From: an uncultured Bacteroidales bacterium
Lineage (GTDB): Bacteria; Bacteroidota; Bacteroidia; Bacteroidales; UBA10428
Length of the DNA: 64,000 nucleotides
Direction: 5' to 3'
Assembly: GCA_963717995.1 (NCBI GenBank)
Contig: CAVQXX010000015.1
Coordinates: 91,871 to 155,870 of the forward strand
Position numbers and translations under genes: made by a program. Below are positions 1 through 64,000 of this stretch, one piece after another (within the stretch, counting starts at the first letter, position 1; the number at the start of each line of letters is the position of its first letter). Under the pieces are notes generated by a model, which was not told the DNA's origin, ran no database searches, and worked only from the letters and a program-made list of their open reading frames with translations.

Positions 1-46
1 GCTTATCCTTCCTGTTGTTCATCTATATTTGCCTAAGTGTATATTT

Positions 47-827
47 TTACTTGCTTTCCTTGAATTTTATCCGGATTGTCGAATTCAGGGACAAATTTAG
101 CAATTCTGCAGCATTACCACCATGGATAGCAATTTCAAGCAGGTTTAATGAATTAAATAAGGCCAGGATTTCTCCGGATGAAGTTTCACTATACCAGGTA
201 TTTATTCGATTTATACGATAATGGTTACTTTGAATGAAAAGCTCAAATGGCCTTCCTTTTCCAATTCGTTCGAATAATTCCCGGTTGATATTTGTGAATG
301 CGTTTCTGTATGAGTCGATGTAAATGATGCTTCCTGTAATTACAGACTCATCAATCGCGGGAAGCATGGCAACCTGCCTGTACAGACCGGTATGCTTCTG
401 TCCCAATGACTGCAGTTTTCCACCCTGAATAAGTTTACAGGCTGCTTCAGCGAATACTGTCAGTTCAGGAAAGCTTCCTGCGATCATTGTGTTTCAGCAG
501 CACAGCCTCCTGGGGTTCATCATCCGAAAGCAAGCCAAATATTCCGTTATCATACCCGATAAAAAACTGATTATTTAATTTCACTGCTACATAAGGATGG
601 CGATCCTTTGTTTCGCCGTTAACAGCAATGATATGAATGGTTCCATCGGGAAAACAGGGGATTGCATGACGTAACTGAAAGGCTGCCAGTGATATATTAA
701 AAGCCGGTACCTGGTTGGTAACTGATACAAAAACGGTTCCAGGGCATTGAGTTATTACTTTACCCTGAACCGCAGCGGTATAAAAGTCATCTTTATTCCA
801 ATCGCTTGTTAGAGTGACAATTGCCAT
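47..827 (-). pseudogene. SAM hydroxide adenosyltransferase family protein (DUF62, chlorinase/fluorinase fold), frameshifted (possibly a sequencing indel)
   Basis: ORF 465-827 (MAIVTLTSDWNKDDFY.., N-terminal half) and ORF 47-487 (..IYIDSYRNAFTNI..LLEIAIHGGNAAELL.., C-terminal half) are two halves of one ~260 aa DUF62-type protein. Removing one T from the TTT run at 492-494 joins them (..AVLLNTMIAGSFPELT..). Confidence 0.7.
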
Positions 828-852
828 GGGTCAGGTTGAAATTGCAAATTTG

Positions 853-860
853 TACCTTTG
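853..860 (+). promoter_or_regulatory. Candidate Bacteroidota -7 box (TAnnTTTG) upstream of phoH
   Basis: tacctttg, 69 nt upstream of the ATG at 929. Confidence 0.3.
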
Positions 861-928
861 TATTGTTTTTGTAATAAAAATGATCCTAATTTGTACATTT
901 CAAATGTAAGCATTATTGCGGGAAATAA

Positions 929-1934
929 ATGATTGAAAAGGTTGTATATTTAGAGGGGGTTGACCCACAGGCTTTTTATGGTTCGAATAACCGGAACTTC
1001 GAAAAATTAAAATCCTATTTTCCGAAACTAAAAATCGTTGCACGTGATTATGAAATAAAGGTGTTGGGTGAACCGTCAGAAATTAACCGTTTTGAGGAAG
1101 ATACTGACCGGATCATCGAATTCCTGCAGCGACGGAATATGCTTACGGAAGAGGATATTGAAAAGATCCTTCGTACACAGGACGATGAGATTGAAAGCTT
1201 CAATGAGCGCGAAGAGGATGTCCTAATCTTCGGGAATACCGGAAAGGTGATCAAGGCCCGGTCCGTAAACCAGAAAAAACTTGTAGAGGATTATAAAACC
1301 AACGACCTTTTATTTGCCATAGGCCCGGCCGGTTCGGGAAAAACATATACTGCCATTGCACTGGCTGTTCGGTCACTGCGCAACAAAGAGGTGAAGCGGA
1401 TTGTGCTTACCCGTCCTGCCGTTGAAGCTGGTGAGAAACTCGGTTTTTTACCCGGGGATGTAAAGCAAAAACTGGATCCTTATTTGCAGCCGCTCTATGA
1501 CGCTTTGCACGATATGATCCCGCAAAAAAAACTGGAAAGTTATATTGAAGAGGGCATCATTGAGATAGCACCCGCTTGCTTTTATGCGCGGTCGCACACT
1601 GGGTGATGCGGTGGTTATCCTGGATGAGGGACAAAATACGACAATCAACCAGCTAAAAATGTTCCTTACGCGCATGGGAAAAAACGCGAAGTTCCTTGTG
1701 ACCGGAGACATCACCCAGATTGACCTTCCTGAACGCCAGCAATCCGGATTGCTTAAGGCTCTGAGTTTACTCAGTAATATCAAAGGAATTTCCGTGATTG
1801 AATTCGACAAGGGTGATATTGTCCGGCACCGGCTGGTAAGGCATATTGTTGGGGCTTATGAGAGTGACAAGGGGCTTGCTAGGGACCAGGGACTGGGGAC
1901 AAGGGACAAGCAAGAAAATCCTGTTAAGGAATAA
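929..1934 (+). pseudogene. phoH: PhoH-like ATPase, frameshifted (possibly a sequencing indel)
   Basis: Walker A GPAGSGKTYTA in ORF 929-1606. ORF 1584-1934 starts with [20 protein letters not shown]. Removing one C from the CCC run at 1571-1573 restores the conserved [13 protein letters not shown]. The last ~20 codons are encoded by a GGGAC/GTGAC repeat array. Confidence 0.85.
1863..1913. repeat. GGGAC/GTGAC-type short tandem array inside the 3' end of phoH
   Basis: agtgacaaggggcttgctagggaccagggactggggacaagggacaagcaag. Same word family as 18200-18264 and (reverse complement) 33997-34028. Confidence 0.75.
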
Positions 1935-1968
1935 ATAGTTGGTAGAAGGAAGAAATAAATGAGATGGT

Positions 1969-1976
1969 TATCTTTG
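1969..1976 (+). promoter_or_regulatory. Candidate -7 box (TAnnTTTG) upstream of purC
   Basis: tatctttg, 31 nt upstream of the ATG at 2007. Confidence 0.4.
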
Positions 1977-2006
1977 CATAAATAAATAATTTATTAATTA
2001 GTCTGA

Positions 2007-2958
2007 ATGAAAGCAATTACCAAAACCAACTTTAACTTTCCCGGACAAAAAGAGGTCTATATTGGAAAAGTCAGGGATGTATATAATATTCAGGGAAAAT
2101 ACCTGGTGATGGTTGTCACCGACCGGATATCCGCTTTCGATGTGGTGTTGCCGAAGGGTATTCCGTATAAAGGCCAGGTATTAAATCAGATTGCATCGAG
2201 GTTCCTCGATGACACCGCCGATATTGTTCCAAACTGGAAAATATCGAGTCCCGATCCAATGGTAACCATCGGCCATTTTGCGGATCCATTCAAGGTGGAA
2301 ATGGTGATCAGGGGATATCTGACGGGACATGCATGGCGCGAGTATAAATCGGGAAAGCGGATCCATTTGTGGTGTTCCGATGCCGGAAGGAATGGTTGAA
2401 AATCAAAAATTTCCCAAGCCGATCATCACCCCTACGACAAAAGCCGATGAGGGACATGACCTTGATATTTCAAGGGATGAGATTATTTCCATGGGTCTTG
2501 CTTCAGCAAAGGATTATACCCTGCTTGAGCAGTATACCTACAGGCTTTTTGAGAAAGGCACGCAGATTGCCGCATCAAAAGGATTGATCCTTGTAGACAC
2601 CAAGTATGAATTTGGTAAAAAGGATGGTAAGATTTACCTAATCGATGAAATAAACACACCTGATTCATCCCGGTATTTTTATGCTGATGGCTATGAGGAA
2701 CGCATTAAAAAAGGCGAACAGCAGAAACAGCTTTCCAAGGAATTTGTGCGGCAATGGCTGATCGAGCATAATTTTCAGGGACTGGAAGGACAGCATGTAC
2801 CTGAATTGACGGATGAATTTGTAAGCCAGATTTCCGAAAGGTATATTGAATTATACGAAAACATCATCGGAGAGAAATTTCAACGTGCAGATCTGAGTGA
2901 TGTTCAGGCACGCATAGAACACAATATTATTACTGCACTGAAGGAGTTGGTTAAATAG
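2007..2958 (+). pseudogene. purC: Phosphoribosylaminoimidazole-succinocarboxamide (SAICAR) synthase, frameshifted (possibly a sequencing indel)
   Basis: ORF 2007-2399 (..[33 protein letters not shown]) and ORF 2329-2958 (..[43 protein letters not shown]..) are the two halves of PurC. The frame changes near 2350-2362. Confidence 0.85.
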
Positions 2959-2986
2959 TGTGTGGAAGGCATCAACCAATAAATAC

Positions 2987-4648
2987 ATGAAATCAAACCG
3001 CAACCCCATTGTTTTATTCATATTAGCGCTTTGCATAACAGGTTGCGATGAGGGCAATAAGAGTGCTAAACAATGGAAGGTTTTTGAAACCTCTTTTGAA
3101 TCTTCAGTAAGTTATGGCAATCCTTTTGTTGATGTACAGGTAGATGTGCTTTTCGAAAAAGATGGGAAGAGTTGGAAAATTCCCGCTTTCTGGGACGGCG
3201 ATAATCTATGGAAAGTTCGTTTTGCAGCGCCGGAAACCGGAGTCTATTCTTATCGGGTCGTTTCCAGTGACAAATCCAATAAAAGCCTGAACGGTGAAAA
3301 TAAATCTTTAAAGGTCTCTGCTTATCAAGGTGATAATACTTTGTATAAGCACGGGATGATAGGAATCAGCGAAGACAAACGTCATTTTGCCCATGCAGAT
3401 GGAACACCGTTTTTCTGGTTAGGTGATACCTGGTGGAAAAATCTTAGTAAAAGAATGACATGGGAAAGTTTTCAGGAACTTACTGCCGACCGGAAGAAAA
3501 AGGGATTTTCGGTTATCCAGATTGTCTGTGGCCCCTATCCCGACGAAGGTCCATTCCAGCCAGGCTGGGAAAACGAAGGTGGAATGCCCTATAAAACTCA
3601 GGATTTTAAGGTTTTGAATCCGGATTATTTCAAATATGCCGACAGGCGTTTGGAGCATCTGGTAGATGCAGAAATGGTGCCCGCCATAGTAGGTGCATGG
3701 GGAAGAGCAGATTGTGATGCTTTAAAAGCTGTCGGGGCAGAGGGATTGAAACGACATTGGCACTACCTGATCGCACGTTATGGAGCCTATCCGGTTGTTT
3801 GGATTCTTGGAGGTGAACTGGAGAACAATACAAAATGGGGCGAAGGTGTTTGGGCTGAAATTGCAAATTATGTTCGTGAAACAGATCCATATCAACATCC
3901 GATAACCGTGCATTCCGGTAGTGGTCGAAGAGGAGAAGAGGGTGATGATGTGGTCATTAGTTACGATATGGTGGGTGGAAGCCATGATCAGGAAATTGCA
4001 ATACATTCCGCACTTTCCAATTTCCAGGCAGCATACAATGTTAATCCGCCAATGCCTGTACTGGTCGGAGAAACTTGTTATGAAGGGCACATGCAACAAG
4101 GGTTTCAATATATACAGCGACATATGTTCTGGATGTATATGTTAAGCGGCGCCGCCGGACATACATACGGTGCTGCAGGGATTTGGCATGCAAGCATAGA
4201 AGGTGATCCTGGCGTTGCATCCGGAGCGTTCGGAGGCCGTAAGGTGTATGATTGGACAACCTGGCGCGAAGGGATGAACTATCCGGGTGCTGCTCAAATC
4301 AGTATCGGCAAGAAACTGTTGGAGAAGTATCCATGGTCACGTTTTGAACCACATCCGGAATGGGTGGAGGAGGGTTGTTTTGCAGCAGGTATCTCAGACG
4401 AGGTGCGATTCATATACCTTCCCAGGAGAAATATCTACAACTGGGAAGGTCCTGTGATCAAAGACCTTGATCCAACGGTTGACTGGCGGGTTTATTATTT
4501 TGATCCGGCTACGGGAAGGACATTTGAGCAGGATACAATCAAAGCCGGGCAGGCGAGTGTCTCCTCCCCATTGCAGCCGGTAAATTACAAAAGAGATGTG
4601 CCATCTCCTCAGGATTGGGTGATGGTATTTGAGCGGGTGAATCAATGA
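2987..4648 (+). CDS. Lipoprotein glycoside hydrolase with DUF5060-like Ig domain and DUF4038 (apiosidase-like, GH140-type) catalytic domain
   Basis: The ATG at 2987 gives a lipoprotein signal (..LALCITGC). The N-terminal beta-sandwich region (WKVFETSFES..WKVRFAAPETGVYSYRV) is followed by FFWLGDTWW and GGELENN-type motifs that I associate with the DUF4038/GH140 fold. The ORF-track start at 2960 is a GTG. Confidence 0.6.
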   Translation: MKSNRNPIVLFILALCITGCDEGNKSAKQWKVFETSFESSVSYGNPFVDVQVDVLFEKDGKSWKIPAFWDGDNLWKVRFAAPETGVYSYRVVSSDKSNKSLNGENKSLKVSAYQGDNTLYKHGMIGISEDKRHFAHADGTPFFWLGDTWWKNLSKRMTWESFQELTADRKKKGFSVIQIVCGPYPDEGPFQPGWENEGGMPYKTQDFKVLNPDYFKYADRRLEHLVDAEMVPAIVGAWGRADCDALKAVGAEGLKRHWHYLIARYGAYPVVWILGGELENNTKWGEGVWAEIANYVRETDPYQHPITVHSGSGRRGEEGDDVVISYDMVGGSHDQEIAIHSALSNFQAAYNVNPPMPVLVGETCYEGHMQQGFQYIQRHMFWMYMLSGAAGHTYGAAGIWHASIEGDPGVASGAFGGRKVYDWTTWREGMNYPGAAQISIGKKLLEKYPWSRFEPHPEWVEEGCFAAGISDEVRFIYLPRRNIYNWEGPVIKDLDPTVDWRVYYFDPATGRTFEQDTIKAGQASVSSPLQPVNYKRDVPSPQDWVMVFERVNQ

Positions 4649-4680
4649 AACAACTTAACAACTAACAACAATCAACTAAT
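4649..4680. repeat. (CAAC[TA]A)-type simple array filling the gap between two convergent stop codons
   Basis: aacaacttaacaactaacaacaatcaactaat lies between the stop at 4646-4648 (+) and the stop at 4676-4678 (-). Confidence 0.7.
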
Positions 4681-6139
4681 AAATTTCAACATTTGAAATG
4701 ACCGGACAGGCCCTTGCATCCAGAATGTTCACCCGGACTTTTCCGGTTTCCGCCGGATCGATTTTGAGAATTCGCTTATAACCAATGGTGGTTCCTGATG
4801 CAACCTTTTTCCAATTCCCATCTTTCATGATTTCAATTGAAAAGGACCTTACCCGCTGTCCGAGTTTTATATATTCCTGGATTACCACATATTTGAATGT
4901 TTTAGTACCTCTCAGATCTATTTCAACCCAGCCTGATTTAATGTGATCATCAGTGGCCCAATATGTTTCTTTGTTGTTATCCGTTGTGTTTGCAGCACTG
5001 AATATTTTTTCATTGCCCCGGTAGTTGCTTGCAGAGATTTTTGCTCCGATTGCCAGATTGGTTTTAAATTCCTTCTGCAGCAGTTCGTGAAAACCCTGCA
5101 GGGCATGGCGGTCATTTTCATGAATCAACCCCCGCCTGTCAGGGGGCACATTCAGCAGCAGCACAGAACCACGTCCCACTGAGGTGAGGTATATATCAAA
5201 TAACTGCTCCGGAGTTTTAACCTTATCATTTTCCTTTTCATGAAAGAACCATCCGGGACGAATGGATACATCTGTTTCTGCAGGGATCCATCTTGTTCCG
5301 TTTTCGGATCCCTCGTTCAATAATTTTTCAATGCCAGGTTTTCCGGCATATAATGTGTCAGGATTGATCATGGCCCAGTTGGTCAGGCCCGCAACACCCT
5401 TTTCATTTCCCACCCATCGTACTCCCGGACCGGCATCACTAAAAAAAATCACATTGGGCTGCAGCTTGCGGACCATATCCAGGGTCCCCGGCCAGTCGTA
5501 ATAAGCACGGCCATCAATTGAACGCTTTTCATTTGCACCTCCATAATATCCGGTACCGCCATTTGCCCCGTCAAACCACATTTCGAAAACCGGACCGTAC
5601 AGCGTAAATAATTCCTGAAGTTGTTTTCGATAGTAGTCAATGTAGGCGGGTTTTCCATAATCAGCATGATTCCTGTCCCAGGGTGAAAGGTAAACTCCGA
5701 ATCTGAGGCCACTGAGTTTGCAGGCTTCTGACAGTTCTTTAACGAGATCCCCTTTTCCTCCCTTATAGGGACTGTTTTGAATCGTATGGTCAGAGTACTT
5801 GCTTGGCCATAGACAGAAGCCATCGTGGTGTTTGCAGGTGAGGATAACGCCCCTGAACCCGGTTTTTGAAAAGATGTCTGTCCATTGTGCCGGGTCAGCC
5901 TGTGAAGGATTGAACAAGGAAGGAGATTCACTTCCCATGCCCCATTCAAGGTCTGTGAACGTGTTAATTGTAAAATGAACGAAGGCATTCATTTCCATTT
6001 CATGCCAGGCAATCTGTGGTGCTGAGGGAACAGGATAAACCGGTTCCGGAGGTTCAGTCCTGAAGGGATTGAAGGATGTTAATACCAGAAAAAGCACCAT
6101 CAGTATGGTTGAGGTGCGCCTGGTTCTGATTTCTTTCAT
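4676..6139 (-). CDS. Alpha-L-fucosidase (GH29) with C-terminal F5/8 type C (discoidin) domain
   Basis: Signal peptide; GH29-like blocks AWHEMEMNAFVHF, LTCKHHDGFCLWPSKYSDHT, YLSPWDRN; C-terminal ~130 aa discoidin-like region (..ETYWATDD..WVEIDL..). Confidence 0.8.
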   Translation of the reverse strand: MKEIRTRRTSTILMVLFLVLTSFNPFRTEPPEPVYPVPSAPQIAWHEMEMNAFVHFTINTFTDLEWGMGSESPSLFNPSQADPAQWTDIFSKTGFRGVILTCKHHDGFCLWPSKYSDHTIQNSPYKGGKGDLVKELSEACKLSGLRFGVYLSPWDRNHADYGKPAYIDYYRKQLQELFTLYGPVFEMWFDGANGGTGYYGGANEKRSIDGRAYYDWPGTLDMVRKLQPNVIFFSDAGPGVRWVGNEKGVAGLTNWAMINPDTLYAGKPGIEKLLNEGSENGTRWIPAETDVSIRPGWFFHEKENDKVKTPEQLFDIYLTSVGRGSVLLLNVPPDRRGLIHENDRHALQGFHELLQKEFKTNLAIGAKISASNYRGNEKIFSAANTTDNNKETYWATDDHIKSGWVEIDLRGTKTFKYVVIQEYIKLGQRVRSFSIEIMKDGNWKKVASGTTIGYKRILKIDPAETGKVRVNILDARACPVISNVEIY

Positions 6140-6858
6140 TTCTTTAGTGCCTGTTGTATTGCTTGTTCCGCAAGGGGTGCCATTACCTGGTAGCCAGCCA
6201 GGTTGGGATGAACTCCATCATAGGTATACTCTGCTTTCAAACCGTGACGATCATCAACCATGGGTGAAAAGTAATCCAGGTAAACACATCCGTTTTCCTG
6301 TGCATACAATTTAATCCAGGTATTGAGTGCTATCACCTTCTCAGCAGGTTGCATTCCTGGTTTCCAGGGAAAATCCCAGGCCGGGAGCACAGAGGATAAA
6401 ACAACCCTTATTCCATTGGCTTTTGCAATCTCTGCCATGGAGGCCAGATTATCCTGTATCATTTTCTGTGTGGAGGGTCCGGTATTGCCGGCAATATCAT
6501 TAATTCCCGCCAGAATTACCACCACGGCAGGTTTAAGATCAACTACATCAGGACGAAACCGAATCAGCATCTGAGGCGTGGTCTGACCACTGATGCCCCT
6601 GTTTATATAGGGTTTGTCTTTAAAAAATCCGGGCATTGTATAACCCCAGCCTTCGGTGATTGAATTGCCCATAAATACGATCCGGTTTTCACCCTTTTCC
6701 GGTAAACCGATTTTCCTGTTATCTTCCTGAAAACGTGCCAGGTTTGGCCAGTCGGTGCGTATTGGGTCTTCTTTGGCAGAGTCAGAATTTTGGGCATTGA
6801 CACAAAGACCTGATACAATAAACATAATCAGTAGGGAAGTGAGAATATTTCTTTTCAT
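6136..6858 (-). CDS. SGNH/GDSL-family hydrolase (esterase/acetylesterase)
   Basis: Signal peptide; SGNH blocks FMGNSITEGW, GQTT, LAGINDI, DGVHPN. Its stop overlaps the fucosidase start by 4 nt (ATGA type), implying co-transcription. Confidence 0.8.
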   Translation of the reverse strand: MKRNILTSLLIMFIVSGLCVNAQNSDSAKEDPIRTDWPNLARFQEDNRKIGLPEKGENRIVFMGNSITEGWGYTMPGFFKDKPYINRGISGQTTPQMLIRFRPDVVDLKPAVVVILAGINDIAGNTGPSTQKMIQDNLASMAEIAKANGIRVVLSSVLPAWDFPWKPGMQPAEKVIALNTWIKLYAQENGCVYLDYFSPMVDDRHGLKAEYTYDGVHPNLAGYQVMAPLAEQAIQQALKK

Positions 6859-6944
6859 CCTTGAAATTTTTAATGCAGAGCAAAGATATAAAAAGATGGG
6901 GGGATGAAATTAAAATGATGCTGAATATAAAGGAGGGGATTAGT

Positions 6945-7011
6945 TGAGCGTAGTCTGGAGACTACGCTCAGCACTGAGACTACGCTCAGCACTGAGACTA
7001 CGCTCAGCCCT
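6945..7011. repeat. 12-bp inverted repeat followed by three copies of an 18-bp tandem unit (GAGACTACGCTCAGCACT)
   Basis: tgagcgtagtct (6945-6956) is the exact complement of agactacgctca, which is present in each of the three units at 6958-6975, 6976-6993 and 6994-7011. Confidence 0.9.
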
Positions 7012-7052
7012 GAACATCGTAAATATTCAATTATTGTATAATTAAGGATCAA

Positions 7053-8276
<1,224 letters not shown>

Positions 8277-8368
8277 TTAATGATTTGAAGAAAAATTACC
8301 ACAAAATTCAGAACATAATAAAGAATATCGACAAACTCCTGAAAAATCATGATTAAAACGTATGTTCA

Positions 8369-8398
8369 GCAGTTTTGCAGTTATGCAGTTATGCAGTT
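8369..8398. repeat. (GCAGTT[TA]T)n 8-bp tandem array, reverse complement of the CTGCATAA family
   Basis: gcagttttgcagttatgcagttatgcagtt, 30 nt downstream of the GH13 stop. Confidence 0.85.
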
Positions 8399-8428
8399 TC
8401 AGGAAGATAATTTGCGTCTCATATGTCT

Positions 8429-10282
8429 CTATAAAATTTCCACAATCAGTACCGATTTCGGCTCAATTGAGAATTTCGATAAATCCACATCAATGCCGGT
8501 AATAATATCCCTTCCAATCCTTCTGCCAGACAGGCATTCCTCAAAACGGACTACATCGGGCGTTAATTTTTCTCCTGAATTATTCATCATCACCATTACC
8601 GTTTTTTTCTCATCCATCCTGAAATACACATACATGTTATCGCGGGGAATAAAATGGATCATTTTACCATTTTGCAAAACCGGATTTGATTTACGATACA
8701 GCAGCAGTTTATTGATGTAGGCGAAAGCCTCGTTTTCTTCAGCGGTTCTTCCCGAGGCTTTGAAGGCGTTCCGTGAATCTCCCGCCCAGCCGCCCGGAAA
8801 ATCACGCCGGATATCGCCGTCGCCCTTGTTTTTCTGGCCACCCATCATGATCTCTGTACCATAATATAATTGAGGAATTCCTCTTGTTGTAAGCAGATGG
8901 GCCACTCCCATCTTATACTTTTTCATATCATATCCGATTTGCTCAGTAAAACGCTGGGAATCATGATTGTCAAGAAAGATCAGCATGTTGTACGGATCTG
9001 CAAAAAGGTAATCCAGCACGTAAACATTATAAAAGCGAGACAGGCCCTGGTTTCCATCCTCATTGAATGCAGTTCCGAAAGCATCCTCAAGGGGAAAATC
9101 CATAACAGCAGGGAGTTGGGAATCATACCCGTCAAAGGTTTTTGATCCCGTCTGCCAGTAAGCATTTTCAGCAGGATTATGCTGCCAGCATTCACCAACA
9201 ATATTTAACCAGGGATATTCTTCCCTTATGGCCTTGCTCCATTCGGCAGTTTTATGTTTATCATTGTAAGGATAGGTATCCACCCTTAATCCGTCAAGTT
9301 CAAGATATTCAATCCAGAAAACAGCGAACTGCTTAAAATAGGTAAGTACGAAAGGATTATGCTGGTCCATATCAGGCATGGATACATCAAACCAGCCTTC
9401 TTCATTCAGCATTTTATCTTTAGAGGACGCATGCGGATCATTCCAGGTTGCGATGGTATAGTTGGTGCGGGTAAATTCGGGAAAACGATGCACCCAGTCA
9501 TCCATTGGCAGATCTTTCATCCACCAGTGCTCAGATCCGCAATGGTTGGGAACCATATCCATGATCAGCTTAATACCTCTTTTGTGACATTCGTCTGCAA
9601 GGCGCACATAATCCTGATTTGTTCCATATCGCGCGTCCACCTTATAATAGTCTGTAATCGCATAGGTATGATAGGAATATGAAGGCATATTATCTTCAAG
9701 TAACGGGGTTGTCCATATTGCAGTGATCCCAAGATCTTTCAGGTAATCCAGGTGATCGATGATCCCTTGAATATCACCGCCATGCCGTCCGTTTGGGTCT
9801 GTCCTGTTCCATTTCTCTTTTAAATCGGTAGCTGAGTCATTTGCAGTATTTCCGTTGGCAAATCGATCAGGCATAAGCAGGTAGATGACATCTTCGGGCC
9901 CAAAACTTTTTCTTTCGGCAGATCCGGATTTACGATCTTTCAATTCGAAATTATAGGTGAGTAAAATCTTTTTATCCCTTATAAAGTCAATTTTCATTGT
10001 TCCGGCCCTGGCATCATCTCCTATGAAGAGATTCAGAAAAAGATAGTTGGCATTTCCTGAACGGGCGATCGTTCTGATAGTTACACCTGGGTAATTGATC
10101 ACCGGGTTCAGGTTGGCGATACCATTGCCATGGATGGTTAACATCAGATCCGGGTTCTTCATGCCTGTCCACCACATGGGAGGATCAACATGGCTGATCT
10201 TACTGTTTTCGGCTGCTGGCAATGAAGAACAGATAACAAAAAAGAAGATGATTGCACTGGTTGTTTTATGGTATGATTTCAT
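8429..10282 (-). CDS. GH13 alpha-amylase family enzyme (cyclomaltodextrinase/neopullulanase-like), secreted
   Basis: GH13 conserved regions GIKLIMDMVPNH, DGLRVDTYPY, VGECW, IFLDNHD. The ATG at 10282 gives a signal peptide and lies 5 nt after the GH65 stop. The ORF-track start at 10324 would overlap the upstream gene. Confidence 0.85.
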   Translation of the reverse strand: MKSYHKTTSAIIFFFVICSSLPAAENSKISHVDPPMWWTGMKNPDLMLTIHGNGIANLNPVINYPGVTIRTIARSGNANYLFLNLFIGDDARAGTMKIDFIRDKKILLTYNFELKDRKSGSAERKSFGPEDVIYLLMPDRFANGNTANDSATDLKEKWNRTDPNGRHGGDIQGIIDHLDYLKDLGITAIWTTPLLEDNMPSYSYHTYAITDYYKVDARYGTNQDYVRLADECHKRGIKLIMDMVPNHCGSEHWWMKDLPMDDWVHRFPEFTRTNYTIATWNDPHASSKDKMLNEEGWFDVSMPDMDQHNPFVLTYFKQFAVFWIEYLELDGLRVDTYPYNDKHKTAEWSKAIREEYPWLNIVGECWQHNPAENAYWQTGSKTFDGYDSQLPAVMDFPLEDAFGTAFNEDGNQGLSRFYNVYVLDYLFADPYNMLIFLDNHDSQRFTEQIGYDMKKYKMGVAHLLTTRGIPQLYYGTEIMMGGQKNKGDGDIRRDFPGGWAGDSRNAFKASGRTAEENEAFAYINKLLLYRKSNPVLQNGKMIHFIPRDNMYVYFRMDEKKTVMVMMNNSGEKLTPDVVRFEECLSGRRIGRDIITGIDVDLSKFSIEPKSVLIVEIL

Positions 10283-10286
10283 GGTT

Positions 10287-12581
10287 TTACTTTTTATCCT
10301 GAACACACTGTACCGGATTTCCATTGATTTCTACTTCAAGGGGTTCACCTTCAATCAAACCAACATTCACTTTCTTTTCAGAAATGCTTACCTTCAGTTT
10401 TCTTCCCCTGTAATTAATGTAAAAGGAAAGTGATTTCCATTTCTTCGGGAGATTGGGATTAAAGCTGATCATTGTTTCTCTTATCCGCATTCCGCCAAAG
10501 CCAAGAACGATCGACATCCAGGTACCGCCCATACTGGTAATATGAAGTCCCTCATCCACTTCCCGGTTATAATCATCCAGGTCAAGCCTCGAAGTACGAA
10601 GATAAAGTTCATAAGCATCGTCAAATTTACCGATCCGGTTAGCCAGTATCGAATGAATGCAAGGGGAAAGAGAAGATTCATGAACTGTGCGGGGTTCATA
10701 AAACTCATAATTCCTGCGGATTGTTTCTGTGGAAAATTCATTTTCAAAACAGAAAATGCCCTGAAGAACATCGGCCTGCTTAATGAAGACCGAGCGGAGG
10801 ATACGGTCCCAGGACCAGTGCTGGTTTATAGGTCTTTCCGCAGGATCCAGTTCTGACGCCATTCGCTGTTCCTTATCCATAAAACCTTCCTGTTGAAGAA
10901 ATATTCCCTGTTCTTTCAATTCAGGGAAAAACATATTGTCAAGAATATGCTGCCAGGATTTTGTTTCCGTTTCAAATCCGAATTTGGTCTTTTGAATAAT
11001 ACGATCATATTCTCCCGGGTAGTTTTTCTTTACATGATCGATGGCTTCCAGTGTATATCGCATTGTCCAGCATGCCATTTTATTGGTATACCAGTTGTTA
11101 TTCACATTGTTTTCATATTCGTTGGGCCCGGTAACCCCAAGCATAACATATTGTCCCTTTGATTCCGACCAGTTTATTCTCTGTTTCCAGAACCTTGAAA
11201 TGCCAATCAGCACTTCCAGGCCATATTCAGCAAGGTAATTCTTATCGCCGGTATAGCAGATGTAATTGTAAATGGCATAGGCAATCGCTCCGTTCCTGTG
11301 TATTTCTTCAAATGTGATCTCCCACTCGTTGTGGCACTCTTCACCATTCATGGTTACCATCGGATAAAGGGCTGCTCCTGAATGAAAGCCAAGTTTTTCA
11401 GCATTTTCAATTGCCTTCTGCAGCTGCTTGTACCTGTATATCAACAGGTTTCGGGCCACTTTTTCATTTTCGGTGCTCAGGTAGAACTGGAAAAGAAAGG
11501 CTTCTGTATCCCAATAGGTGCTTCCACCATACTTTTCCCCGGTAAATCCTTTAGGGCCGATATTAAGTCGCTCATCGTGACCGGTATACGTCTGGTTCAG
11601 CTGAAAAACATTGAACCGGATCCCTTGCTGGGCCAAAGGATCTCCTTCGATTATAATGTCGCTGTTTGACCAGTTTTCTTCCCATTTGGCTGAATGCTCT
11701 GCAAACAGCCTGTCGAATTTCTTCTCAAATGCCCTGTGGACCGAATGCTTGCATTTTTCAACAATCCGGTCATGGGCATAATTCAACGAGTCAAGCACTG
11801 CAGCATATTTATAAAGGACTATTTCCTCACCGGCAGATGCGATGACACCGGCCCTGTTTCCTGCAAAAGTTTCAGTTTGTTCCGGATGGAAGGTTGCAGG
11901 AATAGATTTGCCGTTTACCTTTATCTCCACCATCATGGAAAAGCAAACTTCGAAAGCCGATTTACGGGTGCGGGCGTGAAGAAAGGATATGCCCGGTTCT
12001 GACCCGGTATTCAATATGTCCCAGAATTTCTCATCGTAATTCGAATCCCTGTTAACCACATTGCCTTCGATAAATGAAAAAAATTCAATTTCACCCGAAA
12101 AATTCAACGGTTTAACCGCGTACCGGATGGCGCCAATTTCATCGTCTGCCATGCTGAGAAACCTCCTGGCCCTGATCTGCAGTTTCTTTCCTGATTTGAG
12201 TTCTGCCGTAAATGAACGTTCCAGGTAGCCCTGTTTCATGTTTAACTCCCGGACGAAATCAGAGATCTTGCAGGTATGGAGGTCAAGATCTTCGCCATCG
12301 ACATGCACATGGATGCCGATCCAGCTAGGGGCATTGGGGACTTTTGCAAAGTATTCGGGATACCCGTTTTTCCACCAGCCAACACGGGTTTTGTCGGGAT
12401 AGTAAATCCCAGCAATATAAGTTCCCTGCAACGATTCGCCGGTATAGTTTTCTTCAAAATTGGCCCTTTGACCCATGTGGCCGTTTCCCAGACTAAAAAT
12501 GCTTTCGGAAGCTTCATGTTTCTGTGGATCAAAACCGTCTTCAATAACGCTCCATTCGTTCGTTTTATAATAACTTTTCAT
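10287..12581 (-). CDS. GH65 family disaccharide phosphorylase (maltose phosphorylase-like)
   Basis: 764 aa. The N-terminus (NEWSVIEDGFDP..ESIFSLGNGHMGQRANFEE) and central (alpha/alpha)6 region are typical of GH65. Sits between beta-phosphoglucomutase and GH13 genes. Confidence 0.85.
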   Translation of the reverse strand: MKSYYKTNEWSVIEDGFDPQKHEASESIFSLGNGHMGQRANFEENYTGESLQGTYIAGIYYPDKTRVGWWKNGYPEYFAKVPNAPSWIGIHVHVDGEDLDLHTCKISDFVRELNMKQGYLERSFTAELKSGKKLQIRARRFLSMADDEIGAIRYAVKPLNFSGEIEFFSFIEGNVVNRDSNYDEKFWDILNTGSEPGISFLHARTRKSAFEVCFSMMVEIKVNGKSIPATFHPEQTETFAGNRAGVIASAGEEIVLYKYAAVLDSLNYAHDRIVEKCKHSVHRAFEKKFDRLFAEHSAKWEENWSNSDIIIEGDPLAQQGIRFNVFQLNQTYTGHDERLNIGPKGFTGEKYGGSTYWDTEAFLFQFYLSTENEKVARNLLIYRYKQLQKAIENAEKLGFHSGAALYPMVTMNGEECHNEWEITFEEIHRNGAIAYAIYNYICYTGDKNYLAEYGLEVLIGISRFWKQRINWSESKGQYVMLGVTGPNEYENNVNNNWYTNKMACWTMRYTLEAIDHVKKNYPGEYDRIIQKTKFGFETETKSWQHILDNMFFPELKEQGIFLQQEGFMDKEQRMASELDPAERPINQHWSWDRILRSVFIKQADVLQGIFCFENEFSTETIRRNYEFYEPRTVHESSLSPCIHSILANRIGKFDDAYELYLRTSRLDLDDYNREVDEGLHITSMGGTWMSIVLGFGGMRIRETMISFNPNLPKKWKSLSFYINYRGRKLKVSISEKKVNVGLIEGEPLEVEINGNPVQCVQDKK

Positions 12582-12628
12582 CGCCTTGCCTTCAAAGGTT
12601 AAACAATTACTTCTTCGGATTCTTCCAA

Positions 12629-13273
12629 CTATAAAGTTAGATCTTTCAGCCTGAAATTTTCAAATCCCGGTATGATCATATCTGCCTCATTCAGGATATC
12701 CGGGCTACCCACACCAACGCATTTCATGCCAGCCCGGTGTGCTGCTTCAACCCCTGCAACCGCATCCTCAAAAACAATGCATTGTGACGGTGGCATATTC
12801 AACATGCTGGCACCGGTTAAAAACACCTCCGGATCCGGCTTTGCATGGGTAATGATGTTTCCATCAACAATTGCATCAAAGAATTCCGTGATGGCTGTTT
12901 TGGAGAGGATACTCCGTGCATTTTTACTTACCGATCCGAGTCCGATGAGGATGCCTGATTTTTTTAATTCAGTCAGAAATTCCCTTACCCCCGGAAGGAT
13001 GTCTTCAGGAATCATTTTTTCAATGTACCCAAGGTACAGCGTGTTTTTTTCAGCCGCATATTCCAGTTTTTCCAAATCCGTCGGGGCCTTTTTTCCAATT
13101 TCAAGCAGGATTTCAAGAGATGCCATCCTGCTAACTCCTTTCAATCGCTCGTTATCAGATTCTGTAAATGTAAATCCCAACCTGTCAGCCAGGCTTTTCC
13201 AGGCAAGGAAGTGAAAACGTGCTGTATCCACCAAGACTCCGTCCAGGTCAAAAATACATGCTTTTATCATCAT
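12629..13273 (-). CDS. pgmB: Beta-phosphoglucomutase
   Basis: HAD motif I FDLDGVLVDT, ..KPDPEVFL.., ..FEDAVAGVEAA..; context next to the GH65 phosphorylase. Confidence 0.85.
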   Translation of the reverse strand: MMIKACIFDLDGVLVDTARFHFLAWKSLADRLGFTFTESDNERLKGVSRMASLEILLEIGKKAPTDLEKLEYAAEKNTLYLGYIEKMIPEDILPGVREFLTELKKSGILIGLGSVSKNARSILSKTAITEFFDAIVDGNIITHAKPDPEVFLTGASMLNMPPSQCIVFEDAVAGVEAAHRAGMKCVGVGSPDILNEADMIIPGFENFRLKDLTL

Positions 13274-14766
13274 CTCTTATCTTTATTATCGTTCACAATC
13301 AGTACAAGAGCGGCGGCAAGGAACATCGAAATACCCCCGCTGATGAGTGCATAAATGCTCTCGCCATGGAAGAGGATCTTTACCATAAAGCCCAGCAGGG
13401 TTGCAGCAAGGATTTGTGGTATCACAATAAAAAAGTTAAAGATACCCATATAAACGCCCATTTTTGATTGGGGCAGCGCGCCGGTAAGTATGGCATAGGG
13501 CATGGCAAGGATACTTGACCATGCCAGGCCAATGCCTATCATGGAATATACCATCTGATGAGGATCGGTAAGAAAGTATAGCGAAATCAGTCCGAATCCG
13601 CCACAGGTAAGGGCTATCATATGGGTAATTTTGCGGCTTGTATAGCGGGCAAGCCATGGCAACACCGCAATGCCAAAAAAGGCAGCAAAAAGATTGTACC
13701 ATCCGAACATTCCGCCTACCCAATTCGCGCCCTCATTATAGGCCACCGACGAAGTATCTGTGGTTCCGTACAGGTGACTTGTAATGGCGGGTGTTGTGTA
13801 GATCCACATGGAGAAAAGTGCAAACCAGGAAAAAAACTGGACCACTGCCAGCTGTGCCATGGTTTTGGGCATACGATACAGGTCCGTAATGACGCTGACC
13901 AATCCAGACCGGCCATGATTTTTGAGAATAAGCCGGGCACAGATGAGCTGTAGCAAACCGAACAATGTCAAGCCTCCTGCGAGAATGTACAGCTCTTTTT
14001 CAAGTTTAAGATAATATACAGGAAATGCAATGATGGCACCGGCAATCAGCCAGATGACCCCCCTTCTCATATAAGTTCCGGCAGGTTCAGTTGTTTGGTC
14101 TTCGCGAATTTCTTTATCCTGCTGTGATTCGAATTTCTTCATTTCTTCGGGAGAATATTCTTTTGTGGTAAAAACTGTCCACATTACCGCGAATAAGAAT
14201 ACTGCTCCGCCAAAATAAAATGAATAGATCACCGTAGGAGGAAGTCCCTGTTCAGCGGTATTGGGAATATTAAGCCAGTTTGCCAGGATGTAGGGAAGCC
14301 AGGATGCAACAAAAGCACCGATTCCGATAAAAAAACTTTGCATTGTAAAACCTAATGTTCGCTGTTCGTCGGGAAGCATATCACCTACAAATGCCCGGAA
14401 GGGTTCCATGGAAATATTGATGGAAGCATCCATGATCCACAGCATTCCCACGGCTATCCATAACGAGGGCGAATTGGGCATGATAAGTAAGGCGAGGGAG
14501 GCCAGAATGGCACCGATCATAAAAAAGGGACGCCTTCTTCCGAATCTGCCCCAGGTGTGATCACTCAGGTATCCGATAATGGGTTGCATGATGAGCCCGG
14601 TTACCGGGGCTGCAATCCAAAAGAGCGGGAGACGGTCAATATCTGCGCCCAGGGTTTGGAAAATGCGGCTCACATTGGCATTTTGCAATGCGAAGCCAAA
14701 CTGGATACCGAGAAATCCAAAACTCATGTTCCAGATTTGCCAAAAGCGAAGTTTAGGTTTGTTCAT
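13270..14766 (-). CDS. MFS sugar transporter (SLC45/GPH-like, probable maltose/maltodextrin importer)
   Basis: About 12 predicted TM segments, a long central loop, and N-terminal ..FWQIWNMSFGFLGIQFGFALQNANVSRIF.. typical of the SLC45-like MFS subgroup. 4-nt overlap with pgmB. Confidence 0.75.
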   Translation of the reverse strand: MNKPKLRFWQIWNMSFGFLGIQFGFALQNANVSRIFQTLGADIDRLPLFWIAAPVTGLIMQPIIGYLSDHTWGRFGRRRPFFMIGAILASLALLIMPNSPSLWIAVGMLWIMDASINISMEPFRAFVGDMLPDEQRTLGFTMQSFFIGIGAFVASWLPYILANWLNIPNTAEQGLPPTVIYSFYFGGAVFLFAVMWTVFTTKEYSPEEMKKFESQQDKEIREDQTTEPAGTYMRRGVIWLIAGAIIAFPVYYLKLEKELYILAGGLTLFGLLQLICARLILKNHGRSGLVSVITDLYRMPKTMAQLAVVQFFSWFALFSMWIYTTPAITSHLYGTTDTSSVAYNEGANWVGGMFGWYNLFAAFFGIAVLPWLARYTSRKITHMIALTCGGFGLISLYFLTDPHQMVYSMIGIGLAWSSILAMPYAILTGALPQSKMGVYMGIFNFFIVIPQILAATLLGFMVKILFHGESIYALISGGISMFLAAALVLIVNDNKDKR

Positions 14767-14837
14767 GTAGAAATTTTATTATTGAAATCATAATGTAAGA
14801 TAGTAAAATAAGAATTATGAATGAGGAATGATGAAAA

Positions 14838-14908
14838 CTAATGTGCTAATGTGCTAATGTGCTAATATGCTAATATGCAAATGTGCTAATGTGCTGATGT
14901 GGTAATGT
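14838..14908. repeat. (GTGCTAAT)n 8-bp tandem array, about 9 units with variants
   Basis: ctaatgtgctaatgtgctaatgtgctaatatgctaatatgcaaatgtgctaatgtgctgatgtggtaatgt. Confidence 0.9.
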
Positions 14909-14980
14909 AAGTCATGAAGTCGGGAAGGCCTCGGAGAGGCCATTATCAATAACCGTGGGTGAAACCCACGCAGAGTGAGC

Positions 14981-15012
14981 ACAAAAAAACCGGTGAAGGA
15001 TATTCACCGGTT
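14981..15012 (-). terminator. Rho-independent terminator of the small secreted-protein gene
   Basis: On the minus strand, accggtgaatatccttcaccggt (9-bp stem) is followed by a T7 run, 37 nt after the stop. Confidence 0.75.
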
Positions 15013-15048
15013 GCATTGCACTACGTATATGTTGATTGAACTGTTTTC

Positions 15049-15453
15049 TTATTCGGATACCGAAGCGGTGTATTTAACCGATTGTTCAATTTGCGAGTTC
15101 AGTTGATCAAGGTTTTCCAGGGCAACTGCCAGTTCAAAATTTTCGTTCACGGCAGGTGAAACATACTCTGCTTCCAGGGCGGCTGAAGAGAACAAATCGT
15201 TCAGTCTTGATTCGGCAACAAATACTTCAAATGCTGCTGAATTTTCTGACAAAGCAGGTACATTAAATGCAACGGCCTTTTCAAGTTCAGTGTTATACAT
15301 GGCCAGGCTATTGGAAGCTGCCTGTATTTCATTCATTTCTGAACTGGCATTTTTTCCTGAAGCTGCTTGCATCGGCAGAAGGGAAGCAAAGAGGACGGTT
15401 ACGGAAGCTAAGGTTACTTTAGCAATCTGGTTTAAGTTTTTTGTTGTTTTCAT
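15049..15453 (-). CDS. Small secreted hypothetical protein (A/E/N/S-rich, probably helical)
   Basis: 134 aa ORF with a signal peptide (..VLFASLLPMQAAS). It has its own -7-like box (15495-15502) and an intrinsic terminator (14981-15012). I recognise no family. Confidence 0.6.
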   Translation of the reverse strand: MKTTKNLNQIAKVTLASVTVLFASLLPMQAASGKNASSEMNEIQAASNSLAMYNTELEKAVAFNVPALSENSAAFEVFVAESRLNDLFSSAALEAEYVSPAVNENFELAVALENLDQLNSQIEQSVKYTASVSE

Positions 15454-15494
15454 GGCTGGTTATATTTTCTTGTTTTTGTTTCCTGTTAGTATAA

Positions 15495-15502
15495 CAAATA
15501 TA
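15495..15502 (-). promoter_or_regulatory. Candidate -7 box (TAnnTTTG on the minus strand) upstream of the small secreted-protein gene
   Basis: Plus-strand caaatata, 42 nt upstream of the start at 15453. Confidence 0.4.
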
Positions 15503-15626
15503 TTACATTAACCGTGCCAAAGTTTGTAAATATCAAATATACAGCGTAATAACTATGAATTTGATTTTTTTCAATCAGTAATTATTGATTTAAACCGAAC
15601 AGGAGTGTTCGGAAGCGGACGGTGAA

Positions 15627-15649
15627 AACAATGAACAATGAACAATGAA
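15627..15649. repeat. (AACAATG)3 7-bp tandem array
   Basis: aacaatgaacaatgaacaatgaa. Confidence 0.85.
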
Positions 15650-15680
15650 AAGGAGGGAAAAACTAAAAGTGGATAACAAT

Positions 15681-15728
15681 ATGCTAATGTGCTAATGTGC
15701 TAATGTGCTAATGTGCTAATGTGCTAAT
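15681..15728. repeat. (GTGCTAAT)n 8-bp tandem array, 6 units, same orientation as 14838-14908
   Basis: atgctaatgtgctaatgtgctaatgtgctaatgtgctaatgtgctaat. Confidence 0.92.
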
Positions 15729-15806
15729 TGGGCTGACGCATCTGCAGATCTGCAAAACTAAAGAATATCAAACTGCAGAACTTTTCTTCGGCTGCAATAC
15801 TTCCTT

Positions 15807-15856
15807 ACTGCATAACTGTATAACTGCATAACTGCATAATTGCAGAACTGCAGAAC
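15807..15856. repeat. (CTGCA[TG]AA)n 8-bp tandem array
   Basis: actgcataactgtataactgcataactgcataattgcagaactgcagaac. It ends 2 nt from the corrected DUF1015 stop codon (15859-15861). Confidence 0.9.
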
Positions 15857-15858
15857 AT

Positions 15859-17106
15859 TTATTCCAGGCGGTGCAGCACCAGCCCGCTTCGTAGCTTGGG
15901 CTCAAACCATGTTGTCTTGGGTGGCATAATACTTGCCAGTATCTGCAATCCGCATGAGCTGATCCATTGTAACAGGGAACAGGGCAAAGGCGACTGCCAT
16001 TTCACCGCTGTCCACCCGGCGCTTTAATTCAGAAAGTCCCCTGATTCCGCCCACAAAATCTATCCGGTTTGAGCTTCTGAGATCTTTTATGCCCAGCAAA
16101 TGATCGAGTACGTGTTCAGAAAGCAATGTCACATCAAGGCATCCGATTGGATCGTTATCATTGAATGTTCCGGTCTTGGCCTCCAGCGCGTACCATTTGC
16201 CATTGAGATACATGGCAAATTCATGGGCCTGGGCGGGCTTGTATTCATTATTTCCTTTAGGGACTACAATAAATGTTTTTGCAAGTTTTTCAAGAAACTG
16301 GGAAGGCGTATTTCCATTCAGATCCTTTACCACACGGTTGTAATCGAAAATTGACAACTGGCTGGCAGGAAAATGTACCGCAAGAAAATAGTTATACTCT
16401 TCATTCCCTTTATGACCGGGATTATCTTCTTTTCGTTCTTCACCTACATGGGCCGCAGCGGCTGTGCGATGGTGGCCATCAGCAATATAGGTAAATGGTA
16501 TATCATGTTGAAAAATAGATTCAATTCGTTGGATAATATTTTTTTCCGATATTATCCACAGCTGATGATGAATGGCATCTTCAGTTTTAAAATCATATTC
16601 AGGTTTATCTGAAATTACCTTATTCACCAGCCTGTTTATTTCTTCATGATCAGGATAGGCAAAAAATACGGGTTCGGAATTGAAATTTGTGACACGTATA
16701 TGGTTTTTCGGTCTTCTTCTTTTTCAACCCTTGTTAATTCATGTTTCCGGATCACATTGTTCAGGTAATCAGCCACGGAAGCGCAGGCCACAAGGCCATA
16801 CTGGGTTCTTCCCCACATGGTTTGTGCATAAATGTAAAAACATGGAACATCATCCTGCACAAAGATTTTTTTATCAATTAACGATTGCAGGTTGGCTTTA
16901 GCTTTTTCATATACTGCTGATGCATAATGGTCAGTTTCCGGAGGGAGGTCAATCTCGGATTTGATTACATGGTAAAAGGAATTGGGATTCCCCCTGGCTT
17001 CCACTGAAGCCTCTTCTGAAGATAATACATCATATGGACGGGAAGCAATTTTTGCTGCCAGGTCCTTTCCAGGCCGGAACCCTTTGAATGCTTTGATAAT
17101 TGCCAT
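15859..17106 (-). pseudogene. DUF1015 family protein, two frameshifts (possibly sequencing indels)
   Basis: The N-terminus MAIIKAFKGFRP..SRPYDVLSSEEA is typical of DUF1015. Removing one base from the T5 run at 16704-16708 gives ..KNHIRVTNFNSEPVFFAYPDHEEINRLVNKVISDKPEYDF... A second frame change near 15925-15940 restores the C-terminus ..MPPKTTWFEPKLRSGLVLHRLE with its stop at 15859-15861. Confidence 0.8.
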
Positions 17107-17149
17107 TATAAGTTTGGTAGATTGACTGTAAAGGTAATAATAATGATGC

Positions 17150-17184
17150 TTGGTAAAACAAACAGAGACGCAATATTTTGCGTC
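17150..17184 (-). terminator. Candidate intrinsic terminator after serA
   Basis: Minus strand: gacgcaaaatattgcgtc hairpin followed by the T-rich tctgtttgtttt. Confidence 0.5.
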
Positions 17185-17214
17185 CCCGTTTATAATATAG
17201 CCAGGTAATAGTTT

Positions 17215-18135
17215 CTAATTCACCTGGAAGGTTTTGTCACCTTTGGTAAGGAAGTTAACGATCTGCCTGGCAGCTGCCAGGCCTGCATTGATATTGGCTT
17301 CCTCTGTCTGGGCGCCCATCTTTTTTGGTGTAGCATAATATCGTGCACCATATTCTGTTTTGATTTGTTCCTGGCAATCAGGTGCTACATCGGTAACATA
17401 CCTGAAATCTTTCCGTTCGGCAAACATTTTCAGCAATGACGGTTCATGAATGATTTCCTTCCGTGCTGTATTAACGAGGGTAGCACCTTCGGGCATTAAA
17501 TTCAGAAGGTCGAAATTAATGGATTCTTTTGTTTCCTTGTTTGCGGGAAGATTGACTGAAATATACTGGCATTTGCGGTATAAATCCTCTGCAACGGAAA
17601 CATATTTTACACCGTCGTTTTCAATAACTATCTTATCCACGAAAGGATCATGCCCAAATACATCCATTCCAAATCCCTTGGCAATCCTGGCCACGATCCG
17701 GCCAATATGGCCATATGCATGAATTCCCAGCGTTTTACCCCGTAATTCAACACCTGAACTGCCATTGTAGAAATTACGGTTCAGAAAGATCATCGCTCCA
17801 AAAGCAAGTTCAGCAACTGCATTCGCGTTCTGTCCGGGTGTGTTCATTACCACAACTCCTTTGGCAGAGGCTGCCTTCAGATCGATATTGTCATAACCGG
17901 CACCTGCCCTCACCGCAATTTTAAGCTTGCCGGCTGCCTTGATCACCTCCTCATCGATGATATCACTGCGAACAATGATGGCATCTACATCTTTCACAGC
18001 CTCGAACAGTTGTTCTTTGGTTGTATACTTTTCCAGGAGCTTCAATTCAAATCCGGCATTTTTTATGATCTCGCCGATTCCATTCACCGCCACTTTTGCA
18101 AATGGCTTGTCAGTTGCTATAAGAACAGTATGCAT
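17215..18135 (-). CDS. serA: D-3-phosphoglycerate dehydrogenase / D-isomer 2-hydroxyacid dehydrogenase
   Basis: 306 aa; NAD-binding region GIHAYGHIGRIVA..; 2-hydroxyacid dehydrogenase pattern; directly downstream of serC. Confidence 0.75.
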   Translation of the reverse strand: MHTVLIATDKPFAKVAVNGIGEIIKNAGFELKLLEKYTTKEQLFEAVKDVDAIIVRSDIIDEEVIKAAGKLKIAVRAGAGYDNIDLKAASAKGVVVMNTPGQNANAVAELAFGAMIFLNRNFYNGSSGVELRGKTLGIHAYGHIGRIVARIAKGFGMDVFGHDPFVDKIVIENDGVKYVSVAEDLYRKCQYISVNLPANKETKESINFDLLNLMPEGATLVNTARKEIIHEPSLLKMFAERKDFRYVTDVAPDCQEQIKTEYGARYYATPKKMGAQTEEANINAGLAAARQIVNFLTKGDKTFQVN

Positions 18136-18199
18136 GTTTTTATGTATTTAAGATTAACGTAAGGTAATTATTAAGCACCGGTTATCGAGAGATAATTTT

Positions 18200-18264
18200 G
18201 GTGACTGGTGACTGGTGACAAGTGACCGATTTTCACTCGTCACTTGTCACTCGTCACTTGTCAC
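18200..18264. repeat. (GGTGACT)/(GTCACT[CT]) arrays in inverted orientation, forming a 12-bp perfect stem
   Basis: ggtgactggtgactggtgacaagtgac .. tcactcgtcacttgtcactcgtcacttgtcac. gtgacaagtgac (18215-18226) is complementary to gtcacttgtcac at 18239-18250 and at 18253-18264. The array touches the serC stop codon (18264-18266). Confidence 0.9.
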
Positions 18265-19334
18265 TAGTTACCAGCCTCAAACTCCTTCATGGCATCCACA
18301 AGTGCCTTTACGCCCTCCACAGGCATGGCATTATAAATGGAAGCCCGGAATCCGCCAACTGACCGGTGACCCTTTATACCTACCAGCCCCTTTGCTTTGG
18401 CAAGTTCCAGGAACTTTTCTTCCATATCCTTATATTCCGGTTTAAAGACAAAGACAACATTCATCAAAGATCTGTCTTCTACATTGGCAAGGGGCGACAT
18501 AAACAGCTTGTTTCTGTCAATTTCATTGTACAGCATTTCTGCCTTTTCAACATTGATTTTGTAAATTGCCTTCAGGCCACCCAGATTTTTCAGCCATTTC
18601 AGGGTTTGCAGGCAGGCATAAATAGCTACACAGGGTGGTGTATTGTACAAAGAATCGTTTTCAGCATGGACCTTATAGCTCAGCATGGTTGGAACAGGTC
18701 TTGCCGATTTTTCAAGCAGGCTGTCCTTGATGATGGCAAAGGAAACGCCTGAGGGACCAAGGTTCTTTTGTGCACCGCCATATATGAGGGCATATTTCGA
18801 AATATCAACAGGCCGGCTGAGGATATCAGATGAAGCATCCGCAATGACCGGAACAGGAGAATTCAAATCCTCCTTCATTTCAGTACCATAAATTGTATTG
18901 TTGGTAGTCACATGCAGATAATCCACATCTGAAGGTATGGTGAAACCTTTGGGAATAAAGGTGTAATTCTGGTCTTTCGAAGAACCCAGCACCTGTACCT
19001 CTCCAAAAAATTTGGCTTCCTTAATTGCCTTTGATGCCCATGAACCTGAATCAACATAAGCTGCTTTCTTGCCTAAGAAATTATAGGGGATCATGGTAAA
19101 CTGTAAACTGGCTCCTCCCTGAAGGAAAAGAATGGAATATCCGGAAGGTATCCCCAACAATTCCCTGAATAAGTCCTTAGCTTCTTTTAAAATGGCTTCG
19201 AAATCCTTGCTGCGATGAGATATTTCCATAATTGACATCCCACTGCCATTAAGGTTAAGAACTGCTTCCGCTGTGTTTTTCAGTGTGAATTCAGGCAATA
19301 CTGATGGACCCGGATTAAAGTTGTACTTTTTCAT
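18264..19334 (-). CDS. serC: Phosphoserine aminotransferase
   Basis: 356 aa; [15 protein letters not shown].. N-terminus and ..[14 protein letters not shown].. PLP-lysine region typical of SerC. Confidence 0.9.
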
Positions 19335-19375
19335 AGGAGCTTATTTTATTTGTTAAATTATTAACAACAGGTTTT

Positions 19376-19383
19376 CAAATTTA
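19376..19383 (-). promoter_or_regulatory. Candidate -7 box upstream of serC
   Basis: Plus-strand caaattta (minus-strand taaatttg), 42 nt upstream of the start at 19334. Confidence 0.4.
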
Positions 19384-19425
19384 AAAAATATTGTTTGATG
19401 TGAAAATACTAACAGAGATTATGGA

Positions 19426-20166
19426 TTAATATTTACTATCATTTGTGACTAATGTAAGAAAATTTTCTTTCAAAGCCGGGATTAAACTGGTAAGGTTCAT
19501 AGTATGACAATACTCTATCACATCATCAAGTTTGCTCTTTTTTAACCGGTGCCTTTGCGCCGCTTTTTCAATATATCCCATCAGGTCTTTTTTAGCCAGG
19601 TTCCATAAATCCATCGAGGCGTATGTTGAATCGCAGTTTGTTGTAAACCGGTTGTTCTTTAGTACTTCTTCAGCCAGCACACCTGCGAAGAGCGTATCTT
19701 CCAGGTTGAATTTATTTTTCCATCCGGCGCAAAGTATAACCAGGTCGCGGTCCTCAAGGTTAACATAATTTACCAGGGCCTGGAGGTTTAAATACGATCC
19801 AATCAATACCCTGTGACTTTCCTTTGCCATCATGATGCTTAAGGTACCATTGGTGGTGGAATATACGATGTCCTTTCCTCCAATGATCTCCCGGCGGAAA
19901 TTATAGGGTGAATTCCCAAAGTCCGCAAAGTCGCGAACAATGCCATCGCGCTCAGCTGCAACAAGGAATCCTTTCTTTTTATAATCCATCGCCTCTTGCA
20001 AGGTAGCCACAGGAATAATGCTTTTCACACCGTTCATAAAGGCCGTCACTATGGCGGAGGTTGCCCTCAGGATGTCCACGATAACAACTATTGCCTCATC
20101 ATTCCTGAAGTCAGAGAACATGGCAGGGGAAAAACATACCTCTACTTTTCTTTTATCTTCTGCCAT
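19426..20166 (-). CDS. 2-phosphosulfolactate phosphatase (ComB) family protein
   Basis: 246 aa; ..VVIVDILRATSAIVTAF..AAERDG.. pattern of the ComB family. Confidence 0.7.
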   Translation of the reverse strand: MAEDKRKVEVCFSPAMFSDFRNDEAIVVIVDILRATSAIVTAFMNGVKSIIPVATLQEAMDYKKKGFLVAAERDGIVRDFADFGNSPYNFRREIIGGKDIVYSTTNGTLSIMMAKESHRVLIGSYLNLQALVNYVNLEDRDLVILCAGWKNKFNLEDTLFAGVLAEEVLKNNRFTTNCDSTYASMDLWNLAKKDLMGYIEKAAQRHRLKKSKLDDVIEYCHTMNLTSLIPALKENFLTLVTNDSKY

Positions 20167-20247
20167 TGCTTATTGTCAGTTTTGAATTGCTGCAACAAAT
20201 AAAAAACAATTTACCATGCAAAAAAAGAAAAATGAGGTTTTATTTTA

Positions 20248-20401
20248 CCACAGAGGCGTCAGAGTTATTCGCTGAGGTCGCAGAGTTTTAAATATTAGCC
20301 ACTAAGACACAAAGACACGAAGATAAGAGCTTTAGCGTCTTTGTGTCTTTGTGGGAAATATACTTTGAGTTCTTTGTGATTAGCCTTTGAGTCCTTTGTG
20401 G
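20248..20401. repeat. CAGAG / CACAAAG / CTTTGAG word mosaic with an 18-bp hairpin; a diverged reverse-oriented relative of the 161-bp repeat
   Basis: ccactaagacacaaagac (20299-20316) pairs with gtctttgtgtctttgtgg (20337-20354), 17 of 18 bp. The reverse complement of 20356-20401 contains aaggactcaaagg and ccacaaagac, both shared with 47231-47391 and 58316-58476. Confidence 0.75.
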
Positions 20402-20435
20402 TTAATTTTTTACTACCGCCGAAGGCGGTTGATTC

Positions 20436-23400
20436 CTAAGGATTCTCCGCAGGAGCCTGCGCTGCTTCGGTCACCTCACGGAATCTTCTCAAAAATGAAT
20501 TTTTCTTAACATCAGTGGATACCATATAGATATAAGATTCGCCGGTGGCAACCTTCATCCGTCTGTCAGCAGTACTTAATTTCTTTATCTTTTCAAGGAA
20601 TGTATTATTCGATGAATGAATTTGCATGACGCCCCTGGTATATCCGAAATAATACCAGGTGCGGCGGTCAAACTGGAGGTAGATGTCCATAATGTCACCA
20701 CTTCGCTTTATCTGAAGTTCAATCAATCCATCCACCCGTTTATTAACGGGTACATTGTTTATACTGGCAATGCCGATCTTTCCCACTGATATCCAGGAAT
20801 TGGTCTCATTGTTCCATTTTAATTTCAGTTCGTTAAAAACAAGGGTGTGCTTCATTTCGGGCGGCAATGTCCTGGTTGAACCAAACAGGCTTAAATCCGA
20901 TTTCAGGGCATTATACTTTTCCTTTCCCATAAGTTCTACCATGTTCTTTGTGTTCGTAGCCCGGCTAAGATCCACTGCCGGCAGACGAGGCATACTGTCG
21001 GCTTCAGTGGACATAACTGCCATCACATCATCCTCTACAAAAAAGTCCATGCCCATTAATACATCCAGCACAGTTTCATTTGTTACTGTATTAAGAGTTA
21101 CATTGCCGGCAGTAGTGAGTTTAATCTGACCCAGTTTTTCTCCAAAGCTTAATCTCCCTTCTCCGTATAACTCACAACTTTCCCGGTTCAGACTCACCAG
21201 GTTACCGGGAACATTTTTGTCTGCCAGCTTATCCTTCTGAGCGATCACATATTCCTGCCTGTCTTTGTCATAATGCAAAAATCCACCGGCAGTGATAACC
21301 GGACCATCACTGTAATTCTTGCGGCCCGACAGGAATGCCGGGTAAACATGCACAGAATCATAATATATGAATAAGCCGTTAAAGATCTTATCCCTGTTGA
21401 TATCAATCAGCGGATCAGCAATGGGTATTAAAATATCAAGGGGATCTATTTCTGATCTGAAATATACCCATCGGGGCGGTAACCGGTCACAATTATGCTC
21501 TATCAGTGCACCTCCGTCGAATGTGAGCAGCTTTTGTAATGCCTTCATATGAAATTTTCCCTGATACCTGAAATTCGGACTGAGGGTGAAATTGTCGGTT
21601 TCGGCAATCTCACCTGATCCAATGCTTTGCCTGCTTGTATCTACACCCAACGTGCTGAAAAACAGTGTTTGGTGCTGCTCAGTTTCATCAATGTATTCAT
21701 AATACCCTGAACCTGTATATTTGTTTTTTGCGGTTATTGTGAGCACAGCATCATGGAGGGAAAAGTTATTGTTTTCCCTGTTTGCCACAAGTCCGGCCTT
21801 GTATAACGTTCTCAGCCTGGCATCAGGCATAACGGTCAGCCGTTGATTTTCGGGGTAAATACGTGCATCCGCAATGTCAATATATTGAACAAGTGTAGCC
21901 TTGATCAGATTACTGTCATAATCGTAATAAGCAACCGGGGAAATAAAACTCAGTGAATCCTGAGCCGGATCAATGCTGATATACCGGGGACCGGTAAAGC
22001 CTTCCTGAGTTGTATCTATCGCGGGAGGTACATTTTTTACTGAGCCCATCGACATTTCCTTTCGGACCATGTCCCATTCGAAATGATCCAGGAAACTGAC
22101 ATACTTGTTTTCAGGAAAGGAAACCAGTGTGTAATCTTCATTTGAATTAAAGATTCCCATATGCTCACTGAAACTAATATCGGCCTTGATGTTTTCAGTA
22201 AGCACAGTAAATCCTTCCGAATGCAGTGACTTAAGATAGAAATCGGAACTATCTGCATGAATATCATTTGACCTATATGTATAATGATCAGAGCGCATTT
22301 CTGCACCTTCAAACAACATTCTTCCTTTTCCCGACAATCCTGTTGGCTGTAATTTCAGATCTCCTGCTAAAACACCCTTGTTATCGAACATTTTGAATGT
22401 AGAGTCTGTCCTGTACGCATATAGCTCATCAATGTATGGCATCCAGTGAATTGAATCATGCACGGATTCAACCTTGGGATATTCAGTTATGGAAGTTTTT
22501 TCTGCAATCGTGAAGTCACGCGCCATGGCATTCATTGAATCGGGATAGAATCTAAGCATATCCGATGCAACCGATGATGTAAGGTAGTCCATTGTTCCAT
22601 TTCCTGTAAGTCCGGAACGACTCAGGATGATATCATTTTTAAAGGTTCCTTTTCCTCCATATACTGAAATTCCGGAATCAGGTGCCATATGGTGGAAACC
22701 TAGTGAATTGTCAGGCTGCAACCGCAAAGTTTCCTGAATTACAGGGAATATACCGGCTGATGTAAGTTCCCCGTTAAACTGCATCGATATCCGGTTAAAA
22801 TTATCCAGACTGTCCATTTCAAAGGGATAGATCTGGTAGAAAAATTTATCACGGTTATAAACACCCGACTGGATGGTTTTATCGTCATAGTAAACATGCC
22901 CGTTTGCTTTCGATTGAAAAATTGGATATTCCGCATAATTATTACGACCAGATTTGTTATCCGGCTTATCAACATACAAATCACCTTTCAGGTCCTCAAT
23001 GAGGTTTTTGGCTTTTTCCGACACCGGAAATCCATAGCTGTTTTTTGCCCCGGTCAGGTAGCGGATTTGCAAAGAATCAATCTTCGTCATGTTGATTTTG
23101 AAGGTATCATAGGAAAAGAAGAAGTTCTGGCCTGAAAATGTAAACAACCCGGCCTGAACGTGACCATCAAACTGAAAATCCCGGTTTTTTTTCATAATTA
23201 TCCGGGCATTGTTCGGGTAAATGGCTACGTTTTGCGAATCACTCAGAAATATGCGTGATACTCCGTTAATGGTGAGATTGTAATTCCGGAGATCAAATAT
23301 CGCATTGTCAACCGGCATGTGTGTCGTGGAAGGAATGCTGATCACATCATAATCTATTTTTGAAACACTTGCCGCAAGGTAATCATGGAGGCGGGGACGG

Positions 23401-24941
23401 ATCGTGGCCATGCTTGTTTCACTTTCGTAATAAATAAATCCCTGGGCCGCCATTCGCATCAGCAACTGCTTTACCTGTGCAATAGGCTTATTAAGGTATG
23501 CGGCAAAGTCATCAGCCAGAAATTGTTCCATTCCCATATACCTGGCAAAACTCCGGATTGAGATCAGCGGATGCACTTCATCCATGAGCTGCAGGCTCAG
23601 ATATTTATTGTTATTGAAAAAATTAACCGATTCAAAATTGGCATTCGCTATTGTACTGCCCATGAGGGCTGTGAAACGCATTACCGGTTCGTTCATTTTC
23701 CATACCAGTTGCTCAAACGACATGTCGATGTTGTGATACGAATTATAATAAGGGCTTTGCGAGCTGTAATTATCTGTCCGGTACAAGGTGAGTTCCCTGT
23801 TGGGAACAAGATAGGTTAAGGCAAGGCCGGGATGGAAAATGGAGTCATTCTTTAACTTGATCACAATTTCCGCATTGGGGGAATTGATTCGGCCCGTTTT
23901 AAAAGCAAAAAATGAAGACCGGGCAATAATTACAAGGGTGTCCTTGCGGAAAATATAAACCTTTGCCTGCGTTTCCCGTGTACCAGTGCCCACCATTTTG
24001 GCGCCCTGCATCGACAGACCGCCTTCATAATTAATGTCCTTGTAGAGATTTTTAATCTTAAAGTCTTTCTGATAAGAGTTGAATTGCGGATAATCTGCAT
24101 CTTCAGGCCTCTTGTTCAGTTGAACTTTATCAATAAGGTTTCCCTTCAGGGGATTGCTGAAATATATAGTATTAGTGAATACAACCTGTGTTGCAGAATA
24201 TTCTGAACGGGTCATATTGATTTCATAGGTATTCAGCCTGGCATTGACATCGTTTCTTTTAAATCCGGCCCTCTCCCAGGTAACCAATCCGTTTTTGCCC
24301 TTCCAGACCGAAGTGATGGGATTAAATTCTCCCGAAGTTTCAAAAACAGCTATACTGTCGCGTTTAGCATAACAAACCAGATCGGTCGCGGGAACTATAA
24401 CATGAATGGCACTGTCAACCACAAACCGGTAATTTGAAGAATTCAGCTTCCAGTCAACTGATCCGGATCTGTATAATGAGCTGCTGTCAAGAAGCTGGGT
24501 GGTGAAAACAAAATACCTGTCGGTATTCATCAGGGAAACTTTTCGCTTTTCGAGGAGCAGGTTGAGCCCTTTTTCCCAATTCTGATAGTTCTCGGGTGAA
24601 ATATTTTTCCTTTTTAAAGATACCAGGCTGGCAAGATAATGGGTAAAATGCGGATAGGGATGGCCATTTCTTTTCACCAAAATAATGGAAGAAGCAATAA
24701 TATGTTCCTGCTCTTTTTTCGAAAACAGGCTGTCCTTCGACCAGGCCTGGAGGAAATCAGTGAGTGCCCTGTTGCTTGATTCGGTGGCATTCTTTTGCAT
24801 GAAAACACCAAGCTCATTGGCATAATTTTGTGGCTCCCCGGAAAAAGTCTTTGATTCCTGGGCTGTCAAAAAATTAAATGACACCACAAAAAGCAATGGC
24901 AAAAAAATAAGCTTTAGCCTGTGTTTCATAAACACCCTCAT
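20436..24941 (-). CDS. Very large (about 1500 aa) secreted hypothetical protein
   Basis: Uninterrupted 4.5 kb ORF with signal peptide (MKHRLKLIFLPLLFVVSFNFLTAQ, so the true start may be the ATG at 24929). N/Y/S/F-rich, beta-rich appearance. I recognise no domain. Confidence 0.7.
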   Translation of the reverse strand: MRVFMKHRLKLIFLPLLFVVSFNFLTAQESKTFSGEPQNYANELGVFMQKNATESSNRALTDFLQAWSKDSLFSKKEQEHIIASSIILVKRNGHPYPHFTHYLASLVSLKRKNISPENYQNWEKGLNLLLEKRKVSLMNTDRYFVFTTQLLDSSSLYRSGSVDWKLNSSNYRFVVDSAIHVIVPATDLVCYAKRDSIAVFETSGEFNPITSVWKGKNGLVTWERAGFKRNDVNARLNTYEINMTRSEYSATQVVFTNTIYFSNPLKGNLIDKVQLNKRPEDADYPQFNSYQKDFKIKNLYKDINYEGGLSMQGAKMVGTGTRETQAKVYIFRKDTLVIIARSSFFAFKTGRINSPNAEIVIKLKNDSIFHPGLALTYLVPNRELTLYRTDNYSSQSPYYNSYHNIDMSFEQLVWKMNEPVMRFTALMGSTIANANFESVNFFNNNKYLSLQLMDEVHPLISIRSFARYMGMEQFLADDFAAYLNKPIAQVKQLLMRMAAQGFIYYESETSMATIRPRLHDYLAASVSKIDYDVISIPSTTHMPVDNAIFDLRNYNLTINGVSRIFLSDSQNVAIYPNNARIIMKKNRDFQFDGHVQAGLFTFSGQNFFFSYDTFKINMTKIDSLQIRYLTGAKNSYGFPVSEKAKNLIEDLKGDLYVDKPDNKSGRNNYAEYPIFQSKANGHVYYDDKTIQSGVYNRDKFFYQIYPFEMDSLDNFNRISMQFNGELTSAGIFPVIQETLRLQPDNSLGFHHMAPDSGISVYGGKGTFKNDIILSRSGLTGNGTMDYLTSSVASDMLRFYPDSMNAMARDFTIAEKTSITEYPKVESVHDSIHWMPYIDELYAYRTDSTFKMFDNKGVLAGDLKLQPTGLSGKGRMLFEGAEMRSDHYTYRSNDIHADSSDFYLKSLHSEGFTVLTENIKADISFSEHMGIFNSNEDYTLVSFPENKYVSFLDHFEWDMVRKEMSMGSVKNVPPAIDTTQEGFTGPRYISIDPAQDSLSFISPVAYYDYDSNLIKATLVQYIDIADARIYPENQRLTVMPDARLRTLYKAGLVANRENNNFSLHDAVLTITAKNKYTGSGYYEYIDETEQHQTLFFSTLGVDTSRQSIGSGEIAETDNFTLSPNFRYQGKFHMKALQKLLTFDGGALIEHNCDRLPPRWVYFRSEIDPLDILIPIADPLIDINRDKIFNGLFIYYDSVHVYPAFLSGRKNYSDGPVITAGGFLHYDKDRQEYVIAQKDKLADKNVPGNLVSLNRESCELYGEGRLSFGEKLGQIKLTTAGNVTLNTVTNETVLDVLMGMDFFVEDDVMAVMSTEADSMPRLPAVDLSRATNTKNMVELMGKEKYNALKSDLSLFGSTRTLPPEMKHTLVFNELKLKWNNETNSWISVGKIGIASINNVPVNKRVDGLIELQIKRSGDIMDIYLQFDRRTWYYFGYTRGVMQIHSSNNTFLEKIKKLSTADRRMKVATGESYIYMVSTDVKKNSFLRRFREVTEAAQAPAENP

Positions 24942-25023
24942 ATTGCTATAAAAGTATCATTTTTTTTTTAACCTTAACAGCGCCCATGTATTGAGGGAGG
25001 CGTGTACTGGTTTAGTAATAGCC

Positions 25024-25064
25024 AAAAAATAACGGTAATGGATTCACAAAATTATCCATTACCG
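25024..25064 (-). terminator. Rho-independent terminator after tpiA
   Basis: 10-bp stem cggtaatgga / tccattaccg (25033-25042 and 25055-25064), followed on the minus strand by ttatttttt. Confidence 0.65.
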
Positions 25065-25112
25065 CTATATTTATCAGGTCAGCTGAAAATAACAGTTACG
25101 AAAACCAGCTTT

Positions 25113-25862
25113 TTAAAATGCGCTCACAATACCCATAAAGTCAGATGCACTCAGGGATGCACCGCCAATTAGACCGCCATCCACATCGGGATTGGCAAAA
25201 AGTTCTGCTGCATTGGAAGGTTTGCAGCTTCCGCCATATAAAATGGAAGTATTGTCGGCAACCTGGTTTCCGTATTTTTCAGAAATCAGTTCACGTATTA
25301 TTTTATGCATTTCCTGAGCCTGTGCAGAAGATGCCGTAACGCCCGTGCCGATCGCCCATACTGGTTCATATGCGATCACAACTTTTCCAAAATCCTCCGG
25401 CGAAAGATCGAACAATCCTTTTTCAATCTGGGTGCGTACAACATTCATGTGAATTCCCGACTGCCTTTCCTGCAGTACCTCTCCACAACAGAATATTGGA
25501 ACAAGGTCATTTGCCAGGGCCAGTTTTGTTTTCTTATTGAGCATGGCATCATCCTCATGGTAATAACTTCTTCTTTCAGAATGGCCAATGATTACATATT
25601 CAGCGCCGGTGGATTTGATCATCTCAGCGGATACCTCACCTGTATAGGCTCCTGAAGCTTCTGAGGCACAATTCTGCGCACCCAGGAAAAGAGAATCCTT
25701 GGTTATGGTATTTCTGACTTCAGTAAGATGAATGAAAGGAGTACACAGGATGACAATTACTCCGTTATCCTCTATCTGCCTGTTCACAGTCTTTGCCAAT
25801 TCAATACCTCCCTGGAGGTCTTTATTCATTTTCCAGTTTCCGGCGACTATTTTTCTTCTCAT
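25113..25862 (-). CDS. tpiA: Triose-phosphate isomerase
   Basis: [14 protein letters not shown].., [24 protein letters not shown]. The start at 25862 replaces the 59-codon upstream extension in the ORF track. Confidence 0.92.
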
Positions 25863-25904
25863 TTTTTGATTAATTTTTAATAGTGTAACAAGAATATGCG
25901 GCTC

Positions 25905-25912
25905 CAAAAATA
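25905..25912 (-). promoter_or_regulatory. Candidate -7 box upstream of tpiA
   Basis: Plus-strand caaaaata (minus-strand tattttg-type), 43 nt upstream of the start at 25862. Confidence 0.4.
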
Positions 25913-25937
25913 GTAAAATGATTTGTATCCTGATAAT

Positions 25938-25970
25938 TAAAATGAAAGGGATGCCAGTGACGGCATCCCT
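25938..25970 (-). terminator. Rho-independent terminator after the FAS1 gene
   Basis: Minus strand: agggatgccgtcactggcatccct (9-bp stem) followed by ttcatttt. Confidence 0.65.
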
Positions 25971-25992
25971 CGCATTTTTAAAAATGGGCGTG

Positions 25993-27948
25993 TTATTTAA
26001 CCAGAAGTTTTCCTGAGAATCGATCCTTCGGTGAATCAAGGATCAGAAAATATGCGCCTTTCTGCAGTGAACTGATATCTATCGGTTCGGAAATATTTTT
26101 AAGATAGGTATCACGAATCACCACGCCGCTCATATTGATCAATCTTAGCCTTCCTTCTTTCAGATCATTTAATCCCGAAAGATTTACATAATCTGACGCA
26201 GGATTAGGATGAATACTAAGATTTTTACTGCCGGTTCTGTCAAATATGCCGGTTGGTGTTGAAGGTATGAGAACAGCGTTGATCACATGAACAACCCCGT
26301 TATCAGCCTGGAGGTCGGCAACAGTCACCTGTGCATCATTGATAAACACTCCTTCTTCATTGATGGTCACTTTCACATCCTTACCGAGAAGGGTAGGGAT
26401 CATTTGTCCGTCTGACAGATCTCCGGAGGTTACCGCACCGCTGGCAACATGATATAGCAATATATCGGCCAGGGCACCGGTAGGATCAGCGAGCAGTGCT
26501 TCAATAGTGCCCTCGGGCAACGCTTTGAATGCATCATCAGTGGGTGCAAAAACGGTGAAAGGACCGGCACCGGAGAGATCATCAGCAAGACCGGCTGCAA
26601 TTACAGCGGCTTCAAGGGTATCGTGAGCAGGACTGTTGACAATGATGTCAACCACTGTGGTTGAGGGAGGCAGAAGAACAGCGTTTATAACATGCACAAC
26701 CCCGTTATCAGCAAGAAGGTCGGCAACAGTCACTTGTGCATCATTGATAAACACTCCTTCTTCATTGATGGTGACTTTCACATCCTTACCGAGAAGGGTG
26801 GGGATCATTTGTCCGTCTGACAGATCTCCGGACGTTACCGCACCACTGGCAACATGATATAGCAATATATCGGCCAGGGCACCGGTAGGATCAGCGAGCA
26901 GTGCTTCAATAGTGCCCTCGGGCAACGCTTTGAATGCATCATCAGTGGGTGCAAAAACGGTGAAAGGACCGGCACCGGAGAGATCATCAGCAAGACCGGC
27001 TGCAATTACAGCGGCTTCAAGGGTATCGTGAGCAGGACTGTTGACAATGATGTCAACCACTGTGGTTGAGGGAGGCAGAAGAACAGCGTTTATAACATGC
27101 ACAACCCCGTTATCGGCATGAAGGTCGGCAACAGTCACCTGTGCATCATTGATAAACACACCTTCTTCATTGATGGTCACTTTCACATCCTTACCGAGAA
27201 GGGTAGGGATCATTTGTCCATCAGACAGGTCGCCTGACAATACCTTACCACTGGCAACATGATATAGCAATATATCGGCCAGGGCACCGGTAGGATCAGC
27301 GAGCAATGCTTCAATAGTGCCCTCGGGCAAAGATTTGAATGCATCATCAGTGGGTGCAAAAACGGTGAAAGGACCGTCACCGGAGAGATCATCAGCAAGA
27401 CCGGCTGCAATTACAGCGGCTTCAAGGGTATCGTGAGCAGGACTGTTGACAATGATGTCAACCACTGTGGTTGAGGGAGGCAGAAGAACAGCGTTTATAA
27501 CATGCACAACCCCGTTATCGGCATGAAGGTCGGCAACCGTCACCTGTGCATCATTGATAAACACACCTTCTTCATTGATGGTCACTTTCACATCCTTACC
27601 GAGAAGGGTAGGGATCATTTGTCCGTCTGACAGATCTCCGGATGTTACCGCACCACTGGCAACATGATATAGCAGTATATCGGCCAGGGCACCGGTAGGA
27701 TCAGCGAGCAATGCTTCAATAGTGCCCTCGGGCAAAGATTTGAATGCATCATCAGTGGGTGCAAAAACGGTGAAAGGACCGTCACCGGAGAGATCATCGG
27801 CAAGACCGGCTGCAATTACAGCGGCTTCAAGGGTGTCGTGAGCAGGACTGTTGACAATGATGTCAACCACTGTTTGTGCCTTCAGATTGTTAAACGATAA
27901 CAAAATGGCAAGAAACAGCATCTGGATAAAAAGTACGCTTTTTTTCAT
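25993..27948 (-). CDS. T9SS-secreted protein with four tandem fasciclin (FAS1) domains
   Basis: Signal peptide, then 4 x 135 aa FAS1 units (..[26 protein letters not shown]..), then a C-terminal Por/T9SS sorting domain (..[27 protein letters not shown]). Confidence 0.88.
26254..27873. repeat. Four tandem, near-identical 405-bp coding repeats (one FAS1 domain each)
   Basis: The marker string gactgttgac recurs at 26631, 27036, 27441 and 27846, an exact 405-bp period. The translated units differ at only a handful of positions (GDG/GAG, FKS/FKA, GAVTSG/GKVLSG, H/L/Q-ADNG). Confidence 0.95.
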
Positions 27949-28282
27949 GACTTAACTGTTTTAATTATTTTCAGAAGAAACAGTAATGGCAGTATAAATG
28001 TTTAATAGTTACATTAAAACATTAGACAAAATATAATACTATATTTGTGATATTAACAATAAAAAAACAATAAATAATGCTTATATAAAAGAATATATAG
28101 AATCAATATAAATAATTTATAAATAGAAATAAAGAATTATTGTTTAGTTAAATGCGAGAATATTTAAACTTTAATATTTATATCTTCTTTTAAATGGTTT
28201 TTCCTACTTTTAATATTTCACTTCTAAAAAAAAACGAGGTATTATGGAACCATTTAGCAGGCGGGTTCATATCCCAGGTAAA

Positions 28283-28396
28283 ATGAAAACTTTAGGATCA
28301 TTTGGTTTGCTTCTGCTGTTTTTCTGCATCTTAACCACCTGCACAAAAAATACGCCTGTAAGTAACCTTCTTCCTTCAAAACAGGTTAGAAGTTGA
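28283..28396 (+). CDS. Possible small lipoprotein ORF (37 aa; 50 aa if started at the in-frame ATG at 28244)
   Basis: Below the ORF-track size cutoff. Translation MKTLGSFGLLLLFFCILTTCTKNTPVSNLLPSKQVRS has a signal-peptide-like h-region and a lipobox-like LTTC. It is the only plausible coding signal in a 550-bp gap. Confidence 0.25.
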   Translation: MKTLGSFGLLLLFFCILTTCTKNTPVSNLLPSKQVRS

Positions 28397-28502
28397 CCTG
28401 ATGAAAAGCCAGGATCAGGGAGAACAAAAGGTAGCCCTTTCAGGTTCTATTACCAGATAGGGCGAACCCTTCATGAATTAAACACTAAGAAATAATAGAC
28501 AA

Positions 28503-29357
28503 ATGGAAAAGCAAAACAGAAGAACATTTTTGAAATCCACCGGCATTGGCCTTGCAGCCGGAGCAGTTACGCCCCGTTTATTCGCCGGCGAAACATCAAC
28601 ATTAAAGGCATTTCATCAGCTTGGAAATGCGGTTTTTGAGATGGGACTTGCATCTTACACTACCCGTGCATTTACGCTTGATGAGACCATAATCATGGCT
28701 CAACGGGTTAACTTCAAACACATCAGTCTGAAAAGTTTTCATTTGCCTTTGGATGCTTCCGAAAATGATTGTAAGGCAGCTGCTGATAAGATCAAGGCAG
28801 CCGGGATTGATTTCTATGCCGCCGGGGTGATCTATATGAATAAAAAGGAAGAAGTGGACCAGGCATTCAACTATGCCAGGGCATGTGGCATTCGCATGAT
28901 TATAGGAGTTCCTGCTGTCGGGCTCTTGTCTTATACTGAGTCCATGATCAAACAATATAATATAATGCTGGCGATTCACAACCATGGACCCGGTGATCTT
29001 GTTTATCCTGATGTACCCGGCATTTATGAAAAAATCGCAAAACTTGATAATCGCATGGGTATTTGCATGGATATTGGTCATACTGTAAGATTGGATCGTG
29101 ATCCGGTGTCTGATCTGAACCAGTGCTTTGATCGTATTCTTGAGATACACATTAAAGATGTTGACAAAAGAGCTGCCGATGGAGCTACTCTGGAAATTGG
29201 CCGTGGAGTGATCGATATTCCTGGCTTTCTGAAAGAGTTAAAGCGGTTGAATTACAAGGGCATTCTTTCTTTTGAATACGAAAAGGATGAAAAAGACCCC
29301 CTTCCGGGCCTGGCTGAAAGTGTCGGATTTGTGAAAGGTGTGATGGCCTCTGTTTAA
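28503..29357 (+). CDS. Tat-signal sugar phosphate isomerase/epimerase (xylose isomerase-like TIM barrel)
   Basis: Twin-arginine motif NRRTFLKSTGIGLAAGA; AP-endonuclease-2/xylose-isomerase-like TIM barrel pattern (..LAIHNH.., ..GICMDIGH.., ..SFEYE..). Confidence 0.7.
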   Translation: MEKQNRRTFLKSTGIGLAAGAVTPRLFAGETSTLKAFHQLGNAVFEMGLASYTTRAFTLDETIIMAQRVNFKHISLKSFHLPLDASENDCKAAADKIKAAGIDFYAAGVIYMNKKEEVDQAFNYARACGIRMIIGVPAVGLLSYTESMIKQYNIMLAIHNHGPGDLVYPDVPGIYEKIAKLDNRMGICMDIGHTVRLDRDPVSDLNQCFDRILEIHIKDVDKRAADGATLEIGRGVIDIPGFLKELKRLNYKGILSFEYEKDEKDPLPGLAESVGFVKGVMASV

Positions 29358-29394
29358 TGTTATTCAGGATAAGATTGATGAATCATACCTCAGT

Positions 29395-30021
29395 ATGGAT
29401 ATAAAACAGATTTTTGAGAATAACCAGAAATGGATTGCCGAAAAGCTCAAGGTGAATGAGGACTATTTCAGGAATCTAGCCCAGGGACAAAATCCCGAGA
29501 TTCTTTATATTGGATGTTCTGACAGCCGGGTATCGGCTGAAGAGTTAATGGGACTGCACCCGGGGGAAGTTTTTGTACATAGGAATATTGCCAACATGGT
29601 TCCTAATACCGATTTAAGTGCTATGTCCGTCATTAATTATGCACTTAGCCATCTGCGGGTAAATCATGTTATTGTTTGCGGACATTATTACTGCGCCGGG
29701 GTGAAAGCTGCCATGCAGTCTGCTGATCTTGGCATATTAAACCCGTGGCTCAGGAATATCCGTGATGTTTACCGGATACATAAAAATGAACTCAATCAGA
29801 TTGACGAGATTGATGCAAGGTATAAAAGGCTTGTGGAATTGAATGTGCAGGAACAATGTATTAATATCATCAAAACATCAGATCTCCAGTTCGCCTATAA
29901 AGAAAGAAGAGTGACTGTACATGGATGGGTATTTGATATTCAAAGCGGCAAATTGATCGATCTTCAAATTGATTTTGATAAAATAATTGAAAACATCAGA
30001 GAAATATATCGGATCATTTAG
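29395..30021 (+). CDS. Beta-class carbonic anhydrase
   Basis: Zinc-ligand motifs CSDSRV and HVIVCGHYYCAGV; FVHRNIAN. Confidence 0.88.
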   Translation: MDIKQIFENNQKWIAEKLKVNEDYFRNLAQGQNPEILYIGCSDSRVSAEELMGLHPGEVFVHRNIANMVPNTDLSAMSVINYALSHLRVNHVIVCGHYYCAGVKAAMQSADLGILNPWLRNIRDVYRIHKNELNQIDEIDARYKRLVELNVQEQCINIIKTSDLQFAYKERRVTVHGWVFDIQSGKLIDLQIDFDKIIENIREIYRII

Positions 30022-30157
30022 ATGGAATATCATAATGGATTTGCCATTTCGGGCAAACAAGAAGACCAATCCCGTTGAAATGCAGAGAAATGGCTGGCAG
30101 GCTATTTTAGACAATTTTAAAAAATATACCGAGTCGAACGCCGGTTAGTATAAAATT

Positions 30158-30895
30158 CTAATTCTGTCCTAATTCTTTCCGTATAGCGGATTGAATTTCA
30201 GTGACCATTTCTTCCACGTCCCTTCCCTTCGGTTCTATCGGATCCAGTACGGTATATTTGATTTTCCGGCCCAATCCGAGCGGAAATGATCCCATGTACA
30301 TTACCTGGCTGTGGCCGTCTATGACAAATGGTACCACTATTGCAGAGGGTGCAGCCCGCAGCAGGGTATGGATGCCGCCTGTCATGAACTTATTTACCTT
30401 CCCGGTTTTACTCCGGGTGCCTTCCGGAAAAATACAGGCAGAATAGCAGTTTTCCTCAATAAGCCGGCCCAGCTTAAAAATCTCTTTAACAGCCTGTGTC
30501 CCGTTCTCCCTGTCAATTAATGCCGATTTTCCATACTTCAGATTATATGAAATACTTGGCAGATTTCGCGATAATTCTTTCTTGGAGATAAATTTCGGAT
30601 AATATTTCCGGAAACCGTGCACAATGGCAGGTATATCAAACAGACTCTGATGGTTTGCCACAATGATCAGGGGTCTTTGATCAGGTATTTTCTCAAAACC
30701 GGAGAACTTTATTCTGCATCCCAATATATGCAGGCATTTCACAAGGAGATAATTGAGCAGATCGACGGTGTTTTTCCGGGCTTTGTCGCCAAACAGGTGC
30801 CGTGCCAGTACCTGAACGGGATGAAACAAAACCAGCAACAATCCAAAACAGGCATAAAACACAGGAGTTAATATGTAGCTTGCAATCCTTTTCAT
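30158..30895 (-). CDS. plsC: 1-acyl-sn-glycerol-3-phosphate acyltransferase
   Basis: HX4D motif ANHQSLFD, FPEGTRS block, N-terminal TM helix. The ATG at 30895 (MKRIASYIL..) is preferred over the longer ORF. Confidence 0.8.
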   Translation of the reverse strand: MKRIASYILTPVFYACFGLLLVLFHPVQVLARHLFGDKARKNTVDLLNYLLVKCLHILGCRIKFSGFEKIPDQRPLIIVANHQSLFDIPAIVHGFRKYYPKFISKKELSRNLPSISYNLKYGKSALIDRENGTQAVKEIFKLGRLIEENCYSACIFPEGTRSKTGKVNKFMTGGIHTLLRAAPSAIVVPFVIDGHSQVMYMGSFPLGLGRKIKYTVLDPIEPKGRDVEEMVTEIQSAIRKELGQN

Positions 30896-31076
30896 GAAGT
30901 GAAAATCTACAGTGTTTGAAATCGGACACAAATGTACGTAAATCGGACAATCGTTCAAATCAATTATTCGTGTATCCTAAGTTAAGTTACTATATTACAA
31001 AGAAATAATTAGTTTGGTACGAATAATGTACAATTTAAATTAACAATTGAATTCAGGAACCTTAAATAATATAGAA

Positions 31077-31385
31077 ATGAAACTCATTCTCCAACCCAAC
31101 GAAACCATCATGATGGCCGGCAATACAAGAATGCTCCATCTTGATCAGCAGGTTCAGGGCAAGCTCATTGTTACAAACCAGCGCATATATTTCAGGTCGT
31201 TAAAAGAAAGCTGCAGGGATTGTGACAGGGAGATTACACCCGCCGAAATACGGGACCTTATTTACTTTAATACATTCTGGCTTATCCCCAATGGAATGAA
31301 GATCATTACCCGGAATGGTGATGAAAATCAGTTCATTGTGAGTAACCGGAATGAATGGGCAAAGCTAATTACCAAAATGTACTAG
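31077..31385 (+). CDS. Small hypothetical protein with GRAM/PH-like fold
   Basis: About 100 aa. ..GKLIVTNQRIYFRS.. resembles the GRAM/bacterial PH-domain core. The ORF-track start at 31047 is a TTG; the ATG at 31077 is preferred. Confidence 0.45.
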   Translation: MKLILQPNETIMMAGNTRMLHLDQQVQGKLIVTNQRIYFRSLKESCRDCDREITPAEIRDLIYFNTFWLIPNGMKIITRNGDENQFIVSNRNEWAKLITKMY

Positions 31386-31403
31386 CTGTGAGTTCAGAAA
31401 AGC

Positions 31404-31832
31404 CTATCTGGGCTTAACTCCATCTACTATATAGGGCGAATCCCCGCGCCAGAAAACGGGTGCATTTTTCTGACGATAATGCACAATCACCGGTCTCCCC
31501 TGCAGGGTATCAAACCGAGCTGCCAGACTATCCGATCTGACTGAAAAATAAAACTTCTCCGAGGCAATTACAGCGCTGTTATTTCCGGTATTTCCGGTAA
31601 CACTGCTCAGTATCAACTCTCCTTCATAGGTCTTAAATATTGTCCCTTTTCTCGAAAATTTTTGTAACAGGCCAGCCCTATAGCCGTCACTGTAAGTATA
31701 AAAATACTTCATGTAAAAGAAAATTACCAGGACTATTACAAGCAGGGCTATCAGCCACTTGAAAAACTTTCTCACTTTTCGTTTAATTATCGATCCCCTG
31801 GATTTTTGGGTAATTTCTGGATCTGGTGTCAT
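31404..31832 (-). CDS. Hypothetical single-pass membrane protein
   Basis: 142 aa, basic N-terminus, one TM helix (WLIALLVIVLVIFFY), soluble C-terminal domain. I recognise no family. Confidence 0.5.
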   Translation of the reverse strand: MTPDPEITQKSRGSIIKRKVRKFFKWLIALLVIVLVIFFYMKYFYTYSDGYRAGLLQKFSRKGTIFKTYEGELILSSVTGNTGNNSAVIASEKFYFSVRSDSLAARFDTLQGRPVIVHYRQKNAPVFWRGDSPYIVDGVKPR

Positions 31833-32059
31833 AGTGTTTTAATATTTATCACTAAGTTAATATTTCCTTGCCAAAGTTATTCCGTGGAAAAACATTTTAG
31901 TTGGTCTGCCACAAATATAAACATTAAAACCTGGAAGGTGTTTGCTGTCAGAATAAGCAGGTTTTTTGGTGATAATGCAATTGTCAGGGTACAAGGACAG
32001 GTATCAATACCGATGATTATCCTTAAATAAAGATCTCGCAGGTTTAGATGTGGCACGTA

Positions 32060-32206
32060 AAAAATTTTCTCGCTGATCTCGCTGTTCCCGCAGATTTAAC
32101 GCTGGAAGAATTTGTTAATATATTAAATCTGCGAAATCTGCGAAAATCTGCGAGCAAAAAAACCCGAAAACATAAATTAATCTGCGTGGTCCGCAGGATC
32201 TGTGAG
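32060..32206. repeat. Mosaic of (TCTCGCTG)2, a 10-bp inverted repeat and an ATCTGCGA-type element (copy 1 of a ~61-bp dispersed repeat at 32126-32186)
   Basis: cgcagattta (32080-32089) is complementary to taaatctgcg (32124-32133). aatctgcgaaatctgcgaaaatctgcgag..ttaatctgcg aligns with 58496-58557 (27 of 29 in the first block). Confidence 0.8.
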
Positions 32207-32225
32207 CATAAATACGCTGAAGGCG

Positions 32226-33449
32226 CTATTCCTTCTTAATCCAAATCCAAAGTATCGAACCGGTTACGGCGAGTAACGCTGCAATATGAAGCGCTGTTTC
32301 CCAACCCAGGAGGCTGGCAATAATGGGCGTAAGCGCAGGTGAAATCATTCCTCCGATATTGCTTCCCATATTCATTATCCCACCGGCTGTTCCGCTTTTG
32401 GGACCTGAAATTTTCATCATCATTGTCCAGAATGGTCCTTCCACACATAAGATAAAAGCGGTCGCAAAGGCAAGACAGACTGCAGCCATCACTTCATTTT
32501 GGGTGCGGGCACCGACTGAGATCAGCAAACCCGACATGGCCATTCCAACAAGGGGAACCATACGGCGACCCCAGATTTCTCCAAGTCTGCCGATTGCGAA
32601 TTTATCAGACATCCATCCGCCCAGCGGGATTGAAATGATGGAAAGTATCCAGGGAAGACTGCTCATCCAGGCTCCTGTGAGTAAACCGAAATGCCTTTCC
32701 TGCACAAGGTAGATATAGAACCAGGAGACAAAAATATATCCTACATATCCTTGCAGAGTATAACTGATTGTAAGCAGATAGAAGTTGACAGATTTAAGAT
32801 TGCCGCTTTTTTCTGTTAGATTGTCGTTTGTTTTAACCTGTATTTCATTCACATGAGGTGGTTCCGAAACGCTAAACCAGAGAATTGCAATAACAAGTGC
32901 GGGTATAGCTGACAATATTAAGGCCATCCTCCAGCCCCATACGACCATAATATTGGAGACTAAAACCGGTGCCAATGCCGATCCTAGTCCGATCGATGCA
33001 AGGACAATACCATTGGCCCTTCCCTGGAACCGGGGCAAGACCCACCGCGAAACACCCAGGGCAGATCCCGGATATGTGGGAGAGGCAGATATGCCAAGAA
33101 AAAATCTCCATACCATAAAAGAAATAAACGCCGCATTGGCTGTACTTTGCCAGGGACCCCATCCCACAGCTGTCTGCAGAAATGTAAGGATCACCCATAG
33201 GCAGGTTACAACGGAAAGTACTTTTCTTGCACCAAATCGATCAGCAATGGCTCCTGACGGTATCTGGAACAAGGCATAACCCAGAATAAAGGCGCTGAAG
33301 ATCTTCCCCATGGCAATCTGCGATAATCCGAGTTCCTTCATGATCATCGGACCAGCAGTAGAAACATTCACGCGGCAGATATAACCGGCTGTTGCCGTTG
33401 CGCATAACATTACAACAATTGGCCAGGGCCTGCGGGATGGTGAACTCAT
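32226..33449 (-). CDS. MFS transporter
   Basis: 407 aa, about 12 TM segments, MFS loop motif ..GAIADRFGARKV... Confidence 0.8.
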   Translation of the reverse strand: MSSPSRRPWPIVVMLCATATAGYICRVNVSTAGPMIMKELGLSQIAMGKIFSAFILGYALFQIPSGAIADRFGARKVLSVVTCLWVILTFLQTAVGWGPWQSTANAAFISFMVWRFFLGISASPTYPGSALGVSRWVLPRFQGRANGIVLASIGLGSALAPVLVSNIMVVWGWRMALILSAIPALVIAILWFSVSEPPHVNEIQVKTNDNLTEKSGNLKSVNFYLLTISYTLQGYVGYIFVSWFYIYLVQERHFGLLTGAWMSSLPWILSIISIPLGGWMSDKFAIGRLGEIWGRRMVPLVGMAMSGLLISVGARTQNEVMAAVCLAFATAFILCVEGPFWTMMMKISGPKSGTAGGIMNMGSNIGGMISPALTPIIASLLGWETALHIAALLAVTGSILWIWIKKE

Positions 33450-33898
33450 ATTGGCTTCTGCATGATTAATTCTGAGGCTCCCTTGATAATAAAATCCTTT
33501 AGTTCCCCGACATAAGTGAATCCATGGGATGCATAAAATTTTTGTGCCTGTGCATTAAAAGATGAAACGCATAGAAAAATAAACCGGGCATTGCCGCTAT
33601 ATTCATCTTCCGCATATCTGAGCATGGCAGCTCCAATCTTCCGGTTACGGTAACCGGGATCAACAACCACGGATTTTATATAGGGTGAGCCGGCCATACC
33701 CCTTGGGTCGATAATGATTACCCCGCAGGGATTGTGATCAACATGCGCGATAAACATCTGAAATTCAGTATCTTGACAAACTTTTAAACACTGTTCATGC
33801 CTGATTCCAAGGGTAAGCCACGGTTCAGATTCTGAAAGCAGCATGGCTGCCCATTGCCGTTCGGGGTAGGTGGCAGGTTTAATGATAATATTATCCAT
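33446..33898 (-). CDS. GNAT family N-acetyltransferase
   Basis: 150 aa; acetyl-CoA binding motif ..VVVDPGYRNRKIGAAML..; 4-nt overlap with the downstream MFS gene. Confidence 0.8.
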   Translation of the reverse strand: MDNIIIKPATYPERQWAAMLLSESEPWLTLGIRHEQCLKVCQDTEFQMFIAHVDHNPCGVIIIDPRGMAGSPYIKSVVVDPGYRNRKIGAAMLRYAEDEYSGNARFIFLCVSSFNAQAQKFYASHGFTYVGELKDFIIKGASELIMQKPI

Positions 33899-33996
33899 GA
33901 TCAGCTGTTCAATAAATATATGAACTGAGGATTTTGCTCTTTCTACCGATAGGCAATCCCTACCGGGATTTCCTCGTCCCCTAACGGGATATTCCT

Positions 33997-34028
33997 GCTT
34001 GTCCCTGGTCCCTTGTCACTCGTCCCTC
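33997..34028. repeat. GTCCC/GTCAC-type short array overlapping the 3' end of the DoxX/MauE-like gene
   Basis: gcttgtccctggtcccttgtcactcgtccctc, a reverse-complement relative of 1863-1913. The stop codon (34016-34018) and the last three codons lie inside it. Confidence 0.7.
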
Positions 34029-35233
34029 AAAATTAACCGGTAAACAGCCAGCATCAGCAAAATAAGGCCGATAATTATTAATCTTGCTTCTATCAGCTGG
34101 TGATGCAAAATTGAAATGGAAAGCAAATTCCTTTTCAGATCACTGGGCGAGGGTGCGTCACGATGACTCCATTTATCAATTATTGTACCTCTCAGAAGCA
34201 ATAAAATCCCGGGATTTGCCCGTGTAATCGTCTTGAGCGTGGTTTCATCGGTTGTACAAAACTCATAGGCCGGTTGGAATCGTGTTTGGTATGTGGCAAC
34301 CTGGCTGTTTGTAGATGATGTAAGGGCCAGGATCTTAATTCCAAGTTCCCTGCTTCGGAGGGCGAGATTGTTTAGTTTCATCAGGCCCTTATCAGATGCC
34401 TTTTCAAGATCAGGAATGATGAAAAGAAAAATATATCCTGTATCTGTCAGAATTTCATAGGTGATGTCTGTTCCCGCTAATGTAGTAATTGAAAAATTAT
34501 GGATGGGAGGTTCATATCCTTTGCTGATGAGTTTCTGCCGGGTTTCCACCCATTTCCAGGTTGAATCCTGCCAGGGGAAATTTTTGTCAGTAAATTCCTT
34601 CCTTTGTCCATCTTTTTCATAAACCAGCAGGGTTACATACTGATCAACCGGAGCACCTGGAGGAATACTCATTTTTTCAGGAATATAGGTTCCGGTTTTA
34701 TAAGGCCTGAAATCGATGAGAGGCTGGTAAATGATACAATAGACTGAAATGATGCAACCTGCCGCAAAATTGAAGGATACAATTCCCCATTCCTTCGCCG
34801 GCCTTACATGGGTAATGAATTGTTTCCTGTAAATAAAAAGAATGATAGCCGGTATGATGAGGATCACATTTTTCCCAAAGGTCTGCCAGTTAGTTAATAC
34901 AAGTGCATCTCCAAAACAACCGCAATCACTGACGGGGTTGGTCAGGGCAAGTATGAAAGTTAGCACTGTAAAGAAGCACATGAACAGGAGCAGGGCCCAG
35001 GATGTAAATTTCATGCGGAGGGCTGCCATCAGGTTTAGTCCGATCATCAATTCGGCTGCAGAAACTGCAATGGCCACAGGCAGTGCCGAGAAATGAAGAA
35101 ATCCCAGGTTAAATGCATCAAGATAATCGCCCAGTTTGATGGCGAATCCCATGGGATCGACCGCTTTCACAAAACCGCTGAAAACAAAAACCATTCCCGT
35201 GAAAATTCTTGAAATAGTGCAGATGATTTTCAT
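34016..35233 (-). CDS. Membrane protein with DoxX/MauE-like N-terminal TM domain and thioredoxin-fold-like C-terminal domain
   Basis: 405 aa. The N-terminus (..RIFTGMVFVFSGFVKAVDP..) with a CGCFG motif is typical of MauE/DoxX-type proteins. A later soluble region is followed by a terminal TM helix. Confidence 0.6.
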   Translation of the reverse strand: MKIICTISRIFTGMVFVFSGFVKAVDPMGFAIKLGDYLDAFNLGFLHFSALPVAIAVSAAELMIGLNLMAALRMKFTSWALLLFMCFFTVLTFILALTNPVSDCGCFGDALVLTNWQTFGKNVILIIPAIILFIYRKQFITHVRPAKEWGIVSFNFAAGCIISVYCIIYQPLIDFRPYKTGTYIPEKMSIPPGAPVDQYVTLLVYEKDGQRKEFTDKNFPWQDSTWKWVETRQKLISKGYEPPIHNFSITTLAGTDITYEILTDTGYIFLFIIPDLEKASDKGLMKLNNLALRSRELGIKILALTSSTNSQVATYQTRFQPAYEFCTTDETTLKTITRANPGILLLLRGTIIDKWSHRDAPSPSDLKRNLLSISILHHQLIEARLIIIGLILLMLAVYRLILRDE

Positions 35234-35245
35234 AACACAAATAGG

Positions 35246-35923
35246 TTAGTTCAGGTCTGTTTCCTGAATAATTTTTGAAAAGATGTTTTCCGGCGACAGC
35301 ATACCACCCTGATTGTCCACACAGCTGATGATCTTCAGGTCGTTACATAATTGAGCCTGCCAAAGGTATATGTCCCGCACTCTTTTTTGAAAATCCAGGT
35401 CCTCCTCATGAATATCCCGGAGGCCTTTCAGGTAGTCGCGCTCACTGCCTTCACGTTCCCCTGTAAGCTTGTTTTGGGTAAATGAAAACGGTACATCCAG
35501 CAAAATATTGATCTGAGGCCTGGGAATATTGTAATATGAAAACTCAAGATTCAGGATCCATTTGCGGAGCTTTTCCTGTTGTACTTTGTCCCTCAGTTTG
35601 GCGCACTGAAAGGCAATGTTTGAATACACATACCTGTCGAGCAACACCATATATCCCCTGTCAAGCCAAGCATTTATTTCCGCCGTGGCATCTTTGCGGT
35701 CTCCGGCATACAACATGGCAACCAGGTAAGGATCCACAGATTCAAGCGAACCGAAATCTCCCCTCAGAAACCGGGCGATGAGTTCTCCGAAATAGGGGGA
35801 ATCAGTGCGTGGAAAATGCAGATATCGATATTGGATGCCTCTTTCTTCGAGGTGTTTCATAATCAATTTGATCTGGGTTGATTTTCCTGAACCGTCAAGT
35901 CCCTCAACTACCAGAAACTTCAT
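35246..35923 (-). CDS. tmk: Thymidylate (dTMP) kinase
   Basis: MKFLVVEGLDGSGKSTQ P-loop from the ATG at 35923; ..LLDRYVYSN... The upstream 30-codon extension in the ORF track is rejected. Confidence 0.85.
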   Translation of the reverse strand: MKFLVVEGLDGSGKSTQIKLIMKHLEERGIQYRYLHFPRTDSPYFGELIARFLRGDFGSLESVDPYLVAMLYAGDRKDATAEINAWLDRGYMVLLDRYVYSNIAFQCAKLRDKVQQEKLRKWILNLEFSYYNIPRPQINILLDVPFSFTQNKLTGEREGSERDYLKGLRDIHEEDLDFQKRVRDIYLWQAQLCNDLKIISCVDNQGGMLSPENIFSKIIQETDLN

Positions 35924-35962
35924 GCCGAACTTTTTATTACTTTTATCCAATTGAATATATGA

Positions 35963-36832
35963 ATGAATTCTAAAGATACATTTTTTTCGCCAAAACTGAC
36001 AATTACCTGCCATGGCAGGATCATTGATTTTTCAGTTCCAAAGGTCATGGGGATACTGAATGTGACACCGGATTCATTTTATGATGGTGGCAGGTATACC
36101 ACTGAAGCAGTCCTTATTTCGAGGGTTGCCTCCATGATGGAAGAAGGTGCTGACATAATTGATATAGGTGCATTTTCAACCCGACCCGGTGCTGCAGAGG
36201 TCACACCTGATGAGGAAAAGGCAAGATTACTGGGAGCTCTTCAGGTAATCCGCCGTAAATTTCCGGATATCTGTATCTCGGTTGATACATTCAGGGCTGA
36301 TATTGCCGAACTGGCAGTGGAAGAGTTTGGAGCCGGCATAATCAACGATGTTTCTGCAGGAAATATGGATGACCGCATGCTTGCGACCGCCGGAAGGCTT
36401 AAAGTGCCATATATAATGATGCATATGCTGGGTACTCCCGGCAAAATGCCTTTAAATCCGGTTTATGCCGATGTTACCAGGGACCTGATGGCTTATTTTG
36501 CTGACAGGGTTGCAGCAGCCAAACTGCAGGGCGTCATTGATATCATCATTGATCCGGGTTTTGGCTTTGGAAAAACAGTTCAGCAAAACTTTCAGCTTCT
36601 CAGGGAATTAAATCTTTTCACACTCATGGGGATGCCGGTACTGGTTGGAGTTTCCCGCAAATCAATGATTTATAAATCCCTGAATGTCAGTAAAGAATAC
36701 GCCCTGAATGGAACTTCTGTTCTGAATGCCCTTGCACTCGCGAACGGAGCACGTATCCTGAGGGTACATGATGTAAAACAAGCGGTAGAAGCAGTGAAGC
36801 TCTTTATGATTTACAGCACAGCCACAATTTAA
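35963..36832 (+). CDS. folP: Dihydropteroate synthase
   Basis: ..VMGILNVTPDSFYDGG.., ..IIDIGAFSTRPGA.., ..INDVSAG.., ..DPGFGFGKT.., ..VGVSRKS... Confidence 0.9.
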   Translation: MNSKDTFFSPKLTITCHGRIIDFSVPKVMGILNVTPDSFYDGGRYTTEAVLISRVASMMEEGADIIDIGAFSTRPGAAEVTPDEEKARLLGALQVIRRKFPDICISVDTFRADIAELAVEEFGAGIINDVSAGNMDDRMLATAGRLKVPYIMMHMLGTPGKMPLNPVYADVTRDLMAYFADRVAAAKLQGVIDIIIDPGFGFGKTVQQNFQLLRELNLFTLMGMPVLVGVSRKSMIYKSLNVSKEYALNGTSVLNALALANGARILRVHDVKQAVEAVKLFMIYSTATI

Positions 36833-36847
36833 TGTGCTAAATTGTAT

Positions 36848-36855
36848 TAATTTTG
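36848..36855 (+). promoter_or_regulatory. Candidate -7 box upstream of cdaA
   Basis: taattttg, 26 nt upstream of the ATG at 36881. Confidence 0.4.
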
Positions 36856-36880
36856 AGTTCTATCTGTAAAGCAGTCAATT

Positions 36881-37670
36881 ATGATTACATCTTTTATCCA
36901 TGTCAGAATTATTGATGTTGTCGATATCCTGCTTGTTGCATTCCTTATGTACCAGGTTTATATGCTTATCCGCGGTACTATTGCCACCTATATTTTTATT
37001 ACTATCATCACTTTTTATGTAGTCTGGTTACTTGTAAAGGATAATATGCTGCTACTGGGCGGAATTCTCGGACAGATAATCGGTGTAGGTGCTATAGCCC
37101 TTATTGTGGTATTTCAGCAGGAACTCAGAAGGTTCCTGATTATGTTCAGTGCCCGGTATTTTCCAAAGACAGGGATATCGCTTGATAATTTTTTCTCAAA
37201 GATGGGCCCCGGATTGCCAGTCATGAATGTAAACGCTATTGTCAAGGCCTCTGTTAACATGGCCAAAAGGAAGGGTAGGGGCTTTGATTGTTTTACAACG
37301 AAACTCCTTGCTCGATAATTATGTAAGTACCGGTGATCTTCTGGATGCCAGGACCACAAGCCGTTTGCTTGAATCCATCTTTAACAAGAACAGTCCCCTG
37401 CATGATGGGGCTGTGATAATACATGATGAACGGATAAGGGCCGCCAGTTGCATTCTTCCTGTATCAGATAATTTTGAGCTTCCTGAATACCTTGGTCTTC
37501 GTCACCGCGCAGGCGTGGGCCTCACCGAACAATCCGATGCGCTTGTCATCATCATATCGGAAGAAACAGGCACGATTTCATTATCCGAATCAGGAATGAT
37601 AAGGCCCATTGAAATTAAAGAATTACACAAAATTCTGGAAGACGAATTTGTGCCGCAACGCAAAAAATAA
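36881..37670 (+). pseudogene. cdaA: Diadenylate cyclase (c-di-AMP synthase CdaA/DacA type), frameshifted (possibly a sequencing indel)
   Basis: ORF 36881-37318 encodes the three N-terminal TM helices. ORF 37239-37670 encodes the DAC domain (..GALIVLQR.., ..LHDGAVII.., ..LGLRHRAGVGLTEQSDALVIIISEETGTISL). Removing one G from the GGG run at 37273-37275 joins them. Confidence 0.85.
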
Positions 37671-37676
37671 ATACGA

Positions 37677-38345
37677 TTATGCGGATTGTTTCAGGCGCTC
37701 AAGTTCCCTGCGTTTCTTGCTCATCAGGAAAAGTACTTTTCTTTCTTCTTTCCGGAGCAGTCTCTCAAGGTTTTTCTGATGGGTAAACAGCAAAAGAACT
37801 GCCAGAATAAGCGAGAAGAGAACGAGTGAGGGAGTTGTTGTTTTAAAAACAAAGATTACAAGAATAGGAAAGGCGAATGCGGCGATCATTGAACTCAGTG
37901 AAACATATTTGGTTAAAACGAGCGTGATTACAAATACGCCAATGCAAAGTAAAGTTGGCTCGGGGTTAATGGCAAGTACCAGTCCAAAAAGAGTGGCCAC
38001 TCCTTTTCCACCGCGAAAACCTACATATACAGGAAAAATATGACCAAGAATGGCAGCGATGCCAAGCAAAAGCTGAAATTCAATAAAATCTCCTGTTTCA
38101 GGAATGTAATAATTGGTAAGATGTATCAGGTTAACAGCCAGCCAGCCTTTGAAAATATCGATTATGAGAACGGTCAGACCTGCTTTCCAGCCAAGTACAC
38201 GAATGGCATTTGTAGAACCGGCATTCCTGCTGCCATGTTCCCGGACGTCCATGTGGAAAAAGGATTTGCCAATCCATACGGAAGTGGGGATTGAACCAAT
38301 CAGATAGGCAAATATCAGGATGCCAATATTATAGACTATATGCAT
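37677..38345 (-). CDS. plsY: Glycerol-3-phosphate acyltransferase PlsY
   Basis: ..YLIGSIPTSVWIGK.., ..GSRNAGSTN.., ..FRGGKGVAT... Confidence 0.9.
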   Translation of the reverse strand: MHIVYNIGILIFAYLIGSIPTSVWIGKSFFHMDVREHGSRNAGSTNAIRVLGWKAGLTVLIIDIFKGWLAVNLIHLTNYYIPETGDFIEFQLLLGIAAILGHIFPVYVGFRGGKGVATLFGLVLAINPEPTLLCIGVFVITLVLTKYVSLSSMIAAFAFPILVIFVFKTTTPSLVLFSLILAVLLLFTHQKNLERLLRKEERKVLFLMSKKRRELERLKQSA

Positions 38346-38372
38346 TAAAGAACGTTAATAGATATAGGGGTG

Positions 38373-38380
38373 CAAATATA
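38373..38380 (-). promoter_or_regulatory. Candidate -7 box upstream of plsY
   Basis: Plus-strand caaatata, 28 nt upstream of the start at 38345. Confidence 0.4.
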
Positions 38381-38454
38381 TAGATAAATATTCATCCTGC
38401 AACAGTATTTATACCTATTTTTAAAATACCCAGACACATCATTTTATAGTAAAA

Positions 38455-38575
38455 GGCGAAGTTACAAACTTCGCCCAGTATTTGGGACGAATGTCGTAGA
38501 TCCAAGGCATTGCCTTGGATCTACGATTACCACCCAACCTGGCATTTGGTGCTAAGCGTAGTTTGTAACTACGCT
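38455..38575. repeat. Three consecutive perfect palindromic hairpins downstream of pckA
   Basis: H1 ggcgaagttacaaacttcgcc (38455-38475). H2 cgtagatccaaggcattgccttggatctacg (38495-38525, 15-bp arms). H3 agcgtagtttgtaactacgct (38555-38575). The H1 and H3 cores GTTACAAAC and GTTTGTAAC are reverse complements of each other. Confidence 0.9.
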
Positions 38576-38587
38576 TGTGTAACATAT

Positions 38588-40189
38588 TTAAATCTGCGGA
38601 CCGTATGAAACCAGCGCTTTGCCAGCTTCCGTATCCATATAAAATTCGAAATATTTAATGTACCGTGCCGAAAGGTCTTTTGCTTTCTTTTCCCACTGCG
38701 ACTTATCGGAATAGGTATCCCGCGGGTCGAGAATTCCATCGGAAACATCCGGCAAACTTACCGGAATTGTCAGGTTTAGGAAAGGAATATGTGCTGTTTT
38801 TGCTTTTTCAATTGATCCGTCAAGAATTGCATCAATGATTGCCCTTGTTTCCTTGATTGAGATCCTTTTTCCTGTTCCGTTCCATCCTGTGTTCACCAGG
38901 TAGGCCTTTGCATTATGCGCATCCATTTTACGTACCAGTTCAGTAGCGTAATATGTAGGGTGCAACGTAAGGAATGCTTCTCCGAATGCCGGAGAAAATG
39001 AGGGCACCGGTTCGGTAATCCCTCGCTCGGTGCCAGCCAGTTTGGAGGTATAGCCGCATAGAAAATGGTATTGTGCCTGTTCACGGTTCAGAATGGAAAC
39101 CGGCGGAAGAACACCAAAGGCATCTGCTGACAGGTAAATGATCTTGGTTGCATGACCTGCTTTGGATGGTAATACTATTTTATTGATATGGTAAATCGGA
39201 TAGGAAACCCGTGTATTTTCCGTTATGGAGCCATCTGCAAAATCAACCGATCCGTCTTCACGAACCGTTACATTTTCGAGCAATGAATCCCTACGGATGG
39301 CCTTATAAATATCAGGTTCATTTTCAGGGCTCAGATTGATGGTTTTTGCATAACAACCTCCTTCGAAATTGAATATTCCCTGCTCATCCCATCCGTGTTC
39401 ATCATCACCGATAAGATACCGTTTCGGATCTGCAGAAAGAGTAGTTTTTCCTGTTCCTGACAGGCCAAAGAATAAGGCCACATCACCTTTTTCACCCACA
39501 TTGGCTGAGCAATGCATACTGGCCATTCCCCGCAGGGGAAGGTAATAATTCATCAGGCTGAATATTCCTTTTTTCATTTCACCGCCATACCAGGTTCCGC
39601 CTATAACAGCGAGTTTTTCGGTAAGGTTAAACAAAACAAAAACATCCGAATTCAATCCCTGCTCTTTCCATTTCGGATTTGTGACTTTTGAACCGTTAAA
39701 CACCACAAAATCAGGCTCTCCGAAATTGGCCAGTTCATAATGTGAAGGCCGGATGAACATATTTGTAACAAAATGTGCCTGCCAGGCCACTTCAACTATA
39801 AATCTTACCTTAAGACGGCTATTTGGGTTTGATCCACAGAATGAGTCAATCACGTATAGCCGCTGGCCGGCTGAAAGCTGGTTAATTACCAGATCCTTGC
39901 AATGCGACCAGACTGGTTGATCAATGGGCCTGTTAATAATACAATCCCACCATATGGTATTTTCAGTGGTTTTATCCTTGACGAAAAATTTGTCTTTCGG
40001 AGAGCGTCCTGTAAAAATTCCGGTTTTTACTGCAACGGCACCGCTATTTGTCTGGGTTCCCTTTTCAAATCCTTCCAATGAAGGATCTGTCTCATAATTA
40101 AACAAATCCTGATAAGTGGGATTGTGTACAATTTCTTTTACATTTTTGATGCCATACTTGGCCAAGAGTGCAGGACTGATAAGGCTCAT
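38588..40189 (-). CDS. pckA: Phosphoenolpyruvate carboxykinase (ATP)
   Basis: 533 aa; kinase-1a [16 protein letters not shown]; ..IGDDEHGW..; ..[13 protein letters not shown]... Confidence 0.93.
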
Positions 40190-40251
40190 TTGGTCAATAG
40201 TTTAGAGGTTTATACAAATTTTTAACTGCTGTAAAGATATGTTTTTTGTCA

Positions 40252-40290
40252 TAAAAAAAGTAGAGACGGGATTCAAACCCGTCTCTACTT
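40252..40290 (-). terminator. Rho-independent terminator after ppdK
   Basis: Minus strand: aagtagagacgggtttgaatcccgtctctactt (12-13 bp stem) followed by a T7 run. Confidence 0.8.
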
Positions 40291-40335
40291 ACAATATTTC
40301 ATGATCTGTCTGTATGGAAAGGTCGCGACCTGTCC

Positions 40336-43062
40336 TTACTTTCCTCCCCTTATCGATGCCTGGGCAGCAGCCAGACGAGCAATGGGAACGCGGTAAGGTG
40401 AACAGCTAACATAGGTCAGACCAGCCTTAAAGCAGAATTCAACTGAAGCGGGATCTCCACCCTGCTCACCGCAAATTCCAACCTTAAGATCAGGACGTGT
40501 AGCGCGACCTTTTTCAACTGACATTTTGATCAGCTGGCCAACGCCATCCTGGTCAATTGTCTGGAACGGATCAGCTGCCAGCATCTTCTTATCGAGGTAT
40601 TCATTGAGGAATCCGCCAATATCATCACGGCTGAAACCGAATGTCATCTGCGTAAGGTCATTGGTGCCAAATGAGAAAAATTCAGATGATTTAGCCATCC
40701 GGTCAGCGAGCAAGCAAGCCCGTGGAATTTCAATCATCGTTCCATATTTATAGTCGATGGCTTTTACTCCGAATTTGGCACATACCTCAGCATATACCTT
40801 ATCAGCAATTTTCTTCGTGAAATCGAGTTCGGAAACATCACAAGTTACCGGAACCATGATTTCGGGGTGCGGATCTTTTCCTTCTTTTATCAATTCAACA
40901 GATGATTCAAAAATAGCCCTGATCTGCATTTCCGATACCTCAGGATAGGTAACACCAAGGCGGACGCCACGGTGTCCCATCATCGGGTTGGATTCATGCA
41001 GTGTTTCCCCGCGTTTTGCAATGGCTGCAACAGATATGCCCAGTGCCTTTGCCAGCTCAGCCTGTTTGTCAGCTTTTTGCGGTACGAATTCATGCAGGGG
41101 AGGATCAAGCAACCGGAAAGTCACAGGTAAGCCGTCCATAGCGTCCATGGTGGCCTTTATGTCTTTCTTCACATAGGCGAATAGTTCGTTCAATGCCACC
41201 TTGCGTTCTGCAACACCTTCGCTGAGGATCATTTTTCTGAGCAGGAACAAGGGCTGATCTGCACCTTCTCCATAGAACATATGCTCTGTGCGGAAAAGAC
41301 CGATCCCTTCAGCGCCATATTCGCGGGCGATCCTGGCATCAGCAGGTGTATCGGCGTTTGTGCGAACACCCATTTTGCGGAATTTGTCCACCAGTTTCAT
41401 GAAATCCTGGAACCTTGGATTTTCAGTAGCATCCATAAGGGTAATAGCACCAAGATATACATTACCTTTTGTACCATTCAAAGTGACAAGGTCTCCTTCT
41501 TTCAATACGATATTTGAGCCGGATACCTTTGCAGTTTTGGTGGCAGCATCAACGTGAAGCTGTCCCGCGCCAACGATACAGCATTTACCCCAACCACGTG
41601 CCACGAGGGCTGCATGGGAGGTCATACCGCCCCGGGCAGTAAGAATACCTTCTGCTGCGCGCATCCCTTCAACATCTTCAGGATTGGTTTCCTCACGGAG
41701 AAGAATCACCTTTTCACCTTTACGGAACCATGCTACTGCATCTTCGGCAGTGAAAACCACTTTGCCGACTGCAGCACCGGGACCCGCAGGCAAACCTTTT
41801 ACAATAACACTTACCTTTTTCTCAGCGGCCGGATCGCAGATCGGGTGCAGCAATTCATCAAGCTGGGCCGGGTCAACACGCATAACCACTTTCTTTTCAT
41901 CGATCAGGCCTTCTTTCAACATATCCATGGCCATATTCAGTGCAGCTGTACCGGTACGTTTTCCTGCACGGCACTGCAGCATATACAATACATTTTCCTG
42001 TATGGTGAATTCAATATCGAGCATATCCTTGAAAGAAGTTTCAAGGATATCACGGATGTCGGATAATTCCTTATATGTGGAAGGCATGGCTTCCTGCATG
42101 CTCTTGAGGTGACTGTTCTGATCATTCTTGGTATCGTTGTTCAACGGGTTGGGGGTGCGGATACCGGCAACAACATCCTCTCCCTGTGCATTGATAAGCC
42201 ATTCTCCGTAGAATACATTTTCTCCGGTAGCCGGGTTACGGGTGAAAGCAACGCCTGTGGCTGATGAATCGCCCATATTGCCAAATACCATGGCCTGTAC
42301 ATTAACTGCTGTACCCCACTCATCGGGAATACCTTCAATGCGGCGATAAGAAATAGCTTTCTTGCCATTCCAGCTTTTGAATACGGCCTTGATCCCGCCT
42401 TCGAGCTGAGCTTTCGCGTCATCAGGAAATGGTTGTCCAAGGGAAGCATGAACCCTTTTCTTGAAATCTTCTGCCAATAATTTTAAATCATCAGCGTTCA
42501 GATCTGTATCTGATTTACATCCTTTTTTGTGTTTGTATGCATCCAGCATATCATCGAGTTGCTTGCGGATGCCCCTTCCGTCGGAAGGCTCAAGACCTTC
42601 GGCCTTTTCCATAACAACGTCGGCATACATCATGATCAACCGGCGATATGAATCCCAAACAAAACGCGGGTTGTTTGTTTTCTTAATGAAACCGGGAATA
42701 GTTGCTGAGCTCAATCCAATGTTCAACACAGTGTCCATCATACCGGGCATCGAACTACGCGCTCCGGAACGGCAGGATACCAGTAAGGCATTTGTGGGAT
42801 CTCCGAATTTCATACCCATGGCCTCTTCTGTCTTTTTCATGGCAGCCCAAACCTCTGGCATGAGTTCTGGAGGTAACTGACAGTCATTTTCATAATATTC
42901 TGTACAAACCTCGGTCGTAATTGTAAAACCCGCAGGCACGGGGAGGCCTAACAGGCACATTTCGGCCAGGTTAGCACCTTTACCACCAAGCAAATTCTTC
43001 ATATCTGCCTTACCTTCGGCTTTTTTAGCCCCGAATGAGTAAACGCGTTTAATGTTAGACAT
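40336..43062 (-). CDS. ppdK: Pyruvate, phosphate dikinase
   Basis: 908 aa; N-terminal ATP-grasp (..GGKGANLAEM..), phospho-histidine domain ..RGGMTSHAALVARGWGK.., C-terminal PEP-utilising TIM barrel (..FSFGTNDLTQ..). Confidence 0.95.
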   Translation of the reverse strand: MSNIKRVYSFGAKKAEGKADMKNLLGGKGANLAEMCLLGLPVPAGFTITTEVCTEYYENDCQLPPELMPEVWAAMKKTEEAMGMKFGDPTNALLVSCRSGARSSMPGMMDTVLNIGLSSATIPGFIKKTNNPRFVWDSYRRLIMMYADVVMEKAEGLEPSDGRGIRKQLDDMLDAYKHKKGCKSDTDLNADDLKLLAEDFKKRVHASLGQPFPDDAKAQLEGGIKAVFKSWNGKKAISYRRIEGIPDEWGTAVNVQAMVFGNMGDSSATGVAFTRNPATGENVFYGEWLINAQGEDVVAGIRTPNPLNNDTKNDQNSHLKSMQEAMPSTYKELSDIRDILETSFKDMLDIEFTIQENVLYMLQCRAGKRTGTAALNMAMDMLKEGLIDEKKVVMRVDPAQLDELLHPICDPAAEKKVSVIVKGLPAGPGAAVGKVVFTAEDAVAWFRKGEKVILLREETNPEDVEGMRAAEGILTARGGMTSHAALVARGWGKCCIVGAGQLHVDAATKTAKVSGSNIVLKEGDLVTLNGTKGNVYLGAITLMDATENPRFQDFMKLVDKFRKMGVRTNADTPADARIAREYGAEGIGLFRTEHMFYGEGADQPLFLLRKMILSEGVAERKVALNELFAYVKKDIKATMDAMDGLPVTFRLLDPPLHEFVPQKADKQAELAKALGISVAAIAKRGETLHESNPMMGHRGVRLGVTYPEVSEMQIRAIFESSVELIKEGKDPHPEIMVPVTCDVSELDFTKKIADKVYAEVCAKFGVKAIDYKYGTMIEIPRACLLADRMAKSSEFFSFGTNDLTQMTFGFSRDDIGGFLNEYLDKKMLAADPFQTIDQDGVGQLIKMSVEKGRATRPDLKVGICGEQGGDPASVEFCFKAGLTYVSCSPYRVPIARLAAAQASIRGGK

Positions 43063-43122
43063 CTTTTTAATTATTTAGTTTTCAATGTGTTAATAATAAA
43101 AATGGACTCTTTGTAAAAAGCA

Positions 43123-43130
43123 CAAATGTA
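43123..43130 (-). promoter_or_regulatory. Candidate -7 box upstream of ppdK
   Basis: Plus-strand caaatgta (minus-strand tacatttg), 61 nt upstream of the start at 43062. Confidence 0.4.
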
Positions 43131-43169
43131 ATAAAAAAAGTGGGTATTGATTCGGGATAAGCCAATATT

Positions 43170-44081
43170 TTACTTCTTTCGCATGGACCGGGGATGAAAT
43201 CTGATGATCGCATCACGAAGGAATTCCCGGTTCAGGTGTGTATAAATCTCTGTAGTCATAATGGATTCGTGCCCAAGCATTTCCTGCACAGCACGCAGAT
43301 CAGCCCCTCCTTCCACCAGGTGTGTTGCAAAGGAATGCCTGAATGTATGGGGACTAACCTGTTTAGTAATAGTAGTCTTTTTTAAAAGATCCTTAAGAAC
43401 GACAAATATCATAACACGTGTCAGTTTATTTCCCCTCCGGTTGAGAAATACGATGTTCTCTGCTCCTTTAACAGGAACCAAATGATTTCTTACATGTTCA
43501 AAATATTGTTCAATATAGCGGATGGCTGTTTCGCTGATTGGCACCAGTCGCTGTTTGCTACCTTTCCCGGTTACCTTTATAAATCCTTCCTTAAAAAACA
43601 TATTGGTGATCCGGAGATTGACAAGTTCACTGACACGTAAACCGCAACTGTATAAAGTTTCAATTATGGCTTTATTCCGTATCCCTTCAGGGTGGCTCAG
43701 GTCAATGGCCGCAATTATCTCATTGATTTCATCCAGGTGCAATATCACCGGAAGTTTACGGCCAGGCTTGGGTGACTCAAGTAGTTCAGACGGATCAGTT
43801 TTAATGCTTTCGTCCATGGCAAGGAATCTGAAAAATGATTTGATGCCGGAAACAATCCTGGCCTGTGATCGTGCACTCAGGCTAAATTCTCCTATCCAAA
43901 CCAGGAAATCTTTTAACTGAGCATAGGTAACCAATTCGGGTTGAACATCCTGACTGGTCATTTCAAGATATGCCTGCAACTTGCTGAGGTCGCAGAGATA
44001 TGCCTCCACTGAATTAGGCGAAAGTGACTTTTCTATCCGCAGGAAGGCCTTGTATCTGGCCGTTTGTTTTGACCAATCCAA
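43170..44081 (-). CDS. xerD: Tyrosine site-specific recombinase, XerD/XerC type
   Basis: 303 aa; SAM-like N-domain; catalytic region ..GLRVSEL.., ..HTFRHSFATHLVEGGADLRAVQEMLGHESIMTTEIYTHL... No flanking mobile-element genes. Confidence 0.8.
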   Translation of the reverse strand: MDWSKQTARYKAFLRIEKSLSPNSVEAYLCDLSKLQAYLEMTSQDVQPELVTYAQLKDFLVWIGEFSLSARSQARIVSGIKSFFRFLAMDESIKTDPSELLESPKPGRKLPVILHLDEINEIIAAIDLSHPEGIRNKAIIETLYSCGLRVSELVNLRITNMFFKEGFIKVTGKGSKQRLVPISETAIRYIEQYFEHVRNHLVPVKGAENIVFLNRRGNKLTRVMIFVVLKDLLKKTTITKQVSPHTFRHSFATHLVEGGADLRAVQEMLGHESIMTTEIYTHLNREFLRDAIIRFHPRSMRKK

Positions 44082-44129
44082 TTGAAACAGATAAATTTAC
44101 GCGAAATTAGCTAATTTGAAGGTAATTTA

Positions 44130-44137
44130 TACTTTTG
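44130..44137 (+). promoter_or_regulatory. Candidate -7 box upstream of pyk
   Basis: tacttttg, 28 nt upstream of the ATG at 44165. A TTTG lies at 44115-44118. Confidence 0.4.
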
Positions 44138-44164
44138 CACTTCATTTTAAAATGTTTCATTAAC

Positions 44165-45589
44165 ATGTTGAAGAAAACTAAAATTGTAGCCACCATATCC
44201 GATCTGAAGTGTGATGTTGATTTTATAAGGTCTCTGTACGAAAATGGAATGAATGTGGTGCGGCTGAATACTGCCCATCAGTCGGTTCATGCATCTTTAC
44301 AGGTTATCCAAAATGTGCGGGCTGTTTCTGATAAAATTGCGATTATTCTGGATACCAAGGGTCCTGAAATCAGGACAACCCCTTCCGATTACAAGGTGGC
44401 GGTTAAAAGAGGTGATAAAATTTATATACGCGGAAACAGTTCTTTAAGTACGTTACCGGATTGTATTTATGTCAGTTATAACAATTTTGCAGATGAAGTA
44501 GGCCCGGGCAAAAAAATCCTTATTGATGACGGAGATATTGAATTTGAAGTAATTGAAAAAAATGGTGACGCCTTATTATGCCAGGCAAACAATGACGGGA
44601 CTGTAAAAGGCAAGAAAAGCGTTAATGTACCTGACGTAAGGTTTAACCTGCCCGCCCTGAATGACCGTGACAGAGAATATATTGATTTTGCGATAGAAAA
44701 CGATATCGACTTTATTGCACATTCCTTCGTGAGGAACAGGGAAGATGTGCTTGCCATTCAGCAGATTCTTGATAAACATAAGTCAAGGATCAAGATCATC
44801 GCAAAAATCGAAAATGGAGAAGGCGTAGAAAATATCGACGAGATCCTGCAGCATATCTATGGTGTAATGGTTGCCCGAGGCGACCTGGCCATTGAAATTC
44901 CATATGAGAAGATACCCGGCATTCAGAAGATGATAATCAACAAATGTATTGATGCCCGCAAACCGGTGATCGTAGCCACCCAGATGCTTCATTCAATGAT
45001 TGAAAACCCAAGGCCTACAAGGGCTGAGGTATCCGATGTTGCCAATGCAATTTATTCAAAAGCCGATGCCATTATGTTAAGCGGGGAAACGGCCTATGGC
45101 AATTACCCGCTTGAGGCAGTGATGACAATGGCACGTATTGCCACTGAGGTTGAAAAAAGCAGGAGTGATCTGCACATCACACCCATGCTGGTAATGAGTA
45201 CCCGAACATCGGCTTACCTTTCGAAAAGTGCCGTGGAAGCTTCCATTGAACTCGATTGCAATGCTATCATAGCCGATACTTCCACTGGCCGCACGATCAG
45301 AAATGTTGCCGGCTACAGGGGCAGAAAGGTTGTATTCGCCCAGTGTTATGATGAACGGGTAGTCCGTGAACTCGCCCTGTCGTTTGGCGTATATGCCGAC
45401 CATATCCAGGAAGGACCTACCTATTACTTTATTGTGCAGTCACTTAAAAGTCTGCTGGAAAGACAACTATTGAAGAAATCAGATATGGTTGTTATTCTGG
45501 GTGGTAATTTTGAATGGACCCAAAGCGCTTCCTTCATTGAAATCAGTACTGTTGAAAACATGCTAAACTTGCTGCACAAGGGTTATTAA
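44165..45589 (+). CDS. pyk: Pyruvate kinase
   Basis: MLKKTKIVATI.., ..MNVVRLNTAH.., ..IIAKIENGEGVENIDEIL.., ..MVARGDLAIEIP.., ..MLSGETA... The ATG at 44165 is preferred over 44135. Confidence 0.92.
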   Translation: MLKKTKIVATISDLKCDVDFIRSLYENGMNVVRLNTAHQSVHASLQVIQNVRAVSDKIAIILDTKGPEIRTTPSDYKVAVKRGDKIYIRGNSSLSTLPDCIYVSYNNFADEVGPGKKILIDDGDIEFEVIEKNGDALLCQANNDGTVKGKKSVNVPDVRFNLPALNDRDREYIDFAIENDIDFIAHSFVRNREDVLAIQQILDKHKSRIKIIAKIENGEGVENIDEILQHIYGVMVARGDLAIEIPYEKIPGIQKMIINKCIDARKPVIVATQMLHSMIENPRPTRAEVSDVANAIYSKADAIMLSGETAYGNYPLEAVMTMARIATEVEKSRSDLHITPMLVMSTRTSAYLSKSAVEASIELDCNAIIADTSTGRTIRNVAGYRGRKVVFAQCYDERVVRELALSFGVYADHIQEGPTYYFIVQSLKSLLERQLLKKSDMVVILGGNFEWTQSASFIEISTVENMLNLLHKGY

Positions 45590-45631
45590 ACACTTTTTTA
45601 TTATCTTTAGGTAGCTGAATTTGTAATCAGG

Positions 45632-46312
45632 ATGGATGAACAAAGGCTTGAGATTGATAGCATTATACCTCTTCAGAATTATCTGATTTCTGATGAGATT
45701 GATGAGATCAGTGGGCATATCAGCGTAGTTCATTATTTGAAGCGGGATATTATTTTTCGACAGAATTCAGGGACTTCCCATCTAATGTTTGTTAAATCAG
45801 GATTGGTGAAGGTGTACAAGGAGAGAAAGGACGGGCGGGCATATATTCTGAAAATTCATACTTCAGGCGAGTTCCTGGGTCTTCTGTCATTTTATGGAAA
45901 TTCAATTCACCAGTTTTCGGCTTCGGCTGTGGAGGAATGTGAAATCGGATATATTGATATTCAGGTTTTCAACCGTATTTTGAAAAAGAATGGGACCTTT
46001 GCCACGGAATTGATCAGGCTTGTAAGCACAGAAGGCTTGTTTATGTTTGAGAAACTGTTACGGCTTTCCCATAAACAGCTTCCGGGAAGGATTGCAGATG
46101 TGATCCTGTATTTTTCTGACATCATCTATAAGAATGAGGAATTCGATTTTCCGCTTACCCGGAGAGAACTTGCTGAATTGGCCGGTACAACAAAGGAAAG
46201 TTTTATCCGTACCTTAGCAGAGTTTAAAAATGACAAGATCATTGAACTGAATGGTTCACACGTGAAAATAAAAAGCATGAAGATTGTCCGCATCCTGAGT
46301 GAATTGGGTTGA
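45632..46312 (+). CDS. Crp/Fnr family transcriptional regulator
   Basis: 226 aa; cNMP-binding-like beta-roll (..GEFLGL..) and C-terminal HTH (..TRRELAELAGTTKESFIRTLAEFK..). Confidence 0.8.
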   Translation: MDEQRLEIDSIIPLQNYLISDEIDEISGHISVVHYLKRDIIFRQNSGTSHLMFVKSGLVKVYKERKDGRAYILKIHTSGEFLGLLSFYGNSIHQFSASAVEECEIGYIDIQVFNRILKKNGTFATELIRLVSTEGLFMFEKLLRLSHKQLPGRIADVILYFSDIIYKNEEFDFPLTRRELAELAGTTKESFIRTLAEFKNDKIIELNGSHVKIKSMKIVRILSELG

Positions 46313-46334
46313 GACAACAAATAAAAACCAGTTG

Positions 46335-46715
46335 ATGAAAATAATTATCGCAGACGATTTCTATTCCAACCGACTCCTTATTTTAGAGATACTTAAGGAT
46401 ATGGGCCATGAGTTGATTGAAGCTGAAAACGGACAGCAGGCGTTTGACGCCCTTGAAAAGCATAATGATGTTGACCTGGTGCTGATGGATATTGAAATGC
46501 CCGTTATGAGTGGCCTGGAAGCCATGAGACTTATCCGGAGCAAACTATCCTATCCGAAAAACAGTGTGCCCATAATTGCCCTCACAGCCCATAATTCGAT
46601 GATATTAATGGATGAGCCAAATATTGAAGGATTTAATGGAATGTTGATCAAACCTTATTCTATCAGCAGGATATCTGAGATTCTGGATACTTTTAAAAGA
46701 AAAAAAGAGGAATAA
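46335..46715 (+). CDS. Stand-alone response-regulator receiver (CheY-like) protein
   Basis: MKIIIADDF.., ..DLVLMDIEMPVMSGLEA.., ..IIALTAH.., ..LIKPY..; no output domain. ATG at 46335, 20 nt after the Crp/Fnr stop. Confidence 0.8.
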   Translation: MKIIIADDFYSNRLLILEILKDMGHELIEAENGQQAFDALEKHNDVDLVLMDIEMPVMSGLEAMRLIRSKLSYPKNSVPIIALTAHNSMILMDEPNIEGFNGMLIKPYSISRISEILDTFKRKKEE

Positions 46716-46732
46716 GAAATTCAGTTAATCAT

Positions 46733-47191
46733 TCAATCAAATAATTTTTTCACAATATTTTCAAGGTGAAGAGCATCTGTATTGTCAAAATTTGACAGGA
46801 GGTTGCTATCGATATCAAGAACACCGATTAATTTGTTTTCACGATTTTTTACAGGCACTACAATTTCTGATTTTGACCTGGAATCACAAGCGATATGTCC
46901 CGGAAACCGGTGCACATCATCTACAACGATTGTCTGATCCTGATTGATACCCGTCCAGCATACACCTTTATCCTTTTCAAGCTCCAGGCACGCCAGAGGA
47001 CCCTGGTATGGTCCTACAATCAGACGGCCTTCTTTTAACAGGTAAAAACCAACCCAGAAAAACCCATCCATTTTATGATAGAGAACTGCATTGACGGTAG
47101 CCATTCGGGCATCCATATCCTGGTTTTTTCTGAACAGCTCTGTAATTTGCTTTTCAAGTCGGGTGTAGCGCGCGGATTTTTTGTCATTCAT
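46733..47191 (-). CDS. GAF-domain protein (free methionine-(R)-sulfoxide reductase MsrC/YebR-like)
   Basis: 152 aa; ..FFWVGFYL..LIVGPYQGPLACLEL..GVCW.., ..FPGHIACDSRSKSEIVVPV... Confidence 0.7.
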   Translation of the reverse strand: MNDKKSARYTRLEKQITELFRKNQDMDARMATVNAVLYHKMDGFFWVGFYLLKEGRLIVGPYQGPLACLELEKDKGVCWTGINQDQTIVVDDVHRFPGHIACDSRSKSEIVVPVKNRENKLIGVLDIDSNLLSNFDNTDALHLENIVKKLFD

Positions 47192-47230
47192 AATGGCAAA
47201 TTTACGATTTATCGTTTAGTATGGAGTAAA

Positions 47231-47391
47231 AAAGTTTAAAAAGTACGCCTTCGGCATTTTGAGAATTTACCGCGAAGGACTCAAAGGATTTTTCCCGAAG
47301 AGATGCCTTCGGCACACAAAGGAAACCCAAAGGAATTTCTGCCACAAAGACTCAAAGACACAAAGGATCTCATTGCATTCGATTAACCGTT
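47231..47391. repeat. 161-bp dispersed repeat, copy A
   Basis: Aligns without gaps to 58316-58476 with 7 mismatches in 161 by my manual alignment. Contains CTTCGG-type hairpins (acgccttcggc, ccgaag..cttcgg) and CACAAAG/ACTCAAAG words. Confidence 0.92.
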
Positions 47392-47402
47392 AAAGAAAAT
47401 AC

Positions 47403-47434
47403 TGATTACCGATTACCGAATACCGATTACCGAC
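47403..47434. repeat. (GATTACC)n 7-bp tandem array abutting the arfB stop codon
   Basis: tgattaccgattaccgaataccgattaccgac; the arfB stop codon is at 47435-47437. Confidence 0.88.
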
Positions 47435-47848
47435 TTATTCATCCATCTTCCGGAGTGCCTTTTTTCGGGACTGTAGTTTTTTTGATTCTATTCTTCTTTC
47501 TTTTGACGCCAGGGTAGGTCGCGTTGGTTTACGCTTCCTGACAGGCATCAGGGCCTTTTGAAGTAATTTATAAAACCGTTCCGTAACTTTTTTCTTATTA
47601 GCTATCTGTGAACGTTCGGTTTGTGAAACAAGGATTAGAAATCCTTCCTTATTGATCCTGTTGCCCAGGGCAGATTGAATCTTTGCCTTTTCTTCATCAT
47701 TCAGCAAGGAAGAACCAGCAATGTTATACCGAAGCTCAATGCGGGTATTCACCTTATTCACATTCTGTCCGCCAGGGCCACTGCTCCGTGATGATGAATA
47801 AATCAATTCCCCCGACAGATCTCTATCCTGAATACCGGCCTCAAACAT
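47435..47848 (-). CDS. arfB: Alternative ribosome-rescue factor ArfB (peptidyl-tRNA hydrolase, GGQ family)
   Basis: 137 aa; ..SSGPGGQNVNKVNT.. GGQ motif and a basic C-terminal tail. Confidence 0.85.
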   Translation of the reverse strand: MFEAGIQDRDLSGELIYSSSRSSGPGGQNVNKVNTRIELRYNIAGSSLLNDEEKAKIQSALGNRINKEGFLILVSQTERSQIANKKKVTERFYKLLQKALMPVRKRKPTRPTLASKERRIESKKLQSRKKALRKMDE

Positions 47849-47895
47849 ATTCTTTTTACTTCACTTTATACTATATACGATTTCCGACAGGATGA

Positions 47896-49095
47896 TCAAA
47901 GCAGAAATTTCAAACACACAGGAGAAGGAATAATGGTTTCAAGGCCTGTATCCTCCAATCTTCCTGTTTCCTGATCAATCCTGAATGTAACAATATTTCC
48001 GGTATCCTGGTTGGCAACAAGCAGGAACTTTCCTGTGGGATCGATGATGAAATTCCTGGGTGTTTTTCCTTTTACCGGCTGATGGCCAACGAGTGTTAAT
48101 TTACCCGTTTGCTGATCAACCTTATAAATAGCAAGATTATTGACTTTGGCCCGGTTGGAAGCATAAAGGAATTTTCCTGAAGGCGTCAGATGGATATCGG
48201 CACAGGAAGCGTCTGCTTTCAAACCCGGATCGAGCGTAGAGATGACCTGTATCCGTCTGAGAGCAACTGTTACAGAATCAACCTCCATTACTTCGATAGT
48301 TCCGTTCAGCTCATTAATCCCGTATGCCAGATTCATGGAAGGATGAAATGCCAGGTGCCTGGGTCCCGCCCCCGGCATGGTGGCATAATTATGTCCGGTA
48401 TTGATTAATTTACCAGTGGTAGTATTCAGTTTATAAATATAAATGGTATCTACTCCCAGATCACAGGAATAAATCAGATTGTTTGCCGGGTTTTGAAAAA
48501 TAAAATGTGCGTGGGCAGCATCCTGCCGTGGGGAAGATCCCTTCCCTGCATGCTGATGAACCATGGTGGCTTCGCCCAGTGACCCTGAATCCCTTACCGG
48601 TAAAACAGCAACGGTTCCGCTTCCGTAATTGGCACACATAATCCATTTCCTTGTTTTATCCAATGAAATATAACAGGGATAATTTCCCTGCGATGATACT
48701 GTATTTATTAAAACCATTTGTCGGCCGTCGCTCAAAAGCCTGAAAGCACTGATTGATCCACCCGGTTTATCCCTGCTTCCGGTTTCATTTACGGCATATA
48801 ACATGTTATTTTCATTATCCGTAACCATGTAGGAAGGATTTACGGTATGCGGACTGCTGTTTATATAGGTAAGTTTGCCACTTTTGGTATTCAGCTCGTA
48901 AACGTAAATGCCCGTCGCTTTTCCGACCGTAAGATCTTCCGTTTCAGTATAGGTACCAACGTACATAATTATTAACGAGTCCAGTTTTAATGAATCATCA
49001 GATCCTGCAAGCACAGCAGAACGAACGCCCGGCTTGCAACCTGTCATGGAAAGTATGGCCAGGGATAAATATAACAGAATACGTTTGGCTTTCAT
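47896..49095 (-). CDS. Lipoprotein, lactonase family 7-bladed beta-propeller (6-phosphogluconolactonase-like)
   Basis: The ATG at 49095 gives a lipoprotein signal (..LAILSMTGC). Repeated propeller-blade pattern, ..GAGPRHLAFHP.., ..PRNFIIDPTGKFLLVANQ... The 44-codon extension in the ORF track would overlap the sigma-factor gene. Confidence 0.75.
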   Translation of the reverse strand: MKAKRILLYLSLAILSMTGCKPGVRSAVLAGSDDSLKLDSLIIMYVGTYTETEDLTVGKATGIYVYELNTKSGKLTYINSSPHTVNPSYMVTDNENNMLYAVNETGSRDKPGGSISAFRLLSDGRQMVLINTVSSQGNYPCYISLDKTRKWIMCANYGSGTVAVLPVRDSGSLGEATMVHQHAGKGSSPRQDAAHAHFIFQNPANNLIYSCDLGVDTIYIYKLNTTTGKLINTGHNYATMPGAGPRHLAFHPSMNLAYGINELNGTIEVMEVDSVTVALRRIQVISTLDPGLKADASCADIHLTPSGKFLYASNRAKVNNLAIYKVDQQTGKLTLVGHQPVKGKTPRNFIIDPTGKFLLVANQDTGNIVTFRIDQETGRLEDTGLETIIPSPVCLKFLL

Positions 49096-49122
49096 ATGTC
49101 CGATAGGATAAAAGGATTGCCA

Positions 49123-49130
49123 CAAAGATA
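49123..49130 (-). promoter_or_regulatory. Candidate -7 box upstream of the lactonase-family gene
   Basis: Plus-strand caaagata (minus-strand tatctttg), 28 nt upstream of the start at 49095. Confidence 0.4.
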
Positions 49131-49220
49131 GGAAAAATAAAATGGCCCGGTTTTTACATCTTTTGTGAATAAAAGTATAATTTAACCTGTTAATTTTACA
49201 CAGACACCAGGCGATATCTG

Positions 49221-49796
49221 ATGACATCGGAAAATAAGAACAATGAGCGGAATGCGACTATTCCCATAATGACCCTTGACAACTTCGAGGCATTGTTCAA
49301 ACAATACTATGCACCGCTTGTTGTTTATGCCTGCAAGTATTTACCGGAAAAGGATGCAGCGCGTGAGATTGTACAGGATTTTTTTGTGAAACTATATGAA
49401 AAACGGTCCTCACTTACCATCGATACTTCCCTGAAATCATATTTGTACCGTTCGGTTTATAACGCATGCATCAATTATATCAATCAGCGGAGTATACAGG
49501 ACAAACATATCAGAAACATCGATCTGGAAAGAAATGTTGAAGAAAATCTTGAAAACGAGATTAACAGTGTGGAATTACAGAACCGGATATTTAATCTCAT
49601 TGAAGCCCTCCCTCCCAAATGCAAGAAAATTTTTAAAATGAACCGGCTCGAGGGCATGAAAAATGAAGAAATAGCTGTTTCACTTCATCTTTCAAAAAGA
49701 ACAGTTGAAACACAGATTAGTAAGGCTTTGAAAATTTTGAGGAATAAATTATCAGATTATAATCTGGATACAGGTACAAATCAGGCCTCAATCTGA
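49221..49796 (+). CDS. ECF (sigma-70 family, group 4) RNA polymerase sigma factor
   Basis: Region 2 (..FEALFKQYYAPLVVYACKYL..AREIVQDFF..) and region 4 HTH (..EGMKNEEIAVSLHLSKRTVETQISKALKIL..). Start could be the ATG at 49269. Confidence 0.85.
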   Translation: MTSENKNNERNATIPIMTLDNFEALFKQYYAPLVVYACKYLPEKDAAREIVQDFFVKLYEKRSSLTIDTSLKSYLYRSVYNACINYINQRSIQDKHIRNIDLERNVEENLENEINSVELQNRIFNLIEALPPKCKKIFKMNRLEGMKNEEIAVSLHLSKRTVETQISKALKILRNKLSDYNLDTGTNQASI

Positions 49797-49935
49797 AATG
49801 TGAATAAGTTGTTGGTAAAAGTATTTACTATATCATACCAACTGATTGTTAATTATTTATGATTTTAAAATCAGCATATATAAATGAAGGAATAAGTGAA
49901 CTTGTAAACTTAAATGTCATATAAACGATTTTAGT

Positions 49936-50922
49936 ATGGATTTAACGAACATGCCTATTAAACTATTTTTAAAAAAACTAATCCTTGAAACCGACCTTCG
50001 CGAGGAGCAGAGGTTTAATGACCTGATGGCAGGTGATACCCGGAAAATGGAAGAATTCAAAAGAATTGAAAAAATCTGGCAAGAGTCTGGTAAGATAGGG
50101 TTGTTTAAACAAATTGACACTGATTCTGACTGGGAATTGGTAAGGTCTCGCATCAGGATTCCACTAACACAGAAATATCGACAGATTCCTGCATATAGTT
50201 ATGCCTTGCGTATTGCTGCAGTCATCATTATTGCTTCCGGACTTTCCACCGGTATTTATAAGACAATCACTTTTGTCAACCGCGAAAAACCGGCTGGATA
50301 CGTATCTGTTGCAGCGGCTGTTAATCCCCGAAATATCCACCTTCCCGATGGTTCTGTTGTAACGTTGAAAGGCGGATCGGCATTGACCTATCGTTCAGAT
50401 TACGGTAATGCAGCACGGGAAGTGATATTAAACGGAGAAGCGCTTTTTGAAGTAGTTCCTGACAAGGTTCATCCATTTAAGGTTTATACAGGCGAATCGG
50501 TAGTTATTGTTACCGGTACGCGTTTTAGTGTGCGTGAGGAAAAGGGACTTGTAAAAGTTTCAGTTTTAAGTGGGAATGTTATCCTTTCAAATACAGGTGA
50601 GCATTCAAAACAGATAAGGATAGCTGCCAATCAGAGTGGTTATCTGCTTCCGGATCATAATCTGAAAATTGAAAATAAAATTGAGGTTAATGAACTTTCA
50701 TGGGAATCGGGCCACCTTATATTCCATGAAACGCCCATTGACACTGCATTGATCGACATTGCCAGGCATTTCAGAAAAGACCTTGTCATTGAGACTGAAA
50801 TAGAAGAAGATATTACTGCTGAATTCCAGGACCAACCTCTGAATGAGATCCTGGGTGAAATTAGGTTGGTAGCAGACCTGAAATTCGATACCACAGGAAC
50901 AGCACTCATTGTCAGAAAGTAA
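49936..50922 (+). CDS. FecR-family anti-sigma factor (FecR plus DUF4974-like C-terminus)
   Basis: 328 aa; single TM helix (..LRIAAVIIIASGL..); FecR core ..GEALFEVVPDKVHPFKVYTGESVVIVTGTRFSV..; C-terminal ..FQDQPLNEILGEIRLVADLKF... Confidence 0.85.
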   Translation: MDLTNMPIKLFLKKLILETDLREEQRFNDLMAGDTRKMEEFKRIEKIWQESGKIGLFKQIDTDSDWELVRSRIRIPLTQKYRQIPAYSYALRIAAVIIIASGLSTGIYKTITFVNREKPAGYVSVAAAVNPRNIHLPDGSVVTLKGGSALTYRSDYGNAAREVILNGEALFEVVPDKVHPFKVYTGESVVIVTGTRFSVREEKGLVKVSVLSGNVILSNTGEHSKQIRIAANQSGYLLPDHNLKIENKIEVNELSWESGHLIFHETPIDTALIDIARHFRKDLVIETEIEEDITAEFQDQPLNEILGEIRLVADLKFDTTGTALIVRK

Positions 50923-50932
50923 GTTCTAGCCG

Positions 50933-52573
50933 ATGAGTCTGCGGGAATCATACACTCGTTTACTTCCCGTCGTTTTCGCCCTGTTTCTTTTGTTCCCCGG
51001 AATTTCAGCACAAACACAGCTAGGGCTGCTCGACAAAGAGGTAAATTTATCCCGCACTACAGGGGAAATAGAAGAGTTGTTAAATGAAATAAGCCGAAAA
51101 GGCAAATTTTCCTTTACTTACACCTCCCAGATACAGGTTCACCGGTTGGCCTCCGTGCTTCAAAAAAAGCAGCTGATCCGAAACCATCTTGCCGATATAT
51201 TTCGCTTTGACAGTATTCAGATTATTGAACAGAACAATAAGATTCTGCTTATTCCCTTTCGCAGGAAGGTTTCACAGGTTGTTAGTTACAAGTCTGTGAG
51301 GGGACTTGTTATTGATAGCAAAACAAGGCACCCGCTTCCTTATTCAAATGTATTTCTGATTAACAAGAGTACAGGAACCATTTCAAATATGGGTGGCCGG
51401 TTTGAACTGAAAATTTCAGTTTCGGAACCAGATGATACACTGGGCGTGTCGTTCATTGGCTACAAACAGTATAAAGTGCCGGTTTCCTCTCTTGATACCG
51501 GCCTGATAATTGTTCGTTTATCCTCCAGGAAAGTCCAGATCAGAGAAGTTGTTGTAAAGCCATTGGATCCCATTTATATTCTTACCAAGGCAATTGAGGC
51601 TATTCCAAACAATTACGACAGAAAGCCTGCCGTGTTCACCGCTTTCTTCCGGGAATCCACACGACAGGATAATACCGATATATCCCTGTCTGAAGCGGTA
51701 ATAAACATTTTCAAGGAGTCCTATACTGCACTGAGGGATGATCAGATTAAGATTTTCAAAGGTAGAAAGGGCAGTAATACGGGTGAAAAGGAATTTGTGG
51801 ATTTTGTTGTACAGGGCGGTCTTTATAATACATTACAGCTCGACATTGTGAAAAACCTGCCTACATTCCTGGATGCGGATTATTTTGCACTGTATGAATA
51901 CAAGTTGGAGCGAATTATTACCCACTTTGACAAGCCAACCTATATCATTTCTTTTGACCAGCGCGAAGGAGTAAAATATCCGTGCTTCAAGGGAAGGGTG
52001 TACATTGATGTGGAATCGCTTGCCATTATCGGAGCGTCCTTTCAGTTAAGCGAGAAAGGAATGAGTTACGCCACCGGCATATATGTGAAAAAAACGCCCA
52101 AACGACTGGGGGTAAAGCCCATGAGTGCCAGGTATGAGGTTTTCTACAGGTCCTATCATGGCAAATGGAATCTCAGCAATGTGCGAAGTGATATCATGAT
52201 AAGGGTTCGCCGGAAAAAAAACAAGCAGCAGGACCGGTTCAATTCTGATTTCGAATCCACATCCGAATTTGTAATAACAAACAAGGATACTGCAAATATT
52301 GCACGATTCAGATTTGCGGAAATTTCAAAACCCCGGGATGTGCTTGTTGAACAGATTGGTGAAACCGATCAGGAATTCTGGGGGAGCGAGAATGTGATCA
52401 AACCCGAAGAACCCATTGAAAAAACCATTCTGAAGCTTGGCCGGAAAAGCAATATTTTTTCGGAACAGGAGATTGCCGCCATTAAAATAGAGGAGGAAAA
52501 AGATGCAGTGAAGTCAAAAGAGGAGAATGCATCAGACGAAGGGAATAAAGAAAATGATAACAGTCAGTATTAG
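50933..52573 (+). CDS. Secreted STN-domain plus CarboxypepD_reg-domain protein without TonB-dependent plug/barrel
   Basis: Signal peptide, then an STN-like segment (VNLSRTTGEIEELLNEISRKGKFSFTYTSQIQV..IQIIEQNNKILLIP). A carboxypeptidase-regulatory-like domain follows (VRGLVIDSKTRHPLPYSNVFLINKSTGTISNMGGRFEL..). The remaining ~340 aa are of unrecognised fold with an acidic/lysine-rich tail. At 546 aa the protein is far too short for a SusC/FecA barrel. Confidence 0.65.
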   Translation: MSLRESYTRLLPVVFALFLLFPGISAQTQLGLLDKEVNLSRTTGEIEELLNEISRKGKFSFTYTSQIQVHRLASVLQKKQLIRNHLADIFRFDSIQIIEQNNKILLIPFRRKVSQVVSYKSVRGLVIDSKTRHPLPYSNVFLINKSTGTISNMGGRFELKISVSEPDDTLGVSFIGYKQYKVPVSSLDTGLIIVRLSSRKVQIREVVVKPLDPIYILTKAIEAIPNNYDRKPAVFTAFFRESTRQDNTDISLSEAVINIFKESYTALRDDQIKIFKGRKGSNTGEKEFVDFVVQGGLYNTLQLDIVKNLPTFLDADYFALYEYKLERIITHFDKPTYIISFDQREGVKYPCFKGRVYIDVESLAIIGASFQLSEKGMSYATGIYVKKTPKRLGVKPMSARYEVFYRSYHGKWNLSNVRSDIMIRVRRKKNKQQDRFNSDFESTSEFVITNKDTANIARFRFAEISKPRDVLVEQIGETDQEFWGSENVIKPEEPIEKTILKLGRKSNIFSEQEIAAIKIEEEKDAVKSKEENASDEGNKENDNSQY

Positions 52574-52595
52574 TGTTGAAAAATAAATCATCGCT

Positions 52596-55172
52596 ATGGC
52601 AAAAAGAATTACGGGATTAATCTTACTCATCGTGCCGGGTGCACTTATTCTTATGTTATCAGGATTTGGCGATATAAAAGACAAGTCATTTCTCGATATA
52701 TTACAAGATAAACTTAACAGGTTTAACAGGGATTTCTATGCCGAAAAGGCATATCTGGTGACTGACAGATTTGCTTACCGACCGGGTGATGACATCTGGT
52801 TTCACGGTTTTGTTTCAACACAGGTTGGTTTGCCCAAAGATTCAGGCAGCCAGGACATGTTCGTTAAGTTCATGAATATGAAAGGAGAGGAAATTATTTT
52901 CAGGCGTTACCCTCTCGAAAATCACCAGGTCACCGGAAGGTTCCTCATTCCGCGTACTTCGATTCCTGGAAAATACTACCTGGTAGCCTATACGGGATGG
53001 ATGAAAAACCAACCTGTAAGAGATGTATTCAGAAAAGAAATCCTGGTGGGCAAATATTACGATAAGCGTTTCCAGGTGGACATATTGTATGACCGTAGTT
53101 TTTACTATGCAGGCGACTCAATGCATGCCAATATACGGCTGATTGATCCGGCAGGAAAACCTATAGGCGAAACCGGATTTGTTTATACCCTTGGATCATT
53201 CAACCGGGACTTAATAAAAGAAAACGGCAAAACAACCCAGCAGGGGGTATTTGAGCTCAAATGCCAGGTTCCCTCCACGGATGATATTCTTATACTCAAA
53301 ATAGAATTGAAAAGCAGGAAAATTTCAGGTGAGTATTCACTTATAATTCCTGCCGCCACTTCTGATCCCGAAATTACCTTTCACTCCGAGGATGGAAATG
53401 TCGTGGCCGGACTTACAAACGTTATGGCTTTCCATTCCCAAACTCATTATGGGATGCCGGTAAGTATTCTGGGTGAGATCATTGATCGTAAAGGTGATGT
53501 ATTGCAGGCTGTGCAATCGAATAACAAGGGTATGGGCTCTTTTACCTATAGGCCTTCTGAAGATTCTGCATTTCTCAGAATTCTGAAACCGGCAGGCGTA
53601 TCCCGCCAGTTTCCGCTTCCCCTGGCATCAACCAGGGGAGTGATAATTCATCTTCGTAAAGCGGATAAGGATACGGTATGGTGCACATTGCTCTCAACAC
53701 AGGGTAATACCGATTCCGTTTTTTATTGGGTAGCCTTGCTGAACAGGCGTATTATTTGGAGCAAAGTCACTGATAGAAAAGCACATGATGTTAAAATACC
53801 ATTGAAGGGTTCTGGTACCGGTATAATGCAGGTATCCGTCTTTAATCAGGATGAAAAATTACTGGCTGAACGGCTGATGCATATTTCCGGTGAAGATATG
53901 CTGAATGCCAAAACCGACAGGCAAACATACCAGAGCCGCCAGCGTGTAATCCTAACTATTGATTACCTGGGCAGGAGCAGTAAGGTTGAACTGGCGATGA
54001 CTATTTCATTGAAACAGTTGGCTTATAGCCCGCTGAACATTGGTTTTGAACAGGCTATTCATTCCTGCCCATACGACACACTTTCAAAATCGCCAGGTAT
54101 TTCGCAGCACATCTCCGATATAGAACTGATGGCTTCGGGTTATAAAGAGATATCCTGGAATCATCTGCTGAATAATAATTCACATGAACATGCATTTGTA
54201 AAACTTGATGGACTAACCGGAACCGTTATCGATAAAAAGGAGAATCCCGCCCAGCATGCAAAGGTAAGAGTCACCCATCTTCCAAATTTCCGTTTCTATG
54301 AAACGCAGAGCAATGAAAACGGATACTTCCAGGTATTGTTCGGTTCAGACGTGATTGATTTCAATTATCTGAAAATTGATGCATACGATGCATTAGGAAA
54401 AGTAAATCTGATCGCATCGGTAAATCAACTGTTTTCGAAAAAAATAAAGGAGGATATTATTCAAAATACTGGCAATCATGATAAGCAAAAGATATTCAAC
54501 ACAGCCTTCTATGGTGATCCGGATGTAATTTATTCACTTCGTTACGGTTCGCGGAAGTATTTTAAATCAGAAAATGAATCCAGGAGGCGTTATGATCCAA
54601 AACTTTATTCAGATTATGCAGATGCCTTAGATATTATTCAGGAGCTGAAGCCCTTCCGTTTGAAAAATAACATGATCGTTTTTACAGATACAGCAGAAAA
54701 TATTCTGCCATCACATATTCAGGAGGGCGTGATCATTGTGATTAATGGTGCGATCAAGGGTACAAATGCGGATATATTGAGAGGAATGCTTCCTTCGGAT
54801 ATAACAAACATCAACATATCCGAATCGCAGATGGATGTTCACAGGTATACCCCTGTTAATTTTCAGGGTGTTATAGAATTAACTACCATTCAAAGCATGT
54901 ATAAATACAGGCAGCCGGGGATGCAAATGGGAATGGACATCCTGAATACAAGCAGGGAATTCTATTCTCCTGATTACGCCATTGAAACTGCGGTCAATAC
55001 CGATAATCGCAGAACATTGTACTGGAATCCACATATGACTATTACGCAAGGCTTGCCGGCACTCATTACATTTTATACATCCGATGTGAAAGGGATTTAT
55101 TATGGCAAGATAGAAGGAATGGATGCGGAAGGCCAACCGGTTCAGGATGAATTTACGATTGTTGTGGAATGA
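52596..55172 (+). CDS. Membrane-anchored MG2 (alpha-2-macroglobulin-like) repeat protein with CarboxypepD_reg-like and plug-like segments
   Basis: N-terminal TM/signal anchor. MG2-type motifs TDRFAYRPGDDIWFHGFV and TDRQTYQSRQRVILTI. A later CarboxypepD_reg-like unit (GTVIDKKENPAQHAKVRV..NENGYFQV). A degenerate plug-like stretch (VIIVINGAIKG..LPSDITNINI..FQGVIELTT). Confidence 0.55.
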   Translation: MAKRITGLILLIVPGALILMLSGFGDIKDKSFLDILQDKLNRFNRDFYAEKAYLVTDRFAYRPGDDIWFHGFVSTQVGLPKDSGSQDMFVKFMNMKGEEIIFRRYPLENHQVTGRFLIPRTSIPGKYYLVAYTGWMKNQPVRDVFRKEILVGKYYDKRFQVDILYDRSFYYAGDSMHANIRLIDPAGKPIGETGFVYTLGSFNRDLIKENGKTTQQGVFELKCQVPSTDDILILKIELKSRKISGEYSLIIPAATSDPEITFHSEDGNVVAGLTNVMAFHSQTHYGMPVSILGEIIDRKGDVLQAVQSNNKGMGSFTYRPSEDSAFLRILKPAGVSRQFPLPLASTRGVIIHLRKADKDTVWCTLLSTQGNTDSVFYWVALLNRRIIWSKVTDRKAHDVKIPLKGSGTGIMQVSVFNQDEKLLAERLMHISGEDMLNAKTDRQTYQSRQRVILTIDYLGRSSKVELAMTISLKQLAYSPLNIGFEQAIHSCPYDTLSKSPGISQHISDIELMASGYKEISWNHLLNNNSHEHAFVKLDGLTGTVIDKKENPAQHAKVRVTHLPNFRFYETQSNENGYFQVLFGSDVIDFNYLKIDAYDALGKVNLIASVNQLFSKKIKEDIIQNTGNHDKQKIFNTAFYGDPDVIYSLRYGSRKYFKSENESRRRYDPKLYSDYADALDIIQELKPFRLKNNMIVFTDTAENILPSHIQEGVIIVINGAIKGTNADILRGMLPSDITNINISESQMDVHRYTPVNFQGVIELTTIQSMYKYRQPGMQMGMDILNTSREFYSPDYAIETAVNTDNRRTLYWNPHMTITQGLPALITFYTSDVKGIYYGKIEGMDAEGQPVQDEFTIVVE

Positions 55173-56189
55173 CAGTTTCCTTTTTCCCTCTGTTCAACAA
55201 GAGGTATAATTAAGAGGGCTGCAAGACCAAGCACAAGATAAATCAGGTTTGTTGATGCATGTGCAATGAGGGCAAACACCTTGCCATCAGCCTTATCAAT
55301 ACCATAAATGAAAAGCGTTTCATAAACCATGAAATGCCAGGGTCCGATACCTCCCTGCACAGGTGCCAGCATTGCCAATCCCCCCATCAGAAAATGTGAT
55401 CATGCCTGTCTCCAATGAAAGATGTTCAGTTGGCGGATAAGCCTTGAAAATCACGTACAGCATGAAAAGCCACATGACGAAAATGAACAGGGTATGACCC
55501 ACAAAAATCCATTTATTTTCAAGCTTGGCAATCGATTTAATTCCTTCCAGGAAATTTTGCCTGATGAGCCTGATCTTCTTTACAAACAAATTCCCTCTAT
55601 CATGTTTATTCCGGTTATAATAGTGGTTAAAAAGCAGGAAAGCAAGAATAAAAAGAGCAATGGCTGAAAGGGCGAATAAGAGATTGCGGGTGGAGAAGAT
55701 ACGCAATGCATTGTCCCTGATATCGGCATGCGTATTGAAAAAAGTGGCAAAAACCCTGAGCTGGCTTATTATGATAACTATTGCCAGCAACATGAGTGTG
55801 ATCAGATCTGCAAGCCTTTCAACAAAAACGGTACCTGCCAGTTTGGCAAATGGGATTTTCTCATACCGGCTAAGTATAGTACACCTGAAAACTTCACCTG
55901 CTCTTGGCAACAGGAGATTGACAAAATAAAGCATTAAAACCGACAGGAAAGAATTGTATAATTTGGGATTGTATCCGAGAGGCCTTATCAGCATATTCCA
56001 TCTCATTGCCCTGCTGATCTGTGAAAGAACACTGAAAAAGATGGAAACCAGGATCCAGAAATAATTAAGATGCTGAAACGCACCCTTGTATTTATCCAAC
56101 GGCTCATCTTTATATACCCACCAGAATACGAAAATTCCAGCTCCCAGGAAAATGAAATATTTGAAAATATTCAGAAACTTTTTCCACAT
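55142..56189 (-). pseudogene. Flippase-like / lysylphosphatidylglycerol-synthase-TM-region (UPF0104) family membrane protein, frameshifted (possibly a sequencing indel)
   Basis: ORFs 55320-56189 and 55142-55387 join if one A is removed from the A4 run at 55391-55394 (..MITFLMGGLAMLAPVQGGIGPWHFMV..). Multi-pass membrane protein. The 3' end overlaps the convergent gene by 31 nt. Confidence 0.65.
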
Positions 56190-56294
56190 AATGTTGAAAT
56201 CAGGAAATAGCGTAATTTGCCCGCAAAGGTAATGAAATATGTTGATCTGGTTATAAAAACCCTGGGAAATACGGACAATAAGAAGGTAAAGAAA

Positions 56295-58205
56295 ATGTAT
56301 TATTTTTACCTGATGTATAAATCATGGCTGCTGCTGATATCGGCTTTCTTTGTTATATATTCAGAGGATATACTGGGACAAAATGAGCCAAAGGATACGC
56401 TGAGCGTTATTGAAGTTATAACTCAACGCAAGGACTCCATGGTTCGCAATCCGGGAGCATCTTTGGGAAAATGGAATCATCTCTCCGACAGCCTTTTTTT
56501 ATCAACTCGCCCAAACCGTTTCAATCGTGAATTAAACAACCTGCTGCAGAAATTTTATCATTCACACCCTAAAAACAAGAAAATACCGGTCACAAACGCT
56601 AACCTCACTGCATATGATGGATTGATTATCCGCAAAATTCAATTCAAAACACTAAATGTGTTTTCCGGCTCCATTGAGGATACGAGTTATGTTCCGTCTA
56701 ACTGGACTGAAAAGGCTGTAACTGCAATTCACTTTAATACACGTGAGAAGATCATCAGGAAAAATCTGCTTTTCCAGAAGGATGACAGGCTTGATGTTTT
56801 CCTGGTGGCTGAAAATGAACGAATGATCAGGGAACTACCCTATATCCGGGACGCAAGATTTCTTATAAATACTATTCCGGGATCGCCTGATTCAATAGAT
56901 ATAATTTTGCTGACGAAAGACCTGATCCCACTCGGTTTCAGTGCTGAACTCTCCAGGCCGGATGCAGGAAATGCGAGTATCGGATATTATAACATATTTG
57001 GGTATGGACACCAGTTTGAAACCACGACCTATTGGGACGGAAGGCATACGCCATTTTTAGGGTTTAAACTCCACTATGGGATTCCTAATATACAAGGTAC
57101 ATATATCTCATCAGACCTGGAATACACCCACCGCTGGAATACCGATATGAGCAGGATACGGTTGGAACGCAATTTCAGGACTGTTGGCATAAAATATGCC
57201 GGTGCCGTTGAACTTACGAATGCTGATCTGCAGCGCGATCTTGTTTTACAGGATACAACAATAGATAATATTACCTGGAAATATACCAACTATGATTTCT
57301 GGGTAGGCAGATTATTTAGTGTGAAAAAAGGAAATACTGCAGGAACCCGCAAGGGATTATTTCTTTCCGGCCGGGCCTTTTATAACTACAACAGAGAGAC
57401 ACCGCAAACGGAAGAACATAATTATTATGCATTTCAGGACAAAACCATGCTTCTTTTTTCCACAGGATACACATACCGTGGTTTTCGAAAAGATAATATG
57501 ATCTTTACATTCGACAAGATAGAGGACGTACCGTACGGTTATATGTTTGAAATAACATCGGGATATGAATGGGGACAATATGTTGGCAGACCCTACTTCG
57601 CGGCCAATATATCATTCGGCAAATACATGGCCCGTCATTACTTATATGGTCAGTTCGGATACGGGACTTTTGTCCATAATCATTCCCTTGAACAGGGAAC
57701 AATTCATTTGCAGTTAAAGGGTTTTTCAAATCTGAATACCTGGGGTATGTTTTTCCAAAACAGGAATTTTTTTACGTTTACTTATTTGAATGGAATAAAC
57801 AGGTTTAAGGATGAGTTTACCCGTTTGGAAAATAAGGGCGGCATACCCGGACTTTACAGCCCGTCCTTAAGGGGCAATGAAAAATTTGTTCTGAATCTGG
57901 AATCTGTTTTGTTCAGTCCTTACCGCTTGCTGGGATTTCGTTTTGCCTTTTTTGCATCAGTTGACCTTGGGTTCATCAAAACAGAAAATCTCAGTTTCTA
58001 TGAGTCAACGCCTTATTCAGGATTGGGACTTGGAATCCGGATCAGAAATGAACGACTTGTTTTTGATACATTTGAGATCAAGTTTTCAATCTATCCGGGA
58101 ATGCCTGCAGATGCAGATCCCATGTATATCAATGCAGGCAGCATTCCCCGCATCAGATCGAATGTTCTTTTTCCGGACAAACCAACGATACTGGAATATA
58201 ATTAG
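56295..58205 (+). CDS. Omp85/BamA-like outer-membrane beta-barrel protein with one POTRA-like domain
   Basis: POTRA-like segment (IIRKIQFKTLNVFSG..REKIIRKNLLFQKDDRLD..ENERMIRELPYIRDARFLI..IDIILLTKD). Omp85-type ..YYNIFGYGHQFETT.. and an alternating-hydrophobic barrel region. Start uncertain (ATG at 56295 or 56313; the ORF-track TTG is at 56217). Confidence 0.6.
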   Translation: MYYFYLMYKSWLLLISAFFVIYSEDILGQNEPKDTLSVIEVITQRKDSMVRNPGASLGKWNHLSDSLFLSTRPNRFNRELNNLLQKFYHSHPKNKKIPVTNANLTAYDGLIIRKIQFKTLNVFSGSIEDTSYVPSNWTEKAVTAIHFNTREKIIRKNLLFQKDDRLDVFLVAENERMIRELPYIRDARFLINTIPGSPDSIDIILLTKDLIPLGFSAELSRPDAGNASIGYYNIFGYGHQFETTTYWDGRHTPFLGFKLHYGIPNIQGTYISSDLEYTHRWNTDMSRIRLERNFRTVGIKYAGAVELTNADLQRDLVLQDTTIDNITWKYTNYDFWVGRLFSVKKGNTAGTRKGLFLSGRAFYNYNRETPQTEEHNYYAFQDKTMLLFSTGYTYRGFRKDNMIFTFDKIEDVPYGYMFEITSGYEWGQYVGRPYFAANISFGKYMARHYLYGQFGYGTFVHNHSLEQGTIHLQLKGFSNLNTWGMFFQNRNFFTFTYLNGINRFKDEFTRLENKGGIPGLYSPSLRGNEKFVLNLESVLFSPYRLLGFRFAFFASVDLGFIKTENLSFYESTPYSGLGLGIRIRNERLVFDTFEIKFSIYPGMPADADPMYINAGSIPRIRSNVLFPDKPTILEYN

Positions 58206-58223
58206 TTGATTGTTGATAGTAGG

Positions 58224-58304
58224 AATGAATTATGAATTATGAATTATGAATTATGAATTATGAATGATGAATTATGAATGATGAATTTGAGGTTTGAGGT
58301 TTGG
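58224..58304. repeat. (TGAAT[TG]A)n 7-bp tandem array (about 9 units) followed by (GAGGTTT)2
   Basis: aatgaattatgaattatgaattatgaattatgaatgatgaattatgaatgatgaatttgaggtttgaggtttgg, starting 18 nt after the Omp85-like stop. Confidence 0.9.
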
Positions 58305-58315
58305 TGTGAAGTAAT

Positions 58316-58476
58316 AAAGTTTAAAAAGTACGCCTTCGGCGTTTTGAGAATTTACCGCGAAGGACTCAAAGGATTGTTCCCGAAGGGATGCTTTCGGCAC
58401 ACAAAGGAAACTAAAAGGAATTTCTGCCACAAAGACTCAAAGACACAAAGGACCTCATTGCATTCGATTAACCGTT
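58316..58476. repeat. 161-bp dispersed repeat, copy B
   Basis: Same orientation and length as 47231-47391. The 71-aa ORF at 58278-58493 is a translation of this repeat and is not called as a gene. Confidence 0.92.
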
Positions 58477-58495
58477 TAAGAACATTGAAATAGCT

Positions 58496-58557
58496 AATCT
58501 GCGAAATCCGTGAAAATCTGCGAGAAAAAAGACCCGTTGAATAAATATTAATCCGCG
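58496..58557. repeat. ATCTGCGA-type ~61-bp dispersed repeat, copy 2
   Basis: aatctgcgaaatccgtgaaaatctgcgagaaaaaagacccgttgaataaatattaatccgcg aligns with 32126-32186. Confidence 0.8.
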
Positions 58558-58568
58558 AAATCCGGACG

Positions 58569-58594
58569 ACTGCAAAACTGCAAAACTGCAGAAC
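58569..58594. repeat. (CTGCA[AG]AA)n 8-bp tandem array
   Basis: actgcaaaactgcaaaactgcagaac, 10 nt from the stop of the lipoprotein gene (58605). Same family as 15807-15856 and 8369-8398. Confidence 0.85.
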
Positions 58595-58604
58595 TTCATC
58601 TTTC

Positions 58605-59288
58605 TTATTCCAGTAACTTATTCAGTATCTCCGTCATCTGATCACGATCAATTATACGGGTGGTTTTGGGAAGATCGTATTCAGCAGGGATTTCTGCAAG
58701 CGGTTGAAATTTTTCGGCACTAAAACGCATACGAAGATTTATCAGGTTCAGCTCAAATTCCATTAATACGCCTTTTATCTTACGATAGGGATTGGTGGAA
58801 TTCGGATGCTTCAGATTGATTTCGCCTGTATAATAAATGTCGAATGTAATATTGTTCGATGGAAGGTATATAATTGCCTTATGACAATTGAAACCCGCAA
58901 TATTCTTGGTTTCTTCAGTTTCGGTGATGACCATTTCATCCATTGAATTAAAACAGCACATCATTTCATTGTGCTTTCCCTTATAAAGATAATTCTTATC
59001 AATTACCTTAAGTACAGTGGAACATTTACGGGTATTAAAATTAGTCAGGGCTTCCAGCTTGTAAAACCCGAGAAATCCTTCAATATTATTTATCGCTTCT
59101 TTCTGGTTAAAAATCAATTTCATTCGCTTGGGCAAAATGTCGAGCATTTTTTTGTCAAGATTATCATTCAGGTAGGTGATTTTATAATCTATTCTGCCGG
59201 AGTCTATTCCGTTGCGACTGCTACTGCCGCCACAGGATGCAAGAATTAAGCTTACCAGAATAACTAAACAAGCCTGTGGTTTATTCAT
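58605..59288 (-). CDS. Hypothetical lipoprotein
   Basis: 227 aa with lipoprotein signal (..LILASCGGSS). I recognise no family. Confidence 0.6.
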   Translation of the reverse strand: MNKPQACLVILVSLILASCGGSSSRNGIDSGRIDYKITYLNDNLDKKMLDILPKRMKLIFNQKEAINNIEGFLGFYKLEALTNFNTRKCSTVLKVIDKNYLYKGKHNEMMCCFNSMDEMVITETEETKNIAGFNCHKAIIYLPSNNITFDIYYTGEINLKHPNSTNPYRKIKGVLMEFELNLINLRMRFSAEKFQPLAEIPAEYDLPKTTRIIDRDQMTEILNKLLE

Positions 59289-59459
59289 TAGTTAGTTTTG
59301 AGTGGTGTTAAGGTATTACGTGAATAATTCATTGAGGTTCACTTTTACGAACGATGTTTTGATCAGGCATCCACAAATCGGCTATCAATGAATCAAATGA
59401 GGTGACAAGAATTTTCATTTCAGATCGCATCAAAAAAGTTCACAAATTTATGAAATTTA

Positions 59460-59477
59460 TATGTATAAAAATGCATA
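59460..59477. promoter_or_regulatory. ARG-box-like operator candidate upstream of argF
   Basis: tatgtataaaaatgcata fits the 18-bp ARG-box pattern wnTGnATwwwwATnCAnw (TGTAT-AAAA-ATGCA). It lies about 40 nt upstream of the candidate -7 box. Only one clear box was seen. Confidence 0.3.
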
Positions 59478-59514
59478 AATGACAAATATCATGGAAGGAT
59501 GACGAATACTTAAT

Positions 59515-59522
59515 TATTTTTG
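59515..59522 (+). promoter_or_regulatory. Candidate -7 box upstream of argF
   Basis: tatttttg, 67 nt upstream of the ATG at 59589. Confidence 0.35.
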
Positions 59523-59588
59523 TTGCTTTACAATCAATGCGTGCAGTTCATATTGTCACTATCCCTAACCTATTAATATTTATTCATT

Positions 59589-60590
59589 ATGCCATTCAAT
59601 CTCCGTAACCGCAGTTTCCTGAAACTCCTGGATTTCACACCTGCAGAAATTAAATTCCTGCTTGATCTTTCGTTTGATCTTAAAAAGGCAAAATACTGCG
59701 GAACAGAACAACAGCGCCTGACCGGGAAAAATATTGCACTGATTTTTGAAAAGACATCCACACGCACCAGGTGTGCCTTTGAAGTAGCCGCCCATGATCA
59801 GGGGGCTCATGTTACCTTTCTTGATCCGGTGAGTTCACAGATAGGACACAAGGAGTCTGTTAAAGATTCTGCCCGTGTGCTTGGAAGGATGTTTGACGGA
59901 ATTGAATACAGGGGGCATGGTCAGAAGATAGTGGAAGAACTGGCTGAATATTCAGGTGTTCCGGTGTGGAACGGACTTACCAATGAATACCATCCAACCC
60001 AGGTTCTGGCTGATCTCATGACGATGATTGAACATTGTGACAAACCCCTGTCACAAATGAAATTCTGTTACCTTGGAGATGCCCGCAACAATATGGGAAA
60101 CTCCTTAATGGTTGGTTGTGCCAAAATGGGTATTGACTTCAGGGCTGCAGCTCCTGCAGTGTGTCAGCCGGCAGCTGATCTGGTGCAGACCTGCCGTGAT
60201 ATTGCCGGCACTACCGGGGCAAAAATCACTATTACTGACGATATAGCTCTTGCAGTGAAGGATGCCGACTTCTTATATACAGATGTATGGGTTTCCATGG
60301 GAGAACCCGCTTCAGTATGGGATGAACGGATTAAACTGCTTAAGCCATACCAGATAAACAACAAGGTAATGAAGCTCACTGGCAATCCGAAAGTTAAATT
60401 TTTACATTGCCTTCCTGCTTTTCACAACAGGGATACCAAGGTTGGGGAGGAGACTTACCAGAAATTTGGTCTTGAATCCATGGAGGTGACCGAAGAAGTA
60501 TTCGAATCAGCCGCTTCCATTGTATTTGACCAGGCAGAAAACAGGGTGCATACGATTAAGGCAGTTATGGTTGCCACCCTCGGTAAATAG
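59589..60590 (+). CDS. argF: Ornithine carbamoyltransferase (canonical ArgF/ArcB type)
   Basis: ..[13 protein letters not shown].., ..[11 protein letters not shown].., ..DVWVSMG.., ..FLHCLPAFH... Confidence 0.88.
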
Positions 60591-60651
60591 GGGTATTCCA
60601 AAAATAAAAACAATAATTGTATCTTGCCCCCCTAATTAATCCGGGGATTAT

Positions 60652-60659
60652 TATATTTG
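60652..60659 (+). promoter_or_regulatory. Candidate -7 box upstream of the NhaD/ArsB-like permease gene
   Basis: tatatttg, 30 nt upstream of the ATG at 60689. Confidence 0.4.
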
Positions 60660-60688
60660 TGGTTTTACAATAATAAATTTATCAGCCT

Positions 60689-61912
60689 ATGCTTTGTTTA
60701 GTTCCTACTATTGCCGGGATTCGACTGGAGTTTATCCTTTTTGCCCTCACTTTGATTGGTGTGGCCGTGTTTCACCACAAAACCATGTATGTAGCGTTAA
60801 CCGGACTGGCAGCTATCCTGATCGCCAAATATGTCTTTAGTGATTTTTCCATGGTTTCGCATATTGTGGGAACACCTTCCAGGGAAGGAGAATGGAGGAT
60901 ACTGCTGAACCTGCTTGGTCTGCTCTTTGGTTTCGCCATACTGGCTGAACATTTTAAAGAATCACGGTTCCCTGAAATTCTTCCGAATTATCTGCCGAAT
61001 GATTGGAAAGGCGGCTTTTTACTGCTGCTTTTCATCGCGATATTATCCTCATTCCTCGACAATATAGCTGCTGCCATGATCGGTGGTACAATTGCGCTTG
61101 TAGTATTCAAAGGCAAGGTACATCTGGGTTATCTGGCTGCCATTATTGCAGCGAGCAATGCAGGAGGGGCGGGCAGCGTTGTTGGTGACACCACCACCAC
61201 CCTGATGTGGATTGACGGGGTTAATCCACTGGATGTATTGCATGCTTTTATAGCTTCATTTGCGGCAATTGCAGTTTTTGGTATAATAGCATCAATTCAG
61301 CAAGACCGGTATCATCGGATTGTAAGTGACAGTCCCAAAAATGTAAAGGTTGACTGGGGAAGGATCGGAATTGTTTTTTTCATCCTGATCTGTGCCATTT
61401 TCACAAACTGGACACTCGATTTCCCGGCTGCCGGAGTCTGGATTGCCATTCTAATTGGCGGATTTTTAAGAAAAACACCCTGGGGTGAATTGAAGAACGC
61501 CTGGATGGGAACGGTCTTCCTGATGGCCCTTGTCACCTGCGCATCCCTGATGCCAGTGGAAGACCTGCCCCCTGCTTCACACTGGACGGCTTTTGCATTG
61601 GGCTTTGTTTCTGCCGTGTTTGACAATATACCGCTTACAAAACTTTGCCTGGAGCAGGGCGGGTATGATTGGGGAGTATTGGCTTATGCCGTCGGATTTG
61701 GAGGCTCCATGATCTGGTTCGGTTCATCCGCCGGAGTTGCATTATCCAATATGTATCCCGAAGCCAAGAATACGGTGAATTATATTAAAAAGGGCTGGCA
61801 TGTAACCGTCGCCTATGTAATTGGCTTTTTTGTAATGTATTACACTGTTGGCTGGCATCCCCATGCACCACATAAAAAACAAATGCAACAGGAAGTAGAG
61901 ATGACGAAGTAA
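60689..61912 (+). CDS. Ion-transporter superfamily permease (NhaD/ArsB/citrate-transporter-like)
   Basis: 407 aa, about 11-12 TM segments, duplicated ..FLDNIAAAMI.. / ..VFDNIPLT.. hairpin-like motifs typical of the ArsB/NhaD group. Confidence 0.6.
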   Translation: MLCLVPTIAGIRLEFILFALTLIGVAVFHHKTMYVALTGLAAILIAKYVFSDFSMVSHIVGTPSREGEWRILLNLLGLLFGFAILAEHFKESRFPEILPNYLPNDWKGGFLLLLFIAILSSFLDNIAAAMIGGTIALVVFKGKVHLGYLAAIIAASNAGGAGSVVGDTTTTLMWIDGVNPLDVLHAFIASFAAIAVFGIIASIQQDRYHRIVSDSPKNVKVDWGRIGIVFFILICAIFTNWTLDFPAAGVWIAILIGGFLRKTPWGELKNAWMGTVFLMALVTCASLMPVEDLPPASHWTAFALGFVSAVFDNIPLTKLCLEQGGYDWGVLAYAVGFGGSMIWFGSSAGVALSNMYPEAKNTVNYIKKGWHVTVAYVIGFFVMYYTVGWHPHAPHKKQMQQEVEMTK

Positions 61913-61916
61913 TAGC

Positions 61917-62555
61917 TTACTTCAGCGACACAAGATTATTCTTAAATGCAAAGATTACAAGGGACAGGCTGTTTTTACAGCCTGTCTTTGCAAACAGGTT
62001 TGCCTTGTGATTGTCAATGGTACGGTCGCTTAAAAACAGTCTGGCAGATATCTCGGCCGTTCCCAAACCCTGGCAGATCAATTCAAGGATCTCCTGTTCA
62101 CGACTGGTAAGATTGATATTAGCCGGAGTTTGCTTACTGCGTATAAGCCTGAGAAGCAATTCCTGGGAAAAATAGGTTTTGCCATTCAGAATATCACGAA
62201 CAGCAGTTTTTAATTCCGAATTGTCCGCATCTTTCAGAATAAATCCTTTAACCCCGTTTTCAATGACACTGTTGTAGTATTGTTCATCGCCATACATTGA
62301 TACAACCAGAATTTTAATTTCAGGATGATCCGTTGCCAGGATCCTGCTTGCCTCTATTCCATTCAGAAAGGGCATGTTGATATCCATAATAACGAGATCC
62401 GGTACCAGTATGCCTGCGATTTCAACGAGCTCCTTTCCGTTAGGCACATCAGCAATCACTTCAATGTCGTTCAATTCCATCAGGATAAGCTTCAAACCCT
62501 GACGGAACAGGGAATGGTCATCAGCGATAATGACCCTGTATTTTTTATTTATCAT
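61917..62555 (-). CDS. NarL/FixJ (LuxR-type HTH) response regulator
   Basis: Receiver (..RVIIADDHSLFRQGL..DLVIMDINMP..) plus LuxR HTH (..LTSREQEILELICQGLGTAEISARLFLSDRTIDNHKANLF..). Confidence 0.88.
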   Translation of the reverse strand: MINKKYRVIIADDHSLFRQGLKLILMELNDIEVIADVPNGKELVEIAGILVPDLVIMDINMPFLNGIEASRILATDHPEIKILVVSMYGDEQYYNSVIENGVKGFILKDADNSELKTAVRDILNGKTYFSQELLLRLIRSKQTPANINLTSREQEILELICQGLGTAEISARLFLSDRTIDNHKANLFAKTGCKNSLSLVIFAFKNNLVSLK

Positions 62556-64000
62556 AATTGACAGCTGCAGTTTTTAAGCTCAGAAGTAGTTCAAATCCGT
62601 TTCCCGGACTCGTGATCATGTCCATACGTCCTCCTAGTGACTGTATTCTTGATTTGATATTATTGAGACCCATGCCCCTCGCCGGTGCATTAAAATATTT
62701 GTTCAGGTCAAAACCGATTCCATTGTCCTTATAACGGCAATCTAGTGATAATGTACTGTAATTCAAGCTAATATAAATGTCATGGGCCTGGGAATGCTTG
62801 ATCGTGTTATTTATCAGTTCTTTGATAACCCTGTAAACAACCGATTCAACAATTTCAGGAAATCTGGTCTTTCCGATATTCGACTGTAAATGTATGGCAA
62901 TATTTCTGGTAAACAGATCGGAGATATTTTGAATAGCCGCCATCAAGCCAAAATTCACCAGAATATGAGGGCTCATGTCATTTGATATATTCTTGATAGA
63001 TTCGATCATATCCCTGATTATAATGCTTATGTGGCTTGCAATATTGTTCTTTCTGTCAATGTTTTCATTTTCCATAAAAGAGGTAATGTATATTTTCAGG
63101 GCGGACATAAGCGGTCCGATTTCATCATGAAGGTCTTTGGCAATCCTGGTCCGCTCAACCTCCTCGGTCTGAATTATGGCTTCAATCAGCCGGCGCGACA
63201 GGAATTTCCTTTCTGTGATGTCCCGAACAATCGTTAGAACAGCTTGTTTCCGGTTAAATACGATCGGTACGCTGCTGATTTCAACGGGTATTATTTTATT
63301 GGAAAAAGGAGAAACAACTTCAATTTCAAAATGTCCGACTGCAATTCCTTCGCCCAGCAATTTACGGCGTTCCCCTATGACATCTTTAAATGTTGGCATA
63401 ACGTAATCAATCAGGTCCTCTTTCAGCACAAAATTCCTGTCAATGCCGAATTGCTTTAATAACGTATCATTTACCTCAAGAATTTTATAATTCATGTCAG
63501 ATATAAACATGCCATCGCTGGTACCGTTGAATATGTTCCTGAAATTTGTCTCGTTTTCACGTACAGACTCAAACAAAGAAATCAATTCATTTGTTCTTTC
63601 CTCCACAATCTTTTCCAGTTCTGTACGATACTTGTATAATTCATCACGTTGCTTTTTCTGTTCAATGGTTTTAAATACAGTAATGGGAAGAATTTTCAGA
63701 TAATTGTAATTCAAATCCTTTATGAGGTAGTCATAAGCACCTGCCTTAAGGGCTTTGACGGCTATTTCCTCACTGCCCTCACCGGTGATAATGATCAAAG
63801 GGGAATCGCCCAGATGCGGAAGAAGATTAATAGCCTGTCCATCTCCCAGATAGAAGTCAGATACTACCGCATGATATGTATTCTTTTTTAGAAAAGTGAT
63901 CGCATCTTTTACTGAGGCAGCAACATCTGATTTAAATGGGAAGGCTGAATCGTTTGATTCATGCTGGAAATACAACCTGTCAGCCAGGTTGTCTTCTATA
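62545..64000 (-). CDS. Hybrid sensor histidine kinase (N-terminal receiver, PAS, HisKA_3, HATPase_c), 5' end outside the window
   Basis: The frame stays open to the window edge (..IEDNLADRLYFQHES.. is the start of a receiver domain). PAS-like region (..NFRNIFNGTSDGMFISD..), HisKA_3 H-box (..ERTRIAKDLHDEIGPLMSAL..), ATPase G-boxes (..DNGIGF.., ..GMGLNNIKSRIQSLGG..). 11-nt overlap with the response-regulator gene. Confidence 0.85.
   Translation of the reverse strand, partial: IEDNLADRLYFQHESNDSAFPFKSDVAASVKDAITFLKKNTYHAVVSDFYLGDGQAINLLPHLGDSPLIIITGEGSEEIAVKALKAGAYDYLIKDLNYNYLKILPITVFKTIEQKKQRDELYKYRTELEKIVEERTNELISLFESVRENETNFRNIFNGTSDGMFISDMNYKILEVNDTLLKQFGIDRNFVLKEDLIDYVMPTFKDVIGERRKLLGEGIAVGHFEIEVVSPFSNKIIPVEISSVPIVFNRKQAVLTIVRDITERKFLSRRLIEAIIQTEEVERTRIAKDLHDEIGPLMSALKIYITSFMENENIDRKNNIASHISIIIRDMIESIKNISNDMSPHILVNFGLMAAIQNISDLFTRNIAIHLQSNIGKTRFPEIVESVVYRVIKELINNTIKHSQAHDIYISLNYSTLSLDCRYKDNGIGFDLNKYFNAPARGMGLNNIKSRIQSLGGRMDMITSPGNGFELLLSLKTAAVNYDK

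Follow-up and report, generated by a model that had tools for sequence, protein, structure and literature searches.

REP/BIME elements of enterobacteria are abundant short repeats that accumulate directly 3' of stop codons and in the gaps of co-transcribed genes; in REPs a single conserved imperfect palindrome is present in dispersed copies, mobilised by RAYT transposases. Cyanobacteria reportedly carry the STRR heptanucleotide repeats described by Mazel et al. in 1990. Rehm et al. (2015) dealt with (GGGAATC)n in Xanthomonas and (GGGGA(C/T)T)n in Nostoc/Anabaena, about 90% of which are intergenic, and three repetitive heptanucleotides are known in Calothrix PCC 7601 (PMC4692102). Long simple sequence repeats (LSSRs) have, according to the surveys (Mrazek et al. 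2007 via PMC4679880; Huang and Mrazek 2014, PMC4060949), units of 5-11 nt and have been proposed to arise by polymerase slippage with a contact length of roughly 7 nt. Threefold heptamers and threefold octamers are the over-represented SSR classes in prokaryotes (PMC4060949). TAACTGA direct repeats are found in Beggiatoaceae, Cyanobacteria and five Bacteroidetes (MacGregor 2015, PMC4679880); since a unit with a stop triplet yields stops in all three frames, such repeats can extend into no more of an ORF than its extreme end, and intergenic regions of Gramella and Aequorivita contain other heptamer repeats (PMC4679880).

The arrays in the 64,000-nt stretch of uncultured Bacteroidales DNA analysed here (the window) are a Bacteroidales instance of this known, unexplained class of bacterial 7-base repeats, for which both the positional pattern and the slippage idea have already been published in Xanthomonas and Nostoc (PMC4692102). 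A preliminary description had placed arrays at gene 3' ends throughout the window. Tandem Repeats Finder recovers every array named there and adds those at 14838-14908, 15627-15649, 15678-15728, 18199-18219, 20300-20404, 32068-32153, 47343-47365 and 58428-58450. Counting arrays with a period of 5-10, at least 2.8 copies and a score of at least 34, it finds 18 with periods of 7-10, nearly all 7 or 8. The stop-adjacent arrays are genuine and well beyond chance: 30 first-order Markov resamples of the window gave a mean of 0.23 arrays (maximum 2), and resampled concatenated intergenic DNA gave 0.10 per resample. The array-bearing sites are as follows.

1881-1910, plus strand: (AGGGACA)x4.3 array within the 3'-terminal part of a phoH fragment
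4649-4679, no strand assigned: (AACAACT)x4.3 array that takes up all 27 nt between two convergent genes
8369-8398, minus strand: CTGCAWAA-family array, (GCAGTTAT)x3.8, 30 nt past the stop of the alpha-amylase-family gene 8429-10324
14838-14908, minus strand: (CTAATGTG)x8.9 array past the canonical terminator of gene 15049-15453, 72 nt from the next start codon
15627-15856, minus strand: three-array block 3' of DUF1015 (Tandem Repeats Finder)
15627-15649, minus strand: (AACAATG)x3.3 array in this block
15678-15728, minus strand: (AATGTGCT)x6.4 array in this block
15807-15856, minus strand: (ACTGCATA)x6.2 array, 2 nt from the corrected DUF1015 stop
18199-18265, minus strand: inverted array pair at the serC stop, in sense (GTGACRA)x4 then (GTCACYW)x4, together folding into a long hairpin (-40.9 kcal/mol)
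20292-20404, minus strand: 3' of gene 20436-24941, CACAAAGA / TCTTTGTG inverted arrays, then 1.9 copies of a 22-nt repeat
32068-32153, minus strand: two arrays 3' of the MFS gene 32226-33449, TCTCGCTGA x3.1 and AAATCTGCGA x3
33998-34028, minus strand: GTCCC/GTCAC array encoding the last codons and the stop of a MauE-like gene
47400-47433, minus strand: (GATTACC)x4.9 array (sense GGTAATC; also reported as TACCGAT x4.9 by Tandem Repeats Finder), 1-2 nt past the arfB stop
58225-58303, plus strand: (ATGAATT)x9 (58225-58287, Tandem Repeats Finder), then (TTTGAGG)x2.6, 19 nt past the stop of gene 56217-58205
58485-58595, minus strand: AATCTGCG-type words (58497-58560) and a (ACTGCAAA)x3.4 array (58569-58595; Tandem Repeats Finder), with 9 nt between the latter and the gene 58605-59288 stop

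The contacts with stop codons described earlier were all reproduced. The serC stop (18264-18266) lies within the (TCACTCG)x4.7 array 18233-18265, the arfB array ends at 47433 just before the stop codon at 47435-47437, and the array in the convergent gap adjoins the TGA of the plus-strand gene (ending at 4648) and provides the TAG of the minus-strand gene (4676-4678). Further arrays start 9 nt (stop at 58605), 19 nt (stop at 58205) and 30 nt (stop at 8429) past a stop. The 2-nt distance claimed for DUF1015 holds after frameshift correction (15856 versus a true stop at 15859-15861, set by the conserved C-terminal ...CTGGAATAA in relatives) and fails with the uncorrected frame. As had been noted, two arrays encode the last residues of proteins. 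That at 1881-1910 is free of stop codons in any sense frame and is thus translated as a C-terminal tail past the PhoH domain, the Pfam match of which stops at residue 93 of 116; that of the MauE-like gene reads GAGGGAC GAGTGAC AAGGGAC CAGGGAC in sense.

Intergenic DNA makes up only 12% of the window but houses 17 of the 18 arrays. The eight divergent (promoter-promoter) gaps of the window contain no array, and in the wider set such gaps are array-poor (5 observed versus 14.6 expected). In agreement with the reported lack of arrays directly upstream of starts, the smallest distance to a start codon in the window is 64 nt, and TAnnTTTG boxes peak 40-60 nt upstream of the ATG. In 35 co-directional gaps the array lies at a median distance of 8 nt from the stop and 116 nt from the next start, and in 31 of them the array block is closer to the stop. 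When blocks were placed uniformly outside the measured promoter zone of 90-100 nt upstream of each start codon, which follows from the position of these boxes, 16.7-18.8 were expected within 10 nt of a stop, and 18 were observed. Since this reserved zone accounts for the stop-adjacency, no targeting of stop codons is needed.

The three interpretations offered in the preliminary description, taken together, are supported in part. For an insertion or slippage process directed at stop codons, the slippage component is supported (an 8-nt unit indel, 14-nt periods and drift of units), and the stop-targeting component is not needed. Contingency (phase-variation) loci, in which a change of array length would switch expression, were already a disfavoured reading and appear very improbable. 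Conspecific strains do show unit-step length polymorphism, and the periods are not multiples of three. The arrays lie past stop codons, however, at least 64 nt from any start and outside promoter-promoter gaps, 3' of housekeeping genes (serC, arfB, phoH and comB-like) and not within promoters or 5' coding sequence, and the two in-frame cases touch only residues beyond the conserved domain.

Related uncultured Bacteroidales show comparable arrays over about 640 kb of sequence, short-read assemblies included. All sequence outside the window surrounds a single anchor gene, serC, taken from different genomes, with genes called by a simple longest-ORF heuristic and frameshifts in some assemblies; many array-bearing gaps are orthologous and hence not independent counts. 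By period, the counts are 35 (7 nt), 23 (8 nt), 3 (6 nt), 1 (9 nt) and 1 (10 nt). Intergenic DNA contains 1.32 arrays per kb in the clade and 0.35 per kb in distant Bacteroidales; in a 50-kb sample of E. coli it contains none. The similar repeats mentioned earlier for other Bacteroidota do exist: period-7 arrays occur directly after serC in Bacteroides and Mediterranea, and also at other loci.

An origin of the arrays in faulty assembly or sequencing of a long-read MAG is scarcely credible. The window has frameshifted housekeeping genes (phoH, purC, DUF1015) typical of long-read indel errors, and a same-strain short-read contig stops 27 nt past serC, within the array. Yet equivalent arrays at the same and other loci exist in many independent short-read assemblies from different studies, including megahit, SPAdes and JGI contigs (L002, L005, L008, L010, L086, L091, L096, L101, L104), and their units are coherent and evolve in a tree-like manner between genomes.

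The arrays turn over very fast. Orthologous gaps contain different units or no array, and array presence varies among genomes whose flanking protein is 93-96% identical. In the window the serC-serA gap contains (GTGACRA)n/(GTCACYW)n; L009 has (GTGACRA)4, (TACGATT)2 and (CATTCAC)5 there, L002 has (GAGACAA)3 plus (GATTTAC)3, L001 has TACGAGT and L003 has remnants. L081 and the outgroups have no array in this gap, which is 28-65 nt long in the outgroups. The comparison of array lengths between strains that had been suggested revealed a unit-sized change: over 11.3 kb aligned with L091 and 9.4 kb aligned with L092 (99.9% identical), the only indel in L005 is one 8-nt array unit. In another pair (99.8% identical) one strain has arrays and the other terminator-type hairpins, the whole segment being replaced. 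Between orthologues units drift stepwise, with a single-base unit change followed by re-amplification and no clean insertion, and array-free relatives display degenerate proto-repeats at the matching spot (L017 versus L005). Higher-order periods of 14 nt were found at 18233-18265 and 33998-34027 (Tandem Repeats Finder). Although its sequence has turned over completely, the gap after gene 20436-24941 contains arrays in most members of the clade, which could mean that array-like sequence is kept up there.

We consider it probable that the arrays are slippage-driven heptamer and octamer repeats of the 'long SSR' type, filtered by selection and requiring no function. Replication slippage or unequal exchange would create and reshape them one unit (7-8 nt) or two units (14 nt) at a time, often from local seeds such as the arms of terminator hairpins, and they would be kept only where selection tolerates them. 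The tolerated slot would begin at the stop codon and reach as far as the promoter and leader region of the next gene, about 90-100 nt before the ATG, or in a convergent pair to the other stop. Because periods of 7 and 8 are not multiples of 3, a unit with TAA, TAG or TGA gives a stop in all three frames; an array can thus reach or replace a gene end and seem to 'sit on' the stop codon. Units devoid of a stop triplet would be translated as short C-terminal tails, as in PhoH and the MauE-like protein. The sharp preference for 7-8 nt over 5, 6, 9 and 10 is not accounted for by this reading.

Some arrays appear to be amplified arms of terminator hairpins. The window terminator GGGATGCC...GGCATCCC corresponds to (GATGCTG/GATACTG)n plus inverted copies in L001 and L003, which fold to -58 kcal/mol, and (AGCCTGC)3 of L104 is the counterpart of the hairpin GCCTGCCGGCAGGC in L019. 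One structure in the window shows the amplification of a hairpin arm:

6942-7013, minus strand: perfect hairpin (GAGCGTAGTCTC / GAGACTACGCTC), fold z = -4.3, with the 5' arm (sense of the upstream gene) tandemly triplicated as an 18-nt unit at 6958-7013

Arrays and terminator arms have a common strand polarity. Stop-proximal arrays are purine-rich (0.59, versus 0.51 in array-free gaps), distal arrays are pyrimidine-rich (0.45), terminator 5' arms contain 0.61-0.64 purine, and the polarity of the arrays replicates in distant loci, an independent set. The excess of purine over the array-free baseline of 0.51 is explained only indirectly.

Alternatively, the arrays could have a function in mRNA 3' ends and be selected to lie just past the stop codon, either as terminators or stabilisers that do not depend on sequence or as docking sites for an RNA-binding protein with a footprint of 7-8 nt. 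Very stable hairpins of array and inverted array occur exactly at the canonical terminator sites of relatives, no arrays accompany the genes whose canonical terminator is conserved (17215-18135, 25113-25862), and the recurrent purine polarity and the clade-wide arrays after 20436-24941 point in the same direction, as does published RNA-seq according to which the analogous Xanthomonas repeats are mostly transcribed (PMC4692102). Nevertheless, an inverted partner able to form a hairpin exists for only 7 of 69 arrays, plain arrays fold no better than shuffles (z between 0 and -1), and there is no common motif or composition, some units lacking C and others G. Arrays also occur within operons that had an ancestral gap of 28 nt, their presence varies among the close relatives mentioned above, promoter exclusion alone accounts for their position, and Rehm et al. 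did not find a regulatory role (PMC4692102). Together with the array-free serC end of L081, this speaks against the general 3'-end function proposed earlier, which we regard as unlikely; the minority of array plus inverted array, whose hairpins are very stable, may terminate or stabilise transcripts, probably as a by-product.

The arrays had been called unrelated-looking, a view that does not hold: unit families recur between window loci, with 9 pairs within one mismatch versus 1.03 expected, and the flank detail CTGCAGAACWT is common to the sites adjoining the stops at 15859 and 58605. Recurrence at non-homologous loci is not a prediction of purely local slippage and needs shared seeds, ectopic conversion or dispersal. 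A dispersed element, D3, is present in two copies.

47214-47400, minus strand: D3 copy 1, 187 nt, 93% identical to copy 2, with a CACAAAGA mini-array (47343-47365)
58299-58485, minus strand: D3 copy 2, with a CACAAAGA mini-array (58428-58450)

Copy 1 ends, in sense orientation, in a small hairpin plus T-run. Both copies are flanked by arrays; partial copies follow gene 20436-24941 and its orthologues, and segment 20292-20404 is akin to D3. Spread of arrays or their seeds by copy-and-paste, through a small mobile element or ectopic gene conversion favouring DNA just downstream of genes, would fit these data, as well as a 52-nt stretch from 32115, in the second of the arrays at 32068-32153, in common with 58485-58536, the CTAATGTG array on each side of gene 15049-15453, and the segment replacement between 99.8%-identical strains. 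By contrast, neither a transposase nor any terminal inverted repeats or target-site duplications came to light, most units are specific to one locus, and both the drift and re-amplification of orthologous arrays and the proto-repeats of array-free relatives differ from clean insertion. We rate copy-and-paste as unlikely, slightly more so than a 3'-end function.

Compared with REP/BIME elements, the hairpin-forming array pairs could likewise act as mRNA 3' stabilisers, but the arrays are head-to-tail repeats of many unrelated units, most of them non-palindromic. As in the cyanobacterial STRR sequences, several heptamer families occur in tandem in the non-coding DNA of one genome, yet in another phylum and with other units. 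One window array contains ACTGGGG, which we take to be the complement of the STRR1 unit. TAACTGA repeats are also intergenic tandem heptamers, but have one unit in fixed orientation, mostly a few nt upstream of starts, whereas the present arrays avoid starts and have many units. With LSSRs the arrays share a length beyond chance, heptamers as the most over-represented class followed by octamers, and a mostly non-coding location; the surveys as cited do not include the stop-codon/promoter-zone geometry, strand polarity or terminator-arm link found here. The likeness to the Xanthomonas and Nostoc heptamers extends to tandem arrays of 2-26 units (PMC4692102), mean distances of 28 nt to the upstream and 160 nt to the next ORF (PMC4692102; here medians of 8 and 116 nt), frequent location 0-50 bp from or overlapping a stop codon with the G-rich strand as coding strand, scarcity between divergent genes, some inverted pairs, and wide length and sequence variation among close relatives, with a function assigned in neither. 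Whereas the repeats of Rehm et al. lie in comparatively stable regions (PMC4692102), segments are replaced here between 99.8%-identical strains. G-tracts with quadruplex potential are confined to the GGGAC family, and in place of one dominant unit this uncultured Bacteroidales lineage has a dozen or more families, with octamers nearly as common as heptamers.

Tandem arrays at gene ends are a highly non-random feature of the window, which bears out what the preliminary description had seen from sequence alone. Tandem Repeats Finder returned 48 rows for the window, from which merging of overlaps and filtering (period 5–10, at least 2.8 copies, score at least 34) left 18 arrays, compared with a mean of 0.23 and a maximum of 2 in first-order Markov resamples of the window and with 0.10 expected when concatenated intergenic DNA was resampled. 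Intergenic DNA makes up only 12 % of the window yet contains 17 of the 18 arrays; for the clade set the corresponding numbers are 80 arrays between genes and 6 in coding sequence. Array density in the clade (51 loci, 638 kb) amounts to 1.32 per kb of intergenic DNA, or about one array per 0.75 kb, versus 0.35 per kb in distant Bacteroidales (1.3 Mb); a 50-kb sample of E. coli contained no intergenic arrays in the array scan.

Among 63 arrays sorted by period, 35 have units of 7 nt and 23 units of 8 nt. Period 7 is the mode both in the clade and in the distant Bacteroidales set; in the clade, period 8 almost equals it and periods 5, 6, 9 and 10 are rare. Perfect 14-nt super-periods were detected within arrays by Tandem Repeats Finder. 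The units had been called unrelated-looking, a description that does not hold: nine unit pairs differ by at most one mismatch versus 1.03 expected, and the families GGGAC/GTGAC, CTGCAWAA, CTAATGTG, CACAAAGA and AATCTGCG each occur at two or three loci of the window. Arrays of the CTAATGTG family are found on both sides (14838–14908 and 15678–15728) of a small gene (15049–15453) whose 134-aa product had no match in a Pfam search; in L003 (L numbers denote serC-neighbourhood contigs of other genomes) such an array is present upstream of the gene only. The flanking pair hints at copying of arrays across about 800 nt.

The host is an uncultured bacterium of the Bacteroidales, for which the best serC matches are MAGs at 93–96 % identity, mostly from the MFD soil/sediment series. 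On the minus strand, ORF 25993–27948 contains at 26270–27873 a 405-nt repeat in four tandem copies of 96 % identity, which encode four fasciclin domains and suggest recent domain amplification or concerted evolution; the type IX secretion C-terminal sorting domain of this protein, together with the TAnnTTTG boxes, fits an assignment to the Bacteroidota. The window assembly has indel errors, as is evident from the frameshift-split housekeeping genes phoH (929–1934), purC (2007–2958) and DUF1015 (15859–17106, split twice). Pfam matches run exactly across these breaks, similar ones are present in L009, and they most likely reflect indel error of long-read assembly rather than pseudogenes. That the arrays themselves might be assembly artefacts, as the preliminary description had considered, is contradicted by equivalent arrays in many independent short-read assemblies (L002, L005, L008, L010, L086, L091, L096, L101 and L104). 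In an exact-protein look-up the only other contig with an identical SerC was a Logan contig of 3860 nt from ERR12035938. Its end, 27 nt past the serC stop and within the array hairpin, suggests that arrays break short-read assemblies.

The positions first reported for the arrays relative to stop codons are all correct. This includes the array 2 nt from the DUF1015 stop once a frameshift near the gene end is corrected, as the conserved terminus of the relatives' proteins (...CTGGAATAA) fixes the true stop at 15859–15861. Arrays occupy 11 gaps of the window, each of them either co-directional or convergent. None is found in any of its 8 divergent gaps, and the smallest distance from an array to a start codon is 64 nt. 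Position statistics were obtained from an initial set, the window plus L001–L022, and from an enlarged clade set. In both, genes were called by a longest-ORF heuristic, and apart from the window all sequence surrounds serC in one genome or another, which makes many of the gaps orthologous. In the initial set 5 arrays lie in divergent gaps versus 14.6 expected from length, 18 lie within 10 nt of a stop versus 3.5 expected, and 5 lie within 30 nt of a start versus 12.1 expected. Across 35 array-bearing co-directional gaps of the enlarged clade set, the array block begins a median of 8 nt past the stop and ends a median of 116 nt before the next ATG, and in 31 of the 35 it is closer to the stop than to the start.

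TAnnTTTG boxes show a sharp peak 40–60 nt upstream of ATG (76 of 127); counting the −33 element and what lies upstream, some 90–100 nt ahead of each start are thus occupied. When this promoter zone was removed and each block was placed uniformly in the remainder of its own gap, 16.7–18.8 arrays were expected within 10 nt of a stop, as compared to the 18 observed. This demonstrates that promoter exclusion suffices to give the array geometry: the arrays simply fill the slot from the stop codon to the next functional element. Slot filling is confirmed by the orthologous gaps ahead of serC, where 100–125 nt 5' of the gene are conserved in all relatives and variable arrays lie between this segment and the preceding stop. 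A sigma-70 promoter scan yielded matches equal to those in shuffles, which is uninformative since Bacteroidota use TAnnTTTG. The serC leader/promoter (window approximately 19335–19425 and the orthologous segment in L001–L017) is strongly conserved. It contains a TAAATTTG box and then an inverted repeat, GTTGTTAAttgTTTAACAA, directly before ATG, and might regulate serine biosynthesis genes as an operator or through a 5'-UTR hairpin.

An insertion or slippage process directed at stop-proximal DNA had been among the initial proposals. Given the agreement with the placement model, targeting of stop codons is unneeded; slippage, on the other hand, finds support in a unit-step indel. Over 11.3 kb, L005 and L091 are separated by 10 substitutions, and over 9.4 kb L005 and L092 by 3 (99.9 % identity); the sole indel in both comparisons is one 8-nt unit of a TCAAATCA array at the stop of a comB-like gene. 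These pairs belong to other species of the clade, from which within-species variation was read because a metagenome scan for near-identical strains of the window organism returned nothing above 94 %. In a second pair, L104 and L019, which are 99.8 % identical over 9.6 kb, the 105–115 nt or so between the same two genes are wholly different (L104 150–262; L019 7885–8005): L104 carries (AATGAAC)5 (AGCCTGC)3 (CTAACTT)3 and L019 two GC-rich hairpins. This gap is a hotspot of strain-level replacement. The gap after ORF 20436–24941 is an array hotspot throughout the clade; neither this ORF (1501 aa) nor ORF 56217–58205 (662 aa) had a match in a Pfam search. Variation among genomes in the serC–serA gap is listed below.

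Content of the serC–serA gap in the window and in related contigs
Window: (GTGACRA)4 plus inverted (GTCACYW)4
L009: (GTGACRA)4, (TACGATT)2, (CATTCAC)5
L002: (GAGACAA)3, (GATTTAC)3
L001: TACGAGT units
L003: two GTCACC remnants
L081 (serC 94 % identical): no array, gap of 46 nt
L004–L023: no array, gaps of 28–65 nt

Comparison of orthologous gaps shows a very fast turnover of the arrays. Farther away, (TGATTTA)n arrays follow serC in Bacteroides or Mediterranea relatives (L033, L044). Units drift by single substitutions and are then re-amplified, as in the series GACGAGT to TACGAGT to TACGATT and in the change from GTCACCA to ATTCACC.

Some arrays appear to be related to terminators. On the 3' side of the fasciclin gene the window has a hairpin (GGGATGCC...GGCATCCC) with a T-run, and behind the orthologue in L001 and L003 tandem GATGCTG/GATACTG is followed by inverted copies, giving a hairpin of −58 kcal/mol (z = −8.3) with T-rich sequence next to it; these arrays look like an amplified terminator stem. 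The 5' arm of a perfect hairpin at 6942–7013 is present in three tandem copies of an 18-nt unit, and a similar arm duplication is present in L012. In the clade, the sense-strand purine content of stop-proximal arrays is 0.59 versus 0.45 for distal, pyrimidine-rich ones (Mann-Whitney P = 0.003–0.004), a polarity replicated in the distant set (0.59 versus 0.45, P = 0.02). The 5' arms of canonical terminators are also purine-rich (0.61 and 0.64), a resemblance that, by inference, favours terminator arms as frequent seeds of arrays. Genes with conserved canonical terminators carry no arrays.

A general role of the arrays as hairpins or terminators was rejected. The serC array pair (−40.9 kcal/mol, z = −6) forms a hairpin that lacks a T-run, and the CACAAAGA pair folds with −40.6 kcal/mol (z = −5). 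Intrinsic terminators combine a GC-containing stem-loop with a T-run directly after it on the sense strand, and a few array hairpins, those behind the fasciclin-gene orthologue in L003 and L001, do have T-rich sequence on the 3' side. Only 7 of 69 arrays have an inverted partner; it is absent from the other 62, and plain arrays are unstructured, folding no better than shuffles. An mRNA 3'-end function as a general property, which had been suggested for the arrays, is unsupported. Rho utilisation (rut) sites, where the sense-strand RNA is unstructured, rich in C and poor in G, were rejected too, since the sense strands of the arrays are overall neither C-rich nor G-poor and stop-adjacent arrays are purine-rich on average, with C-free examples such as (ATGAATT)9 and (AGTGAAT)10. 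Searches for known RNAs gave no match for the whole window at the Rfam 15 gathering score, a single chance-level match when 58150–58650 was searched with a relaxed threshold, and no tRNA or tmRNA. Contingency-type length variation, the third initial proposal, is compatible with the within-species unit-step polymorphism between L005 and both L091 and L092. Contingency loci, however, are located in promoter spacers or in 5' or internal coding sequence, whereas the window arrays follow stops, keep their distance from starts and avoid divergent gaps, which argues against this reading.

Arrays may also shape gene ends. Neither 7 nor 8 is divisible by 3, so a unit with TAA, TAG or TGA in it brings a stop into each frame over three units; such arrays can extend to a gene end, or past it into the gene, and then become its stop. 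The serC stop is array-derived (window: TAG|TGAC...; L009: CAG TGA), in line with the variable last residues of SerC among relatives, and both stops at 4646–4678 are further examples of array-supplied stop codons. Units without a stop triplet, such as GGGACAA, are translated through: PhoH has acquired a tail of 23 residues past the end of its Pfam domain, and the array-encoded terminus of the MauE-like protein reads ...LRDE-stop. A sense stop triplet occurs in 21 of 25 stop-adjacent versus 18 of 32 distal arrays. Selection for a backup stop in all frames was rejected as explanation, because an array without stops is read through and hence counted as coding; the excess is largely an effect of ascertainment.

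A model of arrays born by slippage and tolerated only between a stop codon and the next promoter zone explains three features in part: the purine polarity beside stops across phyla, the sharp preference for 7–8 nt, and the persistence of arrays in certain gaps despite complete sequence turnover. All three would be accounted for if the arrays, rather than being neutral debris, resulted from a process linked to the 3' ends of transcripts, a proposal that we regard as rather improbable. In one version, template slippage would be associated with termination and the 7–8 nt step would correspond to the RNA:DNA hybrid or the polymerase footprint. In the other, selection would favour a sequence-independent repetitive spacer, from which new terminators might arise or to which Bacteroidota RNA-binding proteins might bind. 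A termination-coupled mechanism is not required by the present evidence.

Two small repeated sequences were noted near arrays. The first, D3, is a 187-nt element with two window copies of 93 % identity and several partial ones.

Copies of D3
Window 47214–47400: full copy, 3' of a minus-strand gene
Window 58299–58485: full copy, 3' of a minus-strand gene
Window 20323–20378: partial copy
L001 8973–9020: partial copy
L081 4194–4239: partial copy
L009 8882–8927: partial copy

In D3, CTTTGTG/CTTTGAG words are combined with three small hairpins of the CCGAAGG type, and its minus-strand end is a hairpin followed by TTTTT; the arrays between the stop and D3 differ between the two full copies. It had no Rfam match, and a structured RNA was rejected on the basis of a non-significant overall fold (z = −0.6), two full copies being too few for covariation. 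The second, a 52-nt stretch common to 32115–32166 and 58485–58536 (83 % identity), comprises AATCTGCGAAATCYGYGAAAATCTGCGAG, an A-run and CCCG; it has the same orientation to the upstream gene at both sites and is possibly a further dispersed element of small size.

Among the simple repeats of bacteria, heptamers are the most over-represented, and the Bacteroidales lineage studied here is unusually rich in arrays, which belong to many unit families and include units of 7 as well as 8 nt. Their geometry reduces to the simple rule of a filled stop-to-promoter slot, and their turnover is visible among strains. In practical terms, arrays appear to break short-read assemblies, change annotated stop codons and C-terminal tails, and could be used as strain-typing markers. 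If polarity and period reflect a termination-coupled mechanism, this class of arrays would offer a view of terminator birth.

REP/BIME and MITE elements are dispersed palindromic or TIR-bounded units with many copies, target-site duplications and transposase. The arrays, by contrast, repeat diverse units head to tail; neither TIRs nor TSDs were noticed at their borders, and D3, the only dispersed element among the repeats, is separate from them. The LSSR class, for which Mrazek et al. 2007 is the source as represented in PMC4679880 and PMC4692102, comprises head-to-tail repeats of 5–11 nt in excess of chance, as the window arrays are. Heptamers and next octamers are the over-represented SSR classes of prokaryotes, and Mrazek and co-workers proposed slippage tied to the contact length of the polymerase (PMC4060949, with summaries in PMC4679880 and PMC4692102). 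In some Bacteroidetes, MacGregor 2015 observed further heptamer repeats; the argument of stops in all frames is also made there (PMC4679880). The closest parallel comes from Rehm et al. 2015 (PMC4692102), who described the same geometry for (GGGAATC)n of Xanthomonas and (GGGGAYT)n of Nostoc. These heptamers are about 90 % intergenic, lie on average 28 nt from the upstream ORF versus 160 nt from the next, and mostly lie within 0–50 bp of the stop or overlap it; their G-rich strand is the coding strand, they are scarcer between divergent genes, form inverted pairs in some cases, and differ strongly in length and sequence among close relatives, and no function was found for them (PMC4692102). The terminator-arm link and strand polarity, which replicate in other Bacteroidales, agree with these published data. 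The Rehm family has one dominant G3-4 unit, usually in at least 4 copies and G4-capable; by contrast, many unrelated units are present here, several without G or without C, and four G3 tracts are found only at 1881–1910. With their excess over chance, non-coding bias, stop-side placement and variation between genomes, the arrays share the LSSR traits (Mrazek 2007, Rehm 2015) and are a further case of a known repeat class, not a new one. Compared with the published repeats, the arrays differ in host lineage, in their multiple unit families and in using octamers almost as often as heptamers; further points of difference are the demonstrated sufficiency of promoter exclusion, the strain-level unit polymorphism and segment replacement, and the terminator-arm link with its polarity.

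Follow-up and report, generated by a model that had tools for sequence, protein, structure and literature searches.

The two near-identical segments at 47214-47400 (copy A) and 58299-58485 (copy B) of the window, the 64,000-nt stretch of DNA from an uncultured Bacteroidales bacterium that was analysed here, are probably recent paralogous copies of a non-coding, DNA-level mosaic dispersed repeat of the BIME/BOX/BrickBuilt-like kind, copied between intergenic spacers. On the best reading, the repeat is neither a small RNA nor a classical MITE, and the observations best fit an element that is tolerated mainly at gene ends, copied at a low rate and continually reshuffled. A preliminary description had offered a MITE/REP-like element or a small RNA; the REP-like, multi-copy dispersed character stood, the hallmarks of a MITE were not found and the small RNA was left without support.

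Direct alignment of 47231-47391 with 58316-58476 reproduced the gap-free pairing first described, with 7 mismatches in 161 positions (47256, 47291, 47301, 47307, 47327, 47328 and 47368 in the numbering of copy A). By BLAST the homology covers 187 nt at 93% identity (47214-47400 versus 58299-58485, both plus strand), and the unit is thus approximately 26 nt longer than the 161 nt originally given; a repeat search of the window returned an A/B match of 209 nt at 89%. The copies are 11 kb apart, and outside the homology their flanks are unrelated. Copy A is neighboured on its left by a GAF-domain gene (46733-47191, minus strand) and on its right by an ArfB-like gene with an RF-1 domain (47435-47848, minus strand). 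Copy B has to its left a 662-aa ORF without a Pfam match (56217-58205, plus strand) and to its right a gene of 227 aa (58605-59288, minus strand) that weakly matches PNGase_F-II_N. Both copies had been assigned to gene 3' regions, which is correct for copy B, between convergent genes, and for copy A with respect to arfB, but copy A is also 5' of the GAF gene. The CTTCGG-type hairpins (ACGCCTTCGGCG/AT and CCCGAAGRGATGCYTTCGG) and the CACAAAG/CTCAAAG words were found in both sequences, as reported. The absence of a plausible ORF was likewise upheld: the 71-aa ORF at 58278-58493 has no Pfam match, and every reading frame through the core of the element, inspected by eye in all frames, is broken by frequent 1-3-nt indels just upstream of the core, which rules out a conserved reading frame.

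The 7-8-nt arrays that border the two copies do differ, with (GATTACC)n at A and (TGAATTA)n, (GAGGTTT)2 and (CTGCAAAA)n at B. The (GATTACC)n array occupies 47404-47433, between copy A and the arfB stop codon and outside the A/B homology, and is different in a related strain from metagenome run X2. To the left of copy B are the (TGAATTA)n and (GAGGTTT)2 arrays (58224-58304), of which the GAGGTTT..GGTG..AAGT part also occurs in the nearest relative, G019, at the corresponding site, which lacks copy B. The (CTGCAAAA)n array (58570-58596) adjoins the stop codon of gene 58605-59288, and arrays of this type were also present at site B in G019, G023, G042 and G045. Copying in the direction B to A, considered from approximately 14 nt to the left of A (GTTTAGTATGGAGT) as possible B-site flank, is not relied on, with only 10 of 14 positions matching in low-complexity sequence.

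That the element is multi-copy and dispersed was confirmed by a profile search, which gave a family of 61 full and approximately 26 partial copies, with more in four sister species; further copies thus exist beyond the pair. By BLAST, A and B alone are near-identical, and portions of them match dozens of other places. The core, CTCATTGCATTCGAT, was found 89 times at up to 2 mismatches, approximately 65 of these occurrences being intergenic with a common context of ~100-120 nt. An nhmmer profile made from 66 copies gave 87 matches in the 5.70-Mb genome (G000), 61 of them spanning the whole model, or about 1 per 90 kb; copy A (53 bits, E 8e-14) and copy B (52.6 bits, E 1e-13) are both members. 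Judged against crude ORF calls, 56 of the 61 full copies lie outside ORFs and the other 5 overlap one. No common or enriched gene family was found among the genes flanking the copies. The consensus of 117 unique copies from five species reads GAT..CCAAAAATTTTAACgCAGAG..CgCAGAG, followed by a variable middle and then GAGGTCgCAGAGAAAT-CTCATTGCATTCGAT-Taaccg.TTcca. The middle is ~30-50 nt long and of a few types, and the two conserved blocks that flank it are spaced ~53 to 86 nt apart. The core is nearly invariant over 15-17 nt, (AT)CTCATTGCATTCGAT, and identical in 47 of 60 copies in G000. The subtype of A and B, with CACAAAG/CTCAAAG and not CRCAGAG, is a minority (5 of 61 full copies and several partial ones). 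The copy at C15:1490289, considered as a master copy, proved to be just a truncated copy that adjoins the stop codon of an ORF of 1105 aa. Intergenic regions on the small contigs C3, C4, C5, C11, C13 and C16 are 96-100% identical to regions of large contigs (e.g. C11:2995-3157 equals C15:155900-156062, just beyond the window end); whether assembly redundancy or recent segmental duplication, this slightly inflates the copy counts (C12:889541/C13:6818 is one such pair).

Each copy is a mosaic of a terminator-like GC hairpin, purine-rich 7-nt words, a 21-nt double-hairpin mini-insert and the core. The hairpin of copy A is a 5-bp GC hairpin, ACGCCTTCGGCAT (47245-47257, minus strand), set between an A-run and a T-run and terminator-like on the arfB sense strand, with one stem pair broken (C.A). 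Its counterpart in copy B, ACGCCTTCGGCGT (58330-58342, minus strand), is a perfect 5-bp hairpin followed by a T-run and is terminator-like for gene 58605-59288. For both copies the upstream gene is read from the minus strand, and on that strand the element ends in the 5-bp GC hairpin and ACTTTTTAAA. These predicted terminators, which would end the arfB and 58605-59288 transcripts, are the sole likely effect on neighbouring genes. On the plus strand of copy A, the first part of the word run (..ACCGCGAAGGACTCAAAGGATTTT; 47258-47293) leads to the mini-insert CCCGAAGAGATGCCTTCGGCA (47294-47314; CCCGAAGGGATGCTTTCGGCA at 58379-58399 in copy B), then to the second part of the word run (CACAAAGG, CCCAAAGG, CCACAAAG, CTCAAAG and again CACAAAGG; 47315-47368) and to the core (47369-47383), with TAACCGTT after it up to 47391. 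In copy B the core (58454-58468, plus strand) is likewise followed by TAACCGTT, up to 58476. The words are degenerate and loosely spaced (mode 9 nt); A and B have the form CWCAAAG, most family members CRCNGAG.

By alignment, the 21-nt double hairpin (CCCGAAGRGATGCYTTCGGCA) in the word run of A and B is absent from the related copies C12:1018328 and C15:448286. The 21-mer was also found at approximately 20 other genome sites, in either orientation and mostly between two CGCAGAT words after a T-run, and from this behaviour it looks like an SDR-like very small mobile repeat of the cyanobacterial type. As CCCGAAGGGATGCCTTCGGCA, the unit is nested in other repeats, nearly always between a T-run and the next CRCA word (example sites are C15:448098, C15:273183 and C6:257855). 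Copy B is followed by a ATCTGCGA-word module (..AATCTGCGAAATCCGTGAAAATCTGCGAGAAAAAAGACCCGTTGAA..; 58486-58567, plus strand) with a relative at 32115-32166; a module of this kind stands within 140 nt after 35 of the 61 full copies, and the 8-mer ATCTGCGA itself occurs 338 times, as against 8-16 times for two control 8-mers of the same composition. The inverted relative reported at 20248-20401 (20240-20425 in our analysis, minus strand) proved to be a partial one. Its hairpin, CCGCCTTCGGCGG, and word run, TTAACCACAAAGGACTCAAAGG.., are shared with the family, but it is without the core, and an inverted copy of the words stands where the core would be expected.

The exact 17-mer ATCTCATTGCATTCGAT was counted 60 times in G000, 30 times in G019 and 26 times in G023; the 38 other relatives searched gave 0-1 each. 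Scanning one genome per species added G042 and G045, in both of which nhmmer confirmed the full element. The family is confined to the subclade of these five species, three of whose family-positive genomes are incomplete MAGs, and G019, G023, G042 and G045 are the closest relatives of G000 by flanking-gene identity (78-92%). The other 17-mer matches outside the five are single chance matches with no family context. A phage origin of the core was rejected, 22 of 25 viral 17-mer matches falling in one conserved phage sequence and none of the 25 having family context. In the phage contigs (22 among L066-L090; IMG/VR, mostly metagenome 3300045988), a near-identical region unrelated to the family holds the 17-mer.

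Site B has a spacer of 348 nt in G000 and of 80, 106, 150 and 24 nt in G019, G023, G042 and G045, respectively; the element is absent from site B in these four, whose spacers are made up of arrays and unrelated sequence. At site A, G019 is reduced to three TTTACGA units, and the G042 spacer, of 146 nt, is unrelated. Because A and B are missing from the spacer of every comparable relative, both were most likely gained in the G000 lineage. The G042 site-A spacer (L013, 2380-2530) carries (TTTACGA)n and its reverse complement (TAAATCG)n, inverted around approximately 85 nt of unique sequence that contains ATCGAATGAACG, with a faint likeness to the reverse core. When 20 loci of G019 were compared with G000, ~8 had a copy at the same site and ~10 did not. 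Several copy-less sites hold other modules or resemble internal deletions that removed the core, and one precise indel of 284 nt was found right after a stop codon, between GTATTGA and AATAATA. The junction after the stop codon at C1:45245/45246 is empty in G000, is filled by a 284-nt repeat block in G019 (L036) and holds ~7.9 kb of extra sequence in G023 (L052/L056), which marks it as a recurrent break point.

Sites shared between species show 85-100% identity in their coding flanks and 20-60% in the spacer, where the core is an island of identity. In all 7 orthologous loci compared, the 80 nt to the left of the core had a closer match in a paralog from the same genome than in the ortholog, indicating that copies exchange sequence, probably with the conserved blocks as anchors. 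At locus L047 the left arm, which is of a different subtype, scored 0.86 against the paralog and 0.69 against the ortholog, and the 60 nt to the right of the core are 97% identical, placing the breakpoint at the core. A second recent pair, C15:1355082/C15:273123, matches over 288 nt at 97%; the segments that its members have in common with their relative C7:16495 end at different points, a 46-nt module indel separates C7:16495 from the pair, and homology boundaries in general vary from pair to pair. Head-to-tail units were also seen, in the form of three 221-nt units (core element plus ATCTGCGA module) in G019 and a tandem pair of 252 nt in G000. Only a handful of intergenic duplicates at 88% identity or above were found genome-wide, indicating that copying is slow. 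A G023-specific insert of 1.35 kb beside a core encodes a protein with what appears by eye to be a T9SS-type C-terminal tail, not a transposase.

Taken as copy-and-paste between intergenic spacers, the process would both spread and homogenise the copies. Ectopic gene conversion or template switching, with the shared modules as anchors, could be responsible, or else a putative trans-acting enzyme; conversion or template switching is suggested by the variable boundaries, the missing target duplications and the greater similarity to paralogs than to orthologs. A and B would then have arisen after the G000 lineage split from the nearest species, with ~190 nt copied between spacers 11 kb apart, and the core, to judge from its invariance, would be kept as the recognition site of a putative protein. 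Gene conversion alone does not account for the first arrival of a module in a spacer without homology, nor for an invariant core beside the most variable stretch between two conserved anchors. Given the bias in orientation described below and the invariance of the core, a host function or a dedicated enzyme is conceivable.

Several alternatives to a mosaic repeat copied between spacers were weighed. A classical non-autonomous transposon, MITE- or REPIN-like, with a transposase encoded elsewhere that recognises the core or TTTTAAC-word arms and cuts or copies the element, seems rather improbable. It would fit a multi-copy, intergenic, clade-restricted element that is present or absent between species and has an invariant, recognition-like core within variable DNA, in a genome with Y1 (IS200/RAYT-type) transposase genes. 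It would also fit the 18 of 61 copies that have a complementary right arm (TTTTAACACAGAG ... CTCTGTGTTAAA) and could form a long hairpin, one 252-nt unit folding to -65 kcal/mol, and this subset looks like a MITE or REPIN. The arm is not terminal in the nhmmer model, however, and A, B and most other copies are without it (arm complementarity z of -0.5 and +1.1 for A and B). Neither A nor B, nor the precise 284-nt indel, showed a target-site duplication, for which the preliminary description had proposed a search, and no terminal inverted repeats were found at A and B. Recent pairs differ in their homology boundaries, and copy-less sites usually hold other modules, so that they resemble replacement and not insertion. 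Y1 genes are present in 28 of 31 genus members, as opposed to the family in only 5, and those of G000 are flanked by REP hairpins of their own. No larger element with the core or the TTTTAACRCAGAG arm at its ends was seen near copies or clusters. We regard a small RNA or cis-acting structured RNA family as very unlikely. The small CTTCGG-type hairpins of A and B, the intergenic location and the conserved sequence block would suit an RNA, and the element had been called structured, but 150-nt stretches over most of A and B folded no better than dinucleotide shuffles on either strand (z +0.1 to +1.3), and 40 family copies gave a mean z of +0.08 on the plus and -0.30 on the minus strand. Covariation, proposed earlier as a check, was not detected, and RNAalifold returned empty structures for either strand, whether run on 61 copies or on 111 copies drawn from five species. 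The top mutual-information column pairs of the 111 copies all lie in the variable middle, are not Watson-Crick and reflect subfamilies. Rfam gave no match in the window or at one extra locus, and three of the 7 A/B differences fall in small hairpin stems, where they give two C.A mismatches and one G.U pair, none of them compensated. Also against an RNA are the varying spacing of the blocks, frequent indels that leave no conserved frame, and the lack, by eye, of a Bacteroidota promoter (-33/-7; TTTG / TAnnTTTG) or a sigma-54 promoter in the conserved blocks; a scan for sigma-70-type promoters gave nothing meaningful. Among public runs, the best share of sampled words was 0.26 and only fragmentary related-strain contigs were recovered; one RNA-labelled run gave a few contigs, which were unrelated. 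There is next to no chance that A and B are a one-off local duplication without a wider family. They alone are near-identical (93%) and only 11 kb apart, but their flanks are unrelated, and the core counts, the 87 nhmmer matches in the genome and the distribution over four other species refute it.

A role for the host is unlikely too. The core would bind a putative nucleoid or regulatory protein, or the pyrimidine-rich complementary strand together with the hairpin would be a selected transcript-end or insulator module. Arguing for this, the core is identical in 47 of 60 copies and across five species whose coding DNA is 78-92% and spacers 20-60% identical, the ~60 sites are fairly evenly spread, and at the distal end of A and B a terminator-like hairpin lies on the strand of the upstream gene. 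Among 56 copies, 20 are placed between convergent genes and 12 between divergent ones; those flanked by co-directional genes run antisense in 19 cases and sense in 5 (binomial p = 0.007), a hint of selection and thus that the element may not be neutral. The core end faces the 3' end of a gene in 39 of the 56. Against a host role, G019 has no copy of the element at site A or site B, G000 and G019 differ at about half of all sites, the changes in the A/B hairpin stems are uncompensated, the copies show no replication-strand (GC skew) bias, and for the 12 copies between divergent genes a 3'-end role is impossible. We know of no protein that binds the core. More speculatively, and in our estimate quite improbably, the 17-nt core is the working site of a putative trans-acting protein of the five-species clade. 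This protein would be either a site-specific recombinase that swaps the word arm, by cassette-like exchange with a fixed breakpoint at the core as at L047, or a chromosome-organising protein with ~60 evenly spread sites. If so, the mosaic repeat would serve a dedicated system as its substrate instead of being passive debris.

Other candidate mobilisers were examined in G000 and its relatives. The two PF01797 (Y1) genes of G000 lie at C2:194857-195201 and C9:3822-4163. A RAYT association was rejected, as both are flanked by unrelated hairpin repeats of their own (CAATACCGTATGCCCTCCGGGCAATGG three times in one set, GGCCACGAAGTGGCC...CCGTGGGTGCTAACCCACGG in the other); the two loci are probably classical REP/RAYT systems separate from the core family. 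No parent insertion sequence was seen near copies or clusters, and the core as an insertion-sequence target was dismissed, there being no split core in G000. The PF05635 (23S rRNA IVS-protein) cassette was dismissed on coordinates, with 0 of 12 G000 loci within ~4 kb of a family match. A group II intron remnant was also rejected, RF00029 having 0 matches in G000, with its 60 cores, and in G023, with its 26. In relatives, group II introns insert in the neighbouring ATCTGCGA words and not in the core, and the repeats give them landing sites. The intron family was seen in three relatives (L193, at G019:C1:8000-9800, with L007/L010/L186; L183 and L185 in G045; L184 and L188 in G042). Its 3' exon always begins CGA(G/A)A, and the single 5' junction that was read, in G019, has ..GAAATCAG as the end of the 5' exon, followed by GTGCG. 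These exon junctions place the insertion point at ATC(T/A)G^CGAGA, inside the commonest word of the arrays flanking the core family, and 3 of 5 intron copies lie in a recognisable ATCTGCGA module.

The kind of element is well known from REP/BIME, BOX and BrickBuilt and is not a new kind of system. REP, BIME and REPIN sequences have been described in enterobacteria and pseudomonads (Nunvar et al. 2010, PMC2817692; Bertels and Rainey 2011, PMC3116915). Like these, the family is short, non-coding, extragenic and lineage-specific, with tens to hundreds of copies that form mosaics with other motifs, are frequent at gene 3' ends and in a subset make inverted doublets able to fold into long hairpins. 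A REP unit is a 20-40-bp imperfect palindrome with a stable stem-loop and, typically, a GTAG/CGTC head, whereas the core here is not palindromic (~12 of 19 positions self-complementary, by eye), the family consensus has no GTAG or CGTC head, and the whole element is no more stable than shuffled sequence. RAYT genes are flanked there by the same repeat, whereas the Y1/RAYT-like genes of G000 have other REPs beside them.

BOX elements of Streptococcus pneumoniae have the arrangement boxA-boxB(n)-boxC, with a predicted stable fold, and are transcribed. The family resembles them in its intergenic location and its conserved end modules around variable internal units, with no transposase known and no clear terminal repeats or target duplications, but sequence and phylum are unrelated and no stable fold was found here. 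BrickBuilt, from Porphyromonas gingivalis, is a MITE that contains an internal minisatellite of 23 nt (Klein et al. 2015, PMC4596501). It too is from Bacteroidales, always intergenic and of limited host range, and it is present in ~19 copies with leader, repeated-brick and tail subunits; this comparison is by architecture, not by sequence similarity. BrickBuilt has exact head-to-tail 23-nt bricks and small inverted-repeat ends, whereas the words here are degenerate 7-nt units and A and B have no inverted ends.

The sub-modules have parallels of their own. Heterocystous cyanobacteria carry small dispersed repeats (SDRs), reportedly described by Elhai and co-workers in 2008, and STRR heptamer arrays, reportedly described by Mazel and co-workers in 1990. 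The 21-nt double hairpin resembles an SDR as a hairpin-forming unit of ~21 nt inserted in other repeat families, and the 7-8-nt tandem arrays around the element resemble STRRs; phylum and sequence are different, and the likeness covers these sub-modules, not the core family. SDRs are cited in PMC3116915.

No description of the family was found in searchable papers. It is now defined by its consensus, copy number, host range and modules, and it adds an environmental Bacteroidales case to REP/BIME, BOX and BrickBuilt, for which spread and function are often obscure too. The core is invariant across species and the arms are hypervariable, an unusually sharp contrast that makes the core a concrete bait for a protein that reads it. 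In practical terms, such repeats interrupt assemblies made from short reads and give rise to spurious ORFs, 58278-58493 being one.

Arrays of 7-8-nt units fill the spacers of the genus, and further examples were seen in the window. Two (AATGTGCT)n arrays (14824-14922 and 15662-15744) bracket ~790 nt, and two (TGCAGTTA)n arrays (8362-8398 and 15799-15858) are inverted with respect to each other and 7.4 kb apart. At 26252-27766, four 300-nt units of 90-94% identity recur at an exact spacing of 405 nt and are probably a repeated domain inside a gene.

Follow-up and report, generated by a model that had tools for sequence, protein, structure and literature searches.

A conserved operon of uncultured Bacteroidales links a predicted ECF sigma factor and FecR-type anti-sigma factor to a barrel-less STN protein

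The rpoE-rseA-rseB and algU-mucA-mucB operons share the order sigma factor, anti-sigma factor and LolA-fold periplasmic protein, and MucB is detached from MucA by lipids (PMC7400510). In cell-surface signalling, binding of the STN domain guards the anti-sigma factor from proteolysis as long as there is no signal (PMC11637429). The closest precedent for the locus described here is VreA, a barrel-less receptor-like protein encoded in the vreAIR operon of Pseudomonas aeruginosa (PMC7035377). In the window (the whole stretch of 64,000 nucleotides analysed, from an uncultured Bacteroidales bacterium), a four-gene operon appears to parallel the rpoE and algU systems in order and logic, whereas its docking module appears to be borrowed from cell-surface signalling. 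The core of the non-canonical module proposed in a sequence-only reading of this DNA is indeed conserved, and barrel-less VreA is a precedent for its concept.

ORF calling returned four intact, co-directional ORFs, separated by gaps of 139, 10 and 22 nt, in full agreement with the coordinates, order and tight spacing described in that reading:

49221-49796, + strand: gene 1, predicted ECF sigma factor (191 aa)
49936-50922, + strand: gene 2, predicted FecR-type anti-sigma factor (328 aa)
50933-52573, + strand: gene 3, barrel-less STN protein (546 aa)
52596-55172, + strand: gene 4, predicted MG-domain protein (858 aa)

Together they make up an intact operon, which is shared by uncultured Bacteroidales; gene 4 belongs to it in this clade only. 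No TonB, ExbB or ExbD genes were found in the gene cluster.

Gene 1 is, by its profile matches, a member of the Bacteroidetes expansion group of ECF sigma factors: TIGR02985 gives 173 bits, above its cutoff of 126, and there are further matches to Sigma70_r2 and Sigma70_r4_2. Gene 2 matches the FecR domain (PF04773, E 1e-17) and FecR_C (PF16344, E 1e-5) and has one hydrophobic segment, and is, on these predictions, a FecR-type single-pass anti-sigma factor with the following layout:

before the TM helix, + strand: N-terminal region, cytoplasmic as annotated
50191-50259, + strand: predicted TM helix, the hydrophobic segment at residues ~86-108
50329-50580, + strand: FecR domain (PF04773), residues 132-215
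50716-50910, + strand: STN-like FecR_C (PF16344), residues 261-325

Gene 3 is composed of a signal peptide, an STN domain, a SusC-type N-terminal extension (NTE), a TonB-box-like strand and a domain of ~290 aa, followed by a tail:

50933-51010, + strand: signal peptide, residues 1-26 (...GISA/QTQ), the sole hydrophobic segment
51020-51262, + strand: STN-like signalling domain, residues ~30-110 (AF2, Foldseek, family profile)
51293-51556, + strand: SusC-type NTE (CarbopepD_reg_2, PF13715), residues 121-208
51539-51562, + strand: TonB-box-like strand IREVVVKP, residues 203-210 (alignment to SusC 8aa4)
51557-52447, + strand: C-terminal domain, residues 209-505 (AF2 model, Foldseek)
52448-52570, + strand: C-terminal helix and acidic tail, residues 506-546 (AF2 helix 511-532)

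The A-Q cleavage junction is nearly invariant across the family. The only cysteine of gene 3 is at position 351, and since the signal peptide lacks a cysteine, the protein is not a lipoprotein. Neither a lipobox nor a T9SS tail was detected in gene 3. With a type I signal peptide and no lipobox, barrel or T9SS tail, the protein is most likely periplasmic, which makes the "trans-envelope" character suggested previously doubtful.

The sequence-only reading also held that the first ~200 residues look exactly like the signalling extension of a SusC/FecA-type transducer, beginning with an STN-like segment. For STN this stands at the level of family and fold only: PF07660 is matched by 62 of 90 relatives (best E 3e-11), but the copy in the window gave no Pfam STN match at E<=1. 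AF2 modelled the region with pLDDT 80-87 as beta-alpha-beta-beta-alpha-beta-beta, and Foldseek matched the model to the signalling domain of FecA (2d1u, prob 1.0, TMt 0.57). Here the family profile retrieved PupA (2a02), PilQ N0 domains and the C-terminal domain of a Bacteroides anti-sigma factor (4m0n), and the matches of both profile and model are confined to STN-fold structures. An HMM of the STN domain, made from members of the gene 3 family, in turn matches the FecR C-termini of neighbouring loci, to E 3e-5.

For the NTE, residues 122-208 match CarbopepD_reg_2 (E 3e-14), positions 2-83 of TIGR04056 match as well, Foldseek found the NTE of SusCdex (9hfj, TMt 0.79), and the family profile found SusC (8aa4, E 7e-11). 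When aligned with SusC 8aa4, IREVVVKP is placed opposite its LDEVVVVG; the TonB box of Bt1763 is VDEVVV (PMC7782687). Among the 90 relatives, position 203 is I/L in 89, 205 is E in 69, 206 is V/I in 89 and 208 is I/V in 88, and the surrounding linker (residues 200-221) has pLDDT <50. The strand may be TonB-box-like in function.

The C-terminal domain is probably an open LolA/RseB-like beta-barrel, with low model confidence. In the AF2 model (pLDDT 55-70), a single helix precedes 10 long antiparallel strands. Foldseek matched 4z48, 3buu, 3bk5, 9tp6 (LolA3), RseB and MucB (E 5e-6 to 1e-3), and at least seven distinct LolA-superfamily entries, including RseB, MucB and Porphyromonas gingivalis LolA3, reached a probability of ~1, although the superpositions gave TM values of only 0.2-0.33 and an rmsd of 12-18 A. 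Among relatives, weak but repeated Pfam LolA_like matches occur at equivalent positions. There are also weak matches to DUF5686, to whose N-terminal third the domain is related; a profile of the gene 3 domain found no sequence match among solved structures. Residues N227, R240, E241, E254, D304, G354 and W483 are invariant, and the polar R240, E241, E254 and D304 could serve a specific non-lipid ligand or catalysis. The domain family comprises 1304 matching representative clusters. The tail (506-546) is charged and varies in sequence among relatives. Plug and TonB_dep_Rec were not matched in gene 3 at E<=1, and more than 200 homologues have a length of 530-550 aa at 56-96% identity, which bears out the earlier description of a barrel-less protein carrying the periplasmic head of a SusC-type transducer on an unrelated domain.

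All 40 of the 40 genome loci whose upstream flank is long enough have the order sigma-FecR-gene 3, at identities as low as 35%. It was kept across dozens of species-level genomes with differing flanks and is therefore beyond chance. In other clades, FecR precedes every STN-type protein with enough upstream flank (78 further loci; itemised were 74/82 of L061-L142, plus L057 and L060), so that STN-bearing family members have an upstream FecR in all ~118 informative loci. No sigma factor or FecR is encoded near the STN-less relative P0370 or the fusion protein P0341. Where downstream flank is available, gene 4 comes after gene 3 in 36 out of 42 loci, and it is missing from the most distant sigma-FecR-gene 3 clade and from a second large clade, where an STN-less gene 3 paralogue is located upstream instead. 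STN-less gene 3 paralogues and gene 4-like proteins also occur outside sigma/FecR contexts.

The product of gene 4 is, according to its AF2 model (pLDDT 82, pTM 0.80), an alpha-2-macroglobulin-like ring of MG domains without a thioester, with the following predicted parts:

52602-52661, + strand: N-terminal hydrophobic helix, residues 3-22 (AF2/sequence)
52743-54011, + strand: ring of MG domains, residues 50-472 (AF2, Foldseek)
54213-54422, + strand: CarboxypepD_reg-like domain, residues 540-609 (Pfam/AF2)
54624-54899, + strand: mixed alpha/beta "plug-like" region, residues 677-768 (AF2)
55014-55166, + strand: C-terminal beta-sandwich, residues 807-857 (AF2)

Both domains recognised from sequence were recovered here, MG2 at residues 51-135 (E 3e-11; MG4 weak) and CarboxypepD_reg at residues 540-580 (E 7e-5). 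Foldseek retrieved complement C4/C3/C5, TEP1, ECAM and CD109 (E 1e-22 to 1e-16), with a TMt of ~0.48 over ~470 columns for the C3c beta chain, and neither a CxEQ motif nor a thioester was found. Among 37 family members, MG2 is present in 37, CarboxypepD_reg in 33 and Plug in none, and a profile of residues 664-858 retrieved nothing from PDB; the "degenerate plug-like stretch" described previously is not confirmed. A sub-threshold Plug match (E 0.0018) occurs only in a fused relative. The suggestion that gene 4 encodes a partner of gene 3 needs correction, in that the association is not fixed: gene 4 is missing in two clades. The natural fusion P0341 does link the two families, uniting an NTE and the C-terminal domain of gene 3 with a collinear gene 4-like protein.

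We favour, with slightly better than even confidence, a reading in which gene 3 encodes a periplasmic RseB-like input protein whose STN domain docks on FecR. The protein would replace the TonB-dependent transducer, and in the periplasm its STN domain would bind the C-terminal domain of FecR, itself STN-like, and thereby shield the anti-sigma factor from site-1 proteolysis, as in Pseudomonas transducers. The LolA-like domain may bind a hydrophobic or amphipathic ligand; candidates are lipids, lipoproteins and LPS-type molecules that have been mislocalised, and perhaps a partner, for instance gene 4. The ligand would alter or free the contact with FecR, leading to FecR degradation and release of the sigma factor. 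Gene 4, which is not part of the core switch, probably serves as a co-expressed output or as a physical partner within the periplasm. Such a switch would likely sense a signal inside the cell envelope and not nutrient uptake.

A possible though unlikely alternative is that gene 3 is an accessory or output protein which, like VreA, looks like a signalling head yet is dispensable for sigma factor activation, that FecR senses something else directly, and that genes 3 and 4 are the main regulon products, such as factors that handle lipids or proteins in the periplasm. Activation of the sigma factor VreI does not require VreA, either in vitro or in vivo (PMC7035377). Genes 3 and 4 are the downstream genes of one operon, at gaps of 10 and 22 nt, and, as noted, STN-less paralogues and gene 4-like proteins exist apart from sigma/FecR. 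In the second cluster type, moreover, the entire cluster, paralogue included, is under a candidate ECF promoter. Yet a pure output would not need a domain known only for contact with anti-sigma factors or secretin partners, and the STN domain and an upstream FecR go strictly together, both being absent in P0370 and P0341, which also speaks against this reading. We consider it improbable that gene 3 is a TonB-coupled periplasmic transducer, in which a TonB paralogue engages the strand, and force or occupancy there, perhaps in concert with the gene 4 protein anchored in the inner membrane, is the signal reaching FecR; the system would remain TonB-dependent while transporting nothing. In favour, [IL]xE[VI][IV][IV] is kept in a flexible linker at exactly the SusC TonB box position across 90 relatives, and the NTE has been proposed to confer specificity for TonB paralogues (PMC7782687). 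The motif, however, lies inside the Pfam CarbopepD_reg_2 model, so its conservation could reflect folding or plain inheritance; TonB would have neither plug nor barrel to pull on, and the cluster lacks TonB, ExbB and ExbD. The earlier claim that the input is not TonB-dependent uptake is half right: uptake is excluded, but the TonB-box-like strand is kept. Its retention is a hint that TonB takes part, a point for which the RseB analogy offers no explanation.

It is very unlikely that the C-terminal domain forms a small outer-membrane barrel, or docks in one, as a non-TonB surface receptor. The ten long antiparallel strands of the model would suit this, as would the relationship to DUF5686, whose profile has ~400 further positions beyond the N-terminal third. 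A DUF5686 protein is also reportedly mentioned in a Tannerella-related vesicle proteome paper. Against it, charged residues abound in the strands, which also carry the invariant polar ones, no segment beyond the signal peptide is hydrophobic, ~100 residues that are not barrel come after the domain, and Foldseek gave NspA-type membrane barrels a probability of 0.1, compared with ~1.0 for soluble folds of the LolA type. The idea that assembly indels have made gene 3 a SusC-like pseudogene, truncated or frameshifted, with plug and barrel hidden downstream, is effectively refuted. The assembly does contain indels, as seen in the neighbouring LPG_synthase_TM gene with its break at a C6 run, and genes 3 and 4 are frameshifted in two related nanopore MAG loci (L007 and L038), but the same length recurs in the >200 homologues, which come from many different assemblies and platforms, the sequence beyond the NTE is highly conserved and defines a family of its own, what follows downstream is the conserved gene 4, and no plug or barrel signal was found.

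Upstream, gene 1 is separated from a divergent lactonase gene on the - strand by a putative promoter region:

49096-49220, strand not assigned: divergent promoter region between the lactonase and sigma genes (putative assignment)

We compared the upstream regions of 41 loci using k-mer counts and a MAFFT alignment. The sequence CAAAGATA at ~49122-49129 is the reverse complement of TATCTTTG, putatively the -7 box (Bacteroides TAnnTTTG type) of the divergent gene. At 49176-49187 lies a conserved footprint, TATAATTTAACC, which is found only once in the window, and relatives have TAGATTTG at the equivalent place. The promoter of the sigma gene appears to be of the housekeeping type (TAnnTTTG-like), without a recognisable ECF promoter. 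A housekeeping-type promoter counts against the reading of gene 3 as an RseB-like input protein.

Downstream of the operon lies a conserved convergent neighbour:

55142-56189, - strand: LPG_synthase_TM (flippase-like) gene, two overlapping ORFs

In the window it is split beside the C6 run into ORFs 55142-55387 and 55320-56189, whereas it is intact in L002 (352 aa). Both the window clade and the distant loci L039, L041, L043-L045 and L051 have this gene downstream of the cassette.

Four co-directional genes make up the cassette, and our ORF calls agree with the sequence-only reading in their orientation and in the gaps of 139, 10 and 22 nt between them.

Genes of the cassette (ORF calls)
49221-49796, + strand, gene 1, predicted ECF sigma factor, 191 aa
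49936-50922, + strand, gene 2, predicted FecR-type anti-sigma factor, 328 aa
50933-52573, + strand, gene 3, 546 aa
52596-55172, + strand, gene 4, 858 aa

Gene 1 scores 173.3 bits against TIGR02985, the Bacteroidetes expansion family (cutoff 126.4), and also matches Sigma70_r2 (PF04542) and Sigma70_r4_2 (PF08281); these profiles identify it as an ECF sigma factor of that expansion family. Gene 2 matches FecR (PF04773; 64.6 bits, E 1e-17) and FecR_C (PF16344; 25.6 bits, E 1e-5), both above the cutoffs, and a single hydrophobic stretch at about residues 86-108 can be read off its sequence. It is predicted to be a FecR-type anti-sigma factor with a cytoplasmic N-terminal region, one transmembrane helix, a FecR domain and an STN-like FecR_C domain. 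Public collections contain exact copies of the proteins of genes 2, 3 and 4, all without functional names.

Gene 3 encodes an intact protein. A homology search recovered more than 200 relatives from many assemblies, nearly all 530-550 aa long and 56-96% identical to it; where a source name is given, in a few cases, it is simply "carboxypeptidase-like regulatory domain-containing protein". The family alignment is conserved over its full length, including all residues past the SusC-type N-terminal extension (NTE), and the sequence 3' of gene 3 encodes another conserved protein (gene 4, 858 aa). Neither Plug (PF07715) nor TonB_dep_Rec (PF00593) matches gene 3 at E<=1, no Plug match was seen among its relatives, and in the SusC/RagA model TIGR04056 (981 positions) gene 3 matches profile positions 2-83 only. 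With an end near residue 546 that is kept in more than 200 homologues, these results bear out the earlier claim that the protein has neither a plug nor a 22-strand barrel. Because length and alignment are conserved and the downstream sequence is itself a conserved protein, we rejected the alternative that gene 3 is a truncated or frameshifted SusC pseudogene. The assembly does carry indels, as in the neighbouring LPG_synthase_TM gene, which is split at a C6 run. In two loci of relatives from MFD nanopore MAGs (L007 and L038, 92-95% identity), genes 3 and 4 are broken into several frameshifted pieces, unlike the window copies of both genes, which are intact; such frameshifts illustrate how assembly indels can imitate truncated proteins in this lineage.

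At its N-terminus, gene 3 carries a type I signal peptide without a cysteine. This is the sole hydrophobic segment of the protein, which is predicted to be exported and soluble. The AlphaFold2 model is confident at residues 30-200 (pLDDT ~80-87), and the remainder lies at 55-70 with disordered stretches. Residues ~30-110 of the model follow the beta-alpha-beta-beta-alpha-beta-beta pattern typical of STN, the transducer signalling domain, and Foldseek matched the FecA signalling domain (2d1u, probability 1.0, TMt 0.57). The window copy has no match to PF07660 at E<=1 with the whole protein or at E<=10 with residues 27-118, and a PDB profile search with close homologues of its N-terminal domain returned noise only. 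Matches of this domain to vimentin and DUF6568 in the Pfam and PDB sequence searches were dismissed as noise. Among 90 relatives of the same architecture (25-39% identity), 62 match PF07660 at the equivalent position (best E 3e-11), 19 match FecR_C and one matches the GspD N0 domain. A gene 3 family profile covering the whole STN segment recovered the PupA signalling domain (2a02), several PilQ N0 domains (including 4ar0) and a Bacteroides anti-sigma C-terminal domain (4m0n), and nothing in PDB beyond STN-fold structures. The proposal that the protein opens with an STN thus stands on its relatives, the family profile and the fold, and fails on the window copy's own Pfam score: this STN is too diverged for Pfam, and by sequence its identity is demonstrable through the wider family only.

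Residues 122-208 of gene 3 match CarbopepD_reg_2 (PF13715, E 3e-14). In structure, this NTE (residues 121-208) matches the NTE of SusCdex (9hfj, Foldseek TMt 0.79), and the family profile finds SusC 8aa4 at E 7e-11. IREVVVKP directly follows the NTE, within a linker of pLDDT <50, and aligns with LDEVVVVG of SusC; the pattern [IL]xE[VI][IV][IV] is present in most of the 90 relatives, and the corresponding VDEVVV of Bt1763 is a functional TonB box (PMC7782687). By this alignment IREVVVKP is a putative TonB-box-like strand, positioned after the NTE as in SusC. The periplasmic head of such a SusC-type transducer is complete in gene 3. The NTE is said to precede the STN in STN-bearing SusCs (PMC7782687); gene 3 and all its relatives show the opposite order, with the STN first and then the NTE.

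In the model, the C-terminal domain (residues 209-505) consists of a helix and then ten long, antiparallel strands, at pLDDT 55-70. Besides those to the NTE, the best Foldseek matches are structures of the LolA superfamily (E 5e-6 to 1e-3, probabilities ~1), which include DUF1329 (4z48), NE2245 (3buu), 3bk5, Porphyromonas gingivalis LolA3 (9tp6), RseB and MucB, the last two being anti-sigma-binding proteins; membrane barrels and GFP score far below these folds. The superpositions on LolA-type structures are poor (TM 0.2-0.33), as expected because the model is weak in this region. Pfam LolA_like gave weak matches (E 0.003-0.007) that recur at equivalent positions in several relatives. DUF5686 (PF18939) appeared below threshold in 10 of the 90 relatives (25-30 bits against a gathering score of 39.2, profile positions ~120-256 of 669) and did not match gene 3 of the window, and a PDB profile search with the C-terminal domain found no similar sequence. 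The domain family comprises 1304 representative clusters (50% identity) at E<=1e-3, 261 of them at E<=1e-30. N227, R240, E241, E254, D304, G354 and W483 are invariant in the domain, and the motif FWGxxNxIxPEE is conserved in the gene 3 family. A LolA-like fold, moderately supported by the structural model and these weak profile matches, is probable, short of established. One relative, P0197 (901 aa), has an N-terminal CarbopepD_reg_2 at 119-205, ahead of two separate stretches that match the gene 3 C-terminal domain (best at residues 595-858), and may carry two copies of it.

In a scan of species-representative genomes, gene 3 relatives turned up in 45, each an uncultured Bacteroidales or Bacteroidota MAG, and we assigned the neighbours at each locus by a phmmer survey. 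Sigma, FecR and gene 3 adjoin and are co-directional in 40/40 genome loci with enough upstream flank, and this part of the gene order described for the window proved conserved down to 35% identity and where the flanks differ. Of the 42 loci in which downstream flank was available, 36 have gene 4 after gene 3. The most distant group (L043-L048) lacks gene 4, and L048 has an M49-like peptidase in that place.

A second type of cluster was detected in relatives at ~30% identity and in 80 metagenome loci. Here, a paralogue with the NTE and C-terminal domain and without the STN comes first, followed by sigma, FecR and a protein with STN, NTE and C-terminal domain. The arrangement is complete in 55 loci, and FecR precedes every STN-type gene with enough upstream flank. 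No sigma or FecR gene was found near the STN-less relative P0370; the rule that STN-less proteins have no sigma gene nearby is too simple, since the STN-less paralogue of the second cluster type is encoded directly upstream of one. Database entries P0399-P0408 and similar ones of ~440 aa that appear to be STN-less are STN-type proteins with miscalled start codons, and family entries of ~313-350 aa often represent pieces of genes broken by frameshifts (e.g., at locus L060), so length-based architecture counts from databases are unreliable. The conserved core is sigma, FecR and the STN protein, and the STN and an adjoining FecR go together. This defines a large family with an STN head on a predicted soluble protein, always encoded beside FecR, and a class of ECF/FecR partner undescribed in the literature searched.

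Gene 4 is predicted with pLDDT 82 and pTM 0.80 (AlphaFold2), and matches MG2 (E 3e-11) and, weakly, MG4 and CarboxypepD_reg in Pfam. The model runs from an N-terminal hydrophobic helix, which we infer to be a signal anchor, through about five MG-type beta-sandwiches (50-472) and a CarboxypepD_reg-like domain (540-609) to a helical/mixed region and a C-terminal sandwich. Foldseek matched complement C4/C3/C5, TEP1, E. coli ECAM and CD109 (E 1e-22, best 4e-22, to 1e-16), and ~470 columns align with the C3c beta chain (TMt ~0.48). Gene 4 is a ring of MG domains and resembles bacterial alpha-2-macroglobulins (ECAM/YfhM, Salmonella A2M) and complement C3/C4/C5 in placing this ring after an N-terminal hydrophobic helix. 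Unlike them, it is half the length and has no thioester domain (no PF07678 or PF00207 match; CxEQ motif absent) and no bait region, A2M_BRD being present in 1 of 37 relatives. It also differs from alpha-2-macroglobulins in ending with the CarboxypepD_reg-like domain, helical/mixed region and beta-sandwich, the latter two of which have no relatives by PDB sequence search. A degenerate plug-like stretch had also been described in gene 4 and was not confirmed: Plug matches 0/37 relatives, a PDB profile search with the plug-like region and C-terminal part gave no matches, and its only support is a sub-threshold Plug match in the homologous part of a fused relative.

More distant gene 4 relatives (20-22% identity) have no adjoining sigma or FecR gene. 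A natural fusion of 1325 aa (P0341; L055 7001-10978), found on four contigs, joins an NTE and a C-terminal domain of the gene 3 type to a complete MG-domain protein that is collinear with gene 4 (21% identity over 609 aa, E 6e-35); no sigma or FecR gene lies nearby. The suggestion that the MG2 protein could be a partner is favoured by this fusion and by the synteny in 36/42 loci, and is weakened by the absence of gene 4 from the distant group. Gene 4 is a clade-specific addition, yet the fusion ties it to the family of the LolA-like domain. Conserved gene order and this single fusion link the gene 3 family with macroglobulin-like proteins that have no thioester.

Bacteroidota encode dozens of ECF sigma/FecR pairs, and to our knowledge the described inputs are limited to pairs wired to SusC-type transporters. 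The cassette shares with FecI-FecR-FecA and the Bacteroides ECF/anti-sigma/STN-SusC systems an ECF sigma factor and a FecR-type anti-sigma factor with FecR_C, and the protein of its next gene, like a SusC-type transducer, starts with an STN, an NTE and a TonB-box-like strand. Past this strand, gene 3 has a probable LolA-like domain, unlike SusC-type transducers, and, unlike TonB-dependent transducers, it is predicted to be exported and soluble and has neither plug nor 22-strand barrel. Uptake by gene 3 is therefore impossible, and it falls outside the TonB-dependent transducers. In its mode of operation, the system as a whole would resemble cell-surface signalling.

The order of sigma, FecR and gene 3 mirrors rpoE-rseA-rseB. 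As in the sigma E and AlgU systems with RseB and MucB, a sigma gene and an anti-sigma gene are followed by the gene of a periplasmic protein; the LolA-like fold of RseB and MucB is probable in gene 3, where it is taken from a low-confidence model. Differences are that RseB and MucB have no sequence similarity to gene 3, that RseB has no STN or NTE, and that RseA and MucA are not FecR-type anti-sigmas. We know of no sigma E-RseA-RseB system in Bacteroidota. Proteins with DUF5686, annotated in Bacteroidota as carboxypeptidase-like regulatory domain-containing proteins, also have CarbopepD_reg_2 first and then a possibly related domain; of the 669-position profile, gene 3 spans no more than roughly the initial third, and the matches of its relatives lie below the gathering score.

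VreA of Pseudomonas aeruginosa (vreAIR, PUMA3) is likewise a receptor-like protein with an N-terminal signalling domain and no beta-barrel, and its gene shares an operon with those of an ECF sigma and a FecR-like anti-sigma, in the account given in PMC7035377. Gene 3 fits this VreA-like definition, and the idea of a barrel-less receptor-like protein beside a sigma/FecR pair is already known. VreA differs in that vreA is first in the gene order and belongs to a different phylum; the description in PMC7035377 mentions neither an NTE nor an added C-terminal sensor domain, and the likeness to gene 3 is one of architecture and context. Dma, as portrayed in PMC10927553, is another non-nutrient, non-SusC ECF/anti-sigma arrangement in Bacteroidota, linked to outer-membrane state. 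There, the anti-sigma itself reaches the outer membrane, whereas gene 2 is of the ordinary FecR type and the novelty sits in a separate, predicted soluble partner, gene 3. Our literature search found no description of a protein joining STN, NTE and TonB box to a LolA-like domain, of the size of this family, of its two cluster types or of a link to thioester-less macroglobulin-like proteins. The family is a natural experiment in which the STN, NTE and TonB-box modules are detached from the barrel.

According to PMC7186176, a transducer's STN binds the FecR-type regulator at its STN-like C-terminal domain, and PMC11637429 has this contact in Pseudomonas present without signal and shielding the anti-sigma from proteolysis. 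In the working model outlined in PMC7400510, the LolA-fold protein MucB leaves MucA on lipid binding. FecR proteins encoded next to gene 3 also match, at their C-termini, an STN HMM derived from the gene 3 family, which fits a pairing of like folds. Gene 3 would be the input component, docking on FecR via its STN domain and signalling whether a hydrophobic ligand or a partner is bound to its C-terminal domain; this would in turn control FecR degradation and sigma release. Gene 4, presumably co-transcribed across a gap of 22 nt, would be either a periplasmic partner or an output. Taken together, the arrangement suggests a signal that is probably non-nutrient and comes from inside the envelope, making the gene 3 family a testable candidate for periplasmic, non-nutrient input and for sensing of envelope or lipid stress in Bacteroidota.

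Gene 3 could instead be a dispensable accessory like VreA, or a mere output. In what PMC7035377 reports of vreAIR, VreA has no demonstrated signalling role and is not needed for activation of sigma VreI; for gene 3, a role as output alone is disfavoured by how strictly the STN is associated with FecR. The system may also be a TonB-coupled variant, in which the retained TonB-box-like strand could serve a role with TonB. That the C-terminal domain forms an outer-membrane barrel is unlikely, since its strands are charged, hydrophobic segments are absent and the Foldseek ranking is unfavourable. A bolder extension of gene 3 as input component is speculative and, in our estimate, rather doubtful: the family would do in Bacteroidota what RseB/MucB do elsewhere, with a LolA fold that senses mislocalised lipid, lipoprotein or LPS in the periplasm and so alerts an ECF sigma to damage of the envelope. 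A SusC would then have donated its STN-NTE-TonB-box head to a lipid-binding domain, which could thereby plug into a FecR-type anti-sigma, with the thioester-less macroglobulin-like protein and the STN-less paralogues as periplasmic effectors or co-sensors.

Regulatory and neighbouring features were located in the window and in loci of relatives.

Flanking features and the bipartite motif
47896-49227, - strand, mechanical ORF overlapping the sigma start codon, 7-bladed beta-propeller lactonase (E 5e-113)
55142-55387 and 55320-56189, - strand, LPG_synthase_TM / flippase-like gene as two overlapping ORFs, adjoining a CCCCCC run
56217-58205, + strand, 662-aa ORF, syntenic with the cassette across the window clade
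Loci L057 and L062-L142 (e.g., L097 1810-1838), bipartite motif TAGGGTA-N15-GGTC(A/T)TA, ~100 nt upstream of the first gene (STN-less paralogue)

The bipartite motif occurs once per locus in 47 loci of the second cluster type, with a spacing of 15 nt in 44, and is a good candidate for its ECF-dependent promoter. TAGGGTA-N15-GGTCATA is absent from the window, where only a housekeeping-like footprint of TAnnTTTG type was found upstream of the sigma gene; the operon may thus be constitutively expressed, with control after translation. An Rfam scan of 48800-55600 detected no RNA element, and counts in a sigma-70 and terminator scan equalled those in shuffled sequence. The true start of the lactonase gene is probably an internal Met at 49095 (MKAKRILLY..., lipoprotein-like signal), which leaves a divergent promoter region of 125 nt.

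On the other side of the cassette, the 662-aa ORF has no Pfam or PDB sequence match. The LPG_synthase_TM gene is intact in its L002 orthologue (352 aa), and its split in the window probably reflects an indel introduced in the homopolymer during assembly rather than real pseudogenisation. This convergent gene lies just 3' of the cassette in the window clade and in L039, L041, L043-L045 and L051, and is kept even in distant loci without gene 4 and with other flanks. Its synteny could reflect a functional link to membrane-lipid handling, or merely be old. In the second cluster type, at L061 and L062 (6553-7603, - strand) and also at L060, a convergent OmpA_C-like gene (337 aa) lies directly 3' of the STN-type gene.
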